Positions 1 through 64,000 of a stretch of DNA of 64,000 bases are shown here, piece after piece. This DNA comes from Candidatus Limnocylindrales bacterium (GTDB taxonomy: Bacteria > Patescibacteriota > Microgenomatia > Levybacterales > UBA12049): contig DATLDE010000005.1 of assembly GCA_035526025.1 (NCBI GenBank), positions 32,192 through 96,191 of the forward strand. Reading direction: 5' to 3'. A model generated the notes under the pieces. It saw nothing but the letters and a program-made list of their open reading frames with translations, did not search any database and was not told the DNA's origin. Numbering within the stretch: position 1 is the stretch's first letter; every line of letters starts with the position of its first letter. The position numbers and the translations under genes are program-made.

Positions 1-1
1 T

Positions 2-1180
2 CTTTTAACTGTCATGGCGCTTGCTGGATATTCGTGGCTTGAGGTAGATAAATTCCGAAAGGCGATGGGTAAGAAAATCCCCGCCGAAATGAAAAAACAG
101 CAAGAATTATTTGTAAAAGGTTGCGTAGCCAATGGACTGACTGCAAAAAAAGCGGAAGAGTTTTTTGTGACAATTGCTCCTTTTGCCGGTTATGGATTTA
201 ACAAAGCTCATGCTGCATGCTATGCAACAATTGCTTTTAGAACTGCTTACTTAAAAGCCAATTATCCAGTGGAATTCATGACAGCTCTTCTAACAGCTGA
301 GTCGCGTAGCTCAACAGGGCCTGTTAAAAATGAAAAAGTTGCCCAAGCGATTTTGGAGTGTAAAAGACTGGGAATAACGGTATTACCCCCAGACATAAAT
401 AAATCAGAGCAGGATTTTTCAATTGAAGAGAAAACAAAAATACGTTTTGGTTTATCTGCTATTAAAAACGTTGGAGGTGCTGCAATTGAAGTAATTTTTA
501 ATACAAGATCTGAAAAACCATTTACAAGCCTAGCTGACTTCTGCATGCGGGTAAATCTCTCTACTGTAAATAAAAAAACTATGGAAAGCCTGATAAAAGC
601 TGGTGCTATGGATGAGTTTGGTAACAGGGCAGCATTACTGATTGGACTGTCAGACAATACCAGCAAAGCAAGTCAAATCAAAAAACAAGCAACAGATGGC
701 CAGAAATCATTGTTTGAAGATGAACCGGTAGATGCTTCTTCCAAGGTGTCAATGCAAACTTCAGAGATAGAAGATTTTTCAGAAGAAGAAAAGCTGGCTT
801 TTGAAAAAGAATTTCTGGGATTTTATCTATCCTCTCATCCACATCTTGAAACACTTTCAAATCTCAATCTCATTGTTTCCCATAAATTAGAATCTTTAAG
901 TGAAGAAAAAGAAGGTACCATCGTAAAGATAGGTGGAATTGTTGAAAGTGCAAAGAAAATTTTTACCAAAAAATCAAACAGCGAAATGGCATTTATCACA
1001 CTAGCCAATGAAAATGGAGTAAGTATAGAGTGCGTTATCTTCCCAAGAGTTTTTGAATTATACAAATCCTTACTTGTAAATGATAATGTAGTGGTTCTCA
1101 ATGGAAAGCTTGATTATAAAGATGAAAGGCCAGTTATAATCGCAGACAGCATCTACGACGCCAGGACACAGATAGGATAA
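2..1180 (+). CDS. dnaE: DNA polymerase III alpha subunit, C-terminal portion (5' end lies upstream of window)
   Basis: Open frame runs from the window edge with no upstream stop. The GYGFNKAHAACYATIAFRTAYLKANYPVEFMTALL motif and a C-terminal OB-like region are typical of DnaE. Its stop overlaps the next start (TAATG at 1178-1182). Confidence 0.85.
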   Translation, partial: LLTVMALAGYSWLEVDKFRKAMGKKIPAEMKKQQELFVKGCVANGLTAKKAEEFFVTIAPFAGYGFNKAHAACYATIAFRTAYLKANYPVEFMTALLTAESRSSTGPVKNEKVAQAILECKRLGITVLPPDINKSEQDFSIEEKTKIRFGLSAIKNVGGAAIEVIFNTRSEKPFTSLADFCMRVNLSTVNKKTMESLIKAGAMDEFGNRAALLIGLSDNTSKASQIKKQATDGQKSLFEDEPVDASSKVSMQTSEIEDFSEEEKLAFEKEFLGFYLSSHPHLETLSNLNLIVSHKLESLSEEKEGTIVKIGGIVESAKKIFTKKSNSEMAFITLANENGVSIECVIFPRVFELYKSLLVNDNVVVLNGKLDYKDERPVIIADSIYDARTQIG

Positions 1181-2625
1181 TGAAAATTCTACTAGAAAAA
1201 ATAAATAAACTCTCACCATTCTTTCTGGGTATTTGGGCTTTAATTTTGTCTTTGCTATATTCAATACTATCTATAGTGCGCCACAATAACTTTCAATCCG
1301 GAGCATTTGATCTTGGAATTTTTGATCAGGCAATTTGGCAATACTCCCGTTTTCTTTATCCATATAACACCATCAAAGAAAGATTTATCTTAGGAGACCA
1401 TCTAACTCTTAGTCTTCCTTTATTTGCGCCTCTTTTTTATATCTGGGGCGATGTAAGGATATTACTAATAACTCAAGCAATCTGGATTACTTGTTCTATA
1501 ATTCCAATATACAAAATTGCCAGGATAAGAAATTTTACCCCTCTTGTATCCCTTTGCGTAAGCTTTGCTTATAGTATTTTTTATGGAATCCAGTTTGGGG
1601 TATATTTTGATTGGCATCCGATTATTTTTGGAGTTGGTTTACTTGCTTGGCTTGCATACTTTTTTGAGGCTAAGAAAAAAAAGTTATTTTGGATCACATT
1701 GATTGCAATGCTCTTAACACAGGAAAATATGGGCATTGCTCTTGCATGTTTAGGGATAATATATTTTTTCCAAAAACAGCACAGAAAGAAAGCGATTTAC
1801 TTTTTTATTGGAGGAATCACGGCTACAGTTATCTCAGTTTTAATTATTAGTCATTTATCGCCTGTAGGATACCAATATAAACCAAAAATAGCACACGACC
1901 CTATCTCTATAGTAGAACAATTCTATGATACTCAGGATAAAAAACTTGTATGGTTATATTCATTTAGTGGATTTGCATTTTTACCACTTTTATCACCAGG
2001 AGGTATATTAGCTGTAATTTTTGATTTGTCCCAATATTTTGCTGCCGCCAGTGAATTTGGACACATGCTGACTCCATATCTACACCATAGAGCAATTTTA
2101 GGAGTTTTTTTGGCACTTGGTGTATTGGATTCATTACAGTTTCTTGAAAAACGAAAAATTAACCTTCTCTATATTGCTGCTCCCATGGTGCTAATTGCTC
2201 TTTTTTTTCAGTATTATTTTCATTTACCATTAAACAAGCTAGTAAAAAAAGAGTATTGGAATAGAGAATCTTGGATGGATGATACAGACAAATTACTAAA
2301 AATTGTACCTAAAAATGTAAGCATTGCTTCAACTCAGCACATAACACCCCACCTAAGTCAAAGAAAAGAAATATATCTTATTTGGCCTAGGAAAAAAAGT
2401 GGTTTAGACGCACAAAAATTATGTAAAAAAGAATCTTGCTGGTGGCTTGATATTGCTGGGAAGCCAAAATACTTGATTATTAATCTAGATAATCGTCAGT
2501 GGGTTACACAGCTTCTTGAAAGTCCCGAGAACTTTAAAAGTGCTGTAGTAAATATGGAAAAAACAGGAAAAATATCGTTAGAAAAAAATATTAATACAGC
2601 TTACATCTACAAAATAAACTACTAA
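1180..2625 (+). CDS. polytopic integral membrane protein, DUF2079/GT-C-fold-like (function unknown)
   Basis: 481 aa with more than 10 predicted TM helices. The N-terminal RHNNFQSGAFDLGIFDQAIWQ resembles DUF2079-type membrane proteins. The start ATG overlaps the dnaE stop. Family assignment is from memory only. Confidence 0.6.
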   Translation: MKILLEKINKLSPFFLGIWALILSLLYSILSIVRHNNFQSGAFDLGIFDQAIWQYSRFLYPYNTIKERFILGDHLTLSLPLFAPLFYIWGDVRILLITQAIWITCSIIPIYKIARIRNFTPLVSLCVSFAYSIFYGIQFGVYFDWHPIIFGVGLLAWLAYFFEAKKKKLFWITLIAMLLTQENMGIALACLGIIYFFQKQHRKKAIYFFIGGITATVISVLIISHLSPVGYQYKPKIAHDPISIVEQFYDTQDKKLVWLYSFSGFAFLPLLSPGGILAVIFDLSQYFAAASEFGHMLTPYLHHRAILGVFLALGVLDSLQFLEKRKINLLYIAAPMVLIALFFQYYFHLPLNKLVKKEYWNRESWMDDTDKLLKIVPKNVSIASTQHITPHLSQRKEIYLIWPRKKSGLDAQKLCKKESCWWLDIAGKPKYLIINLDNRQWVTQLLESPENFKSAVVNMEKTGKISLEKNINTAYIYKINY

Positions 2626-2639
2626 AATAACTTTTCTCC

Positions 2640-2668
2640 TTGACTTATTTTGAGCTTGCAATTAAAAT
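2640..2668 (+). promoter_or_regulatory. candidate sigma70-type promoter (TTGACT-17 nt-TAAAAT) at the head of the atp operon
   Basis: TTGACT at 2640-2645, a 17-nt spacer, then TAAAAT at 2663-2668. The first atpB ATG candidates (2667 and 2683) lie at or just downstream, implying a very short leader. Confidence 0.3.
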
Positions 2669-3566
2669 GAAAACTAATATTATGGCAGCTTTTGCTCCTG
2701 ACGTTATCACCCAATTAGGTCCAATACCAATAACAAATACACTACTACATACACTCACAGTTGATGCAGTGCTTGTTGTATTGGCAATATATGTATCAAA
2801 AAATATCACCAAAATTCCAAAAGGCGTACAGAACATCATGGAACCTGTAATTGAGGGAATGTACAATCTTACAGAATCAATTGCTACAAGTAAAAACGCG
2901 ACTACTCGCATTTTTCCGTTTATAATGACGTTTTTTCTCTTCATCTTTACTGCAAATTTCACCGGTCTTCTGCCAGGAGTCGGAACAATCGGGTTTTTTG
3001 AAGAAGGAGCTGCTCATTCCCAGGTAATTAATAAAGCTCATGCAACAGAATCAGCTGCACCAAAGGAAGAATCAAATCACGATGCACCTGCAACAACTGA
3101 AAAAACTGCAGAGCATGAAACAAAAGCAGAAACAACCGAAGCGACACTTGTCCCACTTTTTAGAGGCGCAACTAGTGATATCAATGTCACGCTCGCTCTT
3201 GCGATTGTATCCGTTGTTGCCACGCACATGCTCAGCATTCAGGTAACAGGAATTAAAGATTATCTGGGACGATATTTCTCACTTAACCCAATTAATTTGT
3301 ATGTAGGACTTTTGGAGTTGGTTGCTGAAGTAACTAAGATTATTTCTCTCTCTTTTAGATTATTTGGAAATATCTTTGCTGGGGAAATTGCGCTTCATAC
3401 TATTTCAAAACTTGTTGCATTTATCGCACCACTTCCCTTCTTGCTTCTAGAATCAATTGTAAGCGTGGTACAAGCGCTTGTTTTTTCAGTTTTGACACTC
3501 GTTTTTATGGCGGTATTAACTACACCCCATCATCATAGCGAGACCGGGGAGGTGAGTCACGGATGA
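2667..3566 (+). CDS. atpB: F0F1 ATP synthase subunit a, carrying an about 45-aa hydrophilic insertion
   Basis: The FRLFGNIFAGEIALHTIS motif contains the essential Arg of subunit a, and DINVTLALAIVSVV aligns to the E. coli PSADVNVTLSMALGVFIL segment. The track start at 2640 is a TTG, so an ATG start at 2667 or 2683 is more likely. The stop overlaps the atpE start (ATGA). Confidence 0.85.
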   Translation: MKTNIMAAFAPDVITQLGPIPITNTLLHTLTVDAVLVVLAIYVSKNITKIPKGVQNIMEPVIEGMYNLTESIATSKNATTRIFPFIMTFFLFIFTANFTGLLPGVGTIGFFEEGAAHSQVINKAHATESAAPKEESNHDAPATTEKTAEHETKAETTEATLVPLFRGATSDINVTLALAIVSVVATHMLSIQVTGIKDYLGRYFSLNPINLYVGLLELVAEVTKIISLSFRLFGNIFAGEIALHTISKLVAFIAPLPFLLLESIVSVVQALVFSVLTLVFMAVLTTPHHHSETGEVSHG

Positions 3567-3772
3567 ACACATTTACACTTACCGGAGGAGCCATTATCGT
3601 ATTTGGAGGGATGATGCCAGCCCTTGCGATCATGTGGATCGGAGGAAAAGCCATGGATGCAATAGGCCGAAATCCTGATGCAGCTGGAAAAATTCTTCCA
3701 CCGATGCTTTTGTCATTGGCGTTTGCTGAAGCTATTGCTATTTATTCTCTAATTTTAGCTTTTACCAAATAA
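3563..3772 (+). CDS. atpE: F0F1 ATP synthase subunit c
   Basis: 69 aa forming a two-helix hairpin. It has a GGxMxA-type glycine-rich helix 1 and a conserved carboxylate in helix 2 (AFAEAIAIYSLILAF). Confidence 0.9.
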   Translation: MNTFTLTGGAIIVFGGMMPALAIMWIGGKAMDAIGRNPDAAGKILPPMLLSLAFAEAIAIYSLILAFTK

Positions 3773-3897
3773 GCAACGAATAAATGCGGATTCTGGGATT
3801 CTTTTCAGAATTCGTATTGATTCGCATGTTTGATAATACTTTGTCTTATTTTACATGCGAATATATATGAATATTTTTATTCGTATATATAATTATT

Positions 3898-4407
3898 ATG
3901 GAAATATTAAATAATTTCGGATTTGAACCTATTCTTTTTGCAGCGCAAATAGTCAATTTTTTGATTATATTTTTTGTGCTTAAGAAATTTATGTACAAAC
4001 CCGTACTTAAATTGCTTGATGAAAGAAAGAAAAAAATAGCAGAAGGACTAAAACAAGCTGAAGAATCTGCCAGAATACTTGAGGAAACAACAAAAAAAGA
4101 AGAAGAAATCCTAAAGAAAGCACAACATGAATCCAAAAAGATTCTCGATGAAGCACGTAGTCAAAGTGAAATTATGCTAGCAGAAAGTGCCGCGGAAACA
4201 AAAAAACAGGTTGCGAAAATGATAAAAGACGCAAGAGATCAAATAACTAGTGAGTCTGAGGAAGCTTCGAAAAAATTGGAATTACAAGTTAGTAAGCTTG
4301 CTATAGAATTCCTTGAGAAATCACTTAAGGGATTATTCACAGACCGCGAACAAGAAATTGTTATGAAAAACGCTGTGAATAAAATGAAAGGTGAAAAAAA
4401 CAAATGA
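3898..4407 (+). CDS. atpF: F0F1 ATP synthase subunit b
   Basis: 169 aa with a single N-terminal TM helix followed by a long charged coiled-coil (KKIAEGLKQAEESARILEE...). Positioned between atpE and atpH. Confidence 0.85.
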   Translation: MEILNNFGFEPILFAAQIVNFLIIFFVLKKFMYKPVLKLLDERKKKIAEGLKQAEESARILEETTKKEEEILKKAQHESKKILDEARSQSEIMLAESAAETKKQVAKMIKDARDQITSESEEASKKLELQVSKLAIEFLEKSLKGLFTDREQEIVMKNAVNKMKGEKNK

Positions 4408-4760
4408 ACAAAAAACTATTAAAACAGCTATTGTTAATCTCATATAGAAATGGTGAACTGGACAGTGAAACAATTGCGAAAATATCAGAAAAACTTGATA
4501 GAACACAACTCAAGCAATATATTAGAGCATTAAAAAATGCAGAAAAACTACACAATGTATATATTGAGACTCCTTTTTCTGAGAATAAAACGATGATGGA
4601 TAGCTTCAAAAATATATTTCCGGACAAAAAAATACAGAATTTAGTAAATTCATCCTTGATTGTTGGTACCAAAATTTCTTATAATGACGACATCTTTGAA
4701 GTAAGCTTAAAAAATAACCTCGACCAGATAGTAAGAAACGTTGTAGAAGATTATGATTGA
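4404..4760 (+). CDS. atpH: F0F1 ATP synthase subunit delta (OSCP), short form
   Basis: Operon position, ATGA overlap with atpF and a delta-like C-terminus (SSLIVGTKISYNDDIFEVSLKNNL). At 118 aa it is shorter than the usual length of about 180 aa. Confidence 0.65.
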   Translation: MNKKLLKQLLLISYRNGELDSETIAKISEKLDRTQLKQYIRALKNAEKLHNVYIETPFSENKTMMDSFKNIFPDKKIQNLVNSSLIVGTKISYNDDIFEVSLKNNLDQIVRNVVEDYD

Positions 4761-6279
4761 TTCACAAGATATAATAAAACAGTTAGAGAAGAAATTATCC
4801 AGCACGTCTTTTGATGCCAAGACTGAACACGTTGGTACTGTTGAAGCAAACAATGATGGCGTAATAACAGCATCAGGGCTCTCAAAAGTCACAATGGGAG
4901 AAATGGTTGTGTTTGATAAGGGTGATCGTGGATTTGTTCTTAATCTGAGCGAGGACTCAGTATCAATTATTTTACTTAGCACAAAATCTGATATAAAAGA
5001 AGGAGATACAGTCAAAGCACTTGGAGAAATACTAAGTATCGAAGTTGATGAAGGGCTTCTTGGACGCGTAATCAATCCTATTGGTGCACCGCTTGATGGA
5101 AAACCCGGAATTAAAAAAGGAAAGAGAATGCCACTTGAGAGAATTGCAGCAGGAGTTGTTGAAAGAAGTCCAGTCGATACACCCCTCAAAACCGGTATTA
5201 AAGCTATTGACACAATGATTCCAATTGGACGTGGACAACGTGAGCTTATCATCGGAGACAGAGGCTTAGGAAAAACAGCTATCGCACTGGACGCAATTAT
5301 AAATCAACGCGTAACTACAAAGGGCCAAAAACCTGTTATATGTATTTATGTTGCAATTGGCCAAAAACAAAGCTCTGTCTCACAAGTTGTTGACCGTCTA
5401 AAACAAGAAAAATCAATTGACAACACAATAGTTGTTGTTGCAGGGGCATCAGATCCAGCATCGCTACAGTATTTGGCTCCTTTTGCTGGAACAAGTATCG
5501 CAGAGTATTTTATGGAAAAGGGAGAGGATGTTTTGATCGTATATGATGATCTCACAAAACACGCTTGGTCATATCGTCAGCTATCGTTAGTTCTCAAAAG
5601 ACCGGCAGGTCGTGAAGCATATCCAGGAGATATTTTTTACCTACATAGTAGACTACTTGAAAGATCAGTTAGACTAAATAAAGAACATGGCGGTGGATCA
5701 ATAACATCACTCCCGATCATCGAAACTCAAGCGAGTGATATCTCAGCATATATCCCGACAAACGTCATCTCAATCACTGACGGACAGATCTATCTACAGT
5801 CAGATTTATTTAATCTTGGTATCAGGCCTGCTATAAATCCAGGAAATTCTGTATCTCGTGTGGGAGGAGCTGCTCAAACAAAGGCAATTAAAGCAGTTGC
5901 CGGAAAACTTCGTCTGGAGTTAGCACAGTACAACGCTCTCGCAGCATTCGCGCAGTTTGGCTCAGAGCTTGATGAAGCAACCACGAAGCAGCTTGAGCGA
6001 GGTAAGAGAAGTGTTGAGATACTTAAACAACCTCAGTACTCGCCCCTTACAGAGGCATACGAAATAATCAGTATTTGGGCAGTGACAAATGGTTACTTGG
6101 ATGATATTCCAGTTGAGGAAGTTGGGAGATTTGAAAAAGAGCTTCATGAACATGTCACAATTCATTCCAAGAAATTACTTGAAAAACTAAATACTGGGGA
6201 CAAAATGGATGATGAAACACTAAGCACCTTGAAAAAATCTGTCGAAGATTTCAAGAAAGGAGCGGACTTTACAAAGTAA
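4753..6279 (+). CDS. atpA: F0F1 ATP synthase subunit alpha
   Basis: 508 aa. Has the Walker A motif GDRGLGKT and a beta-barrel N-terminal domain, in the canonical operon position. Confidence 0.95.
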   Translation: MIDSQDIIKQLEKKLSSTSFDAKTEHVGTVEANNDGVITASGLSKVTMGEMVVFDKGDRGFVLNLSEDSVSIILLSTKSDIKEGDTVKALGEILSIEVDEGLLGRVINPIGAPLDGKPGIKKGKRMPLERIAAGVVERSPVDTPLKTGIKAIDTMIPIGRGQRELIIGDRGLGKTAIALDAIINQRVTTKGQKPVICIYVAIGQKQSSVSQVVDRLKQEKSIDNTIVVVAGASDPASLQYLAPFAGTSIAEYFMEKGEDVLIVYDDLTKHAWSYRQLSLVLKRPAGREAYPGDIFYLHSRLLERSVRLNKEHGGGSITSLPIIETQASDISAYIPTNVISITDGQIYLQSDLFNLGIRPAINPGNSVSRVGGAAQTKAIKAVAGKLRLELAQYNALAAFAQFGSELDEATTKQLERGKRSVEILKQPQYSPLTEAYEIISIWAVTNGYLDDIPVEEVGRFEKELHEHVTIHSKKLLEKLNTGDKMDDETLSTLKKSVEDFKKGADFTK

Positions 6280-6288
6280 CATAAAAAT

Positions 6289-8545
<2,257 letters not shown>

Positions 8546-8572
8546 TCTCAATTTTAAATAATATTTTTACTT

Positions 8573-8998
8573 ATGCTTCTTGAAATTATAACTCCTGAAA
8601 AAACAGTATTGAATGAAGAAATAGATGAAATTCTGGTCCCTACAGAGAAAGGTCAAATTGGAATACTCCCCCATCACATCAATCTAATAACAAAGTTAAC
8701 TGCTGGTGAAATGATTATTAGAAGTAATGGTAAAGAACGCGCACTTGCCGTGACAGGTGGATTTCTGGAAGTTAAAAATCAAAAAGTGACAGTCCTTGCA
8801 GATTACGCAGAGCATGCTGATAAGATTGATACTGATCAAGCACTGGCCGCCAAAAATAGAGCGGAGGAAGTTCTTAAGAATAAAGATAAGGGAATCAATG
8901 AGCAGGATTTGAGAGCTGCACAGTCAGAATTAAGACGTGCATTACTTCAGCTTCATATCTCAGAAAATTACCGTAAAAAAATCCACAGAACTAGCTAG
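8573..8998 (+). CDS. atpC: F0F1 ATP synthase subunit epsilon
   Basis: 141 aa. N-terminal beta-sandwich (MLLEIITPEKTVLNEEIDEILVPTEKGQIGILPHH) and a C-terminal helical hairpin. Confidence 0.9.
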   Translation: MLLEIITPEKTVLNEEIDEILVPTEKGQIGILPHHINLITKLTAGEMIIRSNGKERALAVTGGFLEVKNQKVTVLADYAEHADKIDTDQALAAKNRAEEVLKNKDKGINEQDLRAAQSELRRALLQLHISENYRKKIHRTS

Positions 8999-9049
8999 GC
9001 CTTCACAATTTGCCATCTACTGCAATATTATCTACAATATCACTAATGT

Positions 9050-9125
9050 GCCGATGTAACTCAGTTGGTAGAGTAACTCTTTCGTAAAGAGTAAGTCGTG
9101 GGTCCGACTCCCACCATCGGCTCCA
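9050..9125 (+). tRNA. tRNA-Thr (anticodon CGT), CCA encoded
   Basis: Manual cloverleaf. Acceptor stem GCCGATG/CATCGGC, D-arm ACTC-AGTTGGTA-GAGT, anticodon stem ACTCT/AGAGT with loop TTCGTAA (anticodon CGT), T-arm GTGGG-TCCGACT-CCCAC, discriminator T plus CCA. Confidence 0.85.
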
Positions 9126-9175
9126 ATCCGAAAGAATTAAACACGAAATATCAATAAATATTTTATTATAAAATT

Positions 9176-9522
9176 ATGTTTTCTAAAAAAAATATTCAGG
9201 ACATTCCATTAGAAGAAACATCTCACTCATCTGGAACACGCAAGATGATTGTCGGAAAAGAAGAAACCTCTTCTGAGTATTTTGAAGCATACACCTATGG
9301 TTATTTACCGTCTGGGAAAAATGGGATATGCATGAACGTGAAAATGTTGTAGAAATTTGTTTTGTAACTAAAGGGAAGGGTGTTGTTCGGAATTCCAATG
9401 GTACAGAAGAAAGTTTTGTAACTGGTGATAGGTTTATTTTCCCACCTAATACAGGGCATGAGATTGAAAATAATTCAAATACTGATGCAGAATTCTATTT
9501 TATAAGATTTAAAGATAAATAA
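9176..9522 (+). pseudogene. small cupin-domain protein split by a +/-1 frameshift at an A5 run (9317-9321); pseudogene or homopolymer sequencing error
   Basis: Frame A (9176-9352) ends ...EYFEAYTYGYLPSGKNGICMNVKML*. Frame B (open from 9286, track ORF 9328-9522) reads ...HERENVVEICFVTKGKGVV...GDRFIFPPNTGHEIEN...EFYFIRF. Joined, they give a G(x)5HxH(x)3-4E(x)6G cupin motif 1 plus motif 2. Confidence 0.5.
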
Positions 9523-9533
9523 AATATTAATAT

Positions 9534-10235
9534 ATGAGATCTAGATTACGCTCAAATGTAAAAAAGCAATCAATTCACATACTGCTGTTAATTATAGGGA
9601 TTATAATTGTGGTACTCGCTACAGGTACTCATCTTTTAGTTGGCTTTGGTGTCGCTTTGGATATGATTAGAGGGACTGATAAAGATGAGCTTAAGGGGCA
9701 GAAGCTTAGCTATATTGCACCACCCAGCTTGAATCCACTCCACATTGCTACAAAAAAAAGGGGGATTAGCATTAACGGTTTATCAATATCAGACAGTGTT
9801 ACCATTGATTTATATCTGAATGGAACAAAAGTGGAAACGACAAAACCAAAAAAAGATGGCTCTTTTTCTTTTGAGAATGTAAAGCTTGATGAGGGAGAAA
9901 ATGAAATTAAAGCGAAAAGCGTTACAAAAGATGGTGTAGAAAGTGAATATTCAGAACGAATAAAAATAAAATATCTGAACAGAAATCCTGATTTGGAAAT
10001 TAGCAATCCAAAAGATGGACAAACATTCAAAAAAGATCAAAGCCCGATAAGAATCAGTGGTAAAACAGATCCAGGAGCAAAAGTATCAATAAATGATTTC
10101 TGGACCATAATAAGTGATGACGGAGAATTTTATTATATGTACAATTTAAAAGACGGAGGCAATGATCTGAAAGTAGTTAGTACCGACGAAGCAGGAAATA
10201 CAACTACAAAACAAATAAATATAAAAGTTGAGTAA
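9534..10235 (+). CDS. secreted or membrane-anchored protein with tandem bacterial Ig-like domains
   Basis: 233 aa. N-terminal TM/signal anchor (IHILLLIIGIIIVVLATG) followed by two repeats resembling Big-type Ig-like domains (…ISGKTDPGAKVSIN…; …KVETTKPKKDGSFSF…). Confidence 0.55.
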   Translation: MRSRLRSNVKKQSIHILLLIIGIIIVVLATGTHLLVGFGVALDMIRGTDKDELKGQKLSYIAPPSLNPLHIATKKRGISINGLSISDSVTIDLYLNGTKVETTKPKKDGSFSFENVKLDEGENEIKAKSVTKDGVESEYSERIKIKYLNRNPDLEISNPKDGQTFKKDQSPIRISGKTDPGAKVSINDFWTIISDDGEFYYMYNLKDGGNDLKVVSTDEAGNTTTKQINIKVE

Positions 10236-11447
10236 TTACTCCTGATCCATTAAACCGATTAAGACCCACATCCAGAGCATTATACTTGGATAAAACAAAC
10301 TATTTATGAAAAATGAATTTACTATTAACCCAGAAATGGAAGCAATTACAACAGGTGGAATAATCTTATTCCTTTTTTTATTAAGAAACAATGCTCTGAC
10401 GACTACTTTATAAAATAAAAAAAGATATGCAGACAGCCCAAATATTCCAGTAGTAGCAGCTATGAACAGGAAACTGTTATCTGTACCAGATGATGCATGG
10501 TCAGGATATTTTGGTGAAATTGGATGAAAGCCATAACTTTCCTGAGCATATCTATAAGCATTAAACCCAACCCCAATTACAGGGTTATCATAAATTATCC
10601 GTAAAGCATTACTGTATGTTTCGAGACGCGCAAAGCTAGAGGTTGTTCTGAAAATATTTGTATTCTCTTTATTAAATGTGGGAGACAAAATAATAAGAAA
10701 ACTAACGATGAGCACACTTGGTAGTAGTAAAAATTTCTTTTTTCCAATCAAAAAGAAGTAGGTAGTAATTGATACCAGAAGCATTATCAAAGCACTTCGA
10801 GAATATGTCAAAAATACTGCAACTAGCGTAAGAACAGACACGATACTTACTTTAATAGCTTTCGCTTTTTCCCTAAGAGAAAGGAAGCTATTTAAAAAAG
10901 CAGCCAAATATATTAAAAAAAGTACTAGAAATGCGCCTGCAAAATTTGGGTCCAGAAATGTTGAAAATAATCTATAATTATGCTCATCCCATCCTAGGTA
11001 ATATAGATTTCTTAGATTGGCGTATAAAAAATACTGAACAAATCCCAAAATCATAAAAATTACCCCAGAAATGAACAGATAACGTTGGCCATGCTTTACT
11101 GCAGGCTTATCAAGAATCAAAACTAAATAATAAATCAATGCATAAGAAACAAATCTAATCCAATAAAGCAATGAGGTAAAAATCTGTACACTTTGTAAGC
11201 TAATTGAATTTATTATCAAAGAAATTAAAGCAATCGCTGCGAAAAAAGCTAAAGGATTTGTTATATATGATTTCGCAATTCTCCGCTGCTTAAGAATGGA
11301 ATAAATGATAATGGTTGTAATACCTGATAATCCAACCAGAAGATCTATTGGTTTTAAAATGATGTTTTTCCCAATTTCAATTCTTAGCAACTCTCCAAGA
11401 GGTAAGGTAAGTAAAATGAGATAAAATAAAAATTTAAGAAAATTCAT
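10236..11447 (-). CDS. O-antigen ligase / Wzy_C-family polytopic membrane protein
   Basis: 403 aa with about 10 TM helices. Has the Wzy_C-like core (LTYSRSALIMLLVSITTYFFLI) and a later NPVIGVGFNAYRY loop motif. Confidence 0.55.
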   Translation of the reverse strand: MNFLKFLFYLILLTLPLGELLRIEIGKNIILKPIDLLVGLSGITTIIIYSILKQRRIAKSYITNPLAFFAAIALISLIINSISLQSVQIFTSLLYWIRFVSYALIYYLVLILDKPAVKHGQRYLFISGVIFMILGFVQYFLYANLRNLYYLGWDEHNYRLFSTFLDPNFAGAFLVLFLIYLAAFLNSFLSLREKAKAIKVSIVSVLTLVAVFLTYSRSALIMLLVSITTYFFLIGKKKFLLLPSVLIVSFLIILSPTFNKENTNIFRTTSSFARLETYSNALRIIYDNPVIGVGFNAYRYAQESYGFHPISPKYPDHASSGTDNSFLFIAATTGIFGLSAYLFLFYKVVVRALFLNKKRNKIIPPVVIASISGLIVNSFFINSLFYPSIMLWMWVLIGLMDQE

Positions 11448-12196
11448 TTACTTGCTTTTTGGAGCATAAACCACAGTTTGGATCTCACGAGAAATGAATG
11501 AAGGGACATCATTAATGCCAGTAATAATCCCGGAACCCCATCACGAAATCCTTGCTTTAAAAAATAGTTTTGAATAAATTTAGCAAGAGGATATATTATA
11601 ATCAAAAATGAAGAAGTTCTCACTTTTTTGTCATAAAGTTCTTTTGCTCTGATATCTGTATAGAGATTTATTTCGTGTAAAAAATTTTCAATAGTAACGT
11701 GAGGATAATGCATTAACGGATTGTTGAGTGTTGCTGTCATACCCACGACATTCCATTTTTCATGAACTACTCCTTCCCACTTTCCTGAATTTTTCTTTGC
11801 AAGCCTTAAGAACTTTTTATTTCCTGTTTCTCCATATTTTAATAATCTCCCCCAAATTACATCTTGTCTTTTTATAAAATACCCTGAGTATTTGTCACTG
11901 GGACTATTGGTATGTTGCATTATCTCAAACCATAAAGCAGGTGACACTTCTTCGTCTGCGTCGATGAATAATACCCAATCGTTTTTTGCTTTTTGCAATC
12001 CAAAATTTCGTTGTGCTGAAAAATCACCATCCAAAGAACGCTTATATACTTTTGCCCCAAGTTTCTCAGCAATTTTAACTGTATCGTCAGTTGAATCATC
12101 ATCAATAACGATCACTTCATCACACCATGAAAGACTTCGTAACGATCTCTTTAGCGACTTTTCTTCATTTTTAGTAATTATAATAGCAGATATCAT
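11444..12196 (-). CDS. family 2 glycosyltransferase (KdtX/WaaE-like)
   Basis: MISAIIITKNEEKSLKRSL...VIVIDDDSTDDT...FIDADE has the GT-A DxD architecture. 4-nt overlaps with both neighbours. Confidence 0.8.
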   Translation of the reverse strand: MISAIIITKNEEKSLKRSLRSLSWCDEVIVIDDDSTDDTVKIAEKLGAKVYKRSLDGDFSAQRNFGLQKAKNDWVLFIDADEEVSPALWFEIMQHTNSPSDKYSGYFIKRQDVIWGRLLKYGETGNKKFLRLAKKNSGKWEGVVHEKWNVVGMTATLNNPLMHYPHVTIENFLHEINLYTDIRAKELYDKKVRTSSFLIIIYPLAKFIQNYFLKQGFRDGVPGLLLALMMSLHSFLVRSKLWFMLQKASK

Positions 12197-13437
12197 TTTT
12201 TAACTTTCAGTATTTTAAATGTGCGATTAGTGTAATAAATTATAAAAGGTATGGCTATAATGGATCCCAAAAGAGCAGATATCCCTGCACCGAATAACTG
12301 ATATGACATTATAAATGGAACTATTGAAAGTATAAGTCCAAGAATATTTACCAATGTAATTACACTTGTATATTCTTGTTTTTTCATTGAGATAAATAGA
12401 GCAGTTGATGATAAAGAAACAGACTTTACAAAACCAAGGACGGCCAAAATCGGCAATACGCTTGCAATCCCTGACCACCTTTCACCAAGAATTGTTACGA
12501 AAAAACCGGGAAAAGATGCGAAAATAAAAGCAAATGGCAATGTAATTACAGAAATACACAGCACTGTTTTAAAATAAGCTGATTTCAAACGACTAGAATC
12601 GCCTGAAATCTTAATAAATATCGGAACTGTTACATGAACAAATACCCTACCTACCTCAATCAAGGGTGCCGCGGACAAAGAATATGCAAGTTGATAGATA
12701 CCCAAGAATTTTGCACCCAACAATCTTCCAACCATTATGTTATCTGCGTTGTGAAACAAATAATCAAATATACTGCTAGCTGTTATCCACTTTCCTCTGT
12801 TAAAAATCCTAACAATGTATTTTCTTTCAAAAACAAATGATGGCCGAGGAGTTACAACAATGAAAGATAGAATTAACTCCATAAATACCCCCGCAATGAG
12901 TCCAATTATAATTCCACTTGGATTTTTAGTTAAGTATGTAATTATAATAGAGATTACCGTATCGACAATTATCACTGAAAATCTATATAAAAAGTCTTTA
13001 GAAAACTTCAACTCTTTTTGTAATTTGACAATTGCAGGATTTATCATACCCCTCAAAAGCGGCACAATACTTATCATTTGTAAGAGCCCTAATGACTCCG
13101 GGGAATTAAAAAATGCTGATATAAATGGAGCGCTTGCTAAGATTAGCAAAAATATTACAATGCCTCTAAAAATTGAGACCACCCAAGCAGAATTAATATT
13201 GCGATCAATATCATCTTCTTGAATTAAGACTATATTTACGCCACTCTCTGTAATTACTTCTAATAGCCCTAAGGCCAATAATGCAATTCCATATGCTCCA
13301 AATTGCTCAGGAACCAAAATTCGCGCAAGAATAATTGCTTCAATAAATCCAAATCCTTTGGTTGCAACACGTAAAATTCCAAACCAGGATATTCCTTTTA
13401 TTGCGTCTTTTTTATAACCCATATTTAAATATACCAA
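12193..13437 (-). CDS. Wzx-type oligosaccharide/polysaccharide flippase (MOP superfamily)
   Basis: 414 aa with about 12 TM helices. The N-terminal KGISWFGILRVATKGFGFIEAIILARIL...GAYGIALLALGLLEVITESGVNIVLIQ is typical of polysaccharide biosynthesis protein/Wzx. Confidence 0.75.
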   Translation of the reverse strand: MVYLNMGYKKDAIKGISWFGILRVATKGFGFIEAIILARILVPEQFGAYGIALLALGLLEVITESGVNIVLIQEDDIDRNINSAWVVSIFRGIVIFLLILASAPFISAFFNSPESLGLLQMISIVPLLRGMINPAIVKLQKELKFSKDFLYRFSVIIVDTVISIIITYLTKNPSGIIIGLIAGVFMELILSFIVVTPRPSFVFERKYIVRIFNRGKWITASSIFDYLFHNADNIMVGRLLGAKFLGIYQLAYSLSAAPLIEVGRVFVHVTVPIFIKISGDSSRLKSAYFKTVLCISVITLPFAFIFASFPGFFVTILGERWSGIASVLPILAVLGFVKSVSLSSTALFISMKKQEYTSVITLVNILGLILSIVPFIMSYQLFGAGISALLGSIIAIPFIIYYTNRTFKILKVKK

Positions 13438-14350
13438 TTATCGTACCCAGTACCACTGCAAGATCAGATACTATCTGTAAAACAGGCAATATAATTATCG
13501 CTTTCAAGTCTTTTACATATTTATAGTTCTTCTCGATTGCCCAAATAAAATAAAAAAAAACTAGTAATGCTAAAGTAACTGAGAGCACATAGCTATCTCT
13601 TATTATAGCGAAATACAGCAATAAAATCCCCAAAATGTATCTAATAAAGATTATACCTACCTTAGGTCTAAAAGCCTTAGACTCTGCGTCACCTAATGAA
13701 AATCGATAAAACATATAAGATGCTTCTCTTAAATTTCTCCTGGGAATCCAATAAACAAAAGCTTGCTTACAAAATGCAATTGAGTAATTCATGTTTTTTA
13801 ATTTTCTTGCAAAAACATAGTCTTCATTATGAGAAAATTCTTCTGGAAATCCTCCTGACTTTTCCCACACACTTTTCCTAAATGCCATAGAGCGACTAGC
13901 AGGTAAAAAATTATCTGGATTTACTTTATCAGGCATGACAAGCACATAAGGCACCAGACATTTCTGGAAAATATTATTTGACGATCCTTTATAATACCCC
14001 GCCACAACATCCGTAGCGTTATTTTTAAAAGGTTTGACTATCTCCTCAATCCAATATTTATCCAATATGCACCCTGCATCTGAACAAACTATTATATCCC
14101 CTGTAGAATTCTTGATAGCTTTATTTCTACCTACAGACCTATTTCCAGGTTTGACTATTACTAAAAACTTTCCATTGTAGTCTTTGCTCTTTACTCTTTG
14201 ATCTTTGATCTTCTCAACAGTCTGGTCGCTACTTCCCCCATCAACAATTATTATCTCATCCGGCATTCTAGACTGAGCAAGTAATGATTCGAGTAGCTTA
14301 TTGATGGTTTTTTCTTCATTAAATACAGTTGTAATAAATGTTACATTCAT
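13412..14350 (-). CDS. family 2 glycosyltransferase with C-terminal membrane anchor
   Basis: The GT2 N-terminus MNVTFITTVFNEEKTINKLLESLLAQ...IIIVDGGSSDQT...VCSDAGC is followed by 2-3 C-terminal TM helices. The start was moved to ATG 14350, which overlaps the upstream gene's stop. The track start at 14410 is 20 codons upstream. Confidence 0.75.
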   Translation of the reverse strand: MNVTFITTVFNEEKTINKLLESLLAQSRMPDEIIIVDGGSSDQTVEKIKDQRVKSKDYNGKFLVIVKPGNRSVGRNKAIKNSTGDIIVCSDAGCILDKYWIEEIVKPFKNNATDVVAGYYKGSSNNIFQKCLVPYVLVMPDKVNPDNFLPASRSMAFRKSVWEKSGGFPEEFSHNEDYVFARKLKNMNYSIAFCKQAFVYWIPRRNLREASYMFYRFSLGDAESKAFRPKVGIIFIRYILGILLLYFAIIRDSYVLSVTLALLVFFYFIWAIEKNYKYVKDLKAIIILPVLQIVSDLAVVLGTIIGIFKYGL

Positions 14351-15393
14351 ATTTTCCAAAGTTCTAAATATGTTTTTGTTACTTTTTCCCATGTTTGATC
14401 TTTTGCCCATAAATATCCATTATTTACCATAGCTTCACTTTTCCAGGGATTATCAAGTACCGATTTTATGACATCATATATTTCACTTGCATCTTTACAG
14501 ATATATACAAAATTAGCAAACGGAGAATTTCGTAGATAATCTTCTTTCAATTTATTTTCATATACTGATATGACAATTTTTTTATGAATCAGCGCTTCTA
14601 GCATTAACAGATAAGATGAACAAAATACGATATCTGCGAATTCAATCGCTTCTGTTGAATCACTTACAAATTCTTTTACCTCGCCATATTTTTCAATTCG
14701 CGATGCTAAAGGCCCTTCTCCATAAGATTTGAAGTCAAAAGGTATTTTATTCTTCTTAAGTAAGTCTAATGATTTTAAATATGACATAATCCCCAAATCT
14801 TTTTCCAATCTTCCAATAAAAGTAATGGTTAAATTTGATTTCTGATTTTTGATTTCGCGTTCTGAGCCTGTCGAATGGAATGATTTTTGATTTTTTACTA
14901 AATTCACTCCTCCATATATTACAAAATTGGGTTTTGTATGATACCATTTTTTAATATATTCACCAACGCAAATATTTCCAGATGATAAATGCTCGCTGAT
15001 TTTTCTAATAATTATTGCTTTTTTATCAGGTGGAAACTTGGTCTCATGCCCATGAAACGTGGTAAAAACTTTTTTTGAAGGATTTATGATTTTAAATGGA
15101 AGATACCAGAAGAATACATCATGGCAATGAATTACGTCAGCATTTTTTAGTAATTTTTTAATCTCAAATAATTTTCTCCAAATTCTAAATTTTTTAAACC
15201 AATTATTTTCTCCAGAAACTATTCTCTTAACTGAAATGCCATCAATCTCTTTTGATTTTTCATTATTGTTTCCCTCTGCTATTACTGTGACTTTGTGACC
15301 GAGTTTTATTAAGTTTTTTCCTACCATTAATGCGTGTTTTTCAACTCCGCCAATTTGTGGACAGAATCTACGTGTAAAAAATATAATATTCAT
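14347..15393 (-). CDS. GT-B fold glycosyltransferase (GT4/GT1-like)
   Basis: 348 aa. N-terminal MNIIFFTRRFCPQIGGVEKHALMVGKNLIKLGHKVTVIA is typical of GT4 N-terminal domains. The C-terminal half is Rossmann-like. Confidence 0.7.
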   Translation of the reverse strand: MNIIFFTRRFCPQIGGVEKHALMVGKNLIKLGHKVTVIAEGNNNEKSKEIDGISVKRIVSGENNWFKKFRIWRKLFEIKKLLKNADVIHCHDVFFWYLPFKIINPSKKVFTTFHGHETKFPPDKKAIIIRKISEHLSSGNICVGEYIKKWYHTKPNFVIYGGVNLVKNQKSFHSTGSEREIKNQKSNLTITFIGRLEKDLGIMSYLKSLDLLKKNKIPFDFKSYGEGPLASRIEKYGEVKEFVSDSTEAIEFADIVFCSSYLLMLEALIHKKIVISVYENKLKEDYLRNSPFANFVYICKDASEIYDVIKSVLDNPWKSEAMVNNGYLWAKDQTWEKVTKTYLELWKI

Positions 15394-15414
15394 TGTGGTG
15401 AAAAGCTTTGGAGA

Positions 15415-16143
15415 TTATCTTACACTAAATGCTGGCCGTGCCTTAGTCCTTCCCAATATAACAAGATCTATATAATTTATAACACCATTTTTAGCATATT
15501 TTAGAAACACACTTAGATCATCATGTTTTCTTGTAGAAGTAAATACTTTCATATTTTTTATATATTTACATGAATTCATACCATATTCATTTTTAATTTT
15601 GAACGCCAAATCCCAGTCTTCGCTTGACATCAATTCTTCATTTATACCCCCGATTTTTTCATATGCATATTTTTTAACTGCCATATTAAATCCCCACATT
15701 ATTGGTTTTCCCAATGCATGATTAGCTATGTGGAAAAAATTATAAAAAGTAAAAATTACTTTATTGTAAAAATTATACTTATCAGGTAATGCTCTTCCAC
15801 CAATACATACAATTTTGGGGTCGCTCATGACTTTGATTATTTCTTCAAGCCAGTCTTTAGCTGCAAAACTATCCGAGTCTGTAAAAGCCAAAATCTCACC
15901 ATTTGCTTTTTTCAATCCGTATGCCCGGACTGATCCAATGCTTTTTAATCCATGCGTCTTATAAACAATAGCGCCCATTTTCCGCGCAATTTCAACTGTT
16001 TTGTCTGCTGATCCACCATCAACAACTATTATTTCGAATTGTTTCTTATCAAATGATTGATTAAGAAGCGAATCCAAGCATCTTGGGAGCCGTTCTTCCT
16101 CATTTAACGCAGGTATTACAATTGAAATTTTTGGATTTGTCAT
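15415..16143 (-). CDS. family 2 glycosyltransferase, polyprenyl-phosphate sugar synthase-like (DPM1/ArnC-like)
   Basis: ISIVIPALNEEERLPRCLDSLLNQ...IIVVDGGSADKT...TDSDS. Short (242 aa), soluble GT2. Confidence 0.75.
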   Translation of the reverse strand: MTNPKISIVIPALNEEERLPRCLDSLLNQSFDKKQFEIIVVDGGSADKTVEIARKMGAIVYKTHGLKSIGSVRAYGLKKANGEILAFTDSDSFAAKDWLEEIIKVMSDPKIVCIGGRALPDKYNFYNKVIFTFYNFFHIANHALGKPIMWGFNMAVKKYAYEKIGGINEELMSSEDWDLAFKIKNEYGMNSCKYIKNMKVFTSTRKHDDLSVFLKYAKNGVINYIDLVILGRTKARPAFSVR

Positions 16144-16250
16144 ATATAGGAATATGCTAGTATGCCCACAACAATTATATACATAATACGAATTAAAATA
16201 AACATGCTTATTAGTTGAATTGTTACCATCAAAAATAGTACAATTAGCGT

Positions 16251-17021
16251 GTGAAGGTATCTGTTGTCATTCCGGTCCACAATGAAGAAACATATATAGC
16301 CACATGTCTGGAAAGCCTACTAGATCAAACTGAACCTGCTGATGAAATTATTGTCGTTGACAACAATTCAACAGACAACACTGTAAAAATAATAAAAAAA
16401 TATCCCGTTAAACTTTTAAGGGAAAAAAGGCAGGGAACCACGATGGCACGCAATAAGGGCTTTGATAAGGCAATGCATGAGATAATCGCTCGAACAGACG
16501 GGGATACTATGCTCCCTCCAAACTGGATTAAACAAATCAAGCAAAAATTTGCAGATAAAAGCTTGGTAGGAATTTCCGGACCTGCTGAGTTTTATGATCT
16601 TCCGGAAATCATACAGAACTCACGTTGGCAATCCCAACCTGCCTGGCTCAAGCTAATTAAGACATATAACAAAGTTGTAAGGAAATTGCTTAAGCATGAT
16701 TGCTTGTATGGACCAAACTTTGCCATTCGTAAAAAAGGATGGGAACAAGTAAGATTATCCGTATGCACAGATGACAGTAAAGTCCATGAGGACATTGATT
16801 TGGCAATTCACCTTGCGCCATTTGGAAAAATTAAATTTTTTCATAGCCTTGTAGTAAAAACATCGGTGAGAAGATGGAAAAAGCCTGATGCATATATTGA
16901 ATATTTATATAGAGGGTTAAAATCAATAAGTAATCACAAAAAGATAGGCACTAAGGAAAGAAGCAAGCAACTTATGAAAAAAATGGTATCAAAAGCCTCC
17001 TTACTAATCAATTACAATTAA
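16251..17021 (+). CDS. family 2 glycosyltransferase
   Basis: MKVSVVIPVHNEETYIATCLESLLDQ...IIVVDNNSTDNT...TDGD. The start codon is GTG. Divergent from the 15415-16143 gene. Confidence 0.75.
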   Translation: MKVSVVIPVHNEETYIATCLESLLDQTEPADEIIVVDNNSTDNTVKIIKKYPVKLLREKRQGTTMARNKGFDKAMHEIIARTDGDTMLPPNWIKQIKQKFADKSLVGISGPAEFYDLPEIIQNSRWQSQPAWLKLIKTYNKVVRKLLKHDCLYGPNFAIRKKGWEQVRLSVCTDDSKVHEDIDLAIHLAPFGKIKFFHSLVVKTSVRRWKKPDAYIEYLYRGLKSISNHKKIGTKERSKQLMKKMVSKASLLINYN

Positions 17022-17038
17022 ATTATAATAAGTACTAT

Positions 17039-17785
17039 ATGAACAATCCCCCTCTTATATCATATATAGTCCCAGCGAGAAATGAGGAGGAATTCATAGG
17101 CAACTGTATAGCATCTCTCAAAAAGCAAGAGTTAGAGGATAACTTTGAAATCTTAGTTGTAGATAATGCATCGAATGACAATACAGCAATGGTCGCTACA
17201 CAATTAGGTGCAAGAGTTATCAAAGAGAAAACACCAGGGTTGTCGTATACAAGGTCAAAAGGACTTAACAGCGCAAATGGAGAGATAATTATTTTTGTAG
17301 ATGCTGATACAATTCTCCCGAAAAATTGGTCTAAAACAGTTGTAGGCTATATAAAAAAGAGTAAAAATGTCGTTGCAGTATCATGTGGATTTGTTTTTCA
17401 TGATGGGAGATTTTATGAAAATCTTGGGTGTTATTTTATTTTATTAATAAATCCTATATATAACATCACTCTTCAGCTTTTTGGTAAACCTAATCTTCTC
17501 CTAGGACAATCTTTCGCAATAAAAAAATCCGCTCTTGTTCATGCAGGGGGTGTGAATATGGATTTTCCATTTTATGCAGAAGACATTGCTATGGCAAAAA
17601 GGCTAAGCTCAGAAGGTGAAGTAAGATACCTATACTCGATTTTGGCACGTTCAAGCGCTAGGCGTTTTCATAAAATTGGTTTTTTTAGAACACTTTATTT
17701 ATACATGACCCCTATGATTCTTTTGATGCTAGGAAAGTACGACCGCGCAAAAAATTTTGCATCCAAGCACGATTACACTAAATAG
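17039..17785 (+). CDS. family 2 glycosyltransferase (DPM1/ArnC-like)
   Basis: ISYIVPARNEEEFIGNCIASLKKQ...ILVVDNASNDNT...VDADT. Confidence 0.75.
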   Translation: MNNPPLISYIVPARNEEEFIGNCIASLKKQELEDNFEILVVDNASNDNTAMVATQLGARVIKEKTPGLSYTRSKGLNSANGEIIIFVDADTILPKNWSKTVVGYIKKSKNVVAVSCGFVFHDGRFYENLGCYFILLINPIYNITLQLFGKPNLLLGQSFAIKKSALVHAGGVNMDFPFYAEDIAMAKRLSSEGEVRYLYSILARSSARRFHKIGFFRTLYLYMTPMILLMLGKYDRAKNFASKHDYTK

Positions 17786-17800
17786 CAATTTCCTACGGCG

Positions 17801-18394
17801 TTGACAGTCTCTTTCAAAACTGTGATAATTAAGTTTGTGGAAATTGCAAAAAAAGTTTATAATTTTGTCCTCGATACGATGCAAACAATACTTCTTGCTG
17901 CATCGATATTTCTTGTCGTCTATATTTTTTTATTCAGACCATTTCAGGTAAGTGGAGAATCAATGTTCCCAACTTATAAAAATAAAGAGTATATCTTAAC
18001 AAGTCTTATCCATATCCGGTTCCAGGAACTTAAAAAAGGTGATGTAATTGTCTTCAAATCTCCCACCGATCCGGATAAGGACTATATCAAAAGAGTTATG
18101 GCGAAAGAGGGAGATTCTGTGTATTTAAAAGAGGGTTCTGTTTATGTTAACAATCAAAAAGTTAACGAAACTAAATATCTTAAAGAGGATGTGAAGACTT
18201 ATGGCGGCAGCTTCTTAAAAGAAAATGAGCCTGTAACGGTACCACCTGGCAATTTCATTGTAATGGGAGACAACAGACCCTTTAGCTCTGACTCCAGAGA
18301 GTGGGGCTTTCTGACGAAAAATAAACTGATTGGAAAATCATTATTTGTCTATTGGCCGGTCAAAAATATGAGGTTAATTAGCAATCCCTTTTAA
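17801..18394 (+). CDS. lepB: signal peptidase I (S26 family)
   Basis: N-terminal TM helix, the catalytic Ser box VSGESMFPT, the K box (IKRVMAKEGD) and the GDNRPFSSDSREWG box. Confidence 0.85.
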   Translation: MTVSFKTVIIKFVEIAKKVYNFVLDTMQTILLAASIFLVVYIFLFRPFQVSGESMFPTYKNKEYILTSLIHIRFQELKKGDVIVFKSPTDPDKDYIKRVMAKEGDSVYLKEGSVYVNNQKVNETKYLKEDVKTYGGSFLKENEPVTVPPGNFIVMGDNRPFSSDSREWGFLTKNKLIGKSLFVYWPVKNMRLISNPF

Positions 18395-18398
18395 GTGG

Positions 18399-19223
18399 TT
18401 AATGGGTAAGAACTTCGTGAATTGATTTTAATTTTTGAGTAGTGACTTCTGGATCTCCCTTTATAACTATCGTAACCCTTGCAAGCTTACTTGATTGAAA
18501 AATCGCAACTTTATCAAAGCTATGCTTCTCCTCAATTTGCTTGGCCATTTGATCTTGTTCAGGAACCCAAATTTGATCTTTACTAGAAGCTGGTTCTTTT
18601 TGTTGAATATCCCCCTTAACTTGTCTTGCCAGCTCTTCTGTCTGACGAACTGTATAATTATCACGCAGGATTGTCTTAAAAACATCAAGCATTAGCTTAT
18701 GATCTCCAAGTGACAGTAAAGGACGTACATGCCCTTCAGTAATAACCCCGGCAACTAGCGCGTCTTTGACAGCGTCTGGTAACGATAGTAATCTGATGGT
18801 ATTGGAAACAGCAGGAACGCTTTTACCAACCCTTTTTGCAACTTCAGTTGTTCCTAGCCCAAATTCATCAATTAATCTCTTATATGCCAATCCTTTTTCA
18901 ATTGGATTAAGATCTTCACGCTGTACGTTCTCGACAATCGACATCTCAAGCATTCCCTGTGGTGTTGTATTCTTAACAACAACAGGTACTCTATCAAGTC
19001 CCAATACCTTTGCTGCTCTCCATCTACGCTCTCCCGCTATTATTTGATAACCTGCAGGTGTCCTGGCAACAACGATAGGTTCCAGGATTCCTTGTTCTCG
19101 GATTGATTCAACAAGGTCAGTGAGCGAATCGGGTGTTATTACGCCACGAGGCTGAAGCGGATTAGACTGAAGCTGGTTAGTCTCAAGGGAATGAATATCT
19201 GAAACGTCTTGGCTATTATCCAT
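18399..19223 (-). CDS. parB: ParB/Spo0J-family partition protein (no adjacent parA)
   Basis: 274 aa. Has the ParB N-terminal box (GILEPIVVAR...YQIIAGERRWRAAKVLGL) followed by an HTH (TTEVAKRVGKSVPAVSNTIRLLSLP). The start overlaps the rpmA stop by 8 nt. Confidence 0.8.
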   Translation of the reverse strand: MDNSQDVSDIHSLETNQLQSNPLQPRGVITPDSLTDLVESIREQGILEPIVVARTPAGYQIIAGERRWRAAKVLGLDRVPVVVKNTTPQGMLEMSIVENVQREDLNPIEKGLAYKRLIDEFGLGTTEVAKRVGKSVPAVSNTIRLLSLPDAVKDALVAGVITEGHVRPLLSLGDHKLMLDVFKTILRDNYTVRQTEELARQVKGDIQQKEPASSKDQIWVPEQDQMAKQIEEKHSFDKVAIFQSSKLARVTIVIKGDPEVTTQKLKSIHEVLTH

Positions 19224-19467
19224 TTAATACCTCTATGTATTTTTTACCTTTTAAGGTCTTAAAATTTACAATTCCTTCTTTTTGTGCAAATAGGGTGAAA
19301 TCACGTCCCGCTAAGACTCCTTCTCCTGGAAAAAATAAACTACCCTTTTGTCGAACAATAATACTTCCAGGCTTTGCTTTTTCTCCACCATAAAGCTTAA
19401 TACCACGTCTTTTTGGACGTGAATCTCTATTACCTTTTACTGAACCTTGTGCTTTTGTATGTGCCAT
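19216..19467 (-). CDS. rpmA: 50S ribosomal protein L27
   Basis: MAHTKAQGSVKGNRDSRPKRRGIKLYGGE...GSIIVRQKG is the canonical L27 sequence. Confidence 0.95.
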   Translation of the reverse strand: MAHTKAQGSVKGNRDSRPKRRGIKLYGGEKAKPGSIIVRQKGSLFFPGEGVLAGRDFTLFAQKEGIVNFKTLKGKKYIEVLNG

Positions 19468-19534
19468 ATTAAATATGTGAAAATCGATTAAATATTACGA
19501 CAATTTTTCACAACTGTCAAGAACTTTTATTTAA

Positions 19535-19879
19535 TTAATCAGTTTTTGATTCTTTTTTATCCTTACTTACTGAAATCTTTTCTATTTGAAGTTTGGTTAA
19601 ATGCTGTCTGTGTCCTGTTACTTTTCTATAACGTGCTTTTGCTTTGAATTTTGCTACTCTGATTTTTTTACCTTTTTTCTGTTCCAGAACTTTTGCGGTA
19701 ATTAATGCCCCTCCAACGTGTGGTTGACCGAGTTGAAATGCACCATCCTGCGCTAGAAGTAAAACTTTTTCAAATTTTACATTTGCGTCTTGTTCAACTG
19801 GAAGTTTATCAACCTCAATAATGGAACCTTCTGATACCTTATACTGCTTGCCACCTGTTTGTAAAACTGCGTATTTCAT
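19535..19879 (-). CDS. rplU: 50S ribosomal protein L21
   Basis: MKYAVLQTGGKQYKVSEGSIIEVDKL... is the canonical L21 N-terminus. Lies immediately upstream of rpmA. Confidence 0.95.
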   Translation of the reverse strand: MKYAVLQTGGKQYKVSEGSIIEVDKLPVEQDANVKFEKVLLLAQDGAFQLGQPHVGGALITAKVLEQKKGKKIRVAKFKAKARYRKVTGHRQHLTKLQIEKISVSKDKKESKTD

Positions 19880-19890
19880 AAAGATTATTA

Positions 19891-19919
19891 ATTATACCAA
19901 ATTTCTCATACTTCGGCAA
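19891..19919 (-). promoter_or_regulatory. candidate extended -10 promoter for rplU-rpmA-parB
   Basis: Read on the minus strand: TTGCCG (19919-19914), a 17-nt spacer, then TG-g-TATAAT (TATAAT at 19896-19891). The ATG at 19879 leaves only about 3-5 nt of leader, so the transcript would be near-leaderless. Confidence 0.3.
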
Positions 19920-19930
19920 CGCTCAGTATG
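19907..19930. repeat. hairpin (CATACT / AGTATG stem) with loop TCGGCAACGCTC; the loop motif recurs at 45529-45549
   Basis: Exact 14-nt match TCGGCAACGCTCAG to the reverse strand of 45531-45544. Both copies sit inside stems whose sequences differ but stay complementary. Confidence 0.5.
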
Positions 19931-19951
19931 ATCCTGAGTATGATCCTGAGC
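19925..19951. repeat. tandem direct repeat (AGTATGATCCTG) x2 plus a partial third unit
   Basis: 19925-19936 and 19937-19948 are identical 12-mers, followed by AGC. The first unit also forms the 3' strand of the hairpin at 19907-19930. Confidence 0.7.
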
Positions 19952-19963
19952 TTGTCGAATGGA

Positions 19964-21040
19964 TCATCTTATTTCCAGCACTCCTTTATTTCTGGAATTC
20001 CCGGTAATTGATGAAATCATACCTAAAAATATAAAATTCGATAGAAGAGAACTTCCCCCAAATGATACAAAAGGAAAAGTAATACCCACAATAGGCAAAA
20101 TACCCATATTCATAGCGATATTTACAAATCCTTGAATAAGTATAAAACCGAAAGCAACCGCAAGAAATGCTCTGTTGAATATCTCCTCATTTTCCCTAAA
20201 TAGGATATAAATTCTATATACAAGTAGTAAGAAAGCGATAATCACAATACTTGATCCTACAAATCCAAGTCCTTCAGCAATTGTTGCAAAAATAAAATCA
20301 GTATGTCTTTCAGGCAAAAATTTTAAAACAGATTGTGTTCCCTCAGATATTCCTTTTCCTAAAAATCCACCAGATCCAACTGCAATAATCGCCTGGATAC
20401 TGTTATACGAAGTACCCAGCGGATCAGGATTGGCATTTATAAATGTCAAAATTCTTTGTTTTTGATAACCATGCAAAATAGTCCAAATTAATGGAGAAAC
20501 GAGAATTATTGGCAAAGATAAAAGGCCAAACCACAGAAAAGGAAATCCGATAACTATTAACGCGAACATCCCGGCACCTATATACAAAAGCCCACTTCCC
20601 AGATCAGGCTGAAGAGCAATTAAAACAACAATTGGAATCATTAAAATAATTATTTTAATAAACGACGTAAAATTTATTTCCTGCAGATCTTCTATCAAAG
20701 AGGCAAATGATAAGGCCAGGAAAGGCTTAAGAATCTCTGAAAATTGCAATCTGACTCCAAAAATATCTATCCACCGACTAGCGCCTCTCGTTTCTATTCC
20801 GATAAACAATACTATTCCAAAAAGTATTAATGACATAATATATATCGGGATCTTAAACTGTTTTATGAAATCAATATTTGTTTGTGAAAAAAAAAGATAC
20901 GACAATATCCCAATAACCAATGAGAAACTCTGCGTTCTGAAATATCCAAAATTAACAGACAATAAGGTAGCCAATGAAATTGTAATTAGAACTGCAACCG
21001 GCACAAGGAGCCAGAAATCTATATGGAGTTTTGACTTCAT
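19964..21040 (-). CDS. rodA: SEDS-family peptidoglycan glycosyltransferase, RodA-like
   Basis: 358 aa with about 10 TM helices. Has SEDS motifs (RWIDIFGVRLQFSEILKP; ...TDFIFATIAEGLGFVG). A second SEDS paralog (ftsW) sits inside the dcw cluster. ATGA overlap with ileS. Confidence 0.75.
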   Translation of the reverse strand: MKSKLHIDFWLLVPVAVLITISLATLLSVNFGYFRTQSFSLVIGILSYLFFSQTNIDFIKQFKIPIYIMSLILFGIVLFIGIETRGASRWIDIFGVRLQFSEILKPFLALSFASLIEDLQEINFTSFIKIIILMIPIVVLIALQPDLGSGLLYIGAGMFALIVIGFPFLWFGLLSLPIILVSPLIWTILHGYQKQRILTFINANPDPLGTSYNSIQAIIAVGSGGFLGKGISEGTQSVLKFLPERHTDFIFATIAEGLGFVGSSIVIIAFLLLVYRIYILFRENEEIFNRAFLAVAFGFILIQGFVNIAMNMGILPIVGITFPFVSFGGSSLLSNFIFLGMISSITGNSRNKGVLEIR

Positions 21041-23883
21041 TTTATTCTTTTTACTTCAAAAGTACCTTTTGATATTGAGCTCACCAAAGCATTTTTCTTG
21101 ATATAATCTTCGAAACTTACTGGCCATTCTTCAATAATCAGATTTATCTTTTCATCAAGATCTGTGCCTACTTTTTTTCTTTCTTCCTGAACTGCGCGCA
21201 CAATTTCACGAGCTTGTCTTTCAGCTATTAAGCTCTCTGTAAGATTTACGTCAAGTTCCACTTTTGTTTCATTATCTTTGTTTCCATTCGCATATATAAT
21301 TTGCTTAACATTTAACTCATCCATAATGAGGTAATCTAGCTCTGTTCTGAATTTTGCTTCTTTTTTGCCTGGATATATAGTTATTTTTGCCAGTGGCTGC
21401 TTCACTTTAATTTGTTTTTCTTTTCGTTGGGCGAGACCCAGTTCAACAATTTTTCTAATATGCTTCATCTGCTCAACAAGTTCTTGATTCTTGGTTCCTG
21501 GTTCTTGGTTTGCGATGGGCCAATCAGACAAATGCACAGACTCTTCCCCGGTCAAATTTTGATAAATAGACTCTGAAATAAAAGGAGCAATTGGTGCCAA
21601 TAGCTTACAAACAGTTATCAGAACCTCATAAGTCGTTTCATAGAATGCCTGCTTATCATTCTCATCGGTTGCTGAAGGACCTACCCTATCACGGCTTCTT
21701 CTGATATACCAGGTAGAAAAATCAGTCACAAAGTCTTTTATATAATCAATTGCTTCAACTGTGTTATAACTGTCTAAACTTTTAGTAACATTTGAATTTA
21801 AATTACTTAATAAAACCATAATCCAATCATCTAATACATTCTTACTTCTTAATTCTTGTTTCTTAATTCTGTCTTGACTCCACGAGTCAAGATTTGCATA
21901 TGTTACAAAAAAATTATAAGTATTCCATAAAATCAGCATAGTTCCCCGAACTTGATTTCTGTACTGTTCTTCTGAAATTATTATGTCTTCCCCATTCATC
22001 ACAGGACTTCCCAACAGATAAAGTCGCAGAGCATCACCTCCATATTTATCAAGCATTTCTTTCGGATCTGGATAATTTTTGAAATTTTTACTCATTTTCC
22101 GTCCATCTGTCCCGAGAATAACTCCCTCAACCAGCACGTTCTTAAACGCAGGTGCTTCATATAAAGCTGCGCCTATTACATGCAAGACATAAAACCATGC
22201 ACGTATTTGACCAGTGTATTCGGCGATAAAATCAGGCGGAAAAAATTCCTCAAGTTTTTGTGATTTATCAAATGGAAAATGTCTTTCAGCAAAAGATGCA
22301 GAGCCAGCTTCTATCCAACTATCCAAAACCTCAGGCACTCTACTACTTAACTTCTTGCATTTTTTACATTTTACTTTTACTTCATCAATTTCAGGCTTGT
22401 GTAAATCCAGGATTTTCTGACCTGATGCTTCCTCCAGTTCCTGTATAGAACCCGGAACAAATAACTCTCCACAATCACATTCCCAAACAGGAACCGGACT
22501 CCCCCAGTACCGATTTCTTGATATATTCCAGTCAGGCGCATTCTCAAGACTTTTTAAGAATCGGCCTTCTTTAAAATGCTTTGGGAACCAATTAACTGAT
22601 TCATTTGTTTTCTTCATAAGAGGTTTTAAGTCCTGCACATTTACATACCATGCATTAATAGCGGCATAATAAAGCCTTGTATGACAGCGCCAACACAGGG
22701 GAACGCTATGCAAATAATCTTTAGTTTCGTATATCAGCTTACGGGATGTTAAATCGGCATTTACTGCTTTATTGGCTTTTAAGTAATACATTCCTCCAAA
22801 AATTGGCACATCTTCCTTGACTGTACCTTCTTCATCCAAATGAATTTCTATATGAATTTTATTCTCCTGCATTGCCTGAAGATCTTCTATTCCATACGCA
22901 GCCATTGTCACTATTCCTGTTCCCTCATCGGATGTAACAAAGCTTCCAGGAATAATTTCAAAAACTTTTTCTGAATCTTTTACTTTATTTTTATAGTAAT
23001 CGTAATGCGGGACAAATTTTTTCCCAACTAAAGTCGATCCTTTAAATGTATCAACTATTTTATAAGAGTTTTCCTCCCCCAATATTTTCAGTGTTGATTT
23101 TGCTAAAATATAATTTTCACCATTTTGTAAAACTTTTACATAGTCAATTTTCGGATTAAGGGCAAGAGCAGAAGTTGCTATTTTGGACCATGGAGTTGTA
23201 GACCACGCAAGTAAGTATGTACTCTTTTCACCCTCTAATTCATATTTATAGGTGGTAGCTGGATCACTCAATTCTTTATAGTTATCAGAATCCATGGCGA
23301 TCTCAAAATTGGAAACAGGAGTTGAGCAATGAGGACAATAAAGTGAAACTTTAAGACCTTTATAAACAAATCCTTTGTCATACATTTGTTTAAAAACCCA
23401 CATGACAGATTCCATATAATCTTTGTCCCACGTCTTGTAGGCATTTTTAAAATCTGCCCATCTCCCAATTCTATCTATGTACCATTCCCAATCTGCCGAG
23501 ACATCATCAACATATTCCTTACACTTATCGATAAATGTCTTGACCCCTACAACTTCTTCTATATCCCGTTTTCTTTTGATTTCAAGCTCATTCTCTACTT
23601 TATTTTCAATTGGAAGACCATGTCCATCCCAACCCCATACCCGCTCAACTCTATAACCTTTCATTGTCCAATACCTACCAAATAAATCTTTCGGAAGACT
23701 TGAGAGTAATGATCCATAATGAGGCATACCGGTTACAAAAGGAGGACCATCCAGGAAGTTCCATTTTTTTTCTTTGGGGCGACTGCTGACAGACTTTTCA
23801 AATATCTTATTTTTTTTCCAGTATTCTGTAATTTCTTTTTCCAGATCCGGGAAATTAACAGCAGGAGTAACAGGCTTGAACAT
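21037..23883 (-). CDS. ileS: isoleucyl-tRNA synthetase (type 2 / eukaryote-archaeal-like)
   Basis: 948 aa. Has the HIGH-class motif PPFVTGMPHYG, KMSKN (the KMSKS motif), the IleRS-specific WNISRNRYWGSPVPVWEC box and Zn-binding CWRCHT. Confidence 0.85.
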   Translation of the reverse strand: MFKPVTPAVNFPDLEKEITEYWKKNKIFEKSVSSRPKEKKWNFLDGPPFVTGMPHYGSLLSSLPKDLFGRYWTMKGYRVERVWGWDGHGLPIENKVENELEIKRKRDIEEVVGVKTFIDKCKEYVDDVSADWEWYIDRIGRWADFKNAYKTWDKDYMESVMWVFKQMYDKGFVYKGLKVSLYCPHCSTPVSNFEIAMDSDNYKELSDPATTYKYELEGEKSTYLLAWSTTPWSKIATSALALNPKIDYVKVLQNGENYILAKSTLKILGEENSYKIVDTFKGSTLVGKKFVPHYDYYKNKVKDSEKVFEIIPGSFVTSDEGTGIVTMAAYGIEDLQAMQENKIHIEIHLDEEGTVKEDVPIFGGMYYLKANKAVNADLTSRKLIYETKDYLHSVPLCWRCHTRLYYAAINAWYVNVQDLKPLMKKTNESVNWFPKHFKEGRFLKSLENAPDWNISRNRYWGSPVPVWECDCGELFVPGSIQELEEASGQKILDLHKPEIDEVKVKCKKCKKLSSRVPEVLDSWIEAGSASFAERHFPFDKSQKLEEFFPPDFIAEYTGQIRAWFYVLHVIGAALYEAPAFKNVLVEGVILGTDGRKMSKNFKNYPDPKEMLDKYGGDALRLYLLGSPVMNGEDIIISEEQYRNQVRGTMLILWNTYNFFVTYANLDSWSQDRIKKQELRSKNVLDDWIMVLLSNLNSNVTKSLDSYNTVEAIDYIKDFVTDFSTWYIRRSRDRVGPSATDENDKQAFYETTYEVLITVCKLLAPIAPFISESIYQNLTGEESVHLSDWPIANQEPGTKNQELVEQMKHIRKIVELGLAQRKEKQIKVKQPLAKITIYPGKKEAKFRTELDYLIMDELNVKQIIYANGNKDNETKVELDVNLTESLIAERQAREIVRAVQEERKKVGTDLDEKINLIIEEWPVSFEDYIKKNALVSSISKGTFEVKRIK
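21481..21508. repeat. imperfect heptanucleotide tandem repeat (TTCTTGG-like, about 4 units) inside ileS
   Basis: ttcttga ttcttgg ttcctgg ttcttgg, encoding NQEPGTKNQE on the minus strand. The same heptamer is repeated at 53957-53984. Confidence 0.6.
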
Positions 23884-23948
23884 GAATCTAATTCTAGTTC
23901 AAAACAGCATTTAATTCAAGGACTCTGTAAATTTTTATAGATAAAAAT

Positions 23949-24470
23949 TTAATACAAATTTTTGTGAAGAAATCGCGAGAGAGCAAATGCAACACCATGT
24001 TTTACCCCACTTGAGCGGGTTACAAGTCCTTTTGTGAATAATCCAAACATTCCGATGCCACTTCCCACTTTTTTTGTTCCAAAAAGTGAATCAACAGTTT
24101 CCTCCAGATTTTTACCTGTCAGTATTTCCTTCATTATTTTATCAGGCTGTGCAAGACCACCAGATGATCCAATACCTATCTCTCCTTTTTTATTTACTAT
24201 CACGACAATGGACTGCTCGAACCATCCATAGCTATATTTGTGAAGTCCCCCTTCGATCCCGACACCAAACGCAGCACCCTTTATTTTTGTTATAGATCTC
24301 CTCGCTCTATTCAGGGCTCCTTTATACATCTCGTCATTGCTCATAGGCTGATCTTTGACACCGGATGAGACTTCTACACCTATGACTTTTACATTTTTAA
24401 AGTGATGAGAAAAAACTTCCTCAACTGGTGTTATTTTCGTGGGATTGGTTGAACCGACTGCGATTATCAT
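23949..24470 (-). CDS. yjjX: inosine/xanthosine triphosphatase (YjjX/DUF84 non-canonical NTP pyrophosphatase family)
   Basis: 173 aa. MIIAVGSTNPTKI...VSSGVKDQPMSNDEMYKGALNRARR matches the YjjX family pattern. Confidence 0.65.
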   Translation of the reverse strand: MIIAVGSTNPTKITPVEEVFSHHFKNVKVIGVEVSSGVKDQPMSNDEMYKGALNRARRSITKIKGAAFGVGIEGGLHKYSYGWFEQSIVVIVNKKGEIGIGSSGGLAQPDKIMKEILTGKNLEETVDSLFGTKKVGSGIGMFGLFTKGLVTRSSGVKHGVAFALSRFLHKNLY

Positions 24471-24527
24471 AACATAATGAAAACTTTAACAAAGGGGTGG
24501 AGGAAATGCAAGATAAGAGGAAAATGT

Positions 24528-25682
24528 CTAATTCCTCTGTCTTAGGAATGCGGGGATGTCCCAATCGTCTTCTGGGTTTTCATCTTTTTTAGCTTCTTGC
24601 TGCGGAGGTTGCTGCTGTTGCTGAGCAGGTGTTTCTGAGCCATCAGGCTGATTACCTTGGGCTACTACATTTGGCTGGACTACTTCAGGCTCTGACTGCT
24701 GGACAACAAATTGCTGCATTCGCTGCTTGGCTTGGTCAAATCCTGTTGCCACAACTGTGATACGGATTTGGTCATGCATCGTGTCATCAATTGTCGCACC
24801 AAATATGATATTGGCATCAGGATCCGCGGCATTTGAAATAATCTTTGCAGCCTCATCAACCTCTGTCATGGTCAGATCCTGTCCACCGACTATATTGAAG
24901 AGCACTCCTCTTGCTCCATCCATAGATATCTCAAGAAGTGGAGATGATATCGCAGCTCTTGCTGCTGTCTGTGCCCGATTCTCCCCAATTCCTGTCCCGA
25001 TGCCCATAAGAGATGACCCAGCATCTGACATGATCGTACGCACATCGGCAAAATCAACATTTATAAGTCCAGGAAGTGTGATGATCTCTGAAATCCCCTG
25101 AACACCTTGTGTCAGAACCGAATCAGCTACTTTAAAAGCGTCAAGAAGTGACAATTTACGATCCACAACGTCAAGAATTCTCTGATTTGGGATAACGATC
25201 AATGTATCTGCTTTGTCTTTTAGATTCTCAAGACCCTCCTCAGCTGTCACCATACGCCTTGTGCCCTCAAAAAGGAAGGGCTTTGTGACAACTACAACTG
25301 TTAAGGCACCGAGTTCTTTTGCAATTTTGGCAACAATTGGAGTTGCTCCTGTACCAGTGCCTCCTCCCATACCAGCTGTCAAAAATACCATATCAGAGCC
25401 CTCCAGCATGTGTTTTATCTTTTCTTCTGACTCTTCTGCTGCAAGCCTTCCATTTTCCGGATCGCCACCGGAGCCAAGACCTTTTGTAATTGTTTCACCG
25501 ATTTGAACCTTTGTATCTGCTTTATTGAGAAGAAGAGCCTGCGCATCTGTATTGATTGCAACGAAGTCAACGCCTGAGATTGACCCATGCTCAATCATGG
25601 AGCCTATCGCATTACATCCTGCTCCACCAATACCCACAACGCGTATCTTGGCAAAGTTAGTAGATTGAGGTCTTATTAACAT
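24528..25682 (-). CDS. ftsZ: cell division GTPase FtsZ
   Basis: Has the tubulin signature [21 protein letters not shown] and a Q/P-rich C-terminal linker. Confidence 0.97.
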
Positions 25683-25753
25683 ATATAGTGTGGCTCTTTC
25701 CCAAATCCTACCAGATGTAATTTACAAATGCAATATAGGAAAAAGGTTGACAA

Positions 25754-27052
25754 TTAAGGAATAAATGATTTTATGAGGTTAACAACTCTTTTCATAATTT
25801 TTGAAGCTGCAAAGCCGGATGGCATTTGAACATTAAATTTGAAGTTGGAGGCTTTGGAAGTTGTGTTATGTGCGCCATATTCAATAAGACCGATTGCAGT
25901 TGAAAAAGCAGGATGCTGAACTTCATCAATTATTCCTTTAATGTTGGTTGGTAGGCCAATTCTTACAGGCATTGCAAGTGTTCTTCTGGCTGATTCCTTA
26001 ATTCCTACTGTAAGAGCGCCTCCTCCAGTTAATACAATACCAGCGGGTGTTTGACCTCCAAATCCACTTTTCTTTATTTCAAGTCCGATCATCGCACAAA
26101 TTTCATTAAGACGTGGCTTTATGATCCCATCAACCAAAGTCTTTTGGGAAACTTTCCTTATGTCTTCCTGCAGGTTTAATGAGCTTAGATCAATTTCATC
26201 ACTCGGACGACCGTCTCTTTTCTCATCATCTGATTCATCCATTCTAATACCTGGACGCCTAGCAGGATCTTGAGACAAATATAGCTTTATCTTCTCAGCG
26301 CTTTCTATAGAGAGTCTAAGCCCGATTGCTAGATCATTGGTCACGTGTCTTGCTCCAATAGCTAAGACGCTTGAGTATGCAACTGCTCCCTCAACATATA
26401 TAGAAATATCAGTTGTTCCAGCCCCAATATCAACAAGTATCACTCCCAATTCACGCTCAGTATCAGATAAAACAGCAAGAGAGCTTGCATATCCTGAAAA
26501 TGCAAAACTATCAACATCCACCCCGACCTCAGAAAACGCTTTCTCGAGATTTCTGATCGAGACACTATTTGCGGTTACGATATGAGTATCAACTTCAAGC
26601 CTAGTGCCGGACATCCCAACAGGATCTTTGATCCCTTCCTGCCCATCAACTACAAAACTACGTGGCAGGACATGGATTATCTCACGAGTTGAGGGAATCG
26701 AGACCGCCTTTGCCGCATCAATTACCCGACCCAGATCAGATGACGTTATCTCTCCTTCAGGGGCTGATACAGCGACCACACCACGTGAATTCTGGCATTC
26801 GATTTGTGAACCACCAAGTGACACAAGAACACGACTGGCTGAATACCCGGCCATTCTTTCTGCTGCTTCAAGAGAGGTATTAATAGCTCCTACTGCTTCT
26901 TCTATGTCTACAATTTGACCTTTTCTTATTCCCAAGGACTTTACTTCGGAGGCACCTAATACATTTATGATATTCTCAGTAATTTTGGCGATGACAGTTA
27001 CTACCTTATATGTTCCTACATCTATTCCTACAATTATTTTTCCTTCACTCAT
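25754..27052 (-). CDS. ftsA: cell division protein FtsA (actin-like ATPase)
   Basis: 432 aa. IVGIDVGTYKV has the actin-fold phosphate-1 motif. Lies immediately upstream of ftsZ. Confidence 0.9.
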   Translation of the reverse strand: MSEGKIIVGIDVGTYKVVTVIAKITENIINVLGASEVKSLGIRKGQIVDIEEAVGAINTSLEAAERMAGYSASRVLVSLGGSQIECQNSRGVVAVSAPEGEITSSDLGRVIDAAKAVSIPSTREIIHVLPRSFVVDGQEGIKDPVGMSGTRLEVDTHIVTANSVSIRNLEKAFSEVGVDVDSFAFSGYASSLAVLSDTERELGVILVDIGAGTTDISIYVEGAVAYSSVLAIGARHVTNDLAIGLRLSIESAEKIKLYLSQDPARRPGIRMDESDDEKRDGRPSDEIDLSSLNLQEDIRKVSQKTLVDGIIKPRLNEICAMIGLEIKKSGFGGQTPAGIVLTGGGALTVGIKESARRTLAMPVRIGLPTNIKGIIDEVQHPAFSTAIGLIEYGAHNTTSKASNFKFNVQMPSGFAASKIMKRVVNLIKSFIP

Positions 27053-27056
27053 ATAA

Positions 27057-27488
27057 TTATTGTCTTATGACAGGCTTATCAAAACGCAGATCGAGCTCCT
27101 TAAAGCCCTTACTTTCCATTGTAAGCCTAGTGAGTATAAATTGTAAAGAGGCTAATTGGGTAGGCAAATCCTTATTTGGAGAAAAGATTATTTTCGCTTT
27201 ATCTTTCAGAATCACAATCAGGTTATTATTTGCTACTACTATCTCGTTATAAGAAATATTTTTTTCTTTAAGTAGGCTTTTCAATTCCATAGACCTATCA
27301 TCCTTGTCTGAGGATGAATTCAACTTATAATTAATGGGTAAAGGGCTGATAAATAGGGGTTTATTTGAGAAAGTGAAGTAAATTAGAAGTCCTACTATTA
27401 GAAAAAGAACAAAAAGAACTGCAGACACAATAATTTTAATTGCATTTTTTCGCGAAGTTTTTCTATTTTTATGTTTCGTTTCTGACAT
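27057..27488 (-). CDS. ftsQ: FtsQ/DivIB-like cell division protein (minimal form)
   Basis: 143 aa with a single N-terminal TM helix and a short periplasmic domain ending LASLQFIL...LDLRFDKPVIRQ, like the FtsQ C-terminus. Positioned between murG and ftsA. Confidence 0.5.
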   Translation of the reverse strand: MSETKHKNRKTSRKNAIKIIVSAVLFVLFLIVGLLIYFTFSNKPLFISPLPINYKLNSSSDKDDRSMELKSLLKEKNISYNEIVVANNNLIVILKDKAKIIFSPNKDLPTQLASLQFILTRLTMESKGFKELDLRFDKPVIRQ

Positions 27489-28608
27489 TTTTTATCACTT
27501 CTATTATTTTATCTGCTGCATTAATATCAATCAGCTTTTTCCCCGCTTCAGCATTTTTTATATACATATCAATGTTATCAAACATCTTATCAACAAGTAA
27601 CAACAACTTTTCGGGAGTTAATGAATTTTGTTCTGCAATCTCTGCAATTCCTAAATTCTTAATAAACTCCGCGTTTTTCAATTGCTCCAGGTGCTGACCG
27701 TATGGAAGTGGTATTAAAATCGAAGGTTTTCCAAAATACATAAGTTCAGTTACAGTATTCATGCCTGACCTAGAAATAACTAAATCTGCTTTGTTCAAAA
27801 AATCTGCAACTTTGGATGGATCAATAAATTTATACAAACGATATCCTGATTGCAATTCCGGTGTCATATTTTCTCTTAATTTTACTAATCTCTCAAAATC
27901 CTTATACTCTGATGCTTCACCCACCTGATGAATAACATTATATTTTTCAAGCAACTTTTCGATACAACCCTCGATTAACACATTTATTGCGTGCGACCCG
28001 GAGCTTCCTCCTGTTATATAAATAGTTTTCTCATATGATTTATCTTGTGGGCCATTTTTTTTATAACTATCAGTTCTCATATCTCCAACTTCAAATTCTT
28101 TTCTCAAAGGATTACCCGTAATAACCGTTTTACTTTCTGGAAAAAATTTCCCGGATTGTTCCCAGGAAATACATATTTTTTTTGCTAAATTCGCAACCAT
28201 CTTGTTTGCAATACCAGCCTCAAGCGTCTGCTCATGAATTACGATGGGAATTCTCAGAATGGATGCTGACAATGTTATGGGTACAGATACATAACCCCCA
28301 AAAGACAACACAACATCAGGCTTAAATCTTGTCAAGATATTTGTGGCCTGTGCAAGTCCTACAGGAATTTTTAAAAGAGAGTTGATTGTGTAACGTGTGA
28401 ATTTCCTCTGAAGTCGGCCAGTCGTAAGAGGCTGAAAAGGAATGTTCAACTTTTTTGCAGTCTGATACTCAAGAGAAAATGATTGATCCCCTTCAAAGAC
28501 ATATTTTCGCCCGACCACCAATACTTCCCAATCTTTTGGCAATTTTTCAATGACCGCTAGAGCTGGCGCAAAATGCCCTCCTCCCCCTGCGACAATAATA
28601 AGTTTCAT
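27469..28608 (-). CDS. murG: undecaprenyldiphospho-muramoylpentapeptide beta-N-acetylglucosaminyltransferase MurG
   Basis: MKLIIVAGGGGHFAPALAV is the MurG N-terminal G-loop. Has the GT28 C-terminal domain and sits in the dcw context. Confidence 0.9.
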   Translation of the reverse strand: MKLIIVAGGGGHFAPALAVIEKLPKDWEVLVVGRKYVFEGDQSFSLEYQTAKKLNIPFQPLTTGRLQRKFTRYTINSLLKIPVGLAQATNILTRFKPDVVLSFGGYVSVPITLSASILRIPIVIHEQTLEAGIANKMVANLAKKICISWEQSGKFFPESKTVITGNPLRKEFEVGDMRTDSYKKNGPQDKSYEKTIYITGGSSGSHAINVLIEGCIEKLLEKYNVIHQVGEASEYKDFERLVKLRENMTPELQSGYRLYKFIDPSKVADFLNKADLVISRSGMNTVTELMYFGKPSILIPLPYGQHLEQLKNAEFIKNLGIAEIAEQNSLTPEKLLLLVDKMFDNIDMYIKNAEAGKKLIDINAADKIIEVIKNVRNET

Positions 28609-29333
28609 ATTTTATTTCTGAACCAATCTATTAAAATATTTGTGACCTTATTTCTAAATATTCCTTCTTTAATGCTATGCGGAGCATCATTTATAACAAC
28701 ATGGGTTAGTTTATTCTTATCTTTTATAGCATCTATGTAATTTTGAGTGGATTCATGGGGAACAATAATGTCTTTTTCTGATTCGATTACTAAAACATCT
28801 CCTCGGTAATTATTAATTGCCTGTAAAGCAAAAGTGTCTGCAGGCTTTTTAACTAACTTTCTCCAAGCAACTATTTCTGGGTTTTCACTTCCACTGAATA
28901 AATATTTAGATTTATGAAAATCTTCATTTGGATAATCTGCTGGCGCACGAAGAACAAGATTCCTAATCTTCTTTTTTGTTGAGAGAATCGAGATAAGATA
29001 TCCACCAAAACTTGATCCGATTACACTTATATTCTCGCTGTCTACTAGATCTACCCCCACCAAATGATCATACGCAGCCAAAACATCATTTGAAAACTCT
29101 TTGATCGTGAACTTCTTAATATCTCCTTCACTCTCCCCATGTCCACGCATATCAAATAGCATGCATACAAAACCAAGTTTGGATAATGCTTCTGCATATT
29201 GAAAGCTATTTTTCATATTACCTGTCCACCCATGCACAAAAAAAATTGCGGAATTTTTTTCTTTGGGTTTATCCGGATAAAATATAGTTCCGGCCAAATT
29301 ATATCCATCTACTTTAAATGAGAGCTTCTGCAT
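28605..29333 (-). CDS. alpha/beta-fold hydrolase inserted between ftsW and murG
   Basis: 242 aa. Has HGWTGN (oxyanion region), DMRGHGESEG, a nucleophile elbow GSSFGG and a C-terminal His region (PHSIKEG). Confidence 0.7.
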   Translation of the reverse strand: MQKLSFKVDGYNLAGTIFYPDKPKEKNSAIFFVHGWTGNMKNSFQYAEALSKLGFVCMLFDMRGHGESEGDIKKFTIKEFSNDVLAAYDHLVGVDLVDSENISVIGSSFGGYLISILSTKKKIRNLVLRAPADYPNEDFHKSKYLFSGSENPEIVAWRKLVKKPADTFALQAINNYRGDVLVIESEKDIIVPHESTQNYIDAIKDKNKLTHVVINDAPHSIKEGIFRNKVTNILIDWFRNKI

Positions 29334-29367
29334 TAAGTAATTATATCAAAACTCGGAGGTTAATTAA

Positions 29368-30435
29368 CTAATCTGACTGCTTGGCGATGTTGAGAAGAAT
29401 TCCAACTGAGGCGAGGTTGAGAATAAGAGCCGAACCACCGTATGAAATAAAAGGAAGCGGCACTCCTGTTAGCGGCAGAAGAGCTGTCATTGCTCCCAGA
29501 TTAATAACTATCTGTATCCCTATAAAAGTGATGATTCCGGCTGCTAAGAGCTTTCCGAATGAATCTCGGCAATTTGCGGAAATCTTAAATCCACAATAAA
29601 TCAAAAATGCGAAAACAATGATAAGTGCTGTTGCACCAACAAATCCAAATTCTTCAGCAATTATGGGAAATATTGAGTCAGTCACATTTTCAGGAAGATA
29701 TGCGTATTTTTGGAGCGAATTTCCGATACCCAGACCCCATATTCCCCCAGATCCCAGCGCTATAAGAATTTGTTTTGTATGATATGAGGTATCTCGGAAA
29801 GAATTCCCAAGATTTAAAAAACTTGTAAGCCTACTCATCCTATATGGTTCAGCTTTTATCAATAAAAACCCCACAAATGCTGCTACCGGAGCACCGAGTA
29901 TAAAATGAAACATATTGCCTCCTGAAAAAAAGTACATTGCAACAGCTTCAAATAAAATAATAGACGCTGTTCCCATATCAGGCTGAAGCATTACCAATAG
30001 AATAACAGACCCAAGTAGCAGTGAAAACGCTAAAAATCTATTTTTTTCTTTTGTTGAAAACCACGCTGCAAGATATATAGCAAGAGCAAGTTTAACAAAT
30101 TCTGATGGCTGAAGCCTAAACCCAAAAATATTTATCCATCTCGCTGCACCCTTTGCTGAAGAACCCGCTCCGGGAATAAAAACCAATATCAGAAGAACTA
30201 ATGACACAATTAATAGGGGCAATGCTAAATTAAACAACTTTTTATAGTCAAAAAAATAAAAAAATGCTAGTCCTATGTATCCCAAAATAATCCAGAGGAC
30301 TTGATCTTTAAAATATCCATATTTGTCTCCGAACAATTCATACGCAATAACTGATGATGAATTGAAGATCATAAGAAGACCAAAAAAAGTAAGTGCGGTA
30401 ACAGTTCCCGCGAGCAGTATGTCGAACCGTTTCAT
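29368..30435 (-). CDS. ftsW: SEDS-family lipid II flippase/peptidoglycan polymerase FtsW
   Basis: SEDS motifs (ARWINIFGFRLQPSEFVKLAL; DSIFPIIAEEFGFVGA) in the dcw position between mraY and murG. The start was moved to ATG 30435 (MKRFDILLAG), which abuts the mraY stop. The track start at 30519 would overlap mraY by 85 nt. Confidence 0.85.
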   Translation of the reverse strand: MKRFDILLAGTVTALTFFGLLMIFNSSSVIAYELFGDKYGYFKDQVLWIILGYIGLAFFYFFDYKKLFNLALPLLIVSLVLLILVFIPGAGSSAKGAARWINIFGFRLQPSEFVKLALAIYLAAWFSTKEKNRFLAFSLLLGSVILLVMLQPDMGTASIILFEAVAMYFFSGGNMFHFILGAPVAAFVGFLLIKAEPYRMSRLTSFLNLGNSFRDTSYHTKQILIALGSGGIWGLGIGNSLQKYAYLPENVTDSIFPIIAEEFGFVGATALIIVFAFLIYCGFKISANCRDSFGKLLAAGIITFIGIQIVINLGAMTALLPLTGVPLPFISYGGSALILNLASVGILLNIAKQSD

Positions 30436-31439
30436 TAGATATTTGAAATGAAGATACCAAGAATAGCTAGAAAAAATCCAATTAGCCAAAGACGCATGAC
30501 GATTTTTGGCTCTTCCCAACCTCTTTGCTGAAGGTACAAATGCATAGGCGCTGCTGGTAAAATCCTACGCCCCAGATACTTCTTTCCCAACAGCTGTATA
30601 AGAGAAAAGCTAACTTCAACAACAAATATACCACCAATTATAATAAGTGCCAGAACTTTGCCGGTTAAAAGACCAGTGACAGCCAGAACCGCCCCGAGAG
30701 ATAGAGATCCTACGTCGCCAAGCCAAAGACGCGCTTTGTAAATATTAAAATATAAAAATGCGGTCAAAGTTCCTATCAAAACTGCGAGAAAAATTCCAAG
30801 TGATTCGTCAAGTGCTGCAGAATTAATAACTAAAAATGCCACAAGACATATCAGGAGAAGTCCTGAAGCTAGACCATCAAGCCCATCCGTAATATTAAAG
30901 GCGTTTACAAATGCCACAATAACAAACGCTGCAAAAGGTATGAATACAGCCCCTAAAAATAGTTTTCCTATTCCATGAATATAAACAAAATCATAATGAA
31001 GCTGTATATAAAATATAAAAGCTATTATAAACGCGAGTACCCACTGGATGATAATCTTGTGGCGAAATCTTAATCCAAACCAATTATTATTTGCTCCCAC
31101 CAACTTTTTAATATCATCATATAATCCCAATAATCCAAAACTAATAAATGCAAAGAACAAAACAAAAATTTCCCAAGGCAACACTTTTGTGTTAAAAATG
31201 CCGTAGGCCCAAAACGTACATATAGTTACAACTAATATTATGAGAATTCCTCCACCGAATGGAGTACCGACTTTCCATGAATTGAATTTATCAAAAAGAG
31301 GAGTTCTCTTATTGAACATATCTCGTGTTGCTTGGTGTGCTCTTCGTAATTTTATGCGATAAAGAAAGTCAATAAAAGGCACGATAAGTATGGCCGTTAC
31401 AAAAAATGAGGATATGATTAGCCCGAGTAGTCGCTCCAT
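30435..31439 (-). CDS. mraY: phospho-N-acetylmuramoyl-pentapeptide transferase MraY
   Basis: 334 aa with about 10 TM helices. Has MraY motifs (NAFNITDGLDGLA; PAAPMHLYLQQRGW). Confidence 0.9.
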   Translation of the reverse strand: MERLLGLIISSFFVTAILIVPFIDFLYRIKLRRAHQATRDMFNKRTPLFDKFNSWKVGTPFGGGILIILVVTICTFWAYGIFNTKVLPWEIFVLFFAFISFGLLGLYDDIKKLVGANNNWFGLRFRHKIIIQWVLAFIIAFIFYIQLHYDFVYIHGIGKLFLGAVFIPFAAFVIVAFVNAFNITDGLDGLASGLLLICLVAFLVINSAALDESLGIFLAVLIGTLTAFLYFNIYKARLWLGDVGSLSLGAVLAVTGLLTGKVLALIIIGGIFVVEVSFSLIQLLGKKYLGRRILPAAPMHLYLQQRGWEEPKIVMRLWLIGFFLAILGIFISNI

Positions 31440-31468
31440 GTAGATTAATTATAGCCATTTATTTTTAG

Positions 31469-32221
31469 TTAATCAACTAATTTTAGGAATATTTTTTCAG
31501 CTTCTTCTAATTCCTCTTTTGTATTTACGCCTCGCCAGGACATATTACCTTCTCTAAGAGTTTCCAGGACCTCATTATTTTTGATTGCTATATCAATCAA
31601 GCTTGTTAGGTAATATTCACCAGTTATTGGACTTTTTTGAATATGTCTAATGTATTTTTTAAGAAAACTGACCTTAACCATATAGCACGCTGGGTTAACT
31701 TCTGTAATTTTTCGAATTTTTTCAGTTGCATCTTTTTCCTCAACAATTGCAGTTACTTTCCCATTCTTACCTCTTACTATCCGTCCCAATCCAAAAGGAT
31801 TATCTGCATTAATAGTCAGGAAAGTAAGACTAGAATCAGATAAAAAATGCGCTTCGGACAACTTCGCAATCGTTTTCTCTTTATAAAAGTGAGAATCATC
31901 ACCTTGAATTATTAAAACATCTGTAATAGATTCATCAATTACAGGCATCGCTGCTTTAACGGCATTTGCTGTACCTAATCGCTTTTTTTGCTCAGCAAAA
32001 ACAATTTTCGAATCTTTCAAAACATCTTTTACAGATTCTTTTGCAAATCCAACAACTACAACTATTTGCTTAAATTCCATTTTTTCCAACAAATGAATAG
32101 AATGCAAGATCAAGGGTTTATCAGCAAGCAATAACGCCACTTTATTGGTTTTTCCGGACTTCATCCTTGTTCCACGGCCTGCAGCCAGAATTATCGCACC
32201 TAATTTTCTAATACTTTTCAT
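31469..32221 (-). CDS. sugar-1-phosphate nucleotidyltransferase (GlmU N-terminal-domain-like)
   Basis: 250 aa. LGAIILAAGRGTRMKS is the nucleotidyltransferase G-loop. It has no hexapeptide acetyltransferase domain. Confidence 0.7.
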   Translation of the reverse strand: MKSIRKLGAIILAAGRGTRMKSGKTNKVALLLADKPLILHSIHLLEKMEFKQIVVVVGFAKESVKDVLKDSKIVFAEQKKRLGTANAVKAAMPVIDESITDVLIIQGDDSHFYKEKTIAKLSEAHFLSDSSLTFLTINADNPFGLGRIVRGKNGKVTAIVEEKDATEKIRKITEVNPACYMVKVSFLKKYIRHIQKSPITGEYYLTSLIDIAIKNNEVLETLREGNMSWRGVNTKEELEEAEKIFLKLVD

Positions 32222-32223
32222 AC

Positions 32224-33552
32224 TTATTCCTCAGTTACTCTTTGTATGTTTGCGCCAAGTGTTGCTAATCTTTTCTCAAAACTCTCATATCCCCGATCCA
32301 ATTTTTCAATTCCGAAAATTATCGAAGTTCCTCTTGCTACCAATGCAGCCAATACTACAGCTGCTCCCGCTCTTATGTCAAGAGTTGTCATAATTGCGTT
32401 ATGGAGCTTTTTGGGACCGATTATTTTAACAGCATGATAATTCTCAGGAGTGTCATCTTCCAGATTAAAATTATAAGTTTTCTGAGGATCATTAATTTCA
32501 GGATTAAATAATTTTGCTTTTGCACCCATTCTTTTTAAATCTTTTATGTATCCCAACTTGCTCTCAAATACCGTTTCATGAATAATTGACTCCCCATCAG
32601 CCTGTGTCATAAGTACTCCCCATAAAGCCTGCCAGTCCGTAAGAAATCCTGGATGTATTCCAGTTGTGATATCAACAGATTTCAATTTACCATTGGCAAA
32701 AAAACGCATTCCGTTTTCTTTTTTTTCGATGCCAGCTCCGGTTTCTTCAAGCTTTTCAAGAAAAGGTCCAATAGCTGTTTTGTCTGCATCTTTTATGAAA
32801 ATATCTCCTCCTGTTATAATCGCAGCAATTGCAAATGTAGCAACTTCGATTCTGTCTGGACTTATGGTGAATTCCGCACCATGTAATTTATTTACACCAA
32901 TAATTGTGATTTGTCGATCTCCAGTTCTTTTAACTTTTGCCCCCATTAAATTTAATAATAAAATAACATCATCTATTTCTGGCTCTTCCGCCGCGTTATT
33001 CAATATTGTTGTGCCTGATGCCAAGACCGCTGCTAAAATCATGGTTTCCGTTCCCGTGTGTGTGTTCTTTTGAAACGTATAATCAACTCCTTTTAATCCG
33101 CTAGTTTTTGCATGGAAATAGCCATCTTCACTATGATATATAACATCCACATCCATCAATTTAATTCCATCAATTGTTCTGTCAATCGGCCTTGCTCCCA
33201 AACGGCATCCCCCAGGATTTGGAATTATTGCCTCGTGAACCCTTGCAAGTAATGGTGCAATAAACATAGATGATGTTCTGGCAAGAACAGCTTTATCAAG
33301 AGGTATTGAGAAACCTGAAATCTTTTTCATTTGAACAGTGACTGTATGACCTTTAAGGATTACAGAAGCTCCTAAGTCCTTCATAATATCCATCATTACG
33401 AAGAAGTCTGAAATTAGCGGCACATTATGGATTACAACCTTTTCATCAGTCAAGCATGCAGCTACAAGTGTTTTTAAGGCAGCATTTTTTGCACCGGTTA
33501 CACTTATTTTTCCGATTAATTTATTTCCCCCTTTAATTACAAACTTTTCCAT
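32224..33552 (-). CDS. murA: UDP-N-acetylglucosamine 1-carboxyvinyltransferase MurA
   Basis: MEKFVIKGGNKLIGKISVTGAKNAALK is the MurA N-terminus, and the catalytic Cys lies in the PNPGGCRLGARPIDR loop. Confidence 0.92.
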   Translation of the reverse strand: MEKFVIKGGNKLIGKISVTGAKNAALKTLVAACLTDEKVVIHNVPLISDFFVMMDIMKDLGASVILKGHTVTVQMKKISGFSIPLDKAVLARTSSMFIAPLLARVHEAIIPNPGGCRLGARPIDRTIDGIKLMDVDVIYHSEDGYFHAKTSGLKGVDYTFQKNTHTGTETMILAAVLASGTTILNNAAEEPEIDDVILLLNLMGAKVKRTGDRQITIIGVNKLHGAEFTISPDRIEVATFAIAAIITGGDIFIKDADKTAIGPFLEKLEETGAGIEKKENGMRFFANGKLKSVDITTGIHPGFLTDWQALWGVLMTQADGESIIHETVFESKLGYIKDLKRMGAKAKLFNPEINDPQKTYNFNLEDDTPENYHAVKIIGPKKLHNAIMTTLDIRAGAAVVLAALVARGTSIIFGIEKLDRGYESFEKRLATLGANIQRVTEE

Positions 33553-34968
33553 CTATTCAAACCTCAATTGCGAGTGTAATTTATATACATCCCCTGCTCC
33601 CATAGTCACTATGACACTGTCAGACCTAAATCTCTTTTCGTTCAAGTATTTTACCACATCAGTTAGCGTTGCCATATACTTCACATCCTTATGAACATTT
33701 CTCAGTCTATCAGTGAGAACTACTGATGAAATGCTAAGATCTGGCTTTTCTCTAAGGGACGGATATATATCACAGACAATTATTTGATCTACAGAGCTGA
33801 ATGAGCTAATAAATTCTTCGAACAATTTCTTTGTTCGTGAGTATGTATGTGGTTGAAATATTGCAATTAATTTTTTTTTCGGGTACTGATGCCTTAATGC
33901 TTTTAAAGTTTTTTTAATTTCTGTTGGATGATGAGCATAATCATCATACACGCTTGCACCAGTCGACAGATGTCCAATAAATTCCAATCTTCTTTTGGAT
34001 CCGGAAAACGCGCGCAATCCTTTTTTTATTTTTTCAATAGAAATTCCCATTTCTATACATGCTATTATTGATGCTTGGGCATTTAAGGCATTATGCTCAC
34101 CAACAGCTTTAACCATAAATTCACCTATTACAGTTCCATATGAACTTACTGAAATGAACATATGATCTCCAGAGAAATGAACATTTTCCAGAATGTAATT
34201 ATTATCTTTATTAAATCCATATGTGATGAATTTACATTTTGATTCAGTTAACAACTTTTTAACTTCAGGGTCATCACCACAGCAAATTAGTATTGAGTTT
34301 TTTTCCAGTCGATTAACAAAAACAATAAATTCATCCCGAATATCTTCGATTGATGCATATACATCCGGATGATCAAATTCGATATTTGTGATAACTAAAA
34401 TTTTGGGAAATTGCCACAAAAATTTTGCTTTCTTGTTAAAACGCGGTTCAGTTGCGTATTCATCTGCCTCTGCAATAAAATATTTTCCTGATCCCAGATG
34501 CCCTGGCGCACCAAGTGAGGGAATGTCACTAGTTCCGATTAAATATGATGGGTCCATTTTATTTACTTTTAAAATTGTCGCAAGTATAGCGCTTGTGGTA
34601 GTCTTCCCATGTGTTCCGGCAACTGAAACTCCTGTAAACATTTTACCAAAAATCTCACCTGTCATAAACATTCCTACAGCTTCCCCCTGTGTTATAACTT
34701 TAATTTTTTTATCCGCTGCTGTAATTGCTTCAATGTTTTCATATCCACCATGAGCTCCGGTTATAATTACCAGATCTTGATTTTGGATATTTTCTTTTGA
34801 GAATAATTTAATATCTTTTATTCCAGCATCTTTTAGAGGTTTGTCTGTTATGAATTCATCAATCACATCTGACCCTGAAACAATAAAACCTGCTTCTTTG
34901 GCGATAATAGCAAGAGGTGTCATGCCAACGCCCTTTATTCCTACAAAATGAATTTTTAATTTTTTCAT
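33553..34968 (-). CDS. murC: UDP-N-acetylmuramate--L-alanine ligase MurC
   Basis: IHFVGIKGVGMTPLAIIAKEAGFIVSGSD is the MurC N-terminal domain. Has the Mur ligase P-loop GTHGKTTT and the DDYAHHPTEI motif. Confidence 0.9.
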   Translation of the reverse strand: MKKLKIHFVGIKGVGMTPLAIIAKEAGFIVSGSDVIDEFITDKPLKDAGIKDIKLFSKENIQNQDLVIITGAHGGYENIEAITAADKKIKVITQGEAVGMFMTGEIFGKMFTGVSVAGTHGKTTTSAILATILKVNKMDPSYLIGTSDIPSLGAPGHLGSGKYFIAEADEYATEPRFNKKAKFLWQFPKILVITNIEFDHPDVYASIEDIRDEFIVFVNRLEKNSILICCGDDPEVKKLLTESKCKFITYGFNKDNNYILENVHFSGDHMFISVSSYGTVIGEFMVKAVGEHNALNAQASIIACIEMGISIEKIKKGLRAFSGSKRRLEFIGHLSTGASVYDDYAHHPTEIKKTLKALRHQYPKKKLIAIFQPHTYSRTKKLFEEFISSFSSVDQIIVCDIYPSLREKPDLSISSVVLTDRLRNVHKDVKYMATLTDVVKYLNEKRFRSDSVIVTMGAGDVYKLHSQLRFE

Positions 34969-35612
34969 ACCATACTTATCACGGTTGCAAATCTGTCATA
35001 TTTGTCGCCACGTCTATACGAATATAATAACTCGCTGTTACACTTAGTACACAGATCTATATCTTCTATGTTTTCTTGGATTATTCCCTCGTCTAATAAC
35101 ATTTGTTGTGCAATTTTTCGAAGATCCAAAAGCCTGCCATTTACTTCATAGCATTTTTTTTCAATACCTGGCCCTATTCCTACAAAAATATTTTTTGAAT
35201 CGCTTTTAAATTCTTTTTTAAATTTTTCGATTGTGTTTTTTATTATTCCCTTGAGTAATCCTTTCCTACCTGCATGGGCAACACCTATGACTTGATTTAT
35301 AGGGTCAAAAAATAGAATTGGCAGACAATCGGCAGTTACAACGCAAAGTGAAATATTTTTCTTAGCTGTTACCAATCCATCCGTATTCTCAATTAATAAT
35401 TTATCAAAATTGTTTACAACTTCTACATTTCCACTGTGAATTTGATTCATACAAATCGCTGAGTCGGGCAATTTCACGTGCTTTAAAAACTTTGTAAGAT
35501 TTTCCCGGTTAATCAAGTTATCATCGTTTTTTATAGTCCCAAACTTTTTAGTTGAGATAGCATGGGAAATGTTTTTGAAATGTGAAAAAACTTTAAATTT
35601 ATAAATATCCAT
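34965..35612 (-). CDS. pgeF: YfiH/PgeF (DUF152) purine nucleoside phosphorylase / peptidoglycan editing factor family
   Basis: HSGNVEVV...CVVTADCLPILFFDP...GVAHAGRKG are the DUF152 catalytic His/Cys/His motifs. Confidence 0.8.
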   Translation of the reverse strand: MDIYKFKVFSHFKNISHAISTKKFGTIKNDDNLINRENLTKFLKHVKLPDSAICMNQIHSGNVEVVNNFDKLLIENTDGLVTAKKNISLCVVTADCLPILFFDPINQVIGVAHAGRKGLLKGIIKNTIEKFKKEFKSDSKNIFVGIGPGIEKKCYEVNGRLLDLRKIAQQMLLDEGIIQENIEDIDLCTKCNSELLYSYRRGDKYDRFATVISMV

Positions 35613-35631
35613 GATTCTTACTTCTTTATTC

Positions 35632-36873
35632 CTACTTCTTAATTCTTTTATTTATTGCTTCCAACGCTACCTGCTTCTCATCCCACGGCTCTTCTCCTTG
35701 TCCATAATTTATTGATTTTTCATGTCCTTTTCCGGTGAGTATAATCACATCTCCCTTTGTGGCAAGAGAAACTGCAAATTCGATTGCGTCTCTTCTATTT
35801 GGAATTGATATTATATATTTATTTTTTGAATCCAGATATACTTCAGAATTTTTGACTGCAAGATAATTAACAATTCCGAATTCAGGACTTTTGATGCCTG
35901 AAATAATTTCGCTGTTAATTTCTTCTACTGTCTCGTTTCTTGGGTCTTCTGCGGTTAAAATCATAATGTCGCTAAAATCAGATGAAATCTTGCCCATCTC
36001 TGACCTCTTGTACTTATCTCTTTTTCCTGCTGCACCAAATACATGAATAAGTTTATTTTTTGTGATTTTTTTAGCTTCTGGAAGGATAACTGAAAAAGAA
36101 TTTGGAGTATGGGCAAAATCATTAATCACGAGGAATTCCTTATCATAAACTATTTCCTGCCTACCTGATGGTGCTACAAAACTCGCAACTCCTTTTCGGA
36201 TTTCATCATCAGGTATATTGAGCTGCTTCAATACAGCTATGGCAGCAAGAGAATTATAAGCATTAAATTTTCCAAGAAGCTTTGTTTTAAATGTAAAATT
36301 ATGTGGATTTATTTTTGCATCATTTTTAAAACCATAGGTTATTATTTTTTTATTTCTTAATATTTTTTTCATCAACACATATGACTTATCATCTTTATTG
36401 AGAATTGCAATCTTTGCGCTTTTTAACAATCTTGATTTGGCTAGAGCGTATTTTTCATAAGTTTTGTGATAATCAAGATGCTCATTTGTTATATTTGTCA
36501 GAACTCCTACCTCAATTGGTATTCCATAAGCTCTGTATTGATCAAGTGCGTGTGATGTGATTTCCAGAACTACATATTCGACACCCAATTTTTTTGATTT
36601 TTTTAGATATGATTGAAGCGCAAATCTACCAGGAGTTGTAACGTGGAAACCTATATCAGATTCTTTATTGCTTATTATTGCCCCAACTGAGGAAATAAGT
36701 GAAGCCTTATACCCTGCTTTATTTAAAACATGATAAATAAGACTTGCTGTAGTTGTCTTACCATCAGTTCCTGTGACACCAATCACTTTTAGTTTTCTTG
36801 CCGGGAACCAATACATGATGTTGGCAAGCAATGCTTGAGATAAATGATATTGATTTTTTGCAGTTTGCCACAT
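35632..36873 (-). CDS. murE: UDP-MurNAc-L-Ala-D-Glu--2,6-diaminopimelate (or L-Lys) ligase MurE with reduced N-terminal domain
   Basis: Mur ligase P-loop GVTGTDGKTTT, GRQEIV...VINDFAHTPNSF (the MurE-type DxAHTPDAL box) and a C-terminal domain. Only about 30 aa precede the P-loop. Confidence 0.7.
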   Translation of the reverse strand: MWQTAKNQYHLSQALLANIMYWFPARKLKVIGVTGTDGKTTTASLIYHVLNKAGYKASLISSVGAIISNKESDIGFHVTTPGRFALQSYLKKSKKLGVEYVVLEITSHALDQYRAYGIPIEVGVLTNITNEHLDYHKTYEKYALAKSRLLKSAKIAILNKDDKSYVLMKKILRNKKIITYGFKNDAKINPHNFTFKTKLLGKFNAYNSLAAIAVLKQLNIPDDEIRKGVASFVAPSGRQEIVYDKEFLVINDFAHTPNSFSVILPEAKKITKNKLIHVFGAAGKRDKYKRSEMGKISSDFSDIMILTAEDPRNETVEEINSEIISGIKSPEFGIVNYLAVKNSEVYLDSKNKYIISIPNRRDAIEFAVSLATKGDVIILTGKGHEKSINYGQGEEPWDEKQVALEAINKRIKK

Positions 36874-36874
36874 A

Positions 36875-37453
36875 TTATCTTATATAACGATGAATAAATT
36901 CCTGTATCAATCCATAATTTTGATAATACAAATATATATTTAAAAGAATAAGCCCTGGAAATATTACTAATTTTTCAATATATCCTCCAGTCAGAATTCT
37001 AAAATGCCGGATTGGGGGCAAACCGAACTTAACAGGTATAGGTAAGAGCCATGGTACGCCCTCTTTGGTAAAAGTATCCATAACAAGATGTGAGAAAAAA
37101 CCAATCATAAACGCTGACCATATGATATCCATATTTAGAGATGGGAAGCTAGGTTTTAAAACTTCTTGCAAAAAACGAAATCCTGCTCCAAAAATTACAA
37201 TCCCTATAACTGAATGAGAGAGAAACCTATGCCCTCCTAAGATTTTTCCGAAAAATCGGCCAAACATTCCCCCAATTGGAAGATTACGCCAAAAAGGAGC
37301 AGTAGATTGATCGACATCAGGCGCTATACCTCCTATCATATTTGCAATGAGAGCAACAAGGGCCGTGGCAAGGGTAATTTTTGGGAGAGGATTACTTACG
37401 ATTACTACTCCCATCGCAGTAAATGCTGCCAGATCATGAGTTCTTCCTGTCAT
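36875..37453 (-). CDS. membrane-bound metal-dependent hydrolase, DUF457/YdjM-like
   Basis: 192 aa. MTGRTHDLAAFTAMGVV..., four TM segments and conserved His/Asp residues. Confidence 0.5.
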   Translation of the reverse strand: MTGRTHDLAAFTAMGVVIVSNPLPKITLATALVALIANMIGGIAPDVDQSTAPFWRNLPIGGMFGRFFGKILGGHRFLSHSVIGIVIFGAGFRFLQEVLKPSFPSLNMDIIWSAFMIGFFSHLVMDTFTKEGVPWLLPIPVKFGLPPIRHFRILTGGYIEKLVIFPGLILLNIYLYYQNYGLIQEFIHRYIR

Positions 37454-37549
37454 AATTTATCCCAATCCTGAGCTAGTCGAAGGATCGTGGACTATAAGTA
37501 TATCAAAAATAGAGCACACAATACCAAAATTTATGTTAAAATAATTATT

Positions 37550-37885
37550 ATGAAACCGATAATAAACTACGAAGATTTTTCAAAGCTGGATATACGTGTT
37601 GGAACTGTAATTGACTGTATTGAGAAAGAAGGATCGGATAAGCTTCTCAGGCTTACAGTTGACTTTGGCGAAGAAGGAACTCGAAATATCCTTTCTGGAA
37701 TAAAGCAATGGTACAAGCCTACTGACCTCATAGACAAACAATTCGTATTTGTTTTCAACCTTGCACCAAGAAAAATAATGGGAGAAGAATCTGAGGGAAT
37801 GATATTGGCAGCTGATGGTAAAAATGGCAAACCACAGCCCCTTAAACCTAAATCAAAAGCTCCCAATGGTTCCGCGATTTTATAA
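37550..37885 (+). CDS. csaA: tRNA-binding domain protein (CsaA/Trbp111/MetRS C-terminal OB-fold-like)
   Basis: IINYEDFSKLDIRVGTVIDCIEKEGSDKLLRLTVDFGEEGTRNILSGIKQWYKPTDLIDKQFVFVFNLAPRKIMGEESEGMILAADG is a canonical tRNA_bind domain. Start taken at ATG 37550 (MKPIINYE). The track ORF begins at 37487. Confidence 0.75.
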   Translation: MKPIINYEDFSKLDIRVGTVIDCIEKEGSDKLLRLTVDFGEEGTRNILSGIKQWYKPTDLIDKQFVFVFNLAPRKIMGEESEGMILAADGKNGKPQPLKPKSKAPNGSAIL

Positions 37886-37931
37886 ACTATATTGTTGATT
37901 TTTATGCAATTTTAGTATAAACTCTCGTCTT

Positions 37932-39005
37932 ATGAGACTTGAGAATAGATATAATTTAAATTCTCACATTGAAAATAAACTGCGTCCACCACACTCACCT
38001 GACGTAAGAAAATATACAATTTTTGATTTTAGGCAAGTTGGAAGCAAAGAAAAACAACCATTTGTAAACCTACTTCCAGGAAAAGTTACATTTTGGCCTG
38101 AAGATCACTCTGTTATTGTACAAGGAGATAAACGGTCGCTAAGACCTAAGGAGCAAGCTTTATTACGCCAATTGCTAGAACAACCCAATTGCATAATTTC
38201 CTCTGAGGAATTAAGTGGAAAAATCTGGCCCAATAGACCATATAGGCCAACGCAGTTACCACTGCTAGCGCTACAGTTGCGAAGAAAAATTGAGCCAACT
38301 CCAAAAAAACCAGTTATCATTCAAACGGTTAAAGGGGAAGGTTATAGATTTGGCGATAAACGTGAAACTAGAACAGAAGTTGAAATAAAAATTGCAAAAG
38401 ACATCGTCTATCTGCCCGATCAAAGAAAAATTGTGGTAAATGGAAAAGAAAAAAAATTGTCAAAGCCTCAAGATGCATTTTTAGAAATGCTCATCGAAAA
38501 AAATCATGAATCTGTCTCCGGTGAAGAAATATACGATCATGCATGGCCGAGTGAACAATATAGCTTAGTCCGGCTATCAACGCTTGTTAGAAGTTTACGT
38601 GAAAAATTAGAACCAGATCCGCTCAAACCAACAATTATTCTAAGGGTTCGAGGAGAGGGCTATAAACTCGCTGATTTAGATTCGTCTAAAGAAAAAGAGC
38701 TAGAGCTTGCAGTAGGTAAATTAAGATATTCTCATGGACAAAGAAATATTACTTTAGGTAAAGATGTAGTCGTACTAACAGAGAGGGAGCATTCAGTACT
38801 ACTGGCATTCTGCGCAAGTCCAGGCGAAATAATGACTCGCGATGAATTAAAAAGAAGAGCTTGGGGAGATGACTCAAATGTTCAAATAGTAAACGTCAAT
38901 AATTATGTGACGAAAATAAGAAATAAATTAGGCAAAGATTCGATTAGAAAACATTTTGGAATAGGATATAGCCTCAATCTAGCTGAAGGTTTTGATAATA
39001 AATAG
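37932..39005 (+). CDS. DNA-binding protein composed of three tandem OmpR/PhoB-type winged-helix (Trans_reg_C) domains, with no receiver domain
   Basis: Three repeats of about 90 aa, each ending in the wHTH wing signature: ...ISSEELSGKIWPNRPY...LALQLRRKIE...IIQTVKGEGYRFGD; ...VSGEEIYDHAWPSEQY...LVRSLREKLE...IILRVRGEGYKLAD; ...MTRDELKRRAWGDDSNVQIVNVNNYVTKIRNKLG...IRKHFGIGYSLNL. Confidence 0.7.
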   Translation: MRLENRYNLNSHIENKLRPPHSPDVRKYTIFDFRQVGSKEKQPFVNLLPGKVTFWPEDHSVIVQGDKRSLRPKEQALLRQLLEQPNCIISSEELSGKIWPNRPYRPTQLPLLALQLRRKIEPTPKKPVIIQTVKGEGYRFGDKRETRTEVEIKIAKDIVYLPDQRKIVVNGKEKKLSKPQDAFLEMLIEKNHESVSGEEIYDHAWPSEQYSLVRLSTLVRSLREKLEPDPLKPTIILRVRGEGYKLADLDSSKEKELELAVGKLRYSHGQRNITLGKDVVVLTEREHSVLLAFCASPGEIMTRDELKRRAWGDDSNVQIVNVNNYVTKIRNKLGKDSIRKHFGIGYSLNLAEGFDNK

Positions 39006-39024
39006 CTTGAACCGCAACATAGCT

Positions 39025-40704
39025 CTATTCACTCGGTGGTATTCCATAATAAGTGAACATATTTTTTGCTGCTGTGAAGAAAATTGGCGCTGCTGTTTCG
39101 GCTCCATAAATTGACGTCGTTGGTCTATCGATAACTACAAGCATAAGGAATTTGGGGTCGTCTGCAGGTGCAAACCCAATGAATGACGCAATTGTTTTAT
39201 TCGCATCATAATGACCTTCGACAGGAATCTGTGCTGTTCCTGTTTTACCTGCTATCCTGTATCCTTTTGGTTTGGCAAATTTGGACTCTCCATTGTCTAC
39301 TGCATTTACCATCATTTCAGTTACTACATGTGCTGTTCTTTCTGATACTGGCTTCCCAAGCAGTTTTGGTTTTATTTCAATACTTTCTCCGTCAACTGTA
39401 GTGATTTTACTTACAACATGCGGCTCCATTCTATTTCCATTATTTGCAATTGCTGAAAACGCAGTGAGTAGTTGAATAGGGGTAACTGTTATCCCCTGTC
39501 CAAAACTCGATGTTGCCAAATCAATTGGGTACCAACTATCACGGGGTCTAATACTTGGCACTACTTCTCCCTGAAGATCTATTCCTGTTTGCTCTCCGAA
39601 TCCAAATTTATTTATGTAAGACATCATTCGGTCAAGTCCCAGTGACTGCCCTATATAAACCATTCCGGTATTATCTGAGCGCTTTATTACATCTGTCATT
39701 GTTCCCTGTGTAACGTATTTATTGTTCCAGGTGCGTATTTCATATCCACCGATTTCAACAGGGCCTGAGCAGATAGGACATTTTGTGTCAGGCTTTATTA
39801 GTCCAGCATCAAGACCTGCAGCCATAACCAACGGTTTGAATGTAGAACCAGGCTCATATGTATCAGAAATAAGTGGATCCCTATAAAGCTTGTCTGAGTA
39901 TTCTTGATACTCCTTTGGATCAAATGTTGGAAATGAAGACATGGCTATCATAGCACCAGTCTTTGGATCCATAATTGCTGCCATCCCTCCTGTAGCCCCA
40001 TACCTCTCTACACCGTCTTTTAAAGTCTCATCAAGCATGAACTGTATGGATCTGTTGATATTAAGCGTGAGGCTTCTCCCATCAGATTGTCCTGTTTTTC
40101 CCTCGAGCTTAGAGAGTATAGGCCTTCCCGCAGCGTCATGAATAACAACAGCATGGGTTGATTTTCCCCTCAATTGCCTATCATAAAACCCTTCCAATCC
40201 AAAATAACCTTTATCGCTTCCATTATCGTCTTTCCCCACAAATCCAAAAAGCTTTGCTGACATTGATGCCTCAGGATAGAAACGACTGGACTGTTTTTCA
40301 AAACCCACCCCTTTAAATTTTAAAGACTCTATCTTTTCTTTGGCCTTATGGTCAATATGATTTTTTATTGGTACCCAAAAACGATCGAGCTTAAGCTGAG
40401 CACTAATTGTTGAAGATTCCGTTTTCAGTATCGGTGCGAGCGCATCAGAAAGTTCACTCTTATCCTCTACTTCTTTAGGGTTTGCAAAAACTAAGTATGA
40501 AAGCTTGTTGGCAACAACGCTATAATCATCACTTGTTTTAATTTCGCCTCTCTCAGCTGGTAATAATATATTTCTTCCATATTGGGACTGAGCAATTGAT
40601 TGAAGTTCAGATGCTCGCACAACCTGCCAATAAAATAATCTCGCAGTCACGAGAAAAAAAAGCACAAAAAATGCGAATAAACTAAATTTATAACGCCAAC
40701 TCAT
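39025..40704 (-). CDS. ftsI: penicillin-binding protein 2/3-type peptidoglycan D,D-transpeptidase FtsI
   Basis: 559 aa. N-terminal TM helix, dimerisation domain, the transpeptidase motifs STFK (YEPGSTFKP), SDN (KRSDNTG) and KTGT (AGKTGTAQ). Confidence 0.9.
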   Translation of the reverse strand: MSWRYKFSLFAFFVLFFLVTARLFYWQVVRASELQSIAQSQYGRNILLPAERGEIKTSDDYSVVANKLSYLVFANPKEVEDKSELSDALAPILKTESSTISAQLKLDRFWVPIKNHIDHKAKEKIESLKFKGVGFEKQSSRFYPEASMSAKLFGFVGKDDNGSDKGYFGLEGFYDRQLRGKSTHAVVIHDAAGRPILSKLEGKTGQSDGRSLTLNINRSIQFMLDETLKDGVERYGATGGMAAIMDPKTGAMIAMSSFPTFDPKEYQEYSDKLYRDPLISDTYEPGSTFKPLVMAAGLDAGLIKPDTKCPICSGPVEIGGYEIRTWNNKYVTQGTMTDVIKRSDNTGMVYIGQSLGLDRMMSYINKFGFGEQTGIDLQGEVVPSIRPRDSWYPIDLATSSFGQGITVTPIQLLTAFSAIANNGNRMEPHVVSKITTVDGESIEIKPKLLGKPVSERTAHVVTEMMVNAVDNGESKFAKPKGYRIAGKTGTAQIPVEGHYDANKTIASFIGFAPADDPKFLMLVVIDRPTTSIYGAETAAPIFFTAAKNMFTYYGIPPSE

Positions 40705-40709
40705 TTTTA

Positions 40710-41006
40710 TTATTCAGCCTGCGTGGATTTTATTGCTAGTGGCAGGGGCGTAGATAAGTATACCTGATTTTTTGACTCGATAAATCCCTTCTCCCTTGCA
40801 CTCACAGAAATCTTGGTCAAAGATGATTTCTCGAGATATCTTTCTTCGAGCTGCGCATTGGATTTCTTGTACTCTTCTATCTTCTCTTCATAACCAATCA
40901 ATTCAACGCCAGTTGTGGAAATACTATTTTCTATTGTAACTCTGGCTACTGCTAGAGAGATGATGATCAGAAATATAAAAATAATTAATCTTTTTGGTCT
41001 TTTCAT
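40710..41006 (-). CDS. ftsL: FtsL/DivIC-like septum formation protein
   Basis: 98 aa. A single TM helix plus a short coiled coil (KIEEYKKSNAQLEERYLEK). Positioned between rsmH and ftsI. Confidence 0.55.
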   Translation of the reverse strand: MKRPKRLIIFIFLIIISLAVARVTIENSISTTGVELIGYEEKIEEYKKSNAQLEERYLEKSSLTKISVSAREKGFIESKNQVYLSTPLPLAIKSTQAE

Positions 41007-41893
41007 AGTTTTTCTATCACTCTTAATTTTGAACTTCTACTTTTTTTATTTCTTCGTATCTCGTCCTCAGACGGAATGACAGGTTTTTTTGTAATTATTT
41101 TCCCTATTAAATCTTTTTCAAAATCCTTAAACTGATTTTTTACTATTCTATCTTCAAGTGAATGAAAAGAGATAACAGCTAGCCTCCCACCCTTTTCAAT
41201 CAATCCAAAAGCTTTTGGCAAGCTAATTTTTAAGCAATTAATTTCATCATTAATTGCTATTCTCAGCGCCTGAAATACTTTTGTTGCCGGATTAATTTTA
41301 AAATTTCCCCTATATTCACCTTTTACAATTTCTACCAACTCTGATGTTGTTGAAATTAAACTTACTTTTCGTGCCTGGATAATTCGCTCAGCTATAGAAT
41401 GAGCACTGTACTCCTCTCCAAGTTTGATAAATAATTCAACTAACTCCCTTTTTGACAATATATTTATAAGATCCTGGGCCTTAACACCAAGATCCCGGTC
41501 CATTCGCATATCAAGCGGTCCATCTTGCTGAAAGCTAAATCCTCTTTCAGCAATTTGCAACTGATGACTTGATACGCCAAGATCAAAAACAATTCCATTT
41601 ACATTTTCAAATCCCAAATCGCGCGCGATCTTATCAATATCTTTAAAATTTCCTTTTACCACAACCAAATTATCATTCCTGCCCAAATCTTTTATCTTCA
41701 AACCTAAATCATTATTTACGAAATCCAATGCATCCTGGTCAACATCCATTCCCAACACTTTCCCACCAAGCCTCAATATCTCCAATGTATGTCCGCCTCC
41801 GCCCAATGTCGCATCAATATACTTATTCTCAGGTAGAACGTTCAAATATTCAATTGTTTCTTTTAGTAATACACTTTCGTGATAATCACTCAC
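41003..41893 (-). CDS. rsmH: 16S rRNA (cytosine1402-N4)-methyltransferase RsmH/MraW
   Basis: Has the SAM-binding motifs YIDATLGGGGHTLEIL, VFDLGVSSHQL and AVISFHSLEDRIVK. Confidence 0.92.
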   Translation of the reverse strand: MSDYHESVLLKETIEYLNVLPENKYIDATLGGGGHTLEILRLGGKVLGMDVDQDALDFVNNDLGLKIKDLGRNDNLVVVKGNFKDIDKIARDLGFENVNGIVFDLGVSSHQLQIAERGFSFQQDGPLDMRMDRDLGVKAQDLINILSKRELVELFIKLGEEYSAHSIAERIIQARKVSLISTTSELVEIVKGEYRGNFKINPATKVFQALRIAINDEINCLKISLPKAFGLIEKGGRLAVISFHSLEDRIVKNQFKDFEKDLIGKIITKKPVIPSEDEIRRNKKSRSSKLRVIEKL

Positions 41894-41930
41894 TTCTGCC
41901 CTTTCTATGTTATTAGTTATTTGTTATAAG

Positions 41931-42389
41931 TTATTCGATTTCTCCGGACAGTCTTTCTGCAATTGACTCTATCTTTTCATTTAAATCATTCTGATGCTCA
42001 ACCCACCCTTTCTTATTCCAAACCTCAACAAATCGTTCAATTCCTGCAAAGACAATTTCATTATCAATTTTCGCAAATTCTCTTAAATATTCAGGTATCA
42101 CGAACCTTCCTTTATTGTCCAACTCAATGTCTGTTGCATTTCCCAAAAGAAATCTTTGCAATTCCCGTGTATTTTTATTTGTAAAAGGTCTACCTGTTGT
42201 CCCTTCAAGTAAAGTCTTCCAGTTATCAAGCGAAACAACGATCAAGCAATTCTCAAATCCTTTTGTAATTATCAACCTATCACCCAACACTTCTCTAAAT
42301 TTCTTAGGAAGTGATGCCTGATGTTTTTCACTTACTTTACTTTCATACTGCCCGATTAACATATTTACTGCCTCTACTTTTATTTCCAA
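41931..42389 (-). CDS. mraZ: transcriptional regulator MraZ
   Basis: 152 aa with a duplicated MraZ/SpoVT-AbrB fold (MLIGQYESKV...KGRFVIPEYLRE). First gene of the dcw cluster. Confidence 0.88.
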   Translation of the reverse strand: MEIKVEAVNMLIGQYESKVSEKHQASLPKKFREVLGDRLIITKGFENCLIVVSLDNWKTLLEGTTGRPFTNKNTRELQRFLLGNATDIELDNKGRFVIPEYLREFAKIDNEIVFAGIERFVEVWNKKGWVEHQNDLNEKIESIAERLSGEIE

Positions 42390-42475
42390 ATATAATTCGT
42401 TATGTGTGCTTTGCAGACGAACTACATTTTCCTACTTTTACCTACAATTAATATTTTGAACCTAATATAGCAGGT

Positions 42476-42524
42476 TGTCAACAGACATTGTTGCCTGTCT
42501 AGTGGTTCCAACCAAGTGGAACAA
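42476..42524. promoter_or_regulatory. inverted and direct repeats upstream of mraZ (possible MraZ operator/promoter region)
   Basis: GTTCCA-ACCAAG-TGGAAC is a perfect 6-bp inverted repeat at 42505-42522. It overlaps direct AGTGG repeats at 42501-42505 and 42515-42519. CAACA-gacat-TGTTG lies at 42478-42492. A TTGACA is present on the minus strand at 42481-42476 but has no properly spaced -10. Confidence 0.3.
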
Positions 42525-42576
42525 CAAAATGTAGTGTAGTATATGTAAGAAATGTGTAAGAGTAGAGATTTGAGGA

Positions 42577-43077
42577 TTATTCTAGCTTAAGTGTTTTTTC
42601 AGATTGCAAGATCTTTCCACCATCTTTATTTAACTTCAAGGTCAAACTGACAGACTTAACTCCACTGTCGTATCTACAAACATTTTTTGAACAGCTTCCA
42701 AGATCCAACCATTCAGATTCATATGTACTCTTTCCGGACTCAACTTTTGCATCTCCAGTGATCCCACGTTGAACTCTCGGTTCCCCACCCTCACCCTGCT
42801 CTTGGGCCGTAGAATCTGCTTCATATGTAAGCTCGTATTCTAAGGATTTTATACCATTTAGCTTGGTTATCTCAAACTTTACAGCTTTACCATCTGGCTT
42901 AACTGTTAAAGTCAGGCCAAGCTCTTCAGCGCTTATGGTTTGGACTGTCAGATCTTCAACAACTGATTCTTCTTTTACTTTTGGCTTACCAACAAATAAT
43001 AGATATCCAGTTACAAGAAGCAAAACTGCAACCACACCTGCGGCAATTTTCCCATTTCTAGTCTTCAAAAATTTCAT
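42577..43077 (-). CDS. hypothetical secreted/membrane-anchored protein
   Basis: 166 aa. N-terminal signal anchor (IAAGVVAVLLLVTGYLLFV) followed by a beta-rich domain with two Cys residues. No family recognised. Confidence 0.5.
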   Translation of the reverse strand: MKFLKTRNGKIAAGVVAVLLLVTGYLLFVGKPKVKEESVVEDLTVQTISAEELGLTLTVKPDGKAVKFEITKLNGIKSLEYELTYEADSTAQEQGEGGEPRVQRGITGDAKVESGKSTYESEWLDLGSCSKNVCRYDSGVKSVSLTLKLNKDGGKILQSEKTLKLE

Positions 43078-43109
43078 AGTTAAATATTACTTTAATCTTA
43101 TTATTCCTG

Positions 43110-44030
43110 TCAAGCCGCATTTAAGCTCAATTCGGTGATTATACCATTTGCAAATTCCCGATTTGGTGCTACCACAACTGGAACATTAATCCCATGTTGA
43201 GCAAATGATTTATATTTTCTAGTACCCAAACTCGTACCATCAGCAACGACCATTACTCCTCCAAGTTCCATTACCAGACCGTAAGTTGGTGCCATCTCCA
43301 AATTTCCCATTAGAGACACATTCCCTTTTCTAGTTACCTCCAACTGCGCATCTATGGCTTCATTAATAAAAAGTGCAGTTCTGGCAGCCTGAGAACGGTA
43401 CGCACATTGCATTAGAGGAAATCTAGTTTTATTCTCAGGATTTTCAAATACATTACTTAGTATTGGCCAATTTATATCAAGATCTATAATGCTTTCCTCA
43501 GATAGCTCTCCAGTTTGCTTTCTTTCAAGCCGAACAGGTTCCCCCGTTTCAATATCAACCTTAAAACATCCTTCTCCCTTTACAGCAAGTAATAATTCTG
43601 GCTTTGGTGAATGAATCATAATTCCAGATACTAAATAATCATCGTATGTAGGATCATCTCCTTCCAAAACGCTAACCATTGTCCCATACATTGAATCCCC
43701 ACGCTTTTCCCTATATTCTCCCGACCCGTCCAGACCGTCCAGAATTACTGTATGCTCTGGTTCATTTCCATATGTAACTGTACCATGTTCTTCTGAGAAA
43801 ACCTGCAAAGGAATTTTTAATATTTTTAAAGAATCAAGTACTACTTCTTCTGCTTTTACATCCATGACCAAAGCAGTCTCTCCAAATTGATTTTGCTGGA
43901 AATTAGCTTTCCCTCCATCTCCTAAGCTTTCGTGTAAATAGTAGGTTTTTTTAATCCATCAATCACCGCAGCAGCAAAATCTTCTTTTGTTGGGGGAAAT
44001 TCACGCTCTCTGGGTTGCTCAGGAATCATT
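43110..44030 (-). pseudogene. inositol monophosphatase/FBPase-family (FIG superfamily) gene, apparently frameshifted at a T7/A7 homopolymer (43946-43952); pseudogene or assembly indel
   Basis: Downstream frame (track ORF 43110-43871, TTG start): VMDVKAEEVVLDSLK...FSEEHG...VILDGLDGSGEY (the DPxDGT-like motif)...MELGGVMVVADGTSLG. The same frame stays open and homologous (ESLGDGGKANFQQNQFGETAL) up to a stop at 43959-61. A second frame begins at ATG 44030, overlaps the glyQS stop as TAATG and ends at 43922. Adding one A to the A7 run would fuse the two frames. Confidence 0.55.
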
Positions 44031-45508
44031 TATGATAGCTTTTTCTTAAAATAAGAATCTAATTCTTTTATTGCTAAACGCTCCTGCTTGGTTGTATCGC
44101 GATCACGAACTGTGACGGTATCATCCTCAAGAGTCTGGAAATCAACAGTTATGCACCATGGAGTTCCGATCTCATCCTGTGCCAGATATCTCTTTCCTAT
44201 ATTTCCCCGGTCATCAAATGCAACCATAAAGTCGTTTTTCAGACTATCATATAAACCTTTTGCTTTATCAATTAGCTCAGGCTTATTCCCAAGAAGCGGA
44301 AAAACAGCAACTTTATACGGAGCAAGACGCGGATTGATTTTTAATACTGTTCTTTTCTCTTCCTCAACATATCCATCAGCAAGCACCATAAGAAGCAGCC
44401 TATTTATACCAACAGCTGGCTCTATAACATGTGGGACTAGTTTCTTTCCAGTCTGGGGATCAGTAATAACAAGCTCCTTATTTGAAGCTTTATTATGTTG
44501 AGTCAAATCATAATCGGTTCTATATGCAAGTCCCCAAAGCTCTTTAAACCCAAATGGAAATTTGTATTCCATGTCTTCAGTTCGCATACTATAGAATGAA
44601 CGCTCCTCGTCTTTATGTTCACGCCACCTGAGATTTTCCTTATCAATTCCCAATTTTTCTGTGGCAAATTCCCACATATTTTTCTTCCAATTCTCAAAAA
44701 GCTCTTTCCAGTCTGATTTCTCAGGGTCGAAGAAATACTCAATTTCTCCTTGCTCAAACTCTATAGTTCTAAATATGGAGTTCCCAGGTGTTATTTCATT
44801 TCGGAAGCTCTTACCAAGCTGCGCAATACCAAACGGTAGACTCACCCGGGTTGAGTCTATAACATTTTTAAAGTTGGTGAATATAAGCTGTGCTGTTTCA
44901 CCTCTAAGATATCCCATTCCCTGATCCCCTTCTACAATTCCTAACTGGACGGGAAATAATAAATTAAACTTTCGGACTTTAGTCCAATTATTGTCTTTTT
45001 TTGGTGTTGCTTTGCATTTGGGACATGGGATATTATGCTGACGGATGATAGAATCAAACTGCTTCTCACTCAGTCCTTCAACTTTTTTTGTTGATACATA
45101 CTCATTAATAATATCCTTACCCAAACCTTCTTCTATAAAATCTGCTCTGTCTGCATAACCAATTAGACCCTTATGATTTGATTCTATAAAGTCCTCAACG
45201 AGGTGATCAGCTCTCATGCGGGCTTTGCATTTTTTGCAATCAACCATCGCATCGGCAAACCCTGCGACGTGTCCTGAAGCCTCCCATATTTTGTGGTGAG
45301 AGATGATACTCCCATCAAGTCCAACCATATCTGATCTTTTTTGAACAAAATACTCCCACCAGAGATTTTTGATATTCCTGAGAAGCTCAGTGCCTGCAGG
45401 ACCATAATCGTAGGTATTGGCAAGGCCACCGTAGATCTCGCTCCCCGGATAAATAAATCCGCGTCTTTTAGCAAGAGATACAATTTTTTCCATGGTTTTT
45501 TCAGTCAT
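44030..45508 (-). CDS. glyQS: glycyl-tRNA synthetase, dimeric class II (GlyQS)
   Basis: 492 aa. The N-terminal IVSLAKRRGFIYPGSEIYGGLANTYDYGPAG and class II motifs are typical of alpha2 GlyRS. Confidence 0.9.
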   Translation of the reverse strand: MTEKTMEKIVSLAKRRGFIYPGSEIYGGLANTYDYGPAGTELLRNIKNLWWEYFVQKRSDMVGLDGSIISHHKIWEASGHVAGFADAMVDCKKCKARMRADHLVEDFIESNHKGLIGYADRADFIEEGLGKDIINEYVSTKKVEGLSEKQFDSIIRQHNIPCPKCKATPKKDNNWTKVRKFNLLFPVQLGIVEGDQGMGYLRGETAQLIFTNFKNVIDSTRVSLPFGIAQLGKSFRNEITPGNSIFRTIEFEQGEIEYFFDPEKSDWKELFENWKKNMWEFATEKLGIDKENLRWREHKDEERSFYSMRTEDMEYKFPFGFKELWGLAYRTDYDLTQHNKASNKELVITDPQTGKKLVPHVIEPAVGINRLLLMVLADGYVEEEKRTVLKINPRLAPYKVAVFPLLGNKPELIDKAKGLYDSLKNDFMVAFDDRGNIGKRYLAQDEIGTPWCITVDFQTLEDDTVTVRDRDTTKQERLAIKELDSYFKKKLS

Positions 45509-45528
45509 ATTTCAGTATATTCAATATA

Positions 45529-45549
45529 ACCCTGAGCGTTGCCGAGGGT
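45529..45549. repeat. hairpin (ACCCT / AGGGT stem) with loop CGGCAACGCTC, 20 nt upstream of glyQS; second copy of the motif at 19907-19930
   Basis: Minus-strand reading ccctCGGCAACGCTCAGggt. The stem sequence differs from locus 1 but the complementarity is maintained. Confidence 0.5.
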
Positions 45550-45834
45550 CATAGGGGTATTATAGCAAAAAATTAGTCCGCTGTAGTTGATTAACTCAAA
45601 TTGGATGTATATCACTTTTTTGCTGTCTCGGAGGCCTTACCTCATGAGCCACTCTACTTGCGTGTCCTAACAAATTAATGTAAAACCTTGTTCTTAATTT
45701 AGGAGGAGTATTTTCCCCTATCGGAAGTAGTGGTAAATTGTTGCGTTTTCTATTAATTGGCGAACCTCCCGCTCCCTCTCTATTCCTTTCATTCATATAC
45801 TTATTATAACTTATGTGTCAATCCAAAGGATTAG

Positions 45835-46377
45835 TTACTGCATTTTTACGAAGATGTTGCGGCTTCTGAGTTTGCGCTCCAGGATATTTTCAATAAAATT
45901 CTCAGTATCCAAAGTCGCAAAACTCGCATTATTCCAATAACCAAGAATTGTCAAAAGTTGCATTTCAAATTCATTGATGATTGTTTTTTGATCCACATCA
46001 ACAAGGCAAAGCTTATCCAATGCATTTTTTAGCAAAAAGAAAATACGCATGTTTTCCTGATTCTCAGGACAGAGCCCATCAACAAGCTCACACAGATGAA
46101 GTGCGTGACCGACACTTTCTAAATCACTTTTTATCTCCGAAAAATTATTAATTGTTTCAGCTTCTGTAAGAATTGGGAAAGCATTACCCTGATAAAGGCT
46201 CAACATAGAGTGATTTATTGGCTCAATGTGTCCGGCACGACGTGAGGTAATTTTCCTGACTCCTGCCGCTTTTACATAGATCTTTCCATTTGTCTTGGTC
46301 AAAACAGTTAAGATCCTGTCGGAGTCTTTATAATTTCGCCTTTTAATTATTATTCCCTCTGTCTTAAAATTTCTCAT
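45835..46377 (-). CDS. recO: DNA repair protein RecO (short form)
   Basis: 180 aa. N-terminal OB-fold pattern EGIIIKRRNYKDSDRILTVLTKTNGKIYVKAAGVRK...GHIEP. Confidence 0.6.
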   Translation of the reverse strand: MRNFKTEGIIIKRRNYKDSDRILTVLTKTNGKIYVKAAGVRKITSRRAGHIEPINHSMLSLYQGNAFPILTEAETINNFSEIKSDLESVGHALHLCELVDGLCPENQENMRIFFLLKNALDKLCLVDVDQKTIINEFEMQLLTILGYWNNASFATLDTENFIENILERKLRSRNIFVKMQ

Positions 46378-46383
46378 ATAAAA

Positions 46384-48390
46384 TTAGATTTTAAGTTTGA
46401 ATTCTTTATCTGTAAGCAGGGGGAATGTTTCTATTGTTTTTCCATTTACAATATTTGTATAAACATTGCCGCCCGTACCAGGCTGTTTCTGGATGAGAAC
46501 TGGCAAGGGCGAACCGCTCTTCAATTTAAATGGAAGTTTATACGTCAAGGTAAATGTTTTGGTTCCTTTTGGTCTTACTGTCAAAAATCCTTCAAACACT
46601 GTCTTTCCCAGATCCTCAGAGGTAACGAGCTTGACTTGTGAACCTTTACTATCTATCAGCTCACTACCTTTTGGCACATATACTCTTATCCAATCCCTAT
46701 ACTCAGCGTTGAGACAAAGTCCTCCCCGCTCCAAATTACAATCTGATGGTGGATAGGGATTTTTATATTTTATTGTAAGCGTTTTTGTTATTTCTCCATT
46801 TTTAATCGTGTAGTTATTTTCAACCTCTTCCTGCATAAAGATATTCACTTTTGCTCCTGAAAAGCTGGTTTCATTTATATGGAGATAATCACCCTCAAAA
46901 TCCAAAATTTTACCCGCAGCATTAAGGCCTTCAATTCCTTTTTGAGCTTCCTCATTAAATAAGTAGGCCATTATGTGCTTTTCATTTGTTCCCTGGATGA
47001 ATGATTGAAATAGAGGACCCCAATACTGCTTAGGTGAGGAAGTAAGAGCCTTATTCATAATCGCAGATAATAAATCTCCAAGTAGTCCCTTCCTGTCTGT
47101 TTTAATGTAATTCACTGGACGTGAAATATTATCTTCTAGTGCATAAATTACTGACGGACAATCACAACGGGGATCGCTCTTTGTGTTAAAAGTAACCCCA
47201 TTTGCAGTGATAGTATCATCAAGAATTTTAATCGTATTAACAAGAACATATGTATCAATTGCGATAATTCCATCAACCTCTACCTTCTTTGCGGATGTAT
47301 CATACATAGATTTAAATGTTTTCATGGATTCAATAAAATCAGGAGATAGATTACTGTCTCTTAAATTGAATGAATTAACCTTGGTCAAATACTTAACTAT
47401 CGGAGCAGGGGCTCTTTTTTTATTTGGGATAGAATCATCCAGAACATAAATATCTTCTGAGCGATCAAGCTTTATAATACCCTTATCGATTTTTATAATT
47501 GCATAACCTGTGAGAAACCCACCAGTCGGACGGAGTTCTTTATCATTCTGAAAGAGTACCAGATATTTCTTTTCTTCATTTTCTCCCAAAAGAGTTGGCA
47601 AAACTTTGACCAATGGTTTGGCATCACTTACGAATGTAGCCCCGTCATCTGTAAGACTTCGGATAGTTGCCAATTGGGTTTGGACTTTCTTGCCAAAAAT
47701 AAAGCTAGGATAGTGCTTGGGATTTACTTTATCAATCTCTTTCTTGATTAAATCCAGCTTTTCTGAAATCTTATCAATTTGTGGGGTTATCTTTCCGATA
47801 GTAAGAACTGCTGTCTTGATTCTGTCTTCAGTTGAGCCTGCGTTACTTTCCTTTCCTTTAAGCCCCAAGACATCAGCATATGGTTTTATGGCATCTGTTG
47901 CTATAGTTGCGCTATCAAGTCCATGCTTACCGGCATTCAACATATGATCTACATCGTTGTAATACCAGCTTGCAATTGGGACAATTTTAAGCGGAACTAA
48001 AAAATGAAAATTTCTCTGAGTTTCTGCTAGTGATTTTTTAGTTTTTTCAATTTCTACTGATGCAGCTTCTATATCCTGACTTTTAAGAGCCGCAGAAACC
48101 AATTTAGCCTGACGATAAGTCTTGAGACCTGATTTGTAAGTAAGATATGAAGGAACACCAATGAGAAGAAGTATGAGAGCAACTATAGAGAGCGCAATCG
48201 GATACCTCTTGCTCATTTTGAATTTGGCCCTTTTTTTTCTATTGGTCATAAAAGTACCATTACTTTCTGCCTTTGCAAAATCCTGCTTCTCCTTAACCTG
48301 TTTTTCGGTCCGAACAGTTCCGCCCTTGTCTGAATTTGTGGCAGTACTGGTGTTTTTCGGCGCTAATTCGATCTTGTCAAATCCACCCAT
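46384..48390 (-). CDS. DUF4012-family large extracytoplasmic protein with N-terminal membrane anchor
   Basis: 668 aa. Has a TM helix (IALSIVALILLLIGVP) and the motif KKYLVLFQNDKELRPTGGFLTGYAIIKID, which I recall as the DUF4012 signature. Confidence 0.55.
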   Translation of the reverse strand: MGGFDKIELAPKNTSTATNSDKGGTVRTEKQVKEKQDFAKAESNGTFMTNRKKRAKFKMSKRYPIALSIVALILLLIGVPSYLTYKSGLKTYRQAKLVSAALKSQDIEAASVEIEKTKKSLAETQRNFHFLVPLKIVPIASWYYNDVDHMLNAGKHGLDSATIATDAIKPYADVLGLKGKESNAGSTEDRIKTAVLTIGKITPQIDKISEKLDLIKKEIDKVNPKHYPSFIFGKKVQTQLATIRSLTDDGATFVSDAKPLVKVLPTLLGENEEKKYLVLFQNDKELRPTGGFLTGYAIIKIDKGIIKLDRSEDIYVLDDSIPNKKRAPAPIVKYLTKVNSFNLRDSNLSPDFIESMKTFKSMYDTSAKKVEVDGIIAIDTYVLVNTIKILDDTITANGVTFNTKSDPRCDCPSVIYALEDNISRPVNYIKTDRKGLLGDLLSAIMNKALTSSPKQYWGPLFQSFIQGTNEKHIMAYLFNEEAQKGIEGLNAAGKILDFEGDYLHINETSFSGAKVNIFMQEEVENNYTIKNGEITKTLTIKYKNPYPPSDCNLERGGLCLNAEYRDWIRVYVPKGSELIDSKGSQVKLVTSEDLGKTVFEGFLTVRPKGTKTFTLTYKLPFKLKSGSPLPVLIQKQPGTGGNVYTNIVNGKTIETFPLLTDKEFKLKI

Positions 48391-48463
48391 CTATATATCT
48401 TACGAAAATATATCCAAATATGTCAACTTGACAAGACTGGGGCAAATATGTTTCTAGGCTTCA

Positions 48464-49129
48464 TTACAACGCTCCGCGTCCTGAGATCATAGCCCAAGGA
48501 GTTTTGAGGATAATCCATAAGTCATATATAACCGATCGGCGCTTTGCATAATTTGCATCCATCTGTATTCTTTTATCAAAATTAATTTCACTGCGTCCCG
48601 TGACCTGCCAAAAGCCAGTAATTCCTGGTTTAACACTCAACACAACCTTCACGGCTCCACGGGTATGTGGGTATTTTTTTTGCTGTTCTTCGAGCTCATC
48701 AGGATAATAAGCACGTGGACCAACAATACTCATCTCACCATTTAGTACATTAAAAAATTGCGGCAATTCATCCAATGAAAATTTCCTGATAACTCTTCCC
48801 ACCTTAGTTACGCGTGGATCATCTTTTAACTTATAACTTCCTTTCTTATACTGGCTATATAGATCTGCATATTTTGGATCCTGTCTTAGAATAGTATGGG
48901 CATTTTTTACCATGGATCGAAATTTATACATCTTGAATTTTTTTCCATTTTTCCCAACCCTTTCAGGAGTGTCAGCAAGTATAGTTCCCTCCGACTCAGT
49001 TTTTATTGCAAGTGCAACTAGAAAAATAACTGGAGAAAAAATTAGAAGTAGTAAAATTGAAAACAATATATCAACAGATCTCTTGGCAAAATCATAAAAT
49101 GGACTTAATTGTATGTCAATTTTTGGCAT
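48464..49129 (-). CDS. small monotopic phosphoglycosyl transferase (Bac_transf; PglC/WecP/WbaP-C-terminal-like), polyprenyl-phosphate sugar-1-phosphate transferase
   Basis: 221 aa. Re-entrant N-terminal helix plus KMYKFRSM...DELPQFFNVLNGEMSIVGPRA, which are the catalytic motifs of bacterial sugar transferases. Confidence 0.85.
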   Translation of the reverse strand: MPKIDIQLSPFYDFAKRSVDILFSILLLLIFSPVIFLVALAIKTESEGTILADTPERVGKNGKKFKMYKFRSMVKNAHTILRQDPKYADLYSQYKKGSYKLKDDPRVTKVGRVIRKFSLDELPQFFNVLNGEMSIVGPRAYYPDELEEQQKKYPHTRGAVKVVLSVKPGITGFWQVTGRSEINFDKRIQMDANYAKRRSVIYDLWIILKTPWAMISGRGAL

Positions 49130-49130
49130 T

Positions 49131-50216
49131 TTATATTAAATGCTCGTGGTCTGTTCCTTTAAGATTTTCAACGAATTTTTTAATTTTTGGTATAGATCTT
49201 TTTGGACACATTAGCAATACATCATCAGTGTTTATAATTACCATTTCTGACAAATCTATACCTATGCAAAGCTTCTTCTCATAATTAAACATCAATACGT
49301 CTTGTGTATCCCTTAACTCAATATTTCCACGGGTTACATTTTCCTCTTTATGATTCTCAAGAGCTTCTTTAAGAGCATCCCATGCTCCTATATCACTCCA
49401 ACCGATATCTGCAGAAATTACAAATCCTGATTTCGGATTAATTTTTTCCAGAATAGCATGATCAAAAGAAATTTTTTCAATCGTGGGATAAACTCTATTT
49501 AAAACATCCTCATATTTTTCAGTCCCAAAAGCTTGACTAATTTCATTAAGTTGCTTAAATAGATCGGGTGAAAACTGTTCAAAAAGTTTCCATAAAAATT
49601 TTGGGGTGGTCGCAAAATAACCTAGATTCCACGCGTGCTGATTATCTTTGGAAAATTTTTCAGCATCTTCAATAGGTGGCGCGTATTTAAATCCTTCAAA
49701 TTTATGAATTGGGAGACCATCTATTTCTTTCAACTCACTACCAAATTTAATATATCCGACATTTTGATTTCCGTAACGAGGTTTTTGCCCAATAAAAATT
49801 ATTTTTTCAGGATCTTCTATTATTAATTTTTCAGCTGCCCTAAGCATTTTGCGAAAAAGCCCCTCTTCTTTAACAAGATGATCGCTACCCCAAAGCAGGA
49901 CAAGAGGTTCATCAGGACTAGATTTAACCAACTGTGCAATAACCAAACCAACTGCTGGTCCGACATCACGCATTTCCGGCTCAACAATTATATTTTCTTT
50001 TGGGAGCAAAGGAAGCTGTTCAAGAGTAGTGTCGTAATATTTTTTACCTGTTGAAATGAAAATATCTTTCCAATCAAAATCGGGGAATAATTTGCGAACT
50101 GCAATCTGCAGCATTGTTTGTTCATCCACAATTTTTCCGAATTGTTTGGGAGTATTTTTTCTCGAAAGTGGCCAAAGTCTTGTACCCACACCTCCTGCAA
50201 AAACAACAATTTTCAT
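49131..50216 (-). CDS. manC: mannose-1-phosphate guanylyltransferase (GDP-mannose pyrophosphorylase)
   Basis: MKIVVFAGGVGTRLWPLSRKNTPKQF is the G-loop of the ManC/GMPP family. 361 aa, with no C-terminal PMI domain. Confidence 0.75.
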   Translation of the reverse strand: MKIVVFAGGVGTRLWPLSRKNTPKQFGKIVDEQTMLQIAVRKLFPDFDWKDIFISTGKKYYDTTLEQLPLLPKENIIVEPEMRDVGPAVGLVIAQLVKSSPDEPLVLLWGSDHLVKEEGLFRKMLRAAEKLIIEDPEKIIFIGQKPRYGNQNVGYIKFGSELKEIDGLPIHKFEGFKYAPPIEDAEKFSKDNQHAWNLGYFATTPKFLWKLFEQFSPDLFKQLNEISQAFGTEKYEDVLNRVYPTIEKISFDHAILEKINPKSGFVISADIGWSDIGAWDALKEALENHKEENVTRGNIELRDTQDVLMFNYEKKLCIGIDLSEMVIINTDDVLLMCPKRSIPKIKKFVENLKGTDHEHLI

Positions 50217-50237
50217 AATTCAATATCCATTATAATA

Positions 50238-51341
50238 TCAAATCAATTTATTCACAACTGACAAGAAATTTTTTTTAAAACTTTCAAAATTAAATCTTTC
50301 TGAGTTAATTATGCATTCATTAGGTCTGAACTTTATTTTTTCAAATCTCACGATCGATTCCATCAAAGACTCCTTATTCTGCTCATCAAAAAACAATCCC
50401 GTACTGCCGTCAATTACTATTTCGCGGGCTCCTCCTTTTTTAAAAGCAATTACTGGCTTGCCATGCATTCCTGCCTCTACCATAACAAGCCCAAAATCTT
50501 CTACTCCAGGAAATATCAACGCTTTACAATTTTTGTAATAATCAATAAGGTCAGCATCATTTATTGCTCCGATAAATTCTACACTAGAACCCGCTATTTT
50601 TTCAAGATCATTTTTCCAGCTCCCTTCTCCTACAATTTTTAAATTAAATTTAAGTTCATTAGCAGCTTCAATGACGAGATCAATTCGCTTATACTTTGTG
50701 AATTTTGAAAGCCTTGAAACCACAAGAAAATAATTTTCCTGATTCCTGATTCTTACCTGCCTGCCTGATTGGAGGGATTCTTGATTCTTTTTTAGAATTG
50801 CCGGTGGATAAACTAACTGCGATTCTCTTCCATAATATTTCTTAATTCTCCTCTGCACCTCTTTGGATATTCCGATATATGCATCAGGCCTTGAAGAGGC
50901 TATGATATCCCATTTTTGAAGCCTTGAAATAATCGGTTTTGACAAAATTTTTAGAAAATCAGTCTGAAAGTAATCATCATACCCACTCCATAAATATCTT
51001 GTAGGCGTGAGACAATAGCAAATGTGGATTGTCCCTGGTTTGGTAATTATTCCTTTTGCTGATTCTGAAGTAACTGAAATGACTAGATCATATTTATCAA
51101 AAACAAGGCTTTCAAACACCAATGGCATCAAAGGCGAAACAAATTCATGGTTTGAGGATGCGAATGGTATTTTCTGGAGAAAGGAAGTTCTAACATCAAA
51201 TACTTTAGCCCATTTTGCTGTATTTTTTTCATAGACCGAAGTATAAAGAGGTGCATCTGGAAATAACTTATGAAAAGCAAGAAGCACTCGCTCAGCACCA
51301 CCCCATTTATTAACTCTATCGTAAACTAATGCTACTTTCAT
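50238..51341 (-). CDS. family 4 glycosyltransferase (GT-B)
   Basis: MKVALVYDRVNKWGGAERV... is a GT4 N-terminal domain, and the C-terminal domain has GVEDFGLVMVEAGMHGKPVIA (the EX7E region). The ORF stays open to 51398, but the GT domain starts at 51341. Confidence 0.75.
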   Translation of the reverse strand: MKVALVYDRVNKWGGAERVLLAFHKLFPDAPLYTSVYEKNTAKWAKVFDVRTSFLQKIPFASSNHEFVSPLMPLVFESLVFDKYDLVISVTSESAKGIITKPGTIHICYCLTPTRYLWSGYDDYFQTDFLKILSKPIISRLQKWDIIASSRPDAYIGISKEVQRRIKKYYGRESQLVYPPAILKKNQESLQSGRQVRIRNQENYFLVVSRLSKFTKYKRIDLVIEAANELKFNLKIVGEGSWKNDLEKIAGSSVEFIGAINDADLIDYYKNCKALIFPGVEDFGLVMVEAGMHGKPVIAFKKGGAREIVIDGSTGLFFDEQNKESLMESIVRFEKIKFRPNECIINSERFNFESFKKNFLSVVNKLI

Positions 51342-52428
51342 ATACAGCCAGTGTCTCTTTTGCCATTTTTCTCCAGGAAAATTCTTTTGAGCGCTCAAGT
51401 CCTTTCTTTATATTTTTATCAAGTATATTTTGCTCAAGACTAAAAACATCGTTTATTTTGTTCTTTATATCCTCAATAGAATATGGATCAAAATATATTG
51501 CAGCATCTAGACAAACTTCTCGCAGCGAAGGAATGTCAGACGCAATAACCTGACATGCTGATGCCATAGCCTCAAGCACCGGTAACCCAAAACCTTCCAT
51601 GAGAGACGGAGATATAAGTGCAATTGCGTTTTGATAATAACCAGCGAGTTCTTTGTCAGTGACATTATTCCGGACTACAACTCCTGAGTAATTTTCTTTT
51701 AAGATTTTCTCATTTAATTTTTTATAAAAAAAATCATCCTTTCCAACCAGCACCAATTGTATGTTTTCATGGTCTTCCTTTCTGAATAAAGAAAAGGCTT
51801 TTATTAATCTGTCAAGATTTTTGTGTGGATATGCATTCCCAACATATAAAAAATATTTTGTTTTATCAACAATTTGTACTTTATCTTTTTTTTGTATTTT
51901 TTCATCAAATCCTTCATAAGTGACAATAATTTTTTCTTGCTTAACTCCCAGGGTTTCTATCAAGTCGTCTTTCACGGCATTCAGCGGTACTATGATTTTT
52001 TGGGCTTTATTAACTGCATTCTTAACCACATAATCATATCCAAGTTTCTTGAGTTGATATAAATACAAAGGAAGCTTTGAGGCTTTACCTGTTGGGAAAT
52101 GATTTATGATCAAATCGTGAATCGTGATGACAAATGGATTTTTATATCCAACAGGAATAGAGAAATATGGAAAATGAACCAAATCCAAATTCTCTTTATT
52201 CAAAATTTGAGGAAGTTTTAACTGCTCATCAAGCGTATGCCAACGAATGTCCACCCGGACAACTTTGAACTTTGAACTTTGAACTTTGAACTTGTCAGCA
52301 TCTGCAGACCTCATAAACAAAACATAATCATTTGTTTTGTCAATTTCGGCTAAATTGTAAACCAAATTCCTGATATACCTCCCAACTCCTGTCTCGCTCC
52401 AAAGCCGCGCGTCAATACCAATTTTCAT
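51316..52428 (-). CDS. family 4 glycosyltransferase (GT-B) containing an in-frame heptanucleotide repeat tract
   Basis: MKIGIDARLWSETGVGRYIRNL... is a GT4 N-terminus, and the C-terminal has PSLMEGFGLPVLEAMA. Four perfect AACTTTG units encode KFKVQSSKFKV near the N-terminus. Confidence 0.8.
   Translation of the reverse strand: MKIGIDARLWSETGVGRYIRNLVYNLAEIDKTNDYVLFMRSADADKFKVQSSKFKVVRVDIRWHTLDEQLKLPQILNKENLDLVHFPYFSIPVGYKNPFVITIHDLIINHFPTGKASKLPLYLYQLKKLGYDYVVKNAVNKAQKIIVPLNAVKDDLIETLGVKQEKIIVTYEGFDEKIQKKDKVQIVDKTKYFLYVGNAYPHKNLDRLIKAFSLFRKEDHENIQLVLVGKDDFFYKKLNEKILKENYSGVVVRNNVTDKELAGYYQNAIALISPSLMEGFGLPVLEAMASACQVIASDIPSLREVCLDAAIYFDPYSIEDIKNKINDVFSLEQNILDKNIKKGLERSKEFSWRKMAKETLAVYESSISLR
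52261..52294. repeat. heptanucleotide microsatellite (AACTTTG)x4 plus one imperfect unit, inside GT4 coding sequence
   Basis: aactttg at 52261-67, 52268-74, 52275-81 and 52282-88, then aacttg. Confidence 0.85.
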
Positions 52429-52449
52429 AAAATAAGTATAACATAGTGG

Positions 52450-53364
52450 CTAAGTAGTGTTTCTTTTGTGAAGAAAACTTATTCCACATTCAACTATCCA
52501 ATTTATAATTTTAGGATATTTTCCTGAATAGTTTTTTTTATAAAAAATCCTCATCGCTTCAAATCGATGTCCTTGCATGATCCTTCTTCGCTCCTTGTCT
52601 GCTGTTGATATGTGATGCGATTGTTTTTTAATACCACTTGATACTCCGCCATAATGAAGAATGCTTACGTCTGGGATATAATAAATTTTAAACCCGAGTT
52701 TTTTAATATCATAACAAAATTGCAAATCCTCGCCATAGAAAAAGTATTCTTCATCCCACCATCCAATTTTTTCACCAACATCCCGACGGACCAACAAAAA
52801 CGCACCAGAAATTGCATCAACCTCGTGAATTGTATTAATGTTTTTAAATCCTTGTATATACCCACTGAACAATTTAGACTTTGAAAACACTTTTTCAAGT
52901 TTTGAAAAATGCGAGAGCGCATTCCATGGAGTAGGAAATCCACGATGCGATGAGTCATCGATTCCGCCTGTAGGTAACACCACCTTACAAGTTGCGGCCC
53001 CAGCATCTTTATGTTCATCCATAAACTCTATCATTCGTGAAAGTGTATTTGGGTATACAATCGTATCCGGATTGAGAAACAATATATACCGCCCATGTGC
53101 ATTTTTAAGAGCATTGTTGTTACCTTTTGCAAAACCGATGTTTCCTCCATTATCTTCAACTAAGAACGTTTTAATTTTTGTCTTATTAGCATAATCTTTA
53201 AATGATTTCAGAGAATCATCAGGTGATGCGTTATCAGCTACAATTACTTCAAAATTTCCTGACTTTACATCTTCTGGATAATTTTTTTCAATAGATGCAA
53301 TAGCGTCAAGCGTCAACTGCTTTGTATTATAATTTAAGATAATTATTGAAAGATCCACGACCAT
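52450..53364 (-). CDS. family 2 glycosyltransferase
   Basis: LSIIILNYNTKQLTLDAIASI...VIVADNASPDDS...FLNPDT. Confidence 0.8.
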   Translation of the reverse strand: MVVDLSIIILNYNTKQLTLDAIASIEKNYPEDVKSGNFEVIVADNASPDDSLKSFKDYANKTKIKTFLVEDNGGNIGFAKGNNNALKNAHGRYILFLNPDTIVYPNTLSRMIEFMDEHKDAGAATCKVVLPTGGIDDSSHRGFPTPWNALSHFSKLEKVFSKSKLFSGYIQGFKNINTIHEVDAISGAFLLVRRDVGEKIGWWDEEYFFYGEDLQFCYDIKKLGFKIYYIPDVSILHYGGVSSGIKKQSHHISTADKERRRIMQGHRFEAMRIFYKKNYSGKYPKIINWIVECGISFLHKRNTT

Positions 53365-53369
53365 AATTA

Positions 53370-54611
53370 TTAATTCTTAATTCTTAATTCGCTATAAACC
53401 CGTTCCAAGTCTTTTGCTATTCTTTTCCATGTGTAATTTTCTTCAATTAATTTCCTCCCATTTTTTGCAATATTCTCATAAAGATTATTATCTTCTAAGA
53501 CTTCAACAGTTTTTTTTGCTAATTCTTTAGCATCTTCAGCAACCATAATATTTTCACCGTCTTTTGCGCCTACTGCGTTAGCGCTAAGTGAAGTAGCTAC
53601 AACAGGTGTTCCGCAACACATACTTTCAAGAATCTTATAGCTAGTTCCGCCACCCACCCTGATAGGAGCCAACAATACATCTGCCTCCTGAAACAACTCT
53701 TCCGTTGGTCTGGTTGAAGACTCTTCATCAAATATGACATCTGGTTCGTTTGTTAAGCTCCTTATATTATCCGGAATATTTCTCCCTACAACCCAGAGCT
53801 TAATCTCGTCATCCTGAAGCGTAGCTGAAGGATCTAGAATCTTCGCTTTACTCAGAATGACAGTTTTAATTTTAGGAAATATTTCATCAATTATAAATTT
53901 CGCTGCATCCCTATTTTGAATCCACCTGAAGTCACCAATGAACAACACTCTTTTGATTCTTGGTTCTTGGTTCTTGGTTCTTTGTAGAAAAGTAAACTTT
54001 TCTAAATCGACCCCATTGGAGACAATAGTTGGATCAACTCCTGTATTTTTCATTACTTTTTTGTCATCCTCTGAAACAGCAATTAATTTTGTTGCTCTCG
54101 CCCAACATGATTCCTCCTCTTTTCTTATTTTGAGAATGTCTATATTAAATAATGGTTTTAAAAAAAATGGAGACTGGTCTGCATACCTTTGATAAACCTG
54201 GTACTCGATGTTGTGCTCTGCCAAAACAACAGGAATTGAAGAATTAGGAAGATTTTGCATAACATAATAAGTCTCAACGTGAATCAAATCATATTTTTTA
54301 TTTTTTAATTCTATTGAGATTTCTTGATTCATTTTCTGACTTTTGTGCCCTGTTACAAGAAATGAGTTTGAGGAAAAAACTGACTTAAATACATTTTTAA
54401 TTGTCCATTGCTTTCCCCTATTAACTGTAATTACTTTTTTACATATTTTTTTAACTCCTAGAATGTCATCCTCTGACTGATTTTCACGCTTTTCACAAAT
54501 GAGTGTTATCTCATGCTTTCCTGCCAATTCTTTTATAAGATTAAACAGCCGTACATGACCTCCAGAATGAAGCGGATAAGGAAGAAAGGACGAGACTAAT
54601 AAAATCTTCAT
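53370..54611 (-). CDS. family 4 glycosyltransferase (GT-B)
   Basis: MKILLVSSFLPYPLHSGGHVRLFNLIKELAGKHEITL is a GT4 N-terminus, and the C-terminal has ...LLAPIRVGGGTSYKILESMCCGTPVVAT. Contains a TTCTTGG x3 repeat. Confidence 0.8.
   Translation of the reverse strand: MKILLVSSFLPYPLHSGGHVRLFNLIKELAGKHEITLICEKRENQSEDDILGVKKICKKVITVNRGKQWTIKNVFKSVFSSNSFLVTGHKSQKMNQEISIELKNKKYDLIHVETYYVMQNLPNSSIPVVLAEHNIEYQVYQRYADQSPFFLKPLFNIDILKIRKEEESCWARATKLIAVSEDDKKVMKNTGVDPTIVSNGVDLEKFTFLQRTKNQEPRIKRVLFIGDFRWIQNRDAAKFIIDEIFPKIKTVILSKAKILDPSATLQDDEIKLWVVGRNIPDNIRSLTNEPDVIFDEESSTRPTEELFQEADVLLAPIRVGGGTSYKILESMCCGTPVVATSLSANAVGAKDGENIMVAEDAKELAKKTVEVLEDNNLYENIAKNGRKLIEENYTWKRIAKDLERVYSELRIKN
53957..53984. repeat. 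heptanucleotide tandem repeat (TTCTTGG)x3 plus an imperfect unit, inside GT4 coding sequence
   Basis: ttcttgg at 53957-63, 53964-70 and 53971-77, then ttctttg. Encodes TKNQEPRI on the minus strand. Confidence 0.8.
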
Positions 54612-54645
54612 AAACTAATTATAGCAGAGGGAATATCAAATAATC

Positions 54646-56115
54646 CTATAAATTAAGTGCGGTTTTGTTATCATTTATACAATTTTTAAGATCAATAATC
54701 ACATAATTTGCAGTTTTTTTGACTACTTTGCATTTTTTCATCCACATATTTGTAGTTTCATCATAATTCACCGAGACGAGGTGGGTCGCTCCTTCTGAAA
54801 TAAACTGAGGTATTTTATCTCCACCGTATGTAAAACCATAGCGATTTGTCTGGTAGAGAAATGCAGAATCAAAATCAAGTGGTGCTATAACTTTTGCGTC
54901 TTTTGGCAATAATTTATCTACTGCTTGACCAGCCTCAACCATCGCAGGATTATTAATATTAAAATATCCCCTAACTTCAAACCAGCCAAAAGCTAACATA
55001 AATAGCACCAATGAAGCTGCAACGCCAGTATTTATAACTCTTTGATAAAACTTTGCTTTAGTAAAGATAAGATAATCTATACCTTTTGCTATGAAAATAC
55101 TACCAATTGTAACTAAGGGCATTTGGTAATAATCATGCGTTACATTACCCTTGGCTATTATCGTGAAGAAAACGAAAATAGATATCAGCCATAAGTAATA
55201 AAAAAATCCTTCTTTCTCACTATTCCCTTTTATTATTCCAAGCCAGAATAAAACAAATCCCCCGGTCGCAAATATCAGACGATTCATACGGTCATATATT
55301 AAATATCTGAAGAAAGCGCCTTTAAAACGTATATTTCCCTGATTAAAAAGCCATGTTGTCCCAAACATTCCCTCTGGATACTGAGCAATATGATTTCGCC
55401 ATAACAGAAATGGAATTAAGGCAATAGCAGCTGCGACATAAATAGAATATTGTTTGTAAAAAATAAATTTCCATTTTCTTAGGATCAAATAACTTATTGG
55501 CAAGATTAGAACCAAACCGTAAGGTTTTGTAAGTATGGTAATCGCAAAAACTACTCCAGCTAGAATTGCAATTAGAATTTTTTCCGTCTTCACCCAATGT
55601 GTTACAAGTAGCAAAGTCAGAACGCTGGCAAAAATATGTAATGGGTCAGGCATAATCACTCGACCATAATATATGTTGTAGGGAAGGAATCCGAAAACAA
55701 AAGCAGATAGTAGTCCTATACGTTTTGACGAATACTCTTTTGCTAAAAAATACAGTACTACAGTTGTTAGGGATGATACTAGGATACTAACAAGCCTTCC
55801 CCACTGTTCAATAGTGAAATTACCAAATGCAGTGTATGCAAAATAGACAAGCGAATTGTAGATTGGGAATTCAGCAAAAAAGTATCTTTTAGGATTTGGT
55901 AGCTGTCTTTCGTTTAGTGAGTTTAGGGCATCAAATTTTGGATAAAAAGGAGTATAACCTTCTTTTATAAAGTTTCGAGTTACTGCTGCTGTATCTGCTT
56001 GACGCCAACTGTGCCAGTCTGCAACTGGATTGTTAAATTTGTAAAGTCGCACAACAAAACTTCCGATGAATATTGCCAATAGCGTAAGTACTATTAAAAA
56101 TTTGTTATATTTCAT
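54646..56115 (-). CDS. GT-C fold glycosyltransferase, GT39/GT83 (PMT/ArnT-like) family
   Basis: 489 aa with about 11 TM helices. The first loop, FNNPVADWHSWRQADTAAVTRNF, resembles the conserved loop 1 of ArnT/PMT-type polyprenyl-phosphate-sugar-dependent transferases. Confidence 0.6.
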   Translation of the reverse strand: MKYNKFLIVLTLLAIFIGSFVVRLYKFNNPVADWHSWRQADTAAVTRNFIKEGYTPFYPKFDALNSLNERQLPNPKRYFFAEFPIYNSLVYFAYTAFGNFTIEQWGRLVSILVSSLTTVVLYFLAKEYSSKRIGLLSAFVFGFLPYNIYYGRVIMPDPLHIFASVLTLLLVTHWVKTEKILIAILAGVVFAITILTKPYGLVLILPISYLILRKWKFIFYKQYSIYVAAAIALIPFLLWRNHIAQYPEGMFGTTWLFNQGNIRFKGAFFRYLIYDRMNRLIFATGGFVLFWLGIIKGNSEKEGFFYYLWLISIFVFFTIIAKGNVTHDYYQMPLVTIGSIFIAKGIDYLIFTKAKFYQRVINTGVAASLVLFMLAFGWFEVRGYFNINNPAMVEAGQAVDKLLPKDAKVIAPLDFDSAFLYQTNRYGFTYGGDKIPQFISEGATHLVSVNYDETTNMWMKKCKVVKKTANYVIIDLKNCINDNKTALNL

Positions 56116-56129
56116 CTAAATAGTATAGT

Positions 56130-59100
56130 TCATTTGATAAGCTTTAAATTTCCGTCTTTATCAAATTCAAATACTCTACCACTTGGATTATTTCCTATTT
56201 CTTTTTTTGCCTGTTCAATAGATGAAGAAGATCTAGTCACCAAATTATTCTCTTTATAAGTGAACCAGGTTGCATCCTGAACTCCTACCGGAAAAATCCA
56301 AGCATTTTTATAGCGTTGCGGAACATTGACGAAGTAAAATATTGGTTTCTTAATTACTCCTAGCTTCATATCTTCGTATCCATCATTCATGTATTGGAGG
56401 AAGTTGTTGGTAATAAGTCCGGCTATTCTCCAATCTCTATTCTCTTTCTGCAACTGGTTATACTGGAAAATAAGAAAAAAAGCAGGTATTGCCCAAATCA
56501 CTATGACCGCAAATATCTTATTAAATGATTTAAGGTATGCATAAATTTTTTGAAAAACAAAAACCACAAATAATATCGCACCAAATGACGCTAAGTATGT
56601 ATATCTTGGTGCAATATTTCCAAGTCCTAAAAATGGTAAAAGAGGAATTATAAAAAATAGTAAACTAATTACAATAATATCTTTATCATGCTTTTTAATA
56701 TGTCTTATATTTTTCTTAAAAATATAAACTGCTAGATAAGAAAAAACAGCTATTACTACAAAAGCAAATACCATATTTGTTCTTAGACTTGATCTCATAA
56801 ACTCATTTACTTGAAGAAATGGAGAGCCAACAAAAATATAGCCAAGCGAACTAATTGCATTACCAAAAAAATTAAAAGGCAATTTTAATAGATTATATTT
56901 ATAATCACCTGCTGACCAAAAACTATTCGAAATTAGCTTCATGAAAAAGTATAAAATCAATGAGGCAACATAAAAAATATAGTGCTTATTTACTAATTGT
57001 TTATTTACTAATTTAGAGGAGACAATTCCATAACTTACAACTAGAATCGGAGTAATCACGCCATATTCATGAAATAGTGGGGCTACAAAACTAAATAGTA
57101 CTGAAATAATTAAGTATAGATTTTTCTTACCTTCTTTCCATTTCAGATATAACCAAAACGATAGCATCGTAAAAAAAGTTGCAAATAAATGCCCGACAGC
57201 TGAAATCCAAAATATAGTTTCAGCATGTGAGGCAAGCAAGAGAAATATAAACGCAGTAACAAATGATAGTAATTTATCTTTAAGAATTTTTTGCGTTATC
57301 AAGAATATCAAAATGGTGATCGCAACATGCAAGCTCAGGGAAACAAGATGATAAACAACCGGACTTATTCCACCAAATTGAGAATTATACAATATATAAA
57401 AGTATGTTTTCATTCCTGGTCTGTAGAAGAATTCACTTGAATTGAAAAAGAAATTAGACAAAATATTAAATTTAGACGAACAATTCGCTACGCCTCCTTG
57501 AGTGAGTTGCTTACAATCTGAAACCCATTTTATCCATGTGAAATCATCCGCTACAAAGAAATGGTTTAACATCTCCCAGAAAAAAATAAGCGCTGTAACG
57601 CCAAAATAAATGAAAATTGCAGGGACTGAAAATAACATATCTTTAATTTCATGTATCAGATCAATAGATTTCTTTCTATACTGAACCAGTATTCCAATAG
57701 TTAGCCCTACTAGAATCCAAAGTGTATAGGAAATTTTTGAAGCCTCAAATACATCAATTAGCGAGGCGTTGAGCCATAAACCGAAAATGCCAGCGGTTAC
57801 ACCAATCACAAAACTGCGAGTGAGCTTATCCTCAATCAAAGGCATAATTTTAGCAAAATAAATTGCATAAATTAGAAATATTAAACTAAATAATCCAAAA
57901 CCCATCAACCCTGTTTCGCCAAGAAATCTAAAGTAATTTCCATCAGTTGCCAATGTGATGGACGAGTATCCGCTTCCAAAGAATATATTTCTCTTGAATG
58001 CTTTAATTGCATTAGGCCATTCAGCCTGAAGTCGTGTAGTAATTGATGCATCTAGGGCACTTGCTTTTTGGATAATAAAATCGCCTTGTAAATTCTGGAC
58101 ATCTATTGATTTGGCAGTCCCCTTTTGCGTATTAATGATAACATTCTTCGTATTACCAATTTTCTTAGCATTAGTTGATAGAGATCCCGCATACAAATCA
58201 GGACCTGAAGGCTGGACATTGTTAATCACAAATTTTCCATTAACACTATCTCCATATCCAATTACTTTTCCTGTCCGTGCATCAACAATCCTATTAACAG
58301 ATGAGAATGTGGCCGAGTAACGTGCATAAAGCCCAGTGAATGTCCGCAGCATAACGAAACTTATAATGACAACTGGGATTATCCATTTTTTTTGCTTTTG
58401 TAAAATTAACATGAATATTACTGCCAGAAGATACATCAAAAAGGATGTTCGCGATTGTGTCATTAAAAGAGTTATGAATCCCAGTACACTGATGATCAAT
58501 AATCCAAAACGCCCAAACCAATTTTTATAACCAAAAATCAAGCTACCAATCAAAGGAATTAGCATCACAAGATAAGCTCCAAAATCATAATGTCCTGCAA
58601 AAGTTGATTGTAGCCTGCCCGCTGCATCAAGAACTAGTGGAATTCCTTTAGCGAATTCCTCATTCATAGTAGAAAATGCAGGAAATCTTTGGGGGATAAA
58701 GCGCTGACCAAACCCATACAAGACGACAGTCAGAAACACGCCCACGATTATAGGTATAAAAAATTTAATACTTTTCTTGTCTTTAATCGCTGCATATGCA
58801 ATAAAAAACAACGACATATACTCAATGTGCCTTGCATAAAAAAGTAATGCGTTCCTGGAGTATATTCTCGGGTCACCAGTAATGGTAGGGTCATTCAGAT
58901 GGGGGAAAATATATATCAAACCCAACAAAGTAGATATAAAACCAGTAAGCCAAAATGCAAAAATGGCAATCGTTAAAGGAGTTTTGAAGGATTCTTTTTT
59001 TCGAATAACCTGGATTAGATAAATTATTACAAAAAGCAATACAATAAAATCTTCAGCTCTTACATAGACATTTACATGGGTTAACCCAATTAATGGTATT

Positions 59101-59183
59101 TTAGGATACAAAGGAATAAATGCCACTAAAAATAACGTGAAAACCAGAAAAATATTATTTTTTAATAAAGATAATAATTTCAT
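56130..59183 (-). CDS. giant polytopic membrane protein: N-terminal Wzy_C (O-antigen ligase/polymerase/O-OTase-like) domain fused to a second C-terminal multi-TM domain
   Basis: N-terminal half: more than 10 TM helices with MTQSRTSFLMYLLAVIF (Wzy_C core), a predicted periplasmic loop of about 130 aa, then RNIFFGSGYSSITLATDGNYFRFLGETGLMGF. C-terminal half: about 12 further TM helices (FVADDFTWI..., HEYGVITP...) of unknown family, with a 90-aa soluble C-terminal tail. Start taken at ATG 59183 (MKLLSLLK). The track ORF extends to 59246, overlapping the upstream GT2. Confidence 0.65.
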   Translation of the reverse strand: MKLLSLLKNNIFLVFTLFLVAFIPLYPKIPLIGLTHVNVYVRAEDFIVLLFVIIYLIQVIRKKESFKTPLTIAIFAFWLTGFISTLLGLIYIFPHLNDPTITGDPRIYSRNALLFYARHIEYMSLFFIAYAAIKDKKSIKFFIPIIVGVFLTVVLYGFGQRFIPQRFPAFSTMNEEFAKGIPLVLDAAGRLQSTFAGHYDFGAYLVMLIPLIGSLIFGYKNWFGRFGLLIISVLGFITLLMTQSRTSFLMYLLAVIFMLILQKQKKWIIPVVIISFVMLRTFTGLYARYSATFSSVNRIVDARTGKVIGYGDSVNGKFVINNVQPSGPDLYAGSLSTNAKKIGNTKNVIINTQKGTAKSIDVQNLQGDFIIQKASALDASITTRLQAEWPNAIKAFKRNIFFGSGYSSITLATDGNYFRFLGETGLMGFGLFSLIFLIYAIYFAKIMPLIEDKLTRSFVIGVTAGIFGLWLNASLIDVFEASKISYTLWILVGLTIGILVQYRKKSIDLIHEIKDMLFSVPAIFIYFGVTALIFFWEMLNHFFVADDFTWIKWVSDCKQLTQGGVANCSSKFNILSNFFFNSSEFFYRPGMKTYFYILYNSQFGGISPVVYHLVSLSLHVAITILIFLITQKILKDKLLSFVTAFIFLLLASHAETIFWISAVGHLFATFFTMLSFWLYLKWKEGKKNLYLIISVLFSFVAPLFHEYGVITPILVVSYGIVSSKLVNKQLVNKHYIFYVASLILYFFMKLISNSFWSAGDYKYNLLKLPFNFFGNAISSLGYIFVGSPFLQVNEFMRSSLRTNMVFAFVVIAVFSYLAVYIFKKNIRHIKKHDKDIIVISLLFFIIPLLPFLGLGNIAPRYTYLASFGAILFVVFVFQKIYAYLKSFNKIFAVIVIWAIPAFFLIFQYNQLQKENRDWRIAGLITNNFLQYMNDGYEDMKLGVIKKPIFYFVNVPQRYKNAWIFPVGVQDATWFTYKENNLVTRSSSSIEQAKKEIGNNPSGRVFEFDKDGNLKLIK

Positions 59184-59184
59184 A

Positions 59185-60063
59185 TTAAAATTGAATTGCC
59201 TGTCTAAATGTTGTCGTAAGATACTTATTTCTTGTAATATAACCAATTGTGATTGCTACATATGCCTTAACGTATAACATTGCCTTCACAAGGATATATT
59301 CCATATTACTTCTGTGCTTTTTATAAAAATAAAGAAGCCCTTTGTAGATATTTGCTACTGCGAAACTTCGGCTTGAACTTCCCTGATCCTGGTGGATTAC
59401 TGAAACATCAGGATAGAAAAATGTTCTAAATCCAGCTTTTTTTGCACGATAACAAAGTTCCATATCTTCTATATACATAAATATTTTTTCATCAAAACCC
59501 GATAATTTATCAAAGACATCTTTTCTCATCATGAACATCGCACCTTTTACCCAATCTACTTCGGTAACTTTATTAAAACTTTTATCAATCAATCCAAACT
59601 TTTGCATACCTAATAGAAGTAAAAAAGTATTGAACAATGTATAAAATTTTCCCGCTGATGATTGCTTCTCCCCATTAACATTAGTTAGCTGTCCCCCGAG
59701 AATTGATACATCTATATTTTTATCCATGTACTCTACCATTCTAACTATTCCTTTATCCATAACAGTTGTATCATTATTGAGAAACAACAGATATTTTCCT
59801 TTTGCTTCTTTTGCTCCGATATTACAACCTTTTGCAAATCCTTCATTTTTCTTATTATTTATAACTTTTATATTTTTAATACTATCTTTTGCTATTTTAA
59901 TGTTTATAAAATCTAATGAGTCATCTTCAGATCCATTTTCAACAATTATCAGCTCAAATTTGTTTTTTTCAAAATCGTCATTATATAACTTATATAGTGA
60001 GTCAATACAATTAATCGTCAGATGAGATTTTTTATAATTAATACTTATTATTGAAAGCATCAT
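59185..60063 (-). CDS. family 2 glycosyltransferase
   Basis: MMLSIISINYKKSHLTINCIDSL...LIIVENGSEDDS...FLNNDT. Confidence 0.75.
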   Translation of the reverse strand: MMLSIISINYKKSHLTINCIDSLYKLYNDDFEKNKFELIIVENGSEDDSLDFINIKIAKDSIKNIKVINNKKNEGFAKGCNIGAKEAKGKYLLFLNNDTTVMDKGIVRMVEYMDKNIDVSILGGQLTNVNGEKQSSAGKFYTLFNTFLLLLGMQKFGLIDKSFNKVTEVDWVKGAMFMMRKDVFDKLSGFDEKIFMYIEDMELCYRAKKAGFRTFFYPDVSVIHQDQGSSSRSFAVANIYKGLLYFYKKHRSNMEYILVKAMLYVKAYVAITIGYITRNKYLTTTFRQAIQF

Positions 60064-60067
60064 AAAA

Positions 60068-60661
60068 CTATCGGAACCATGCAGCGCGACCAAGCTTATA
60101 ATTCAATTCTTTTAACACTCTTTCTTTTATTATTTTAGCTGGAACTCCACCAACCATTTCAAATTCTTTAACGTCTTTTGTCACCACTGACCCTGCTGCA
60201 ATAACCGCACCTTTTCCGATATTCACACCTGGAAGTATGATGGATCGTGGTCCGATAAAGACATAGTCTCCAATACGCACAGGTGCATTTATCCCTCCAA
60301 AATGCGGATCTTCAATATCATGTTGGGAATTATATATCATCACATCCGACGCAATATCGACATGATTTCCAATACTTAGCTTGTCTCTTCCATCCAGAAC
60401 TATTCCTTCTCCGATAATTGTTCCATTCCCAATCGTTATATTCCTTGGGTTATAAAAACGTGCGCCCATGTGAATTGCGGACCCTGACCCAATTTGAACA
60501 CCTGCCAATCTATAAAAAAACCTCCTGATAATATGTGAAGGGAAATGCCCCACTATATGAAGTAAAAGAACTATCAGTTCCCACATGGTAGTATTTGCTC
60601 TATTTACGCTTTTATCCAACACCTCGTGCGTTGAAAGTTCTTTTCCGGTTTTGTCTATCAT
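60068..60661 (-). CDS. left-handed beta-helix (hexapeptide-repeat) sugar O-acetyltransferase with N-terminal TM segment
   Basis: IGEGIVLDGRDKLSIGNHVDIASDVMI...IGPRSIILPGVNIGKGAVIAAGSVVTKDV contains LbH hexapeptide repeats. Confidence 0.75.
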   Translation of the reverse strand: MIDKTGKELSTHEVLDKSVNRANTTMWELIVLLLHIVGHFPSHIIRRFFYRLAGVQIGSGSAIHMGARFYNPRNITIGNGTIIGEGIVLDGRDKLSIGNHVDIASDVMIYNSQHDIEDPHFGGINAPVRIGDYVFIGPRSIILPGVNIGKGAVIAAGSVVTKDVKEFEMVGGVPAKIIKERVLKELNYKLGRAAWFR

Positions 60662-61773
60662 AATTTGCCTCCTATCTCCTCAAGTACATTCAGGGTTTCT
60701 TTTGCTGTTTTTTCCCAACTGAATTTAGCCACTTGTTTTTTCCCTTTTTCGATTAATTCTTTTCTTAGCTTCTCATCATCAATTAGCTTAGTCATTTTAT
60801 CAGTAATGTCATCAACGTTTTCAGGATCTATGTAAAGACAGGCATCTCCTCCAGCTTCTGGAAGACTACTTACATTACTTGCAACAACTGGACACTCATT
60901 TTTCATTGCTTCAAGAACAGGTAGACCAAATCCTTCATAAAGACTTGGCAGAACCATGCAAACTGCGTTCTTGTAGAGAATTGGTAACTCATCATTATCA
61001 ACGTTATGTAAAAATCTTACTCTCTCTTCAATCCCTAGCTCTAAAGGTTTTTTTAATATTTCCTCATATAACCATCCTTTTTTTCCTACAATAACGAGAT
61101 CAAGATTTTTTTCAGACAATTTTGAAAAAGCCTCAATAAGTTTTCCAATATTCTTTCTCGGCTGAATTGTGCCTACAAAAAGTATATATTTACCTTCCAA
61201 TTTATATTTTGTTTTAAGTTGCGTCATACCATATACATGTGGCTTCAGTGACGTAAATTTTCTGATACCAGGATATGTTACGCTTACTCTCTCAGGAGCC
61301 ACTCCATACTCTTTAATTATATCATTTTTACTTGAGTTGCTTATAGTTATGATTTTTTTTGCTTTCTTGACAGAATAAGATGTCCAATTTTTAAGCTGAA
61401 TCAAATCATGCTTATTAAATAATTCCGGAAAATATAGAAATGATAGATCCATTACTGAAATAATTGATGGAACCGGAGAAAAGCGGGGACCATAATGCGA
61501 AGGGGAAAAAAACACTTCTGGTCTTGGACGATGTAAGTACAGATCTAGAGGAAGCCTCCCTTGTGTCCACATCCTTCCAGGCTTTATAACTCTATATTTC
61601 CAGTTATTATTTTCTTTAGGAAAATCAGGAAGTGGCCTGTTTTTTAAGTAAATTACAAATTCTATCTCTTGAACTACTAATTTTGAAAAATGCATCAATA
61701 ACTCATAGGCGTACGCACCAATTCCCACACGATTTGTTATATTTGCTTCATTACCATCAATTCCTATAATCAT
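60658..61773 (-). CDS. family 4 glycosyltransferase (GT-B)
   Basis: MIIGIDGNEANITNRVGIGAYAYELL is a GT4 N-terminus, and the C-terminal has PSLYEGFGLPVLEAM. Confidence 0.8.
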   Translation of the reverse strand: MIIGIDGNEANITNRVGIGAYAYELLMHFSKLVVQEIEFVIYLKNRPLPDFPKENNNWKYRVIKPGRMWTQGRLPLDLYLHRPRPEVFFSPSHYGPRFSPVPSIISVMDLSFLYFPELFNKHDLIQLKNWTSYSVKKAKKIITISNSSKNDIIKEYGVAPERVSVTYPGIRKFTSLKPHVYGMTQLKTKYKLEGKYILFVGTIQPRKNIGKLIEAFSKLSEKNLDLVIVGKKGWLYEEILKKPLELGIEERVRFLHNVDNDELPILYKNAVCMVLPSLYEGFGLPVLEAMKNECPVVASNVSSLPEAGGDACLYIDPENVDDITDKMTKLIDDEKLRKELIEKGKKQVAKFSWEKTAKETLNVLEEIGGKL

Positions 61774-61819
61774 ATTATTAAGAGATTAGAAACTAAGTAC
61801 TTCTCAATATTATATCAAT

Positions 61820-62353
61820 CTAAATTCCGGGATATACGACTTGCAACTTTTTACTATCAATATGCAGAAACTCTTCCGCATCCGCTTTTGTTGAATTAGA
61901 TATGCAAAGAATTTGATCGCACTCAAGCCTCACCCATTTCAATCTTCTTTTCTGAGTATCGACAATCATCTTATCTGTTTCTTCCGGACGCTTATACACA
62001 ATAAGATCATATAGTATTGTAATTTTTCTTGCTTTTTTTGTCGGGGGCTGCGTCCAATCAGAAGATAAAAAAACATCTACCTCTCCAATCAGATCCTCAA
62101 TCGGCATAATATGAAGTTTATTCCAAAGTAAATCAAGAAGTTTTGGAGGAAATCTAAATTTCCTTATTTTGTATTTAGCCCTGTTATTCCTAATTTTTAA
62201 TTCTAGATTATTAATTCTTCTTAGGCTTGAATAAAACAATATGTATTCATTATCGGTATCGATATTAAGCATATTCTCTACGAGATTTTTGACATAATTT
62301 GCAACCCCTGTGTTGCTATAAGCCAACTGAGATATGTCAATACCTATTTTCAT
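61820..62353 (-). CDS. GT4 glycosyltransferase N-terminal domain only (truncated paralog / possible gene remnant)
   Basis: MKIGIDISQLAYSNTGVANYVKNL...LQVVYPGI matches only a Glyco_trans_4-type N-terminal domain. It stops where the donor-binding C-terminal domain would begin, and no C-terminal domain ORF follows. Confidence 0.5.
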   Translation of the reverse strand: MKIGIDISQLAYSNTGVANYVKNLVENMLNIDTDNEYILFYSSLRRINNLELKIRNNRAKYKIRKFRFPPKLLDLLWNKLHIMPIEDLIGEVDVFLSSDWTQPPTKKARKITILYDLIVYKRPEETDKMIVDTQKRRLKWVRLECDQILCISNSTKADAEEFLHIDSKKLQVVYPGI

Positions 62354-62391
62354 ATATATATTCTATCAGAAAAATACCAAGGGGTAGAATT

Positions 62392-62982
62392 TTATTTTTT
62401 TACGCAGTCAAAGAAAATATCTCCACTGAATACGTATTGATACCAAATACTTAGAATTAAAAAACCCAAAACAATCAACACGCCCTTACCCTTTTTATCA
62501 CGCATAAAGCCCCAAATACCATATATTGAAAATACTAGATAAGGAAAGCTAATCAATATTAATCTCGCATCATAACTTATTGAACCTCCAAAGATCTCGA
62601 CCAATGGAAGCATTAACAATAACGCTAACATCATAAGCTTATATTTAAATTTGGATCTAACTAAATACCAAAAACCACAAAATATTCCAAAATACCCAAC
62701 TATTGAAAAGAACATAACCCCAAACCGTATATCCCAAAAATGAAAGTAGTTTGAAAAAATACTATTTACAAAAAATACAGGCTTGTTATGAAACAGCCTT
62801 ACGAGTTCTGGTGAAAAACCAATATCATTATGTACTGCATCTTCAAGCCTAAGACCCATCTGAGGATATGAGAAGTGAAACTTATCTGAAAAATCTCTGC
62901 AAGCATTCCACATTCGAAAAGTATTTAATTCGTAAAGAATGAAAATTGTTAATAAAATTTTTTTAATCATTATAAATTCCAT
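62392..62982 (-). CDS. hypothetical integral membrane protein
   Basis: 196 aa with 4-5 TM helices. No family recognised. Confidence 0.45.
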   Translation of the reverse strand: MEFIMIKKILLTIFILYELNTFRMWNACRDFSDKFHFSYPQMGLRLEDAVHNDIGFSPELVRLFHNKPVFFVNSIFSNYFHFWDIRFGVMFFSIVGYFGIFCGFWYLVRSKFKYKLMMLALLLMLPLVEIFGGSISYDARLILISFPYLVFSIYGIWGFMRDKKGKGVLIVLGFLILSIWYQYVFSGDIFFDCVKK

Positions 62983-64000
62983 ATCTCAGCATAAATATCG
63001 TTATTATTGCCCGGCAAATATGCTCTATCTATTATTTGTTCGTTGTTAACATTCCCATAATTTGGCCTTATATAGAGCACTTTCTTCTTTTCCCATTCCT
63101 TAGGCTTAACCCATGAAGACTCTACAACCAATAACTCTACTGAATCCATATAAAAATTTACATAATGTTCTGTGAAGTTTAAATTTTTGTCAATCACTAA
63201 ATAGTCATACTTTCCTTTATGTTTAATTATTTTTTCAACAATTTGCTTATTACCAGCTCCCCAATCTAAAGCATTGACCTTTGGGTAATGGTTGTAGTAA
63301 AAATGCGCATAGATTAAAAAGTCATACATAGCAATGATGACTAAGAATACTAGAAATATTTTTTTAAACTTTTTTAGATTTATATAAAAAATAACAATTC
63401 CAAGGGATATTAAAATTGTAATAGGCAAAATCAATAAAAGTGACCTCAGACTATGCGGGCTAGGTCGTGCAAGCGCCGCGGGAAGTGGAGCAAGGGAAAT
63501 AAGCCCTATAACTACATATTTATATGCATTTCTTTTCTGCTTAATCAGCCATGATGTTCCCAAAATCAAGAATGGCAACTGCCATCTATAAAGCAACCCA
63601 AACCCTGGTATTTGGTGACGACCATTACCGTCTCCATTACTAAATAAATAGTCAAAAGAGAAAAAAGAAATATAATTTTTAACATAAACCATAGGATACA
63701 CAAATAATTTCTGGGTTGTAGTATCAGCCTTATATTCTGAAAATGCAGATGTTTGAACAAATCTTTCAGATCCTTTGGATGTTAGCGAGAATTGAATTAT
63801 AGGAATAATCAAAATTATAAATATCACTCCGCATCGTATAATTTTTTTTCTGAGCTTTGGTAGCTTTATAAAAAATGCAGTCAATAAAATTAACCAGCTC
63901 AGGGGAGAGATGATTCTAAATGTATGATATGTATATGCGCTTAATGCAAAAAGAATAAATCCACCCACAAAGTACTTTGCTTTATTATTTCCCCAAAACA
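62970..64000 (-). CDS. integral membrane protein, partial (5' end beyond window), possibly GT-C-like
   Basis: The frame stays open through position 64000 with no stop after the GTG at 63968. It is multi-TM, with a soluble C-terminal tail of about 90 aa. Confidence 0.5.
   Translation of the reverse strand, partial: FWGNNKAKYFVGGFILFALSAYTYHTFRIISPLSWLILLTAFFIKLPKLRKKIIRCGVIFIILIIPIIQFSLTSKGSERFVQTSAFSEYKADTTTQKLFVYPMVYVKNYISFFSFDYLFSNGDGNGRHQIPGFGLLYRWQLPFLILGTSWLIKQKRNAYKYVVIGLISLAPLPAALARPSPHSLRSLLLILPITILISLGIVIFYINLKKFKKIFLVFLVIIAMYDFLIYAHFYYNHYPKVNALDWGAGNKQIVEKIIKHKGKYDYLVIDKNLNFTEHYVNFYMDSVELLVVESSWVKPKEWEKKKVLYIRPNYGNVNNEQIIDRAYLPGNNNDIYAEIWNL

Follow-up and report, generated by a model that had tools for sequence, protein, structure and literature searches.

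A class-wide core-genome operon for lipid-linked glycoconjugate assembly in Microgenomates encodes a Wzy_C/GT-C fusion

What does a seventeen-kilobase run of glycosyltransferase (GT) genes in a Levybacteria-like member of the Microgenomates (CPR) assemble, and to what is the product attached? In the 64,000-nucleotide stretch analysed here (the window), all ORFs of the locus lie on the minus strand, with gaps that are short or overlapping. A preliminary description had read the locus as a Pgl-like glycosylation locus in which priming by a phosphoglycosyl transferase (PGT) is followed by extension by at least six soluble GTs, acetylation, nucleotide-sugar supply and transfer by two different membrane enzymes on the outer face. 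Every family call behind that gene list was reproduced in our Pfam scans, including four GT4 and two GT2 enzymes and both membrane transferases (Wzy_C and GT39-like), and with them the logic of the pathway. The features are as follows.

46384..48390, minus strand: DUF4012 protein, 668 aa (Pfam E 5.6e-21), final gene of the conserved core
48464..49129, minus strand: small monotopic PGT, 221 aa (Bac_transf E 6e-62)
49131..50216, minus strand: ManC-like mannose-1-phosphate guanylyltransferase (NTP_transferase and ManC_GMP_beta-helix)
50238..51398, minus strand: GT4a (Glycos_transf_1 E 6e-29)
51316..52428, minus strand: GT4b (Glycos_transf_1 E 6e-32 and Glyco_transf_4)
52450..53364, minus strand: GT2a, soluble (Pfam)
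53370..54611, minus strand: GT4c (Pfam)
54646..56115, minus strand: GT-C of the GT39/PMT_2 (ArnT-like) family, 489 aa (PMT_2/PMT)
56130..59246, minus strand: Wzy_C fusion ORF, 1038 aa (Wzy_C)
57669..59183, minus strand: N-terminal half of the fusion, residues 1-505, WaaL/Wzy_C-like 12-TM module
56130..57668, minus strand: C-terminal half of the fusion, residues 506-1017, GT-C fold module
59185..60093, minus strand: GT2b, soluble (Pfam)
60068..60661, minus strand: hexapeptide (LbH) O-acetyltransferase, WcaF-like (Hexapep)
60658..61773, minus strand: GT4d (Glycos_transf_1 E 2e-39)
61820..62353, minus strand: GT4N, stand-alone GT4 N-terminal domain, 177 aa (Glyco_transf_4 only)
62392..62982, minus strand: 196-aa membrane protein, 5 TM segments (TM prediction)
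62970..64000, minus strand: C-terminal part of a polytopic membrane protein, 342+ aa, frame open to the window end
12193..13437, minus strand: Wzx/MOP flippase, island I (Polysacc_synt_3 E 1e-60; NF007773 E 2e-46)

The locus is a tightly packed core-genome operon. Across related genomes, the 13-gene order GT4N-GT4-LbH-GT2-fusion-GT-C-GT4-GT2-GT4-GT4-ManC-PGT-DUF4012 proved collinear in 80 of 80 species-level genomes of Levy-, Gottesman-, Roizman- and Woesebacteria, each core gene being found in 82-100% of the loci with enough flank. This order is still fixed where fusion identity falls as low as 34%, and it spans at least four candidate phyla of Microgenomates, a class of ultra-small bacteria. 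The GC content of the locus is genome-like, with no compositional island signature, and its place beside recO is constant. Because genome-like GC, the fixed recO neighbour and class-wide synteny all mark a core operon, the label of a glycosylation "island" is misleading.

Upstream of the core, the edge of the locus is variable and holds many further GT-C-like proteins, sugar-nucleotide modifying enzymes and often an ArnC/GtrB-like synthase, the usual feeder enzyme of GT-C steps. In 25 of 45 relatives a GT2 with two TM segments lies directly upstream, matching ArnC (E 1e-37) and GtrB (E 4e-28) over its full length; no such synthase was found in the window. The 196-aa protein belongs to this edge, having no homologue in 86 related loci and no match in Pfam or NCBIfam. 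Its neighbour, the partial ORF, is part of the edge too and probably codes for another GT39-like GT-C, since it shares about 28% identity with GT-C proteins of PMT_2 type in a relative (25-28% to two PMT/PMT_2-positive proteins of locus L001).

The PGT, the most conserved protein of the operon (median identity 68%), is probably the initiating enzyme, with a polyprenyl-PP-sugar as its predicted product. In size it agrees with its earlier description as "PglC-like"; in family it does not, its best NCBIfam matches being the catalytic domains of the hexose-1-P transferases EPS_sugtrans, WbaP and WcaJ, all under the full-length cutoffs. ManC, which aligns to positions 3-349 of 467 of TIGR01479 (E 4e-60) and has no PMI domain, is the putative GDP-mannose supplier. 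At the other end of the core, the gene once taken for a "GT4 fragment" is not debris: GT4N opens the core as a separate 177-192-aa gene in 56 of 61 relatives and aligns over its whole length to GT4d residues 1-170 (23% identity). GT4d and the acetyltransferase are found in 61/61 relatives, the latter with the WcaF family NF007797 as its best NCBIfam match (E 4e-33, under cutoff).

The remaining soluble GTs vary more in type and occurrence. GT4c is TIGR03087-like (E 9e-49, under cutoff), and its slot is filled by two divergent types across species, with bimodal identity (25-34% vs 45-62%). GT2a occurs in 40 of the 49 relatives with enough flank, and in the PDB it best matches TarS, chondroitin synthase and SpsA, neither DPMS nor GtrB being matched there, and it has no predicted TM segment; GT2b (56/61 relatives) is TarS-like in its best PDB matches and likewise has no DPMS or GtrB match in that comparison. 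Two starts probably need moving, that of GT2b to an ATG about 10 codons in and that of GT4a, whose orthologues are 356-362 aa long, to a point about 24 codons past the listed TTG. The DUF4012 protein begins with a disordered cytoplasmic stretch and crosses the membrane once (TM segment 65-83); its large extracytoplasmic portion comprises a helical bundle, an alpha/beta domain and a beta-sandwich.

The 1038-aa fusion ORF carries Wzy_C at 35.5 bits (Pfam cutoff 31.7). Translation probably begins at the ATG at 59183; the resulting 1017 aa equal in length a database protein of 100% identity. The earlier designation "Wzy_C fusion" is upheld for the N-terminal half, which has 12 TM segments and a beta-rich outer-face insert of roughly 85 residues (residues 293-377); the C-terminal half must now be described as a glycosyltransferase module of GT-C fold that ends in a small alpha/beta domain. 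This half matches no Pfam family, and on the whole fusion no Pfam family besides Wzy_C was found, nor a TPR or any other protein-binding domain. Set beside GT39/GT83 GT-C enzymes, the C-terminal half is a remote homologue (hhalign 92%) of the same fold, and its closest GT-C folds include Pmt4, Pmt2, STT3, AglB and PglB as well as the Dol-P-Man-dependent mannosyltransferases ALG12, Pmt, ALG3, ALG9 and PimE. In the model, 12 TM segments precede the first GT-C TM, so that both active sites would face outward. The neighbouring GT39-like GT-C, whose family is named GT39 or ArnT by different sources, has about 10 TM segments, passes the Pfam thresholds (PMT_2 48.5 bits vs cutoff 26.1; PMT 43 bits) and has its active site on the outer face. 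It is present in 49/49 relatives in two sequence types (identity 34-45% vs 62-67%), and at least 90% of 73 species keep the motif A32-D33-W34-H35..R38-Q39 past its TM1. Both GT-C modules retain acidic residues of catalytic type in their first outer loop, as in PMT and ArnT enzymes; neither the MIR domain of eukaryotic PMTs nor the lipid A context of ArnT is found here.

Together these parts lead us to posit a four-step pathway. The small PGT, as its fold and family indicate, would place a sugar-1-phosphate on the lipid, and four GT4 and two GT2 enzymes would extend it in the cytoplasm to about a heptasaccharide, with GDP-mannose coming from ManC and the O-acetyl group from the WcaF-like enzyme. 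The unit would then be flipped by a flippase encoded elsewhere. As had been reported, no Wzx lies inside the locus and one lies in island I, the sole candidate flippase in the window, which could act in trans; in none of 86 loci was a Wzx found less than 10 kb from the fusion. Since a PGT starts the chain, the donor should be diphosphate-linked, as are the substrates of Wzy_C enzymes (WaaL, Wzy, PglL), and the WaaL/Wzy_C half would most likely use this donor to polymerise the unit or ligate it to an envelope acceptor. Finally, the fused GT-C half and the GT39-like GT-C may add sugars from polyprenyl-monophosphate donors or move the chain to its final acceptor, much as GT-C enzymes do in Gram-positive cell-wall polysaccharide pathways. 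Wzy_C cannot settle that acceptor, because it is common to polymerases, ligases and O-oligosaccharyltransferases, and neither sequence nor fold separates these activities within the family. Nor does the fold match to the WaaL O-antigen ligase (PDB 7TPG/7TPJ) discriminate between them. Identity to WaaL is only 15%, with no sequence-level PDB match, the outer-loop insert and the GT-C half are additional, and the host is monoderm-like, with no known lipid A-core acceptor.

We envisage a single conserved oligosaccharide, O-acetylated and containing mannose, that is built on a polyprenyl-diphosphate carrier and finished on the outer face of the membrane, and we give about an even chance to its being a conserved cell-envelope glycopolymer, our leading interpretation; a cell-wall glycopolymer is at least as likely as the "Pgl-like protein glycosylation" first proposed. 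One precedent is the rhamnose-rich cell-wall polysaccharide of lactococci and streptococci, where extracytoplasmic GT-C enzymes supply an envelope glycopolymer with sugars or whole chains taken from lipid carriers: the lactococcal PSP pathway pairs a polymerase (WpsI) with a GT-C transferase (WpsJ), separate Csd side-chain systems (GT-A/GT-C pairs) share the flippase CflA from another locus, and the loci combine conserved and variable parts (PMC9574508). These pathways differ in starting on a monophosphate carrier via GacI/GacJ-type enzymes and in having their own Wzx, a Wzz-like WpsH in the locus and a rhamnan backbone with ABC transporter and LCP ligase, whereas here a PGT acts and polymerase-like and GT-C functions share one polypeptide. 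Counting against a cell-envelope glycopolymer are the lack of Wzz, LCP or exporter partners in the core of 86 loci and among the recurrent families of 25 sampled upstream regions, the near-invariant gene content, the failure of sequence and fold to tell polymerase, ligase and O-oligosaccharyltransferase apart, and a window that has no ArnC/GtrB-like synthase.

General protein O-glycosylation, the monoderm form of the preliminary proposal, in which the Wzy_C half would be a PglL/WsaB-type O-oligosaccharyltransferase that moves the lipid-linked chain en bloc to surface proteins such as S-layer proteins and type IV pilins, and the GT-C modules would behave as protein O-mannosyltransferases or side-chain transferases, is possible, though we think it rather unlikely. 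Near-invariant class-wide gene content is unusual for Wzy-type polysaccharide loci and typical of general protein-glycosylation systems and LPS-core-like structures, and an invariant seven-enzyme glycan made without Wzz or exporter suits a defined oligosaccharide more than a polymer. The Wzy_C domain seen on our fusion is shared by PilO, PglL and two predicted S-layer O-oligosaccharyltransferases, WsaB and WsfB (PMC2943079), and the folds closest to the GT-C half include Pmt4, Pmt2, STT3, AglB and PglB. Proteins of monoderms and Pseudomonas pilins are indeed glycosylated by GT-C enzymes (PMC12041528; bioRxiv 10.1101/2020.04.19.049825). Pilins are abundant in CPR bacteria, and almost all Microgenomates have a sortase (PMC6744442). 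However, no candidate glycoprotein was found in the window, the locus or the upstream regions of 45 relatives, where the large proteins span the membrane several times and contain 8-14% Ser+Thr, unlike secreted Ser/Thr-rich ones; no protein-binding domain was found on the fusion; and neither an STT3/PglB Pfam match nor a WWD motif was detected. The Campylobacter (PglC/PglB) and Neisseria (PglB/PglL) pgl systems share the small PGT, serial GTs, a roughly seven-sugar oligosaccharide, outer-face transfer by GT-C (PglB) or Wzy_C (PglL) and conservation across species, but our locus lacks a PglK/PglF flippase and diNAcBac synthesis genes. The monoderm slg clusters of Geobacillus stearothermophilus and Paenibacillus alvei resemble the locus in combining a WbaP-type PGT (WsaP/WsfP), GTs and a Wzy_C transferase (WsaB/WsfB) in one tight operon, and P. 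alvei adds a branch sugar via a separate lipid carrier (PMC2943079); they are strain-specific, low in GC, carry a Wzm/Wzt ABC transporter and act on or lie near a known S-layer protein, none of which holds here, and their transferase has no GT-C fusion.

It is improbable that the locus makes a conventional Wzx/Wzy-dependent exopolysaccharide or capsule, with the fusion as repeat-unit polymerase and the polymer released or loosely attached. As in O-antigen, colanic acid and Gram-positive CPS/EPS pathways, the parts list is standard (a Bac_transf PGT, serial GT4/GT2 enzymes, a WcaF-like acetyltransferase, a sugar-nucleotide supplier and a Wzy_C enzyme working outside the membrane on a diphosphate-linked unit), the best NCBIfam matches are EPS, colanic-acid and hormogonium-polysaccharide enzymes, and DUF4012 occurs beside the priming PGT in a Bifidobacterium CPS/EPS locus (PMC5412050). 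Against this stand the missing nearby Wzx, the absence of an island signature and the conserved GT-C modules, fused and separate, that are foreign to standard EPS loci. Such loci are normally variable within species; here gene order is fixed across the class. Nor, as the preliminary description would have expected of a capsule locus, do Wzz or export genes recur in orthologous loci: no Wzz/PCP, tyrosine kinase, LCP ligase or exporter recurs in the core of 86 loci, and none of these, nor an ABC exporter, is among the recurrent Pfam families of 25 sampled upstream regions, so dedicated partners for polymerisation or wall attachment are lacking. We regard as very unlikely a membrane-anchored lipoglycan, in which the WaaL-like half would ligate the oligosaccharide to an LPS-core-like or lipomannan-like glycolipid anchor for elongation with mannose from polyprenyl-phosphate-mannose by the GT-C modules: ManC, the Dol-P-Man-dependent folds and the several GT-C enzymes in series, as in mycobacterial LM/LAM assembly, would suit it, but lipid-anchor synthesis genes are absent from the locus, the fusion has no match to NCBIfam RfaL, and the window yielded no polyprenyl-phosphate-mannose synthase, its island I GT2s being weakly DPMS-similar.

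The system was first put forward as probably undescribed, and the searchable literature yielded no account of either the operon or the fusion; the same pathway logic is already known in monoderms, from S-layer slg clusters and lactococcal cell-wall polysaccharide. The pathway is one of core-genome, lipid-linked glycoconjugate assembly and not a conventional variable capsule island, and collinearity in 80/80 genomes, together with genome-like GC and an unchanging place beside recO, points to a glycoconjugate with a structural, housekeeping role in these bacteria.

The region from 46384 to 64000 is an unbroken series of minus-strand ORFs, spaced by 0-75 bp or overlapping briefly, with the same GC content (0.31-0.37) as the remainder of the window. 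Apart from a second glycan gene group, island I, that remainder carries housekeeping genes, among them the dcw/mur cluster and those for ATP synthase, RecO and aminoacyl-tRNA synthetases. Pfam and NCBIfam scans recovered every family in the parts list of a preliminary description of this locus, and the families and folds bear out the lipid-linked, outer-face logic proposed there.

Features of the main locus, with the source of each assignment in brackets
46384-48390, minus strand: DUF4012 protein (Pfam)
Main locus, minus strand: ManC-type guanylyltransferase without a PMI domain (Pfam/NCBIfam)
Main locus, minus strand: four full-length GT4 (GT4a-GT4d) and two GT2 (GT2a, GT2b) glycosyltransferases (Pfam/NCBIfam)
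Main locus, minus strand: hexapeptide acetyltransferase, WcaF-like (LbH; Pfam/NCBIfam)
54646-56115, minus strand: PMT_2/PMT (GT39-like) GT-C enzyme, 489 aa (Pfam)
Main locus, minus strand: Wzy_C-matching protein of ~1020 aa, the fusion (Pfam)
61820-62353, minus strand: GT4 N-terminal domain alone, 177 aa (GT4N; Pfam)
Upstream edge of the main locus, minus strand: family-less protein, 196 aa, five TM segments
Upstream edge of the main locus, minus strand: ORF still open at the window end

The priming phosphoglycosyl transferase (PGT), previously called PglC-like, is indeed a small Bac_transf protein (208.7 bits; 221 aa with a single N-terminal hydrophobic segment; small, single-domain and monotopic), but orthology to PglC is not established, its best NCBIfam matches being WbaP, WcaJ and EPS transferases. 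The GT-C enzyme falls within GT39/PMT_2 (PMT_2 48.5 bits, cutoff 26.1; PMT 43 bits, cutoff 22.7), and D33 in its first loop is kept in at least 90% of 73 species. Scans for promoters and terminators at the operon ends gave counts no higher than in shuffled sequence.

The combination of an AlphaFold2 model with two modules, a profile match and conserved residues leads us to predict that the fusion is a WaaL/Wzy-like module joined to a GT-C glycosyltransferase. The fusion, which the preliminary description called unusual, is no peculiarity of one genome: a pattern scan that took a single genome for each species finds it encoded in at least 587 species, and more than 120 full-length homologues (~1005-1130 aa, 39-70% identity) stand among the matches listed out of 1189, under the source name “O-antigen ligase family protein” and from Patescibacteria and Levybacteria. 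The model, built from 26 sequences (pLDDT 79, pTM 0.78), displays two membrane modules. The N-terminal half reaches the Wzy_C superfamily profile (PF04932, 35.5 bits, cutoff 31.7), which is matched in 25 of 26 family members (best E 4e-10), and has a WaaL-type fold that is polytopic, with 12 TM segments and a large outer loop; several of its Arg, Asp and Glu residues are invariant. No Pfam family covers the C-terminal half; its profile aligns with that of the GT39-like enzyme over the PMT_2 core (hhalign probability 92%, E 6.7e-7), against 0.3% for the N-terminal half as control. The C-terminal half has the polytopic fold of GT-C enzymes, its first outer loop bearing a conserved acidic motif. 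This motif, D546-D547, lies six residues past the first TM helix of the module, where GT-C enzymes carry their catalytic acid, and is kept in at least 95% of sequences (78 species), as are E655, E706 and D760. Such conservation supports an active enzyme. With 12 TM helices ahead of the GT-C module, both active sites would lie on the outer face, as judged from the model and from what is known of the topology of WaaL and of GT-C enzymes.

The fusion is not recognizable as a WaaL/RfaL orthologue, as it has no NCBIfam match, unlike the Wzy_C protein of island I (10236-17785, a separate glycan gene group), which matches RfaL weakly. Nor does it carry the sequence marks of the N-oligosaccharyltransferases PglB/STT3, having neither an STT3 family match nor a WWD motif, and it matched no PDB sequence as a single-sequence or profile query. 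Our literature searches returned no description of a WaaL-like/GT-C fusion architecture, and nothing relevant on O-antigen ligases, protein glycosylation or a Wzy_C/PMT_2 fusion in CPR, Patescibacteria or Microgenomates.

The fusion sits within an operon whose gene order is conserved in relatives, the comparison anticipated by the preliminary description. We assigned the ORFs of 80 species-representative loci to window proteins by BLASTP; these carry the names Levybacteria, Gottesmanbacteria, Roizmanbacteria and Woesebacteria, together with many further records under plainly generic labels. The core block is collinear in 80 of 80 loci. Its order, GT4N-GT4-LbH-GT2-fusion-GT-C-GT4-GT2-GT4-GT4-ManC-PGT-DUF4012, is identical around fusion homologues of 70%, 56%, 47%, 43% and 41% identity, and recO usually lies beyond DUF4012. 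Where the flank suffices, GT4d and LbH are present in 61/61 loci, GT2b in 56/61, GT-C and GT4c in 49/49, GT4a in 48/49, GT4b and ManC in 47/49, PGT in 46/49 and GT2a in 40/49; the full set of 12 genes from GT4N to PGT occurs in 30 of the 40 loci with adequate flank on both sides. The NCBI label of the window-identical contig, “Candidatus Limnocylindrales bacterium”, and the title “uncultured Gammaproteobacteria” of many related records look like taxonomy artefacts, since every relative with an informative name belongs to the Levybacteria or to another group of Microgenomates.

Median identity is highest for cytoplasmic enzymes (PGT 68%, LbH 62%) and lowest for those of the outer face (fusion 39%, GT-C 39%). 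Identity to relatives is bimodal for the GT39-like GT-C (34-45% versus 62-67%) and for GT4c (25-34% versus 45-62%), independently of overall relatedness: the closest relative, whose fusion is 70% identical, has a GT-C of only 42%, against 62-67% in distant ones. Two divergent types each of the GT-C (54646-56115) and of GT4c (53370-54611) occupy the same operon slots, with the relatives' loci L011, L024, L032, L076 and L084 set apart from the others. This pattern of sequence identities suggests that two slots may be exchanged as cassettes within an otherwise fixed pathway. The supposed GT4 fragment does consist of a GT4 N-domain only, but far from being debris of one genome it is a conserved gene in its own right, of 177-192 aa in 56 of 61 relatives. 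Over its whole length it aligns with the acceptor-side (N-terminal) domain of the full GT4 next to it (23% identity), and it ends exactly at the inter-domain linker. GT4N is, as judged from its sequence, probably an ancient half-enzyme that has been maintained.

Against this conserved core, the upstream ORFs differ among relatives, and the locus thus comprises a 13-gene core, from GT4N to DUF4012, and a variable 5′ edge given to outer-face decoration. Across 45 relatives these ORFs cluster in three groups: a ~670-aa family, other GT-C-like proteins and a ~310-aa GT2. The ~670-aa family (30 of 45 loci) has ~10 TM segments, the first followed by a long loop, and a weak, sub-threshold GT-C_AftD match; its members (such as 337-2532 in locus L004 and 3719-5701 in L006) are without Pfam assignment and have their last TM segment at the extreme C-terminus, and a related ~1070-aa form occurs at 8 loci. 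The ~310-aa GT2, with two C-terminal TM segments, immediately precedes GT4N in 25 of the 45 relatives (6580-7524 in locus L003, for example), and its full-length alignments to ArnC (E 1e-37) and GtrB (E 4e-28) identify it as a putative polyprenyl-phosphate sugar synthase, the normal feeder of GT-C enzymes. The 64-kb window contains no such ArnC/GtrB-like synthase; that position holds the family-less membrane protein of 196 aa and the GT39-like ORF cut off by the window end. Read as one frameshifted gene, the 196-aa ORF and the 342-aa partial ORF show no similarity to the closest relative's 540-aa protein, so that the two upstream edges are not orthologous. GT2a and GT2b were rejected as synthases, having no TM segment and matching TarS, SpsA and chondroitin synthase rather than GtrB/DPMS. 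No GtrA-type flippase, as would be looked for in a three-component GT-A/flippase/GT-C system of extracytoplasmic glycosylation, was seen.

A conventional capsule or EPS locus, a reading that the preliminary description named as refuting its own, should bring Wzy, Wzz and export genes in its orthologues, and the related loci did not bear this out. In 86 loci, the 10 kb to either side of the fusion contain no homologue of the window's Wzx or of the island I Wzy_C protein. Among 116 upstream ORFs of 25 relatives, families seen at least twice include GT2 (20), NAD-dependent sugar epimerases/dehydratases (16), methyltransferases (4) and DegT aminotransferases (3); MOP flippases, ABC transporters, Wzz and LCP are not among them. 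A complete Wzx/Wzy-dependent locus, with Wzx and Wzz/PCP encoded beside the polymerase, is therefore not what we find. Pfam scans also agree with the earlier remark that the main locus has no Wzx and island I has one, and the flippase for the main locus is encoded elsewhere. In island I, Wzx stands beside a second Wzy_C protein and six glycosyltransferases, with no PGT. An island without a priming transferase and a main locus without a flippase are complementary on paper. The catalytic domain of one island I GT2 (17039-17785) aligns to an archaeal Dol-P-Man synthase (E 4e-7); the similarity of the island's GT2s to DPMS is weak.

Three further window proteins deserve record. A DUF2079 polytopic membrane protein (1180-2625), of another predicted GT-C-like family, has a DnaE fragment on one side and the ATP synthase operon on the other, and a copy 54% identical to it stands upstream of the operon in the relative's locus L086. 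A 357-aa protein (37932-39005) within the cell-division/cell-wall gene cluster has an unusual architecture of three separate OmpR-type winged-helix (Trans_reg_C) matches and no receiver domain. Adjoining island I, a small single-pass membrane protein (9534-10235) carries two Glucodextran_B/Ig-like domains and no Ser/Thr-rich tract.

The DUF4012 protein, 60-86% identical in relatives, comprises a cytoplasmic head that is disordered, a single TM segment and an extensive outer portion (helical bundle, alpha/beta domain and beta-sandwich); its model shows no PCP-like match. With a near-invariant extracytoplasmic motif, QNDKELRPTGGF (281-292), conserved Cys pairs (C409/C411 and C551/C559) and more invariant polar residues, its sequence looks more like that of an enzyme than of a scaffold. 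Its conserved pairing with PGT is the only lead to its role. A DUF4012 gene lies between a priming PGT and wzz in the CPS/EPS cluster of Bifidobacterium longum 105-A (PMC5412050), and Meheust et al. count DUF4012 among the families common to CPR and Gram-positive bacteria (PMC6744442).

The families and folds point directly to a start on a diphosphate carrier by PGT, to six cytoplasmic glycosyltransferases with an acetyltransferase and GDP-mannose supply, and to at least three predicted outer-face modules using lipid-linked donors. We hypothesize that the flipped unit, about seven sugars long, becomes the donor for the Wzy_C half, and that the GT-C modules would add sugars from monophosphate carriers or carry the chain to an acceptor. 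The product that we rank first, at about even confidence, is a conserved envelope glycopolymer, on account of the core-genome nature of the operon, the link of DUF4012 to EPS loci and a precedent in lactococci. There, the polymerase WpsI and the GT-C transferase WpsJ act jointly on the pellicle polysaccharide, and the Csd side-chain systems, separate from WpsI/WpsJ, have one flippase in common, CflA, with its gene at a different locus (PMC9574508). The lactococcal pathway is a close functional precedent, and monoderm systems of the same logic are already known.

Protein O-glycosylation, which takes in the Pgl-like, en bloc system of the preliminary description, comes second, as a possibility that we regard as real but clearly less probable. 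An invariant, defined glycan without a chain-length regulator would suit it well, Wzy_C O-oligosaccharyltransferases are known in monoderm S-layer systems (PMC2943079), and GT-C enzymes glycosylate streptococcal proteins and Pseudomonas pilins (PMC12041528; bioRxiv 10.1101/2020.04.19.049825). However, we found neither an acceptor nor an oligosaccharyltransferase-specific feature: no candidate glycoprotein lies near the locus, the large upstream proteins of relatives being polytopic membrane proteins, and two small window proteins lack Ser/Thr-rich tracts. As in PglL, PilO and WsaB the Wzy_C domain is present, but the fusion has no TPR or other accessory Pfam family besides it, and no acceptor protein is linked. 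A bolder form, which we consider doubtful, is a general O-glycosylation of S-layer proteins, pilins or sortase substrates across the Microgenomates, in which the fusion would be a new bifunctional transferase type with cooperating modules. The GT-C half might, for example, draw on a monophosphate-linked sugar to prime the acceptor or to branch it, and the WaaL-like half might transfer a diphosphate-linked oligosaccharide en bloc, with DUF4012 as a further outer-face component of the machinery. A conventional secreted EPS, which the parts list would fit, is improbable in view of the conservation and the missing partners, and a lipoglycan is less probable still, the WaaL and mannosyltransferase similarities that fit it finding no further support.

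Compared with these alternatives, the envelope glycopolymer remains our preferred reading. Two things appear to be new: that the WaaL-like/GT-C fusion forms a conserved family of enzymes, and that the 13-gene operon is recognized as a fixed, class-wide feature of Microgenomates. The fusion physically joins the two main types of outer-face lipid-donor glycosyltransferases, and as a natural “Rosetta stone” it predicts functional coupling where the enzymes are separate, as with WpsI and WpsJ; it could also become a glycoengineering tool. The locus likewise sets DUF4012, a family also found in Gram-positive EPS loci, in a context that is defined and open to test. Because CPR bacteria are uncultivated, of very small size and probably attached to other cells, surface chemistry is central to their biology, and to our knowledge this chemistry is almost undescribed. 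The fixed order of 13 genes in 80 species-level genomes, together with a fusion encoded in so many species, makes it probable that the operon produces an envelope glycoconjugate that defines the class, one that would offer a handle for labelling, enrichment and studies of host interaction.

What the first reader, a model, noticed from the sequence alone, without database searches (positions are those of the whole stretch)
52261..52294. Heptanucleotide microsatellite (AACTTTG)x4 inside a GT4 glycosyltransferase ORF: potential slipped-strand phase-variation switch
Four perfect units and one degenerate unit of a 7-nt repeat lie within codons about 40-50 of the GT4 gene at 51316-52428. They encode KFKVQSSKFKV in a region that is normally a short loop of the N-terminal Rossmann domain. 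Because 7 is not a multiple of 3, gaining or losing one unit shifts the frame and truncates the enzyme. This is the mechanism used for on/off switching of surface-glycan genes in Haemophilus, Neisseria and Campylobacter. The gene sits in a surface-glycosylation locus, the kind of place such switches are found. Four copies is at the low end for efficient slippage, so this is a hypothesis only.
Basis: partly seen in the sequence, partly recalled or inferred. Interest (0 to 1): 0.5.

Follow-up and report, generated by a model that had tools for sequence, protein, structure and literature searches.

The report
Seven-base repeat switch in glycosyltransferase
A perfect 7-base repeat inside a sugar-transferase gene of an uncultured Levybacteria-like (CPR) bacterium is one of many such repeats concentrated in that group's glycosyltransferase genes; in related wild populations, loss of whole repeat units switches these genes off, but switching has not been shown for this gene.

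Summary
Window 52261-52293 is a perfect (AACTTTG)x4.7 array of 33 nt, at codons 46-56 of a GT4 gene, and far beyond chance.

It is not isolated. Perfect tandem repeats in the window and in 80 orthologous Levybacteria/Microgenomates loci are almost all period 7. They recur at fixed loop and linker sites of five glycosyltransferase families, with 72 arrays in 408 kb. The adjacent non-GT cluster genes (205 kb) have none.

Units differ between orthologs, yet each array is internally perfect. Synonymous sites inside the tract are conserved, so the DNA repeat itself is maintained.

In two natural strain-level populations, the only indel is loss of one unit (7 nt) or two units (14 nt) inside such an array. 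One case lies at the homologous site. Each splits a GT gene. Here, a change of one or two units would truncate the enzyme at 61-74 aa.

Caveats:
- The tract is short.
- It has the same length in three lineages.
- No population data exist for this organism.
- The same array occurs in essential genes of many phyla, and a similar hotspot exists in Verrucomicrobia LarC. An array alone therefore does not prove an adaptive switch.

Verdict: a real slippage-prone frameshift hotspot. A phase-variation role is plausible and partly supported.

The parts
52261..52293 (-). Perfect heptanucleotide array (AAGTTCA)x4.7 on the coding strand. It covers codons 46-56 (KFKVQSSKFKV), which form a surface loop plus the start of beta3.
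51316..52428 (-). GT4 glycosyltransferase gene (370 aa) that carries the array; currently in frame (ON).
53957..53982 (-). Second perfect array, (AAGAACC)x3.7, in the interdomain linker of the upstream GT4 (codons 210-219, TKNQEPR). A change of one unit truncates the product at 228-237 aa.
53370..53390 (-). Third perfect array, (GAATTAA)x3. It supplies the last six codons and the TAA stop of the upstream GT4, and ends 5 nt before the ATG of the GT2 gene.
53370..54611 (-). Upstream GT4 gene (413 aa) holding two arrays. Its orthologs carry arrays at the same linker site, and one ortholog (L008) is frameshifted inside an array.
14181..14212 (-). Heptamer array (AAGATCA-type; perfect part 14195-14212) in a GT2 gene (13412-14410) of the second glycosylation cluster, just after the DGGSSD motif.
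14836..14856 (-). Degenerate heptamer array in the linker of GT4 gene 14347-15393, before the TFIGRL strand.
50238..51398 (-). Downstream GT4 gene. It has no perfect array here, but its orthologs carry linker arrays, and one natural allele (L088) lacks one unit and is split.
52450..53364 (-). GT2 gene of the cluster. Its orthologs carry arrays after the DNASxDGS motif, or in the region just upstream of the start codon.
54646..56115 (-). PMT_2-type membrane glycosyltransferase. Its orthologs carry arrays after the FFDKW motif.
21480..21510 (-). Decayed heptamer array (83% matches) in the essential IleRS gene. This is the contrast case: the array is present but no longer perfect.
21838..21870 (-). 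Second decayed heptamer array (76% matches) in IleRS. The stop-containing unit AAGAATT has been mutated to stop-free variants.

Best explanation
The tract is a heptanucleotide simple-sequence repeat embedded in frame in a surface loop of a GT4 glycosyltransferase. It is one of a lineage-wide set of heptamer arrays that occupy fixed loop and linker positions of the glycosyltransferases (three GT4 paralogues, a GT2 and a PMT-like enzyme) of a conserved surface-glycan cluster in Levybacteria-like CPR bacteria.

During replication the array can misalign by whole units. A change of one or two units shifts the frame and truncates the enzyme after 61-74 residues (OFF). A change of three units keeps the frame and changes the loop by 7 residues. 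The same slippage homogenises the units, so arrays stay perfect while their unit sequence drifts between lineages. The result is a low-frequency, in principle reversible, ON/OFF mutational switch for individual glycosyltransferases. It would vary the surface glycan without touching the priming, nucleotide-sugar or polymerase genes.

Shown: the repeat, its non-randomness, the family, its restriction to GT genes, DNA-level maintenance, and unit-loss OFF alleles in related natural populations.

Inferred: that this particular tract slips at a useful rate in this organism, that switching is reversible, and that it is selected for.
For: - Repeat real and non-random: 33 nt against a shuffle maximum of 19.
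- Period-7 specificity: 59 perfect runs of at least 18 nt in 634 kb of orthologous loci, against 0-2 for periods 5, 6 and 8-13.
- Recurrent sites in five GT families.
- Density: 72 arrays in 408 kb of GT genes, 0 in 205 kb of adjacent cluster genes, 0 in 34 kb of housekeeping genes. TRF, which includes degenerate arrays, gives 136, 4 and 2 respectively.
- Same site, different perfect units in orthologs.
- Synonymous sites conserved inside the tract: 10/10 codons shared with L057 against 0.48 expected per codon, P about 7e-4.
- Natural OFF alleles: L081 versus L082/L083 differ by -14 nt at the homologous site A. L088 versus nine other contigs differs by -7 nt in the GT4_dn linker array, and this is the only indel in 11.1 kb. 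The pairs are 99.3-99.9% identical.
- Frameshifts in MAGs: 2 of the 3 frame changes found in 264 GT genes lie at arrays.
- Predicted truncation at 61-74 aa.
- Precedents: neuO (AAGACTC)n; the evolved heptamer locus in pflu0185, with a 150-fold rate increase at 2 copies and more than 10^4-fold at 6.
Against: - No second genome or read set of this species was available, so variation at this tract is untested.
- The tract has 4.7 units in the window, L086 and L057, i.e. a stable length over long divergence.
- OFF alleles are rare overall: 66 ON against 2 OFF among arrays with long open frames on both sides. Two other population samples showed no array variation.
- The same array occurs in frame in CarB, UvrA, ArgRS, enolase, MurC and other essential genes.
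- A comparable hotspot with unit turnover exists in LarC of Verrucomicrobia. Arrays can therefore persist without any benefit from switching.
- GT enrichment could partly reflect more permissive loops.
Confidence: 0.55

Rival explanations
1. Self-perpetuating neutral SSR. A general, unexplained bacterial bias toward 7-nt slippage seeds heptamer arrays anywhere. They survive only in loops and linkers that tolerate 7-residue changes, and are kept perfect by slippage-driven homogenisation. Frameshifted alleles are just mildly deleterious or neutral knock-outs of dispensable GT genes, not a selected switch.
For: - Identical arrays sit in frame in essential genes of many phyla.
- The LarC linker hotspot in Verrucomicrobia shows unit turnover in a non-surface gene.
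- Heptamer excess is seen in contigs of all GC classes and is reported in the literature as a general, unexplained feature.
- Arrays sit in predicted loops and linkers.
- The length peak at 32-34 nt fits a pure in-frame constraint.
- The OFF fraction is low.
Against: - The 17-fold or greater enrichment in GT genes over neighbouring Wzy, DUF4012, nucleotidyltransferase and priming-transferase genes is hard to attribute to loop tolerance alone.
- Perfect arrays are confined to GT genes or the region just upstream of GT starts, while the IleRS arrays are decayed.
- OFF alleles reached assembly-dominant frequency in two natural samples.
- If tolerance alone mattered, 3n-period repeats should dominate, yet they are absent.
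Confidence: 0.35
2. Ordinary coding sequence. The peptide KFKVQSSKFKV is conserved for structural reasons and the DNA periodicity is a by-product of codon choice.
For: The peptide recurs in several orthologs: P0002, P0009, P0010, P0013 and L057.
Against: - 33 nt of perfect 7-nt periodicity cannot arise from a peptide constraint.
- Synonymous positions are identical across 53-76% identical orthologs, P about 7e-4.
- Equally close orthologs have different units or degenerate sequence at the site.
- The same DNA array occurs in unrelated proteins.
Confidence: 0.03
3. Imported micro-cassette. A preformed block of about 33 nt of (AAGTTCA)n is inserted by some mobile or templated mechanism into many genomes.
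For: - The same unit and similar length occur in contigs of GC 0.29-0.68 and in many genes.
- Units are reused within a genome at unrelated sites: 7 identical pairs against 1.7 expected, P=0.0014.
- A composite insert made of two adjacent heptamer arrays occurs three times within the array-bearing ORF of L179.
Against: - In the GC-rich LarC case, orthologs carry related units at the same site, so the AT-rich unit arose in situ.
- Window-versus-L086 comparisons show small net length changes, not clean 33-nt insertions.
- One empty site shows an 11-nt seed plus exactly 3 units.
- The apparent fixed register is partly an artefact of my 26-nt query.
Confidence: 0.05

Closest known systems
neuO poly-psi VNTR of E. 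coli K1 (CUS-3 prophage polysialic acid O-acetyltransferase)
   Same: A heptanucleotide unit of the same A-rich 'AAGnnnn' type (AAGACTC) lies inside the coding region of a surface-polysaccharide-modifying enzyme. Three units are read in all three frames as one heptad. The product is full length only in one copy-number class modulo 3. Slippage of single units gives ON/OFF states.
   Different: The neuO tract sits two nucleotides after the start codon as a disordered N-terminal extension, has 2-93 copies, and tunes activity. Here the tract is internal (codons 46-56, loop plus strand start), has 4.7 copies, and lies in a GT4 enzyme of a CPR bacterium. Switching and any activity tuning have not been measured.
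SSR contingency loci in LOS/LPS glycosyltransferase genes of Haemophilus, Neisseria and Campylobacter
   Same: Non-3n repeats inside individual glycosyltransferase ORFs of a surface-glycan locus. Several genes per locus carry repeats, while core pathway genes are spared. Frameshifted alleles occur among strains (for the literature; for the data here).
   Different: Those loci use mainly mono- or tetranucleotide units with many copies and are found in host-adapted pathogens. Here the unit is 7 nt, with 3-7 copies, at mid-gene linkers as well as near the N-terminus, in environmental CPR bacteria. The OFF fraction observed is low.
Heptanucleotide SSRs of H. influenzae (hmw1A/hmw2A promoters, hmw1A ORF, TonB-dependent receptor)
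   Same: Heptamer units. Both intragenic examples with frameshifted alleles and promoter-proximal examples exist. Levybacteria loci also have arrays just upstream of GT start codons.
   Different: Copy numbers in H. influenzae are mostly 6-38 (range 1-38), and the genes encode adhesins or receptors rather than glycosyltransferases.
Experimentally evolved heptanucleotide contingency locus in Pseudomonas fluorescens pflu0185
   Same: An 11-nt seed (one unit plus 4 nt) expands by whole heptamers. The frame is restored by contraction or by adding further units. Frameshift rates are strongly elevated already at 2-6 copies. The 11-nt seed-like stretch in L006, opposite the 32-nt array in L014, parallels this.
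   Different: That locus arose in a laboratory selection on a c-di-GMP regulator, with a GC-rich unit (GGTGCCC). It is not a family of arrays in natural glycan genes.
Over-represented heptameric SSRs of Xanthomonas and Nostoc (GGGNATC), and cyanobacterial STRR heptamers
   Same: A period-7-specific excess of tandem repeats with a preferred size of about four units, in bacteria that are not host-adapted pathogens. STRR rests on my own knowledge and on mentions listed.
   Different: Those repeats are G-rich, proposed to form G-quadruplexes, mostly intergenic and under-represented in ORFs. Here the arrays are A-rich, unstructured, almost all inside ORFs on the coding strand, and concentrated in glycosyltransferases.

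Membership tests
SSR-mediated phase-variable (contingency) locus | Perfect tandem repeat, with a unit length not a multiple of three, inside the ORF or promoter | tested here: met
   (AAGTTCA)x4.7, 100% identity, codons 46-56
SSR-mediated phase-variable (contingency) locus | Unit gain or loss abolishes the full-length product | tested here: met
   In-silico changes of one or two units give products of 61-74 aa. Changes of three units stay in frame.
SSR-mediated phase-variable (contingency) locus | Copy number varies among cells or strains at this very locus | not testable with these tools
   Only one sequence of this species exists in the collections and no reads are available. Orthologs L086 and L057 have the same length.
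SSR-mediated phase-variable (contingency) locus | Copy number varies, with ON and OFF alleles, at homologous or sister loci in natural populations | tested here: met
   L081 against L082/L083 shows -14 nt at site A of the ortholog. L088 against nine contigs shows -7 nt in the GT4_dn linker array, the only indel in 11.1 kb. L008 and L064 are frameshifted at arrays.
SSR-mediated phase-variable (contingency) locus | High-frequency, reversible switching | not testable with these tools
   Needs read-level population data or a fluctuation assay. Literature on a heptamer with 2-6 copies shows rate increases of 150-fold to more than 10^4-fold.
SSR-mediated phase-variable (contingency) locus | Association with surface or antigen-determining genes rather than core functions | tested here: inconclusive
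   Within Levybacteria loci the arrays are restricted to GT genes: 72 in 408 kb against 0 in 239 kb. Across metagenomes, however, the same array lies in many essential genes.
neuO-type poly-psi heptad VNTR | Heptanucleotide unit read in three frames as a heptad peptide within the enzyme | tested here: met
   AAG TTC AAA GTT CAA AGT TCA encodes KFKVQSS. neuO comparison.
neuO-type poly-psi heptad VNTR | Tract placed directly after the start codon as a dispensable, disordered N-terminal extension | tested here: not met
   The tract is at codons 46-56, modelled with pLDDT about 88-93 as a loop plus the start of beta3.
neuO-type poly-psi heptad VNTR | Wide copy-number range (2-93) among isolates, with activity scaling with heptad number | not tested
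   There are no isolates. Three lineages all have 4.6-4.7 units.
G-rich heptameric SSRs (Xanthomonas/Nostoc GGGNATC) and STRR | Period-7 tandem repeat with about four units | tested here: met
   literature
G-rich heptameric SSRs (Xanthomonas/Nostoc GGGNATC) and STRR | G-rich unit able to form a G-quadruplex; mainly intergenic | tested here: not met
   The unit AAGTTCA has one G. The fold shows no structure in the tract. 57 of 59 arrays are inside ORFs.
Glycosyltransferase family 4 (GT-B fold) | Glyco_transf_4 N-domain plus Glycos_transf_1 C-domain | tested here: met
   PF13439 (1.1e-13) and PF00534 (5.6e-32). The model shows two Rossmann-like domains.

The most novel reading that the evidence does not exclude
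Levybacteria and related Microgenomates (CPR) possess a heptamer-SSR 'phasome'. Five or more glycosyltransferases of one conserved surface-glycan cluster each carry slippage-prone heptanucleotide arrays at fixed loop or linker sites, some of them upstream of start codons. This would give combinatorial ON/OFF variation of the cell-surface glycan. To my knowledge, and within the searchable literature, these would be the first contingency loci described in the Candidate Phyla Radiation. Beyond that, the same data expose a cross-phylum class of long-lived, in-frame heptamer hotspots with concerted unit turnover. Their strict 7-nt periodicity points to an unrecognised property of bacterial replication or repair.
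Probability: 0.4. Interest if true: 0.75.

Novelty: new member of a known kind. Interest (0 to 1): 0.62.

Why it matters
CPR bacteria are tiny, mostly uncultured cells, and many are thought to live attached to hosts. Their surface glycans are likely central to host attachment and to phage and predator evasion, yet nothing is known about how they vary them.

A conserved set of slippage switches in their glycosyltransferases would give these streamlined genomes, which have few regulators, a cheap bet-hedging mechanism. It would also explain strain heterogeneity and split GT genes in MAGs that are usually dismissed as assembly errors or pseudogenes.

The finding also makes an old, unexplained observation tractable. 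The excess of heptameric repeats in bacteria can now be studied at defined coding-region hotspots whose unit turnover and ON/OFF alleles can be followed in public metagenomes.

Tried and rejected
1. An exact-protein lookup for the window's GT4 found no contig on record. The nearest relative is 77% identical, so same-species alleles could not be compared.

2. Cluster-member length differences were mostly alternative start calls, contig ends or chimeric clustering: P0066/P0132, P0043/P0141, P0140 and P0139/L084. Only P0145 was a true array frameshift.

3. The P0146 population (L097-L104) showed no array indels. L100 differs by a recombinant 5' region.

4. The mobile-cassette idea was prompted by identical 33-nt arrays in GC-rich and unrelated genes. 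It was weakened by the in-situ unit series in LarC, by the window-versus-L086 comparisons and by the seed-plus-3-units case. The apparent fixed register was partly an ascertainment artefact of my 26-nt query.

5. OFF candidates in the metagenome loci (9) were not pursued. Several are in GC-rich contigs, where long open frames arise by chance.

6. An RNA or regulatory role of the tract was rejected. There was no Rfam hit at E<=1, no promoter or terminator site at the tract, and no stable fold in the tract (overall z -0.72).

7. The Elhai 2008 paper on very small mobile repeats in cyanobacteria could not be retrieved. Statements about it and about STRR rest on my own knowledge.
Full report
**Observation.**
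Window 52261-52293 is AACTTTG x4 followed by AACTT: 33 nt, 4.7 copies, 100% identity. Base 52294 is the first mismatch. On the coding (-) strand it is (AAGTTCA)4 AAGTT, at codons 46-56 of ORF 51316-52428 (370 aa), encoding KFKVQSSKFKV. Pfam identifies a GT4 enzyme, with PF13439 in the N-domain and PF00534/PF13692 in the C-domain. In 200 dinucleotide-preserving shuffles of the window, the longest perfect period-7 run was 19 nt. The expected number of runs of at least 18 nt was 0.055, and four are observed.

**Surroundings.**
The window (GC 35.5%) holds two glycosylation clusters, at about 10.2-17.8 kb and 46.4-62 kb. The rest is housekeeping: ATP synthase, the dcw/mur/fts genes, IleRS and ProRS.

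All four perfect period-7 runs lie in GT genes:
- the finding itself;
- (AAGAACC)x3.7 in the interdomain linker of the upstream GT4 (53957-53982);
- (GAATTAA)x3, which forms the last codons and the stop of that GT4, 5 nt before the GT2 start (53370-53390);
- an AAGATCA-type array in a GT2 gene (14195-14212).

No other period from 6 to 12 gives a comparable run. IleRS carries two decayed heptamer arrays.

An identical protein (P0001) exists in an NCBI MAG. All other relatives are Levybacteria or Microgenomates (CPR), and the closest is 77% identical.

**A family of arrays.**
Eighty orthologous loci from species-representative genomes were fetched. At the homologous site, between the YVLF strand and DIRWH, many orthologs have perfect heptamer arrays with different units:
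- (AAAGCTC)x5.4 in L021;
- (GCAAATG)x3.9 in L006;
- (AACAATT)x3 in L003;
- (AAATTGG)x2.9 in L010 and L029;
- the window's own unit, x4.6, in the 53%-identical L057.

Across 634 kb there are 59 perfect period-7 runs of at least 18 nt. Periods 6 and 9-13 give 0, period 5 gives 1 and period 8 gives 2. Fifty-seven of the 59 lie in ORFs, on the coding strand, at recurrent positions:
- site A and the interdomain linker of the query GT4;
- the linker and a second loop of the upstream GT4;
- the loop after the DxSxD motif of the GT2;
- the linker of the downstream GT4;
- a loop after FFDKW in the PMT-like enzyme.

Two arrays are intergenic, just upstream of gene start codons (one of them the GT2 start). 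Units are A-rich and stop-free in all three frames. Identical units recur at unrelated sites of one genome more often than expected: 7 pairs against 1.7, P=0.0014.

**Restriction to glycosyltransferases.**
ORFs were labelled by homology to the annotated window proteins. GT genes then hold 72 perfect arrays in 408 kb. The other cluster genes hold none in 205 kb; these are the nucleotidyltransferase, DUF4012, priming transferase, Wzy, flippase and acetyltransferase. Housekeeping genes hold none in 34 kb. With TRF, which also detects degenerate arrays, the counts are 136 (28 perfect), 4 (0 perfect) and 2 (0 perfect). Many of the unassigned arrays lie directly upstream of GT start codons.

**DNA-level maintenance.**
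However, codons are shared too. There are 10 identical codons among 10 shared residues against L057, and 9 of 10 against L086. Elsewhere in the gene only 48-50% of shared residues use the same codon (P about 7e-4). Equally close orthologs have other units or degenerate sequence. The repeat itself is therefore being maintained or homogenised, not the peptide.

**Consequences and structure.**
A change of one or two units gives products of 61-74 aa. A change of three units gives 363 or 377 aa in frame. The AlphaFold model (pLDDT 89.3) places residues 45-53 in a loop and 54-58 in beta3. The linker site (177-191) is of low confidence. No RNA family, promoter or terminator signal, or fold is associated with the tract.

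**Direct evidence for unit slippage with ON/OFF outcome in relatives.**
1. In the P0049 cluster, an ortholog about 59% identical to the window protein, contigs L082 and L083 carry the intact gene. L081, from a sister sample, has it split into calls of 52 and 343 aa. The only indel between L081 and L082 is a 14-nt deletion inside the site-A array, leaving AATTCAT AATTCAG instead of two such pairs. Otherwise they differ by 7 mismatches in 2.9 kb.
2. In the P0074 population there are ten contigs of 11.1 kb from different samples, with 152 SNP columns. The only true indel is a 7-nt deletion in L088 inside the (AGCATCA/AGTATCA) array of the downstream GT4 linker. It splits that gene.
3. Among 264 GT orthologs in species-representative MAGs, three frame changes exist, and two are at heptamer arrays (L008, L064). 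L028 has an in-frame stop at an array edge.

**Evidence that limits the adaptive-switch reading.**
- Arrays are short, at 3-7 units.
- Among arrays with long open frames on both sides, 66 are ON and 2 are OFF.
- Two other populations show no array variation.
The 80 loci returned span GC 0.29-0.68, and the array lies in frame in many unrelated proteins. These include CarB, UvrA, ArgRS, enolase, MurC, MurG, IleRS, MnmA and LarC, with lengths peaking at 32-34 nt.
- Those contigs carry 75 further heptamer arrays with other units, while other periods stay rare.
- For the GC-rich LarC case the host is a Limisphaerales (Verrucomicrobiota) bacterium. Orthologs 80-91% identical show, at the same linker site, a series of heptamer-type peptides with mutationally connected units: VQSSKFKVQS, VQGSRFKVQG, VQNAKSKMQN and SNQCSVFSVQS.

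Long-lived hotspots with unit turnover therefore also exist in a non-surface gene. The AT-rich unit arose in situ and was not imported. The 32-34 nt peak is what an in-frame constraint predicts: a seed of about 12 nt plus three units. One empty-site pair shows exactly this, with a 32-nt array in L014 opposite an 11-nt seed-like stretch in L006, a difference of 21 nt. Window-versus-L086 comparisons show only small net length changes at array sites.

**Comparison with known systems.**
- The closest is neuO of E. coli K1. It has (AAGACTC)n in the 5' coding region, three units per RLKTQDS heptad, is ON only in one class modulo 3, and slips by single units.
- Heptanucleotide SSRs also mediate or are suspected to mediate phase variation in H. 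influenzae.
- A heptamer contingency locus evolved de novo in P. fluorescens. It started from an 11-nt seed, with 150-fold (2 copies) to more than 10^4-fold (6 copies) elevated frameshift rates.
- A general, unexplained excess of heptameric SSRs in bacteria, with a preference for about four units, has been reported, but for G-rich, mostly intergenic repeats.
- Searches combining CPR or Patescibacteria with phase variation or SSRs found nothing relevant.

**Verdict.**
The tract is a genuine, DNA-level-maintained heptanucleotide SSR and a frameshift hotspot. It belongs to a previously undescribed (within the searched literature) lineage-wide set of heptamer arrays concentrated in Levybacteria glycosyltransferases. 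In related populations these arrays demonstrably generate OFF alleles by whole-unit loss.

That it works as a phase-variation switch is the best-supported explanation (about 0.55). It is unproven for this gene, and a neutral, self-perpetuating SSR remains a serious rival (about 0.35). In kind it is a new member of a known mechanism. The strict 7-nt periodicity, the within-genome reuse of units and the cross-phylum hotspots remain unexplained.

Noticed in passing
window 53370-53390: (GAATTAA)x3 on the coding strand encodes the last six residues (ELRIKN) and the TAA stop of the upstream GT4. It ends 5 nt before the ATG of the GT2 gene. Every unit contains TAA, so unit changes would alter the C-terminus and the stop-to-start spacing rather than truncate the enzyme.
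   Followed up: partly
window 53957-53982: Perfect (AAGAACC)x3.7 in the interdomain linker of the upstream GT4. A change of one unit truncates the product at 228-237 aa. The same linker site carries arrays in L008, L010, L014, L025 and L028.
   Followed up: yes
window 21480-21510 and 21838-21870: Two decayed heptamer arrays (83% and 76% matches) inside the essential IleRS gene. In the second, the stop-containing unit AAGAATT has been mutated to AAGAAAC and AAGAAGT. They look like old arrays fixed by point mutations.
   Followed up: partly
window 35614-35645 and 41909-41935: A period-14 (2x7) array spans the stop codon of Mur ligase gene 35632-36873. A degenerate heptamer array lies in the mraZ-mraW intergenic region.
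   Followed up: no
window 50238-51398: The listed TTG start at 51398 overlaps the GT4 gene by 83 nt. Alignment with L086 suggests that the true start is the ATG 19 codons downstream (MKVALVYDR, about 51341).
   Followed up: partly
whole window / P0001: The identical protein is labelled 'Candidatus Limnocylindrales bacterium' (Chloroflexota) at NCBI. However, every ortholog and the gene order match Levybacteria/Microgenomates, so the label is probably wrong or the contig mis-binned. Many GTDB representatives are likewise titled 'uncultured Gammaproteobacteria'.
   Followed up: no
L012 2712-2757; L074 8669-8688; L046, L036, L048, L004 at about 3930-3999: Heptamer arrays also occur in intergenic DNA directly upstream of GT2 or GT4 start codons. 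The longest is (AACAATA)x6.6. These are possible promoter or 5'-UTR spacing switches like the H. influenzae hmw repeats.
   Followed up: partly
L179 (metagenome contig, GC 0.46), ORF of 700 aa: A composite insert of about 30 aa (MTNDELRMTNDE...HSTFNIQHSTF) is made of two adjacent heptamer arrays. It occurs three times at different places in the 700-aa ORF that also carries the (AAGTTCA) array (not annotated; resembles a membrane glycosyltransferase with TPR repeats), reminiscent of dispersed in-frame mini-repeats.
   Followed up: no
L155 and orthologs P0148-P0223 (Limisphaerales LarC): A single linker site after RPNVVRAALGE carries heptamer-type peptides with at least five different units among orthologs 80-91% identical. 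It is a long-lived heptamer hotspot in a GC-rich, non-surface gene.
   Followed up: partly
L003-L086 and window: The same heptamer unit tends to be used at several unrelated sites within one genome: AAAATTC at three sites in L085, AAATTGG twice in L010, AAAAATC in two genes of L086. The excess is 7 identical pairs against 1.7 expected (P=0.0014). No mechanism was identified.
   Followed up: partly
L028 about 1500-1540: The upstream GT4 has an in-frame TAG exactly at the 5' edge of its (AGTTCGA) array, while the frames on both sides agree. It is either a nonsense allele or a sequencing error at the array boundary.
   Followed up: no
L086 14772-15571: The closest relative has a DDE transposase pair (DUF4096 and DDE_Tnp_1) inserted between the priming transferase and DUF4012 genes of the otherwise syntenic cluster.
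   Followed up: no

Follow-up and report, generated by a model that had tools for sequence, protein, structure and literature searches.

A long reading frame in the 64,000-nucleotide stretch of DNA analysed here (the window) raises two questions: whether it is one genuine gene or two genes joined in error, and what two membrane-embedded halves would do within a single protein. All features described below lie on the minus strand.

The long reading frame is a genuine and widely conserved gene

The frame at positions 56130–59246, counted in the ORF list from the first TTG at 59246, codes for 1038 amino acids, as given in the initial annotation, and the strings quoted there (MTQSRTSF..., FGSGYSSITLATDGNYFRFLGETG and FVADDFTWIKW) are all found in the translation. 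However, the ATG at 59183 is almost certainly the true start, since a 100%-identical database protein has 1017 residues, the equivalent methionine is the first residue in all homologues, and this ATG lies one base past the stop codon of the GT2 gene upstream. From this start, the coding sequence runs over 56130–59183 (1017 amino acids plus stop). A database search gave 1687 matches, of which the best 120 are about 1000–1130 amino acids long, nearly all span the whole query and show identities down to 39%. Relatives are encoded in at least 550 species-level genomes, mostly Microgenomates of the candidate phyla radiation (CPR).

Some database entries appear split, as might be expected if two neighbouring genes had been merged through a sequencing or assembly error. 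Yet when we looked up four close relatives that seemed to stand alone, none proved to be cleanly split. In L085, an in-frame TAG stands where the invariant E480 would be, within the N-terminal module. L084 has a reading-frame shift beside an A-run, in a poorly conserved Lys/Arg-rich cytoplasmic linker that joins the two modules (amino acids 502–519; 57627–57680, placed by charge count and helix map); by our reading, deleting one A regains the fused frame. P0122 and P0137 both begin at contig ends. Other short matches are truncated fusions, because their starts fall inside Wzy_C, and the fusion is uninterrupted in more than 80 independent assemblies. A fusion by sequencing or assembly error, which had been raised as a concern, is thus ruled out by the full-length homologues, and we consider the chance of such an artefact negligible.

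The full-length homologues, together with two distinct folds, bear out the earlier proposal of a two-module membrane protein. We conclude that the gene is real and encodes a widely conserved 23-helix (12 + 11 TM) membrane protein of Microgenomates. On the positive-inside rule, both catalytic centres are predicted to lie on the outer side of the cytoplasmic membrane, a topology further supported by the strong conservation of the outside loops and by an invariant cysteine pair in one of them (EL1, described below). An AF2 model of the whole chain (pLDDT 82, pTM 0.82) suggests a defined packing between the two bundles.

The N-terminal module is WaaL/Wzy_C-like with an aspartate at the catalytic position

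The N-terminal module (amino acids 1–505; 57669–59183) has a 12-TM WaaL/Wzy_C-like GT-C(B) fold. The Wzy_C core that had been proposed for it was recovered in Pfam (35.5 bits, cut-off 31.7; amino acids 252–433 of the 1038-residue form), but the half is about 505 rather than about 560 residues long. At E ≤ 1, the only other Pfam match in the whole protein was a sub-threshold CbiQ, and PglL_A, DUF2723 and YfhO, families suggested earlier, were not matched. None of the NCBIfam RfaL models matched.

By hhalign and MAFFT, R245 in 'TQSR' (58449–58451) is equivalent to R215 in 'TQTR' of E. coli WaaL. It is invariant over the 46 homologues checked and, by analogy with the role of WaaL R215 (PMC10920833), is predicted to touch the lipid-linked donor at its diphosphate. 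The invariant R384 in 'TTRLQAEWP' (58032–58034), on an outside amphipathic helix, is the probable counterpart of E. coli WaaL R288 in 'GARLAMYE', judged only from motif resemblance; MAFFT instead aligned WaaL R265 with this protein's invariant R288. A motif scan and MAFFT also identified D414-G-X9-G425-XX-G428 ('DGNYFRFLGETGLMG'; 57900–57944), which matches the WaaL motif H-N-X9-G-XX-G ('HNEIIEAGSLKGLMG') with identical G-XX-G spacing, except that Asp takes the place of the catalytic His. D414 aligns with the WaaL motif His (H338 in the MG1655 translation), and D414, G425 and G428 are all invariant. SEDS enzymes and inverting polymerases as a rule carry Asp or Glu at the acceptor-activating site, whereas O-antigen ligases carry His (PMC10920833). 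The change from His to Asp alone cannot tell a polymerase from a ligase with a sugar acceptor.

Compared to the WaaL O-antigen ligase (CAZy GT121; 7TPG/7TPJ), the module keeps the 'TQxR' arginine and the X9-G-XX-G stretch past the catalytic position, and its donor presumably belongs to the same class, an undecaprenyl-diphosphate glycan. It differs in the invariant Asp, in the whole second glycosyltransferase attached to it, and in some 88 additional, beta-rich residues inserted in the large outside loop (amino acids 291–378; 58050–58313, from AF2 secondary structure), which are modelled with low confidence (pLDDT about 50–70) and less conserved (mean identity 35%, 12% conserved columns). A lipid A-core acceptor is not expected in a CPR cell. 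The initial annotation had doubted a classical LPS-ligase role, and such a role is indeed unlikely given the missing RfaL match and reports that CPR bacteria have no Gram-negative envelope (PMC6744442). The protein resembles Wzy inverting polymerases and SEDS enzymes (CAZy clan GT-C1; PMC10920833) in its acidic acceptor-activating residue and in having one or two conserved arginines. Unlike Wzy polymerases, it is 34–70% identical across classes, far above typical Wzy conservation, and has no adjacent Wzx flippase or chain-length regulator.

The Wzy_C domain is also common to PglL, PilO, WsaB and WsfB (PMC2943079), and CPR cells are reported to be rich in pili and, having no Gram-negative envelope, would offer no LPS acceptor (PMC6744442). 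This would accord with a classical O-oligosaccharyltransferase of the PglL/PilO/WsaB type, the N-terminal module attaching the glycan directly to pilins or S-layer proteins at Ser, Thr or Tyr and the C-terminal module being accessory. We consider this improbable. The His replaced here by an invariant Asp aligns between WaaL and PglS, where H324A serves as the inactive control (PMC12800693); PglL_A was not matched; and the conserved catalytic motifs of the C-terminal module would be left without explanation. Of the two activities first suggested for the protein, O-oligosaccharyltransferase is therefore weakened by the invariant Asp at the WaaL/PglS His position (PMC10920833, PMC12800693), while the polymerase survives.

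The C-terminal module belongs to the PMT/TMTC clan

The C-terminal module (amino acids 520–938; 56370–57626) was initially described as a bundle of about 12 helices of no recognisable family with a 90-residue soluble tail. The bundle is there, but it has 11 helices, a tail of about 80 residues and the GT-C(A) fold of a PMT/TMTC-clan glycosyltransferase. A suggested Pfam PMT_2 check was well chosen: relatives of the module reach this family (best E 1.9e-9) and truncated fusion homologues contain 23–25-bit matches, but the window protein itself stays below the threshold and does not match DUF1736. In hhalign, the module matched the neighbouring PMT_2 family with a probability of 81%. Its closest solved folds are the protein O-mannosyltransferases Pmt4, Pmt2 and Pmt1, and its more distant relatives bear C-terminal TPR repeats, as TMTC enzymes do.

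The first outside loop, EL1 (amino acids 541–607; 57363–57563), contains the invariant D546-D547 (57543–57548), an invariant cysteine pair (C557/C568) and 'FFYRP' (Y587-R588-P589). In pattern and spacing, its DD and YRP fit TMTC motifs M1 and M2, while P847-L-L-P850 in TM9 and R860-Y-T-Y863 in outside loop EL5 (56595–56645) correspond to M6 (PxxP) and M7 (ERxxY), as these motifs are defined for TMTC enzymes, where M6 and M7 touch the lipid-phosphate donor (PMC7801869). Of these residues, R860 and Y861 never vary, Y863 and P850 reach at least 90% conservation, and the wider family has the consensus 'IAERYxYL'. Judged by pattern and loop position, DD, YRP, PxxP and RxxY thus fall in those loops that bind dolichyl-phosphate-mannose in TMTC enzymes. 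M3 and M4 are approximate only (HxE and HE versus RxD and KE).

Like TMTC1-4, PMT and bacterial PMT_2 enzymes (GT-C(A), PMT clan), the module has 11 TM helices, an inside N-terminus and an outside C-terminal domain, the last predicted from the odd TM count. Unlike in those enzymes, there is no TPR or MIR domain; instead, an alpha/beta domain of about 79 residues (amino acids 939–1017; 56133–56369, from AF2 secondary structure) carries the invariant residues P955, F964, P965, G967, D970 and W973. By analogy with other GT-C enzymes with outside domains (PMC11127046), it may bind the acceptor.

The marginal Pfam score of the N-terminal module, the lack of a Pfam match for the C-terminal module in the window protein, and the lower mean identity of the C-terminal half (38% versus 51%) might suggest that one module is catalytic and the other a degenerate scaffold or substrate-binding bundle, kept for stability or complex formation. 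This is very unlikely, as R245, R384 and D414 in one module and D546, D547, E706, D760 and R860 in the other are invariant at catalytic or donor-binding positions of solved relatives. Moreover, the most conserved parts are outside loops, not TM helices (28% conserved columns in EL1 versus 7–10% in TM segments).

The fusion gene lies in a conserved glycan operon

Pfam and NCBIfam scans place the fusion gene in a co-directional glycan operon (46384–63968). In descending window coordinates, it is preceded by membrane ORFs, a half GT4 (N-terminal domain only), a GT4, a WcaF-like acetyltransferase and a GT2, and followed by a PMT_2 enzyme, GT4, GT2, GT4, GT4, a ManC-like nucleotidyltransferase, a WbaP-like phosphoglycosyltransferase and DUF4012. 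Of 82 related loci, up to 79 share this order and strand. The upstream GT2 (59185–60093; Pfam GT2), coupled to the fusion gene by a stop/start junction, adjoins it in 70 of the 82; it lacks TM helices, and among solved structures it most resembles ordinary GT-A enzymes. The downstream PMT_2 GT-C glycosyltransferase (54646–56115; Pfam PMT_2, 48.5 bits) adjoins it in 71 and, judging from the profile-profile match, is a distant paralogue of the C-terminal module.

We found no Wzx flippase within 10 kb of the fusion in any of the 82 loci, and no chain-length regulator, clear polyprenyl-phosphate-sugar synthase or small flippase gene in the operon. The locus is thus not a conventional wzx-wzy one with an unrelated C-terminal family, the arrangement that would have spoken against the original proposal; the C-terminal family is a functionally related one. 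A second, smaller Wzy_C gene (403 amino acids) adjoins the window's only Wzx. Its product also has Asp at the WaaL His position, and therefore neither Wzy_C protein resembles a classical ligase.

Possible roles of the two fused modules

Our preferred explanation, to which we give somewhat less than an even chance, is a bifunctional outward-facing enzyme that couples two transfers, that of a whole glycan en bloc from undecaprenyl diphosphate and that of single sugars from a polyprenyl-phosphate donor, the modules acting sequentially on one envelope glycan. Direct support comes from the two folds, the conserved catalytic motifs, the outward topology, the conservation of the fusion and the synteny. 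For the donors, the acceptor, the order of steps and any substrate hand-over, we infer the following scheme. In the cytoplasm, the WbaP-like initiating transferase, the GT4s and GT2s, the acetyltransferase and the ManC-like enzyme would make a lipid-linked unit, which a flippase encoded outside the operon would flip. In module 1 (amino acids 1–505), the arginines would hold the diphosphate of this undecaprenyl-diphosphate-linked glycan and Asp, not His, would activate the acceptor, so that the oligosaccharide is moved en bloc to a sugar hydroxyl in polymerase-type chemistry; repeat units would be either polymerised or joined to a glycan-bearing acceptor. Module 2 (amino acids 520–1017), a TPR-less GT-C enzyme of the PMT/TMTC clan with the donor-binding motif set, would transfer sugars singly from a polyprenyl-monophosphate carrier, with mannose the most likely sugar. 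Both would work in sequence on the same conserved envelope glycan, preferably with the N-terminal module building the chain and the C-terminal module and the adjacent PMT_2 enzyme then adding side-chain or extending sugars. Two outward-facing steps of cell-surface glycan assembly thus appear united in one protein, one of them assigned to a previously unannotated PMT/TMTC-type sugar transferase.

There is precedent for GT-C enzymes decorating glycans beyond the membrane from lipid-phosphate sugars (PMC11127046). In three-component systems (GtrA/GtrB/GtrC; GT136), a GT-C enzyme that has an additional outside domain transfers single sugars from a polyprenyl-phosphate carrier to a glycan built on undecaprenyl diphosphate. 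There, however, the GT-C is a separate protein with synthase and flippase genes adjoining, whereas here it is fused to a polymerase- or ligase-like enzyme. For bimodular ligases, the precedent is WadA of Brucella and Mesorhizobium (GT25 + GT121; PMC10920833, PMC9938171), a WaaL-family module fused to a second glycosyltransferase. Both modules serve the same glycoconjugate, which implies that the steps are coupled. WadA's partner module, a GT25, is soluble, lies in the cytoplasm and takes its sugar from a nucleotide donor, while that in the fusion is an integral-membrane GT-C presumably using an outside lipid-phosphate sugar, and the sequence relationship is limited to the Wzy_C module. Against the preferred explanation, the operon has no Wzx, chain-length regulator or clear polyprenyl-phosphate-sugar synthase, and the small Wzy_C beside Wzx could be the true polymerase, leaving the fusion as a ligase.

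This last point leads to a WadA-like alternative, possible but rather doubtful, in which the C-terminal module primes an acceptor, for example a surface protein at Ser/Thr, a lipid or a wall component, with one mannose, and the N-terminal module then ligates the finished lipid-linked glycan to that primer; the separate, conventional pair of small Wzy_C and Wzx within the window would then supply the polymerase. Such priming would agree with the protein O-mannosyltransferase folds nearest to the C-terminal module, with the TPR repeats of its distant relatives, which recall TMTC protein O-mannosyltransferases (PMC7801869), and with WadA, a ligase fused to the maker of its acceptor sugar (PMC10920833, PMC9938171). 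Wzy_C enzymes are used in Gram-positive S-layer glycosylation (PMC2943079), and an Asp base fits a sugar-hydroxyl acceptor. However, a mannose-accepting protein is only putative, and the Asp shared by both Wzy_C proteins argues against either being a classical ligase. Pfam PMT_2 also extends to enzymes with non-protein acceptors, such as ArnT. Furthermore, one stand-alone paralogue of the C-terminal module sits at an ABC-transporter locus, and no Wzy_C lies within 7 kb of it; the module is therefore not strictly dependent on a ligase partner. Stand-alone paralogues occur in L088 and L089, where they are preceded by an orthologue of the upstream GT2.

The fusion is encoded by a single, widely distributed gene

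The minus-strand ORF 56130..59246 encodes 1038 aa when counted from its first TTG, and all sequence strings cited in the initial annotation are present in it. This TTG sits 62 bases within the upstream GT2 gene. Since an ATG at 59183 lies one base past the stop codon of that gene, the database protein of 100% identity has 1017 aa and the homologues all begin at the Met equivalent to this ATG, we adopted the 1017-aa numbering for the fusion (56130..59183).

A large protein collection contained 1687 matches to the fusion. The best 120 of these are ~1000–1130 aa long and nearly all span the whole query, with identities down to 39%; those with a name, from Patescibacteria or Levybacteria, are entered as "O-antigen ligase family protein" or as "hypothetical protein". 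In a scan using one genome per species, at least 550 genomes were found to encode a relative, and the 80 species-genome matches retained, from Levy-, Gottesman-, Roizman- and Woesebacteria, are nearly all full-length. The possibility that two genes had been joined by a sequencing error is thus refuted, as full-length homologues are widespread and the apparent splits did not stand. Natural split genes as proof that the modules cooperate were likewise rejected: four close "stand-alone" matches were checked and none was a clean split, two of them starting at contig ends. Further short matches begin inside Wzy_C and are truncated fusions. In L085, a locus on a related metagenome contig, an in-frame TAG (2990–2992) replaces the invariant E480 within the N-terminal module. 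In a second such locus, L084, a frame shift lies beside an A-run in the inter-module linker (~8000–8020), where, by our reading, deleting one A would bring back the fused frame. These disruptions could be sequencing errors, or a real pseudogene or split.

The predicted structure joins two GT-C folds

An AlphaFold2 model of the fusion, built on 46 homologues, had a mean pLDDT of 82 and a pTM of 0.82. Sequence-based searches of solved structures gave no meaningful match for the full-length profile, the N-module (aa 1–505), the C-module family profile or a second, smaller Wzy_C protein of the window, and fold comparison alone gave usable matches. Foldseek returned STT3, WaaL, PglB and Pmt4, each with a probability of 1.00. 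FtsW (14.0) and RodA (12.8) were also listed by fold comparison, as expected since the N-module resembles the WaaL bundle. On these matches, the protein consists of a GT-C(B) module linked to a GT-C(A) one, as the folds are named in PMC10920833 and PMC11127046.

To derive the topology, the helices of the model were considered jointly with mean Lys/Arg counts across the alignment. The N-module is predicted to have 12 TM helices with both ends cytoplasmic, and has the WaaL-type arrangement of a large outside loop ahead of the last three helices. A beta-rich insertion of ~88 aa within this loop (aa 291–378) is variable and poorly modelled. A Lys/Arg-rich linker (aa 502–519) follows. The C-module (aa 520–1017) is predicted to have 11 TM helices, with the loop at aa 541–607 and the last ~80 residues outside; it shows the GT-C(A) pattern of a structured outside loop right after TM1 in a bundle of ~11–13 helices. 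PMT enzymes have eleven TM helices. The same number has been described for TMTC enzymes (PMC7801869). Columns at least 90% conserved make up 27–37% of the outside loops and the N-module core, compared to 7–10% of the C-module TM segments, a pattern that supports the outside-loop topology. Two Cys residues in the first outside loop of the C-module (EL1), C557 and C568, are also invariant and probably form a disulfide.

The N-module retains the WaaL arginines and has Asp at the position of the catalytic His

The N-terminal Wzy_C domain proposed in the initial annotation was borne out by Pfam, PF04932 passing its curated threshold marginally (35.5 versus 31.7 bits), and precomputed PF04932 matches are on record for most homologues. 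At E ≤ 1, Pfam reported Wzy_C, a sub-threshold CbiQ match (17–19 bits) that we regard as noise, and no other family, PglL_A being absent. An NCBIfam scan of the fusion gave nothing useful and no RfaL match. When the family was compared with E. coli WaaL by hhalign, the result was insignificant (1.7% probability), yet the TQxR motif was aligned; a motif scan and MAFFT were therefore used for the comparison with E. coli K-12 WaaL. R245 in the 'TQSR' of the fusion is the counterpart of WaaL R215 in 'TQTR' (hhalign, MAFFT), and the WaaL motif HNEIIEAGSLKGLMG matches DGNYFRFLGETGLMG of the fusion with identical spacing (motif scan, MAFFT). The catalytic His of the WaaL motif H-[NSQ]-X9-G-XX-[GTY] corresponds to D414. 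R245, R288, R384 and D414 are invariant in the homologue alignment. The diphosphate-binding arginines of the Wzy_C superfamily are present (R245; R288/R384). R288 and R384 both lie in the large loop, and either may be the counterpart of WaaL R288.

In WaaL, the arginines hold the carrier diphosphate and the His activates the acceptor, whereas SEDS enzymes and inverting Wzy-type polymerases have Asp or Glu at the His position (PMC10920833). The PglS O-oligosaccharyltransferase depends on the equivalent His, H324A serving as an inactive control (PMC12800693). With its arginines kept, the N-module looks competent for undecaprenyl-diphosphate-linked donors, and its invariant D414 suggests acceptor activation of the polymerase/SEDS type rather than the ligase/oligosaccharyltransferase type. 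Inverting Wzy polymerases are recognized by Asp or Glu at the ligase-His position together with one or two conserved arginines (PMC10920833), a combination that the N-module has in D414, R245 and R288/R384. An assignment of the N-module to WaaL or PglL does not seem justified to us, since a check for the defining His found Asp instead. The role as an O-oligosaccharyltransferase raised in the initial annotation is weakened accordingly: enzymes of the PglL/WsaB type share the Wzy_C domain (PMC2943079), but with that His missing and no PglL_A domain found we consider a direct role of this type very unlikely.

The C-module carries the signature of PMT/TMTC-clan enzymes

Pfam assigns the C-terminal half of the fusion to no family, and the window protein has no PMT_2 match. 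A full HMMER search with aa 529–1017 against 1.8 billion representative proteins yielded 7336 relatives, the more distant being stand-alone membrane proteins with C-terminal TPR repeats. Some distant relatives match Pfam PMT_2, among them the database protein P0252 (26.5 bits, cut-off 26.1), and the best PMT_2 E-value among 30 aligned C-module family members was 1.9e-9. Two truncated fusion homologues scored 23–25 bits for PMT_2 within the C-module itself. In addition, a profile of 46 C-modules matched that of the PMT_2 family encoded downstream of the fusion with 81% probability (E 1.2e-5, 274 columns).

TMTC O-mannosyltransferases share a motif set that forms the dolichyl-phosphate-mannose and metal site (PMC7801869). 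Most of this set recurs in the C-module in the same order and in corresponding loops, as judged from pattern and loop position rather than from aligned TMTC sequences. The acidic pair (DD/DE) in the first outside loop that marks the PMT clan (PMC7801869) is found as D546-D547 in EL1, five residues past TM1; none of the 46 fusion homologues deviates from it, and among 30 wider relatives it is nearly invariant. By the same pattern-and-position matching, the further donor-binding motifs YRP, PxxP and ERxxY are present: Y587-R588-P589 in EL1, 41 residues past the acidic pair versus 40 in TMTC1; P847 and P850 in the ninth helix (TM9); and R860 and Y863 of (E)RxxY in outside loop EL5, where the wider family consensus is 'IAERYxYL'. 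The Asp-plus-aromatic motif of the set falls in outside loop EL4 (D760-Y761). Motifs M3 and M4 are approximate only (H653-x-E655 and H705-E706).

We conclude that the C-module is a putative TPR-less PMT/TMTC-clan enzyme, though only a divergent member of the PMT clan. Together with the ManC-like enzyme encoded in the operon, the motif set suggests that its donor is most likely a polyprenyl-monophosphate sugar, plausibly mannose. True stand-alone C-module paralogues retain the upstream GT2 and downstream GT4 partners. One (L088) belongs to an ABC-transporter locus where no Wzy_C occurs within 7 kb, and another (L089/L090) is an extra copy next to a gene that is probably the fusion. Thus, the C-module can exist without Wzy_C.

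The fusion lies in a conserved glycan operon

The fusion is part of a co-directional, closely spaced gene run on the minus strand (46384–63968). Going down the window coordinates, and named by Pfam family, the genes ahead of the fusion are two membrane ORFs, a half GT4 that has the N-terminal domain only, a complete GT4, a WcaF-like acetyltransferase and a GT2, and a PMT_2 GT-C, a GT4, a GT2 and two further GT4 genes follow it. The distal part encodes a ManC-like mannose-1-phosphate guanylyltransferase, a WbaP-type phosphoglycosyltransferase catalytic domain and a DUF4012 protein.

When the operon proteins were compared by tblastn with 82 related loci, gene order and strand proved to be retained. 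The GT2 adjoins the fusion upstream in 70 of these loci and the PMT_2 gene adjoins it downstream in 71; the acetyltransferase is found in 76, Bac_transf in 56 and DUF4012 in 43, many loci ending early at contig ends. The half GT4 (61820–62353, minus strand; 177 aa, the N-terminal half of a GT4, Glyco_transf_4) lies just upstream of a full-length GT4, and because this arrangement is kept in 64 of the 82 loci we take it as a genuine half-enzyme or subunit, not a fragment. The two overlapping multi-TM ORFs at 62392–63968 (minus strand; 196 and 332 aa, the second running to the window edge) match no family, nor do they resemble the membrane genes that take their place in the closest relative, L001; the operon is therefore variable at this end. 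Nor do the surroundings of the fusion amount to a conventional wzx-wzy locus, since in none of the 82 loci does a homologue of the window's Wzx lie within 10 kb of it.

The upstream GT2, considered as a candidate lipid-phosphate-sugar synthase, lacks TM helices, and its relatives of solved structure are generic GT-A enzymes; no such synthase was identified with confidence in the operon. Wzz-type chain-length regulators typically have two TM helices. DUF4012 was rejected as such a regulator, having one TM helix and an unsuitable topology, and a fold search with its AlphaFold2 model found generic helical bundles only.

A second, conventional glycan module lies at 10236–17785 of the window and comprises genes for a Wzy_C, a GT2, a Wzx, a TM-tailed GT2, a GT4 and three small GT2 proteins. 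Its Wzy_C protein (403 aa, 76.5 bits) also has Asp at the ligase-His position, and the only Wzx of the window (Polysacc_synt_3) adjoins this gene, not the fusion. A 332-aa GT2 with C-terminal TM helices has what we take to be the architecture of GtrB/DPMS-type lipid-phosphate-sugar synthases. This module may supply a flippase, a polymerase and a lipid-phosphate-sugar donor to the main operon.

Possible modes of action of the fusion

Taken together, motifs and model show two apparently intact catalytic modules, predicted to face outward and permanently fused; the conserved operon around them builds an oligosaccharide that is lipid-linked, acetylated and probably contains mannose. The N-module would move this oligosaccharide en bloc onto a sugar hydroxyl, and the C-module, with a lipid-phosphate donor, would add single sugars to the same product. 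GT-C enzymes are known to decorate glycans outside the membrane (PMC11127046). Given this pattern, the Asp signature and the presence of several GT-C genes in the locus, we tentatively favour chain assembly by the fusion, followed by decoration or extension.

The main rival, which we regard as somewhat unlikely, is a prime-and-ligate scheme like that of WadA, the bimodular ligase of Brucella and Mesorhizobium: the TMTC-like module would prime a protein, or an acceptor of another kind, with a mannose, the N-module would ligate the glycan onto this primer, and the small Wzy_C beside Wzx would be the polymerase. WadA provides a precedent (PMC10920833, PMC9938171). WadA joins a GT25 domain to GT121, whereas the fusion has no GT25-type domain, as Pfam reports Wzy_C only, and its partner module is a membrane GT-C; WadA is an analogue, not a relative. 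It is unlikely, in our estimate, that one 23-TM polypeptide O-mannosylates a surface protein or other envelope acceptor from polyprenyl-phosphate-mannose through its TMTC-like module, and joins the operon glycan en bloc to that mannose through its Asp-type WaaL-like module. If true, this two-donor prime-and-ligate chemistry on the cell surface would define a conserved pathway to an envelope glycoconjugate of Microgenomates that has so far gone unrecognised, in which a GT-C(A) and a GT-C(B) active site hand over directly between them.

We found no description in the searchable literature of a covalent fusion of a Wzy_C (WaaL/Wzy-type) with a GT-C(A) (PMT/TMTC-type) module, and nothing relevant on Wzy_C in CPR. 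Each module is of a known kind; their joining is what appears new. Public records miss the second enzyme, so that in hundreds of genomes half of the protein, a complete glycosyltransferase, goes without annotation. Few envelope loci that we met across Microgenomates are as syntenic as the fusion with its operon, which suggests that a surface glycan or glycoconjugate is conserved in this large, mostly uncultivated group, reported to be without a Gram-negative envelope. The fusion would be a natural system for the coordination of en-bloc and single-sugar transfer outside the membrane, and is a compact candidate part for glycoengineering.

Other features of the window

The NCBI protein identical to the fusion (P0001) is labelled 'Candidatus Limnocylindrales bacterium' (Chloroflexota). 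Since its close relatives are all Microgenomates and the G+C content of the window is 31–42%, this label is probably wrong. Many related assemblies are labelled 'uncultured Gammaproteobacteria', which looks wrong or like a placeholder.

Next to the small Wzy_C gene, 9534–10235 (plus strand) encodes a protein of 233 aa that contains Glucodextranase domain B along with Ig-like repeats and may be surface or cell-wall-associated. A DUF2079 membrane protein (1180–2625, plus strand; 160 bits), whose gene is flanked by a DNA polymerase III alpha fragment on one side and the ATP synthase operon on the other, belongs to a family linked with cell-surface glycopolymer formation and may be a further outside-acting glycosyltransferase. 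Finally, a 357-aa protein (37932–39005, plus strand) has three Trans_reg_C (winged-helix, OmpR-type) DNA-binding stretches and no receiver domain; its gene adjoins the cell-division/cell-wall cluster (MraZ, MraW, PBP, Mur ligases).
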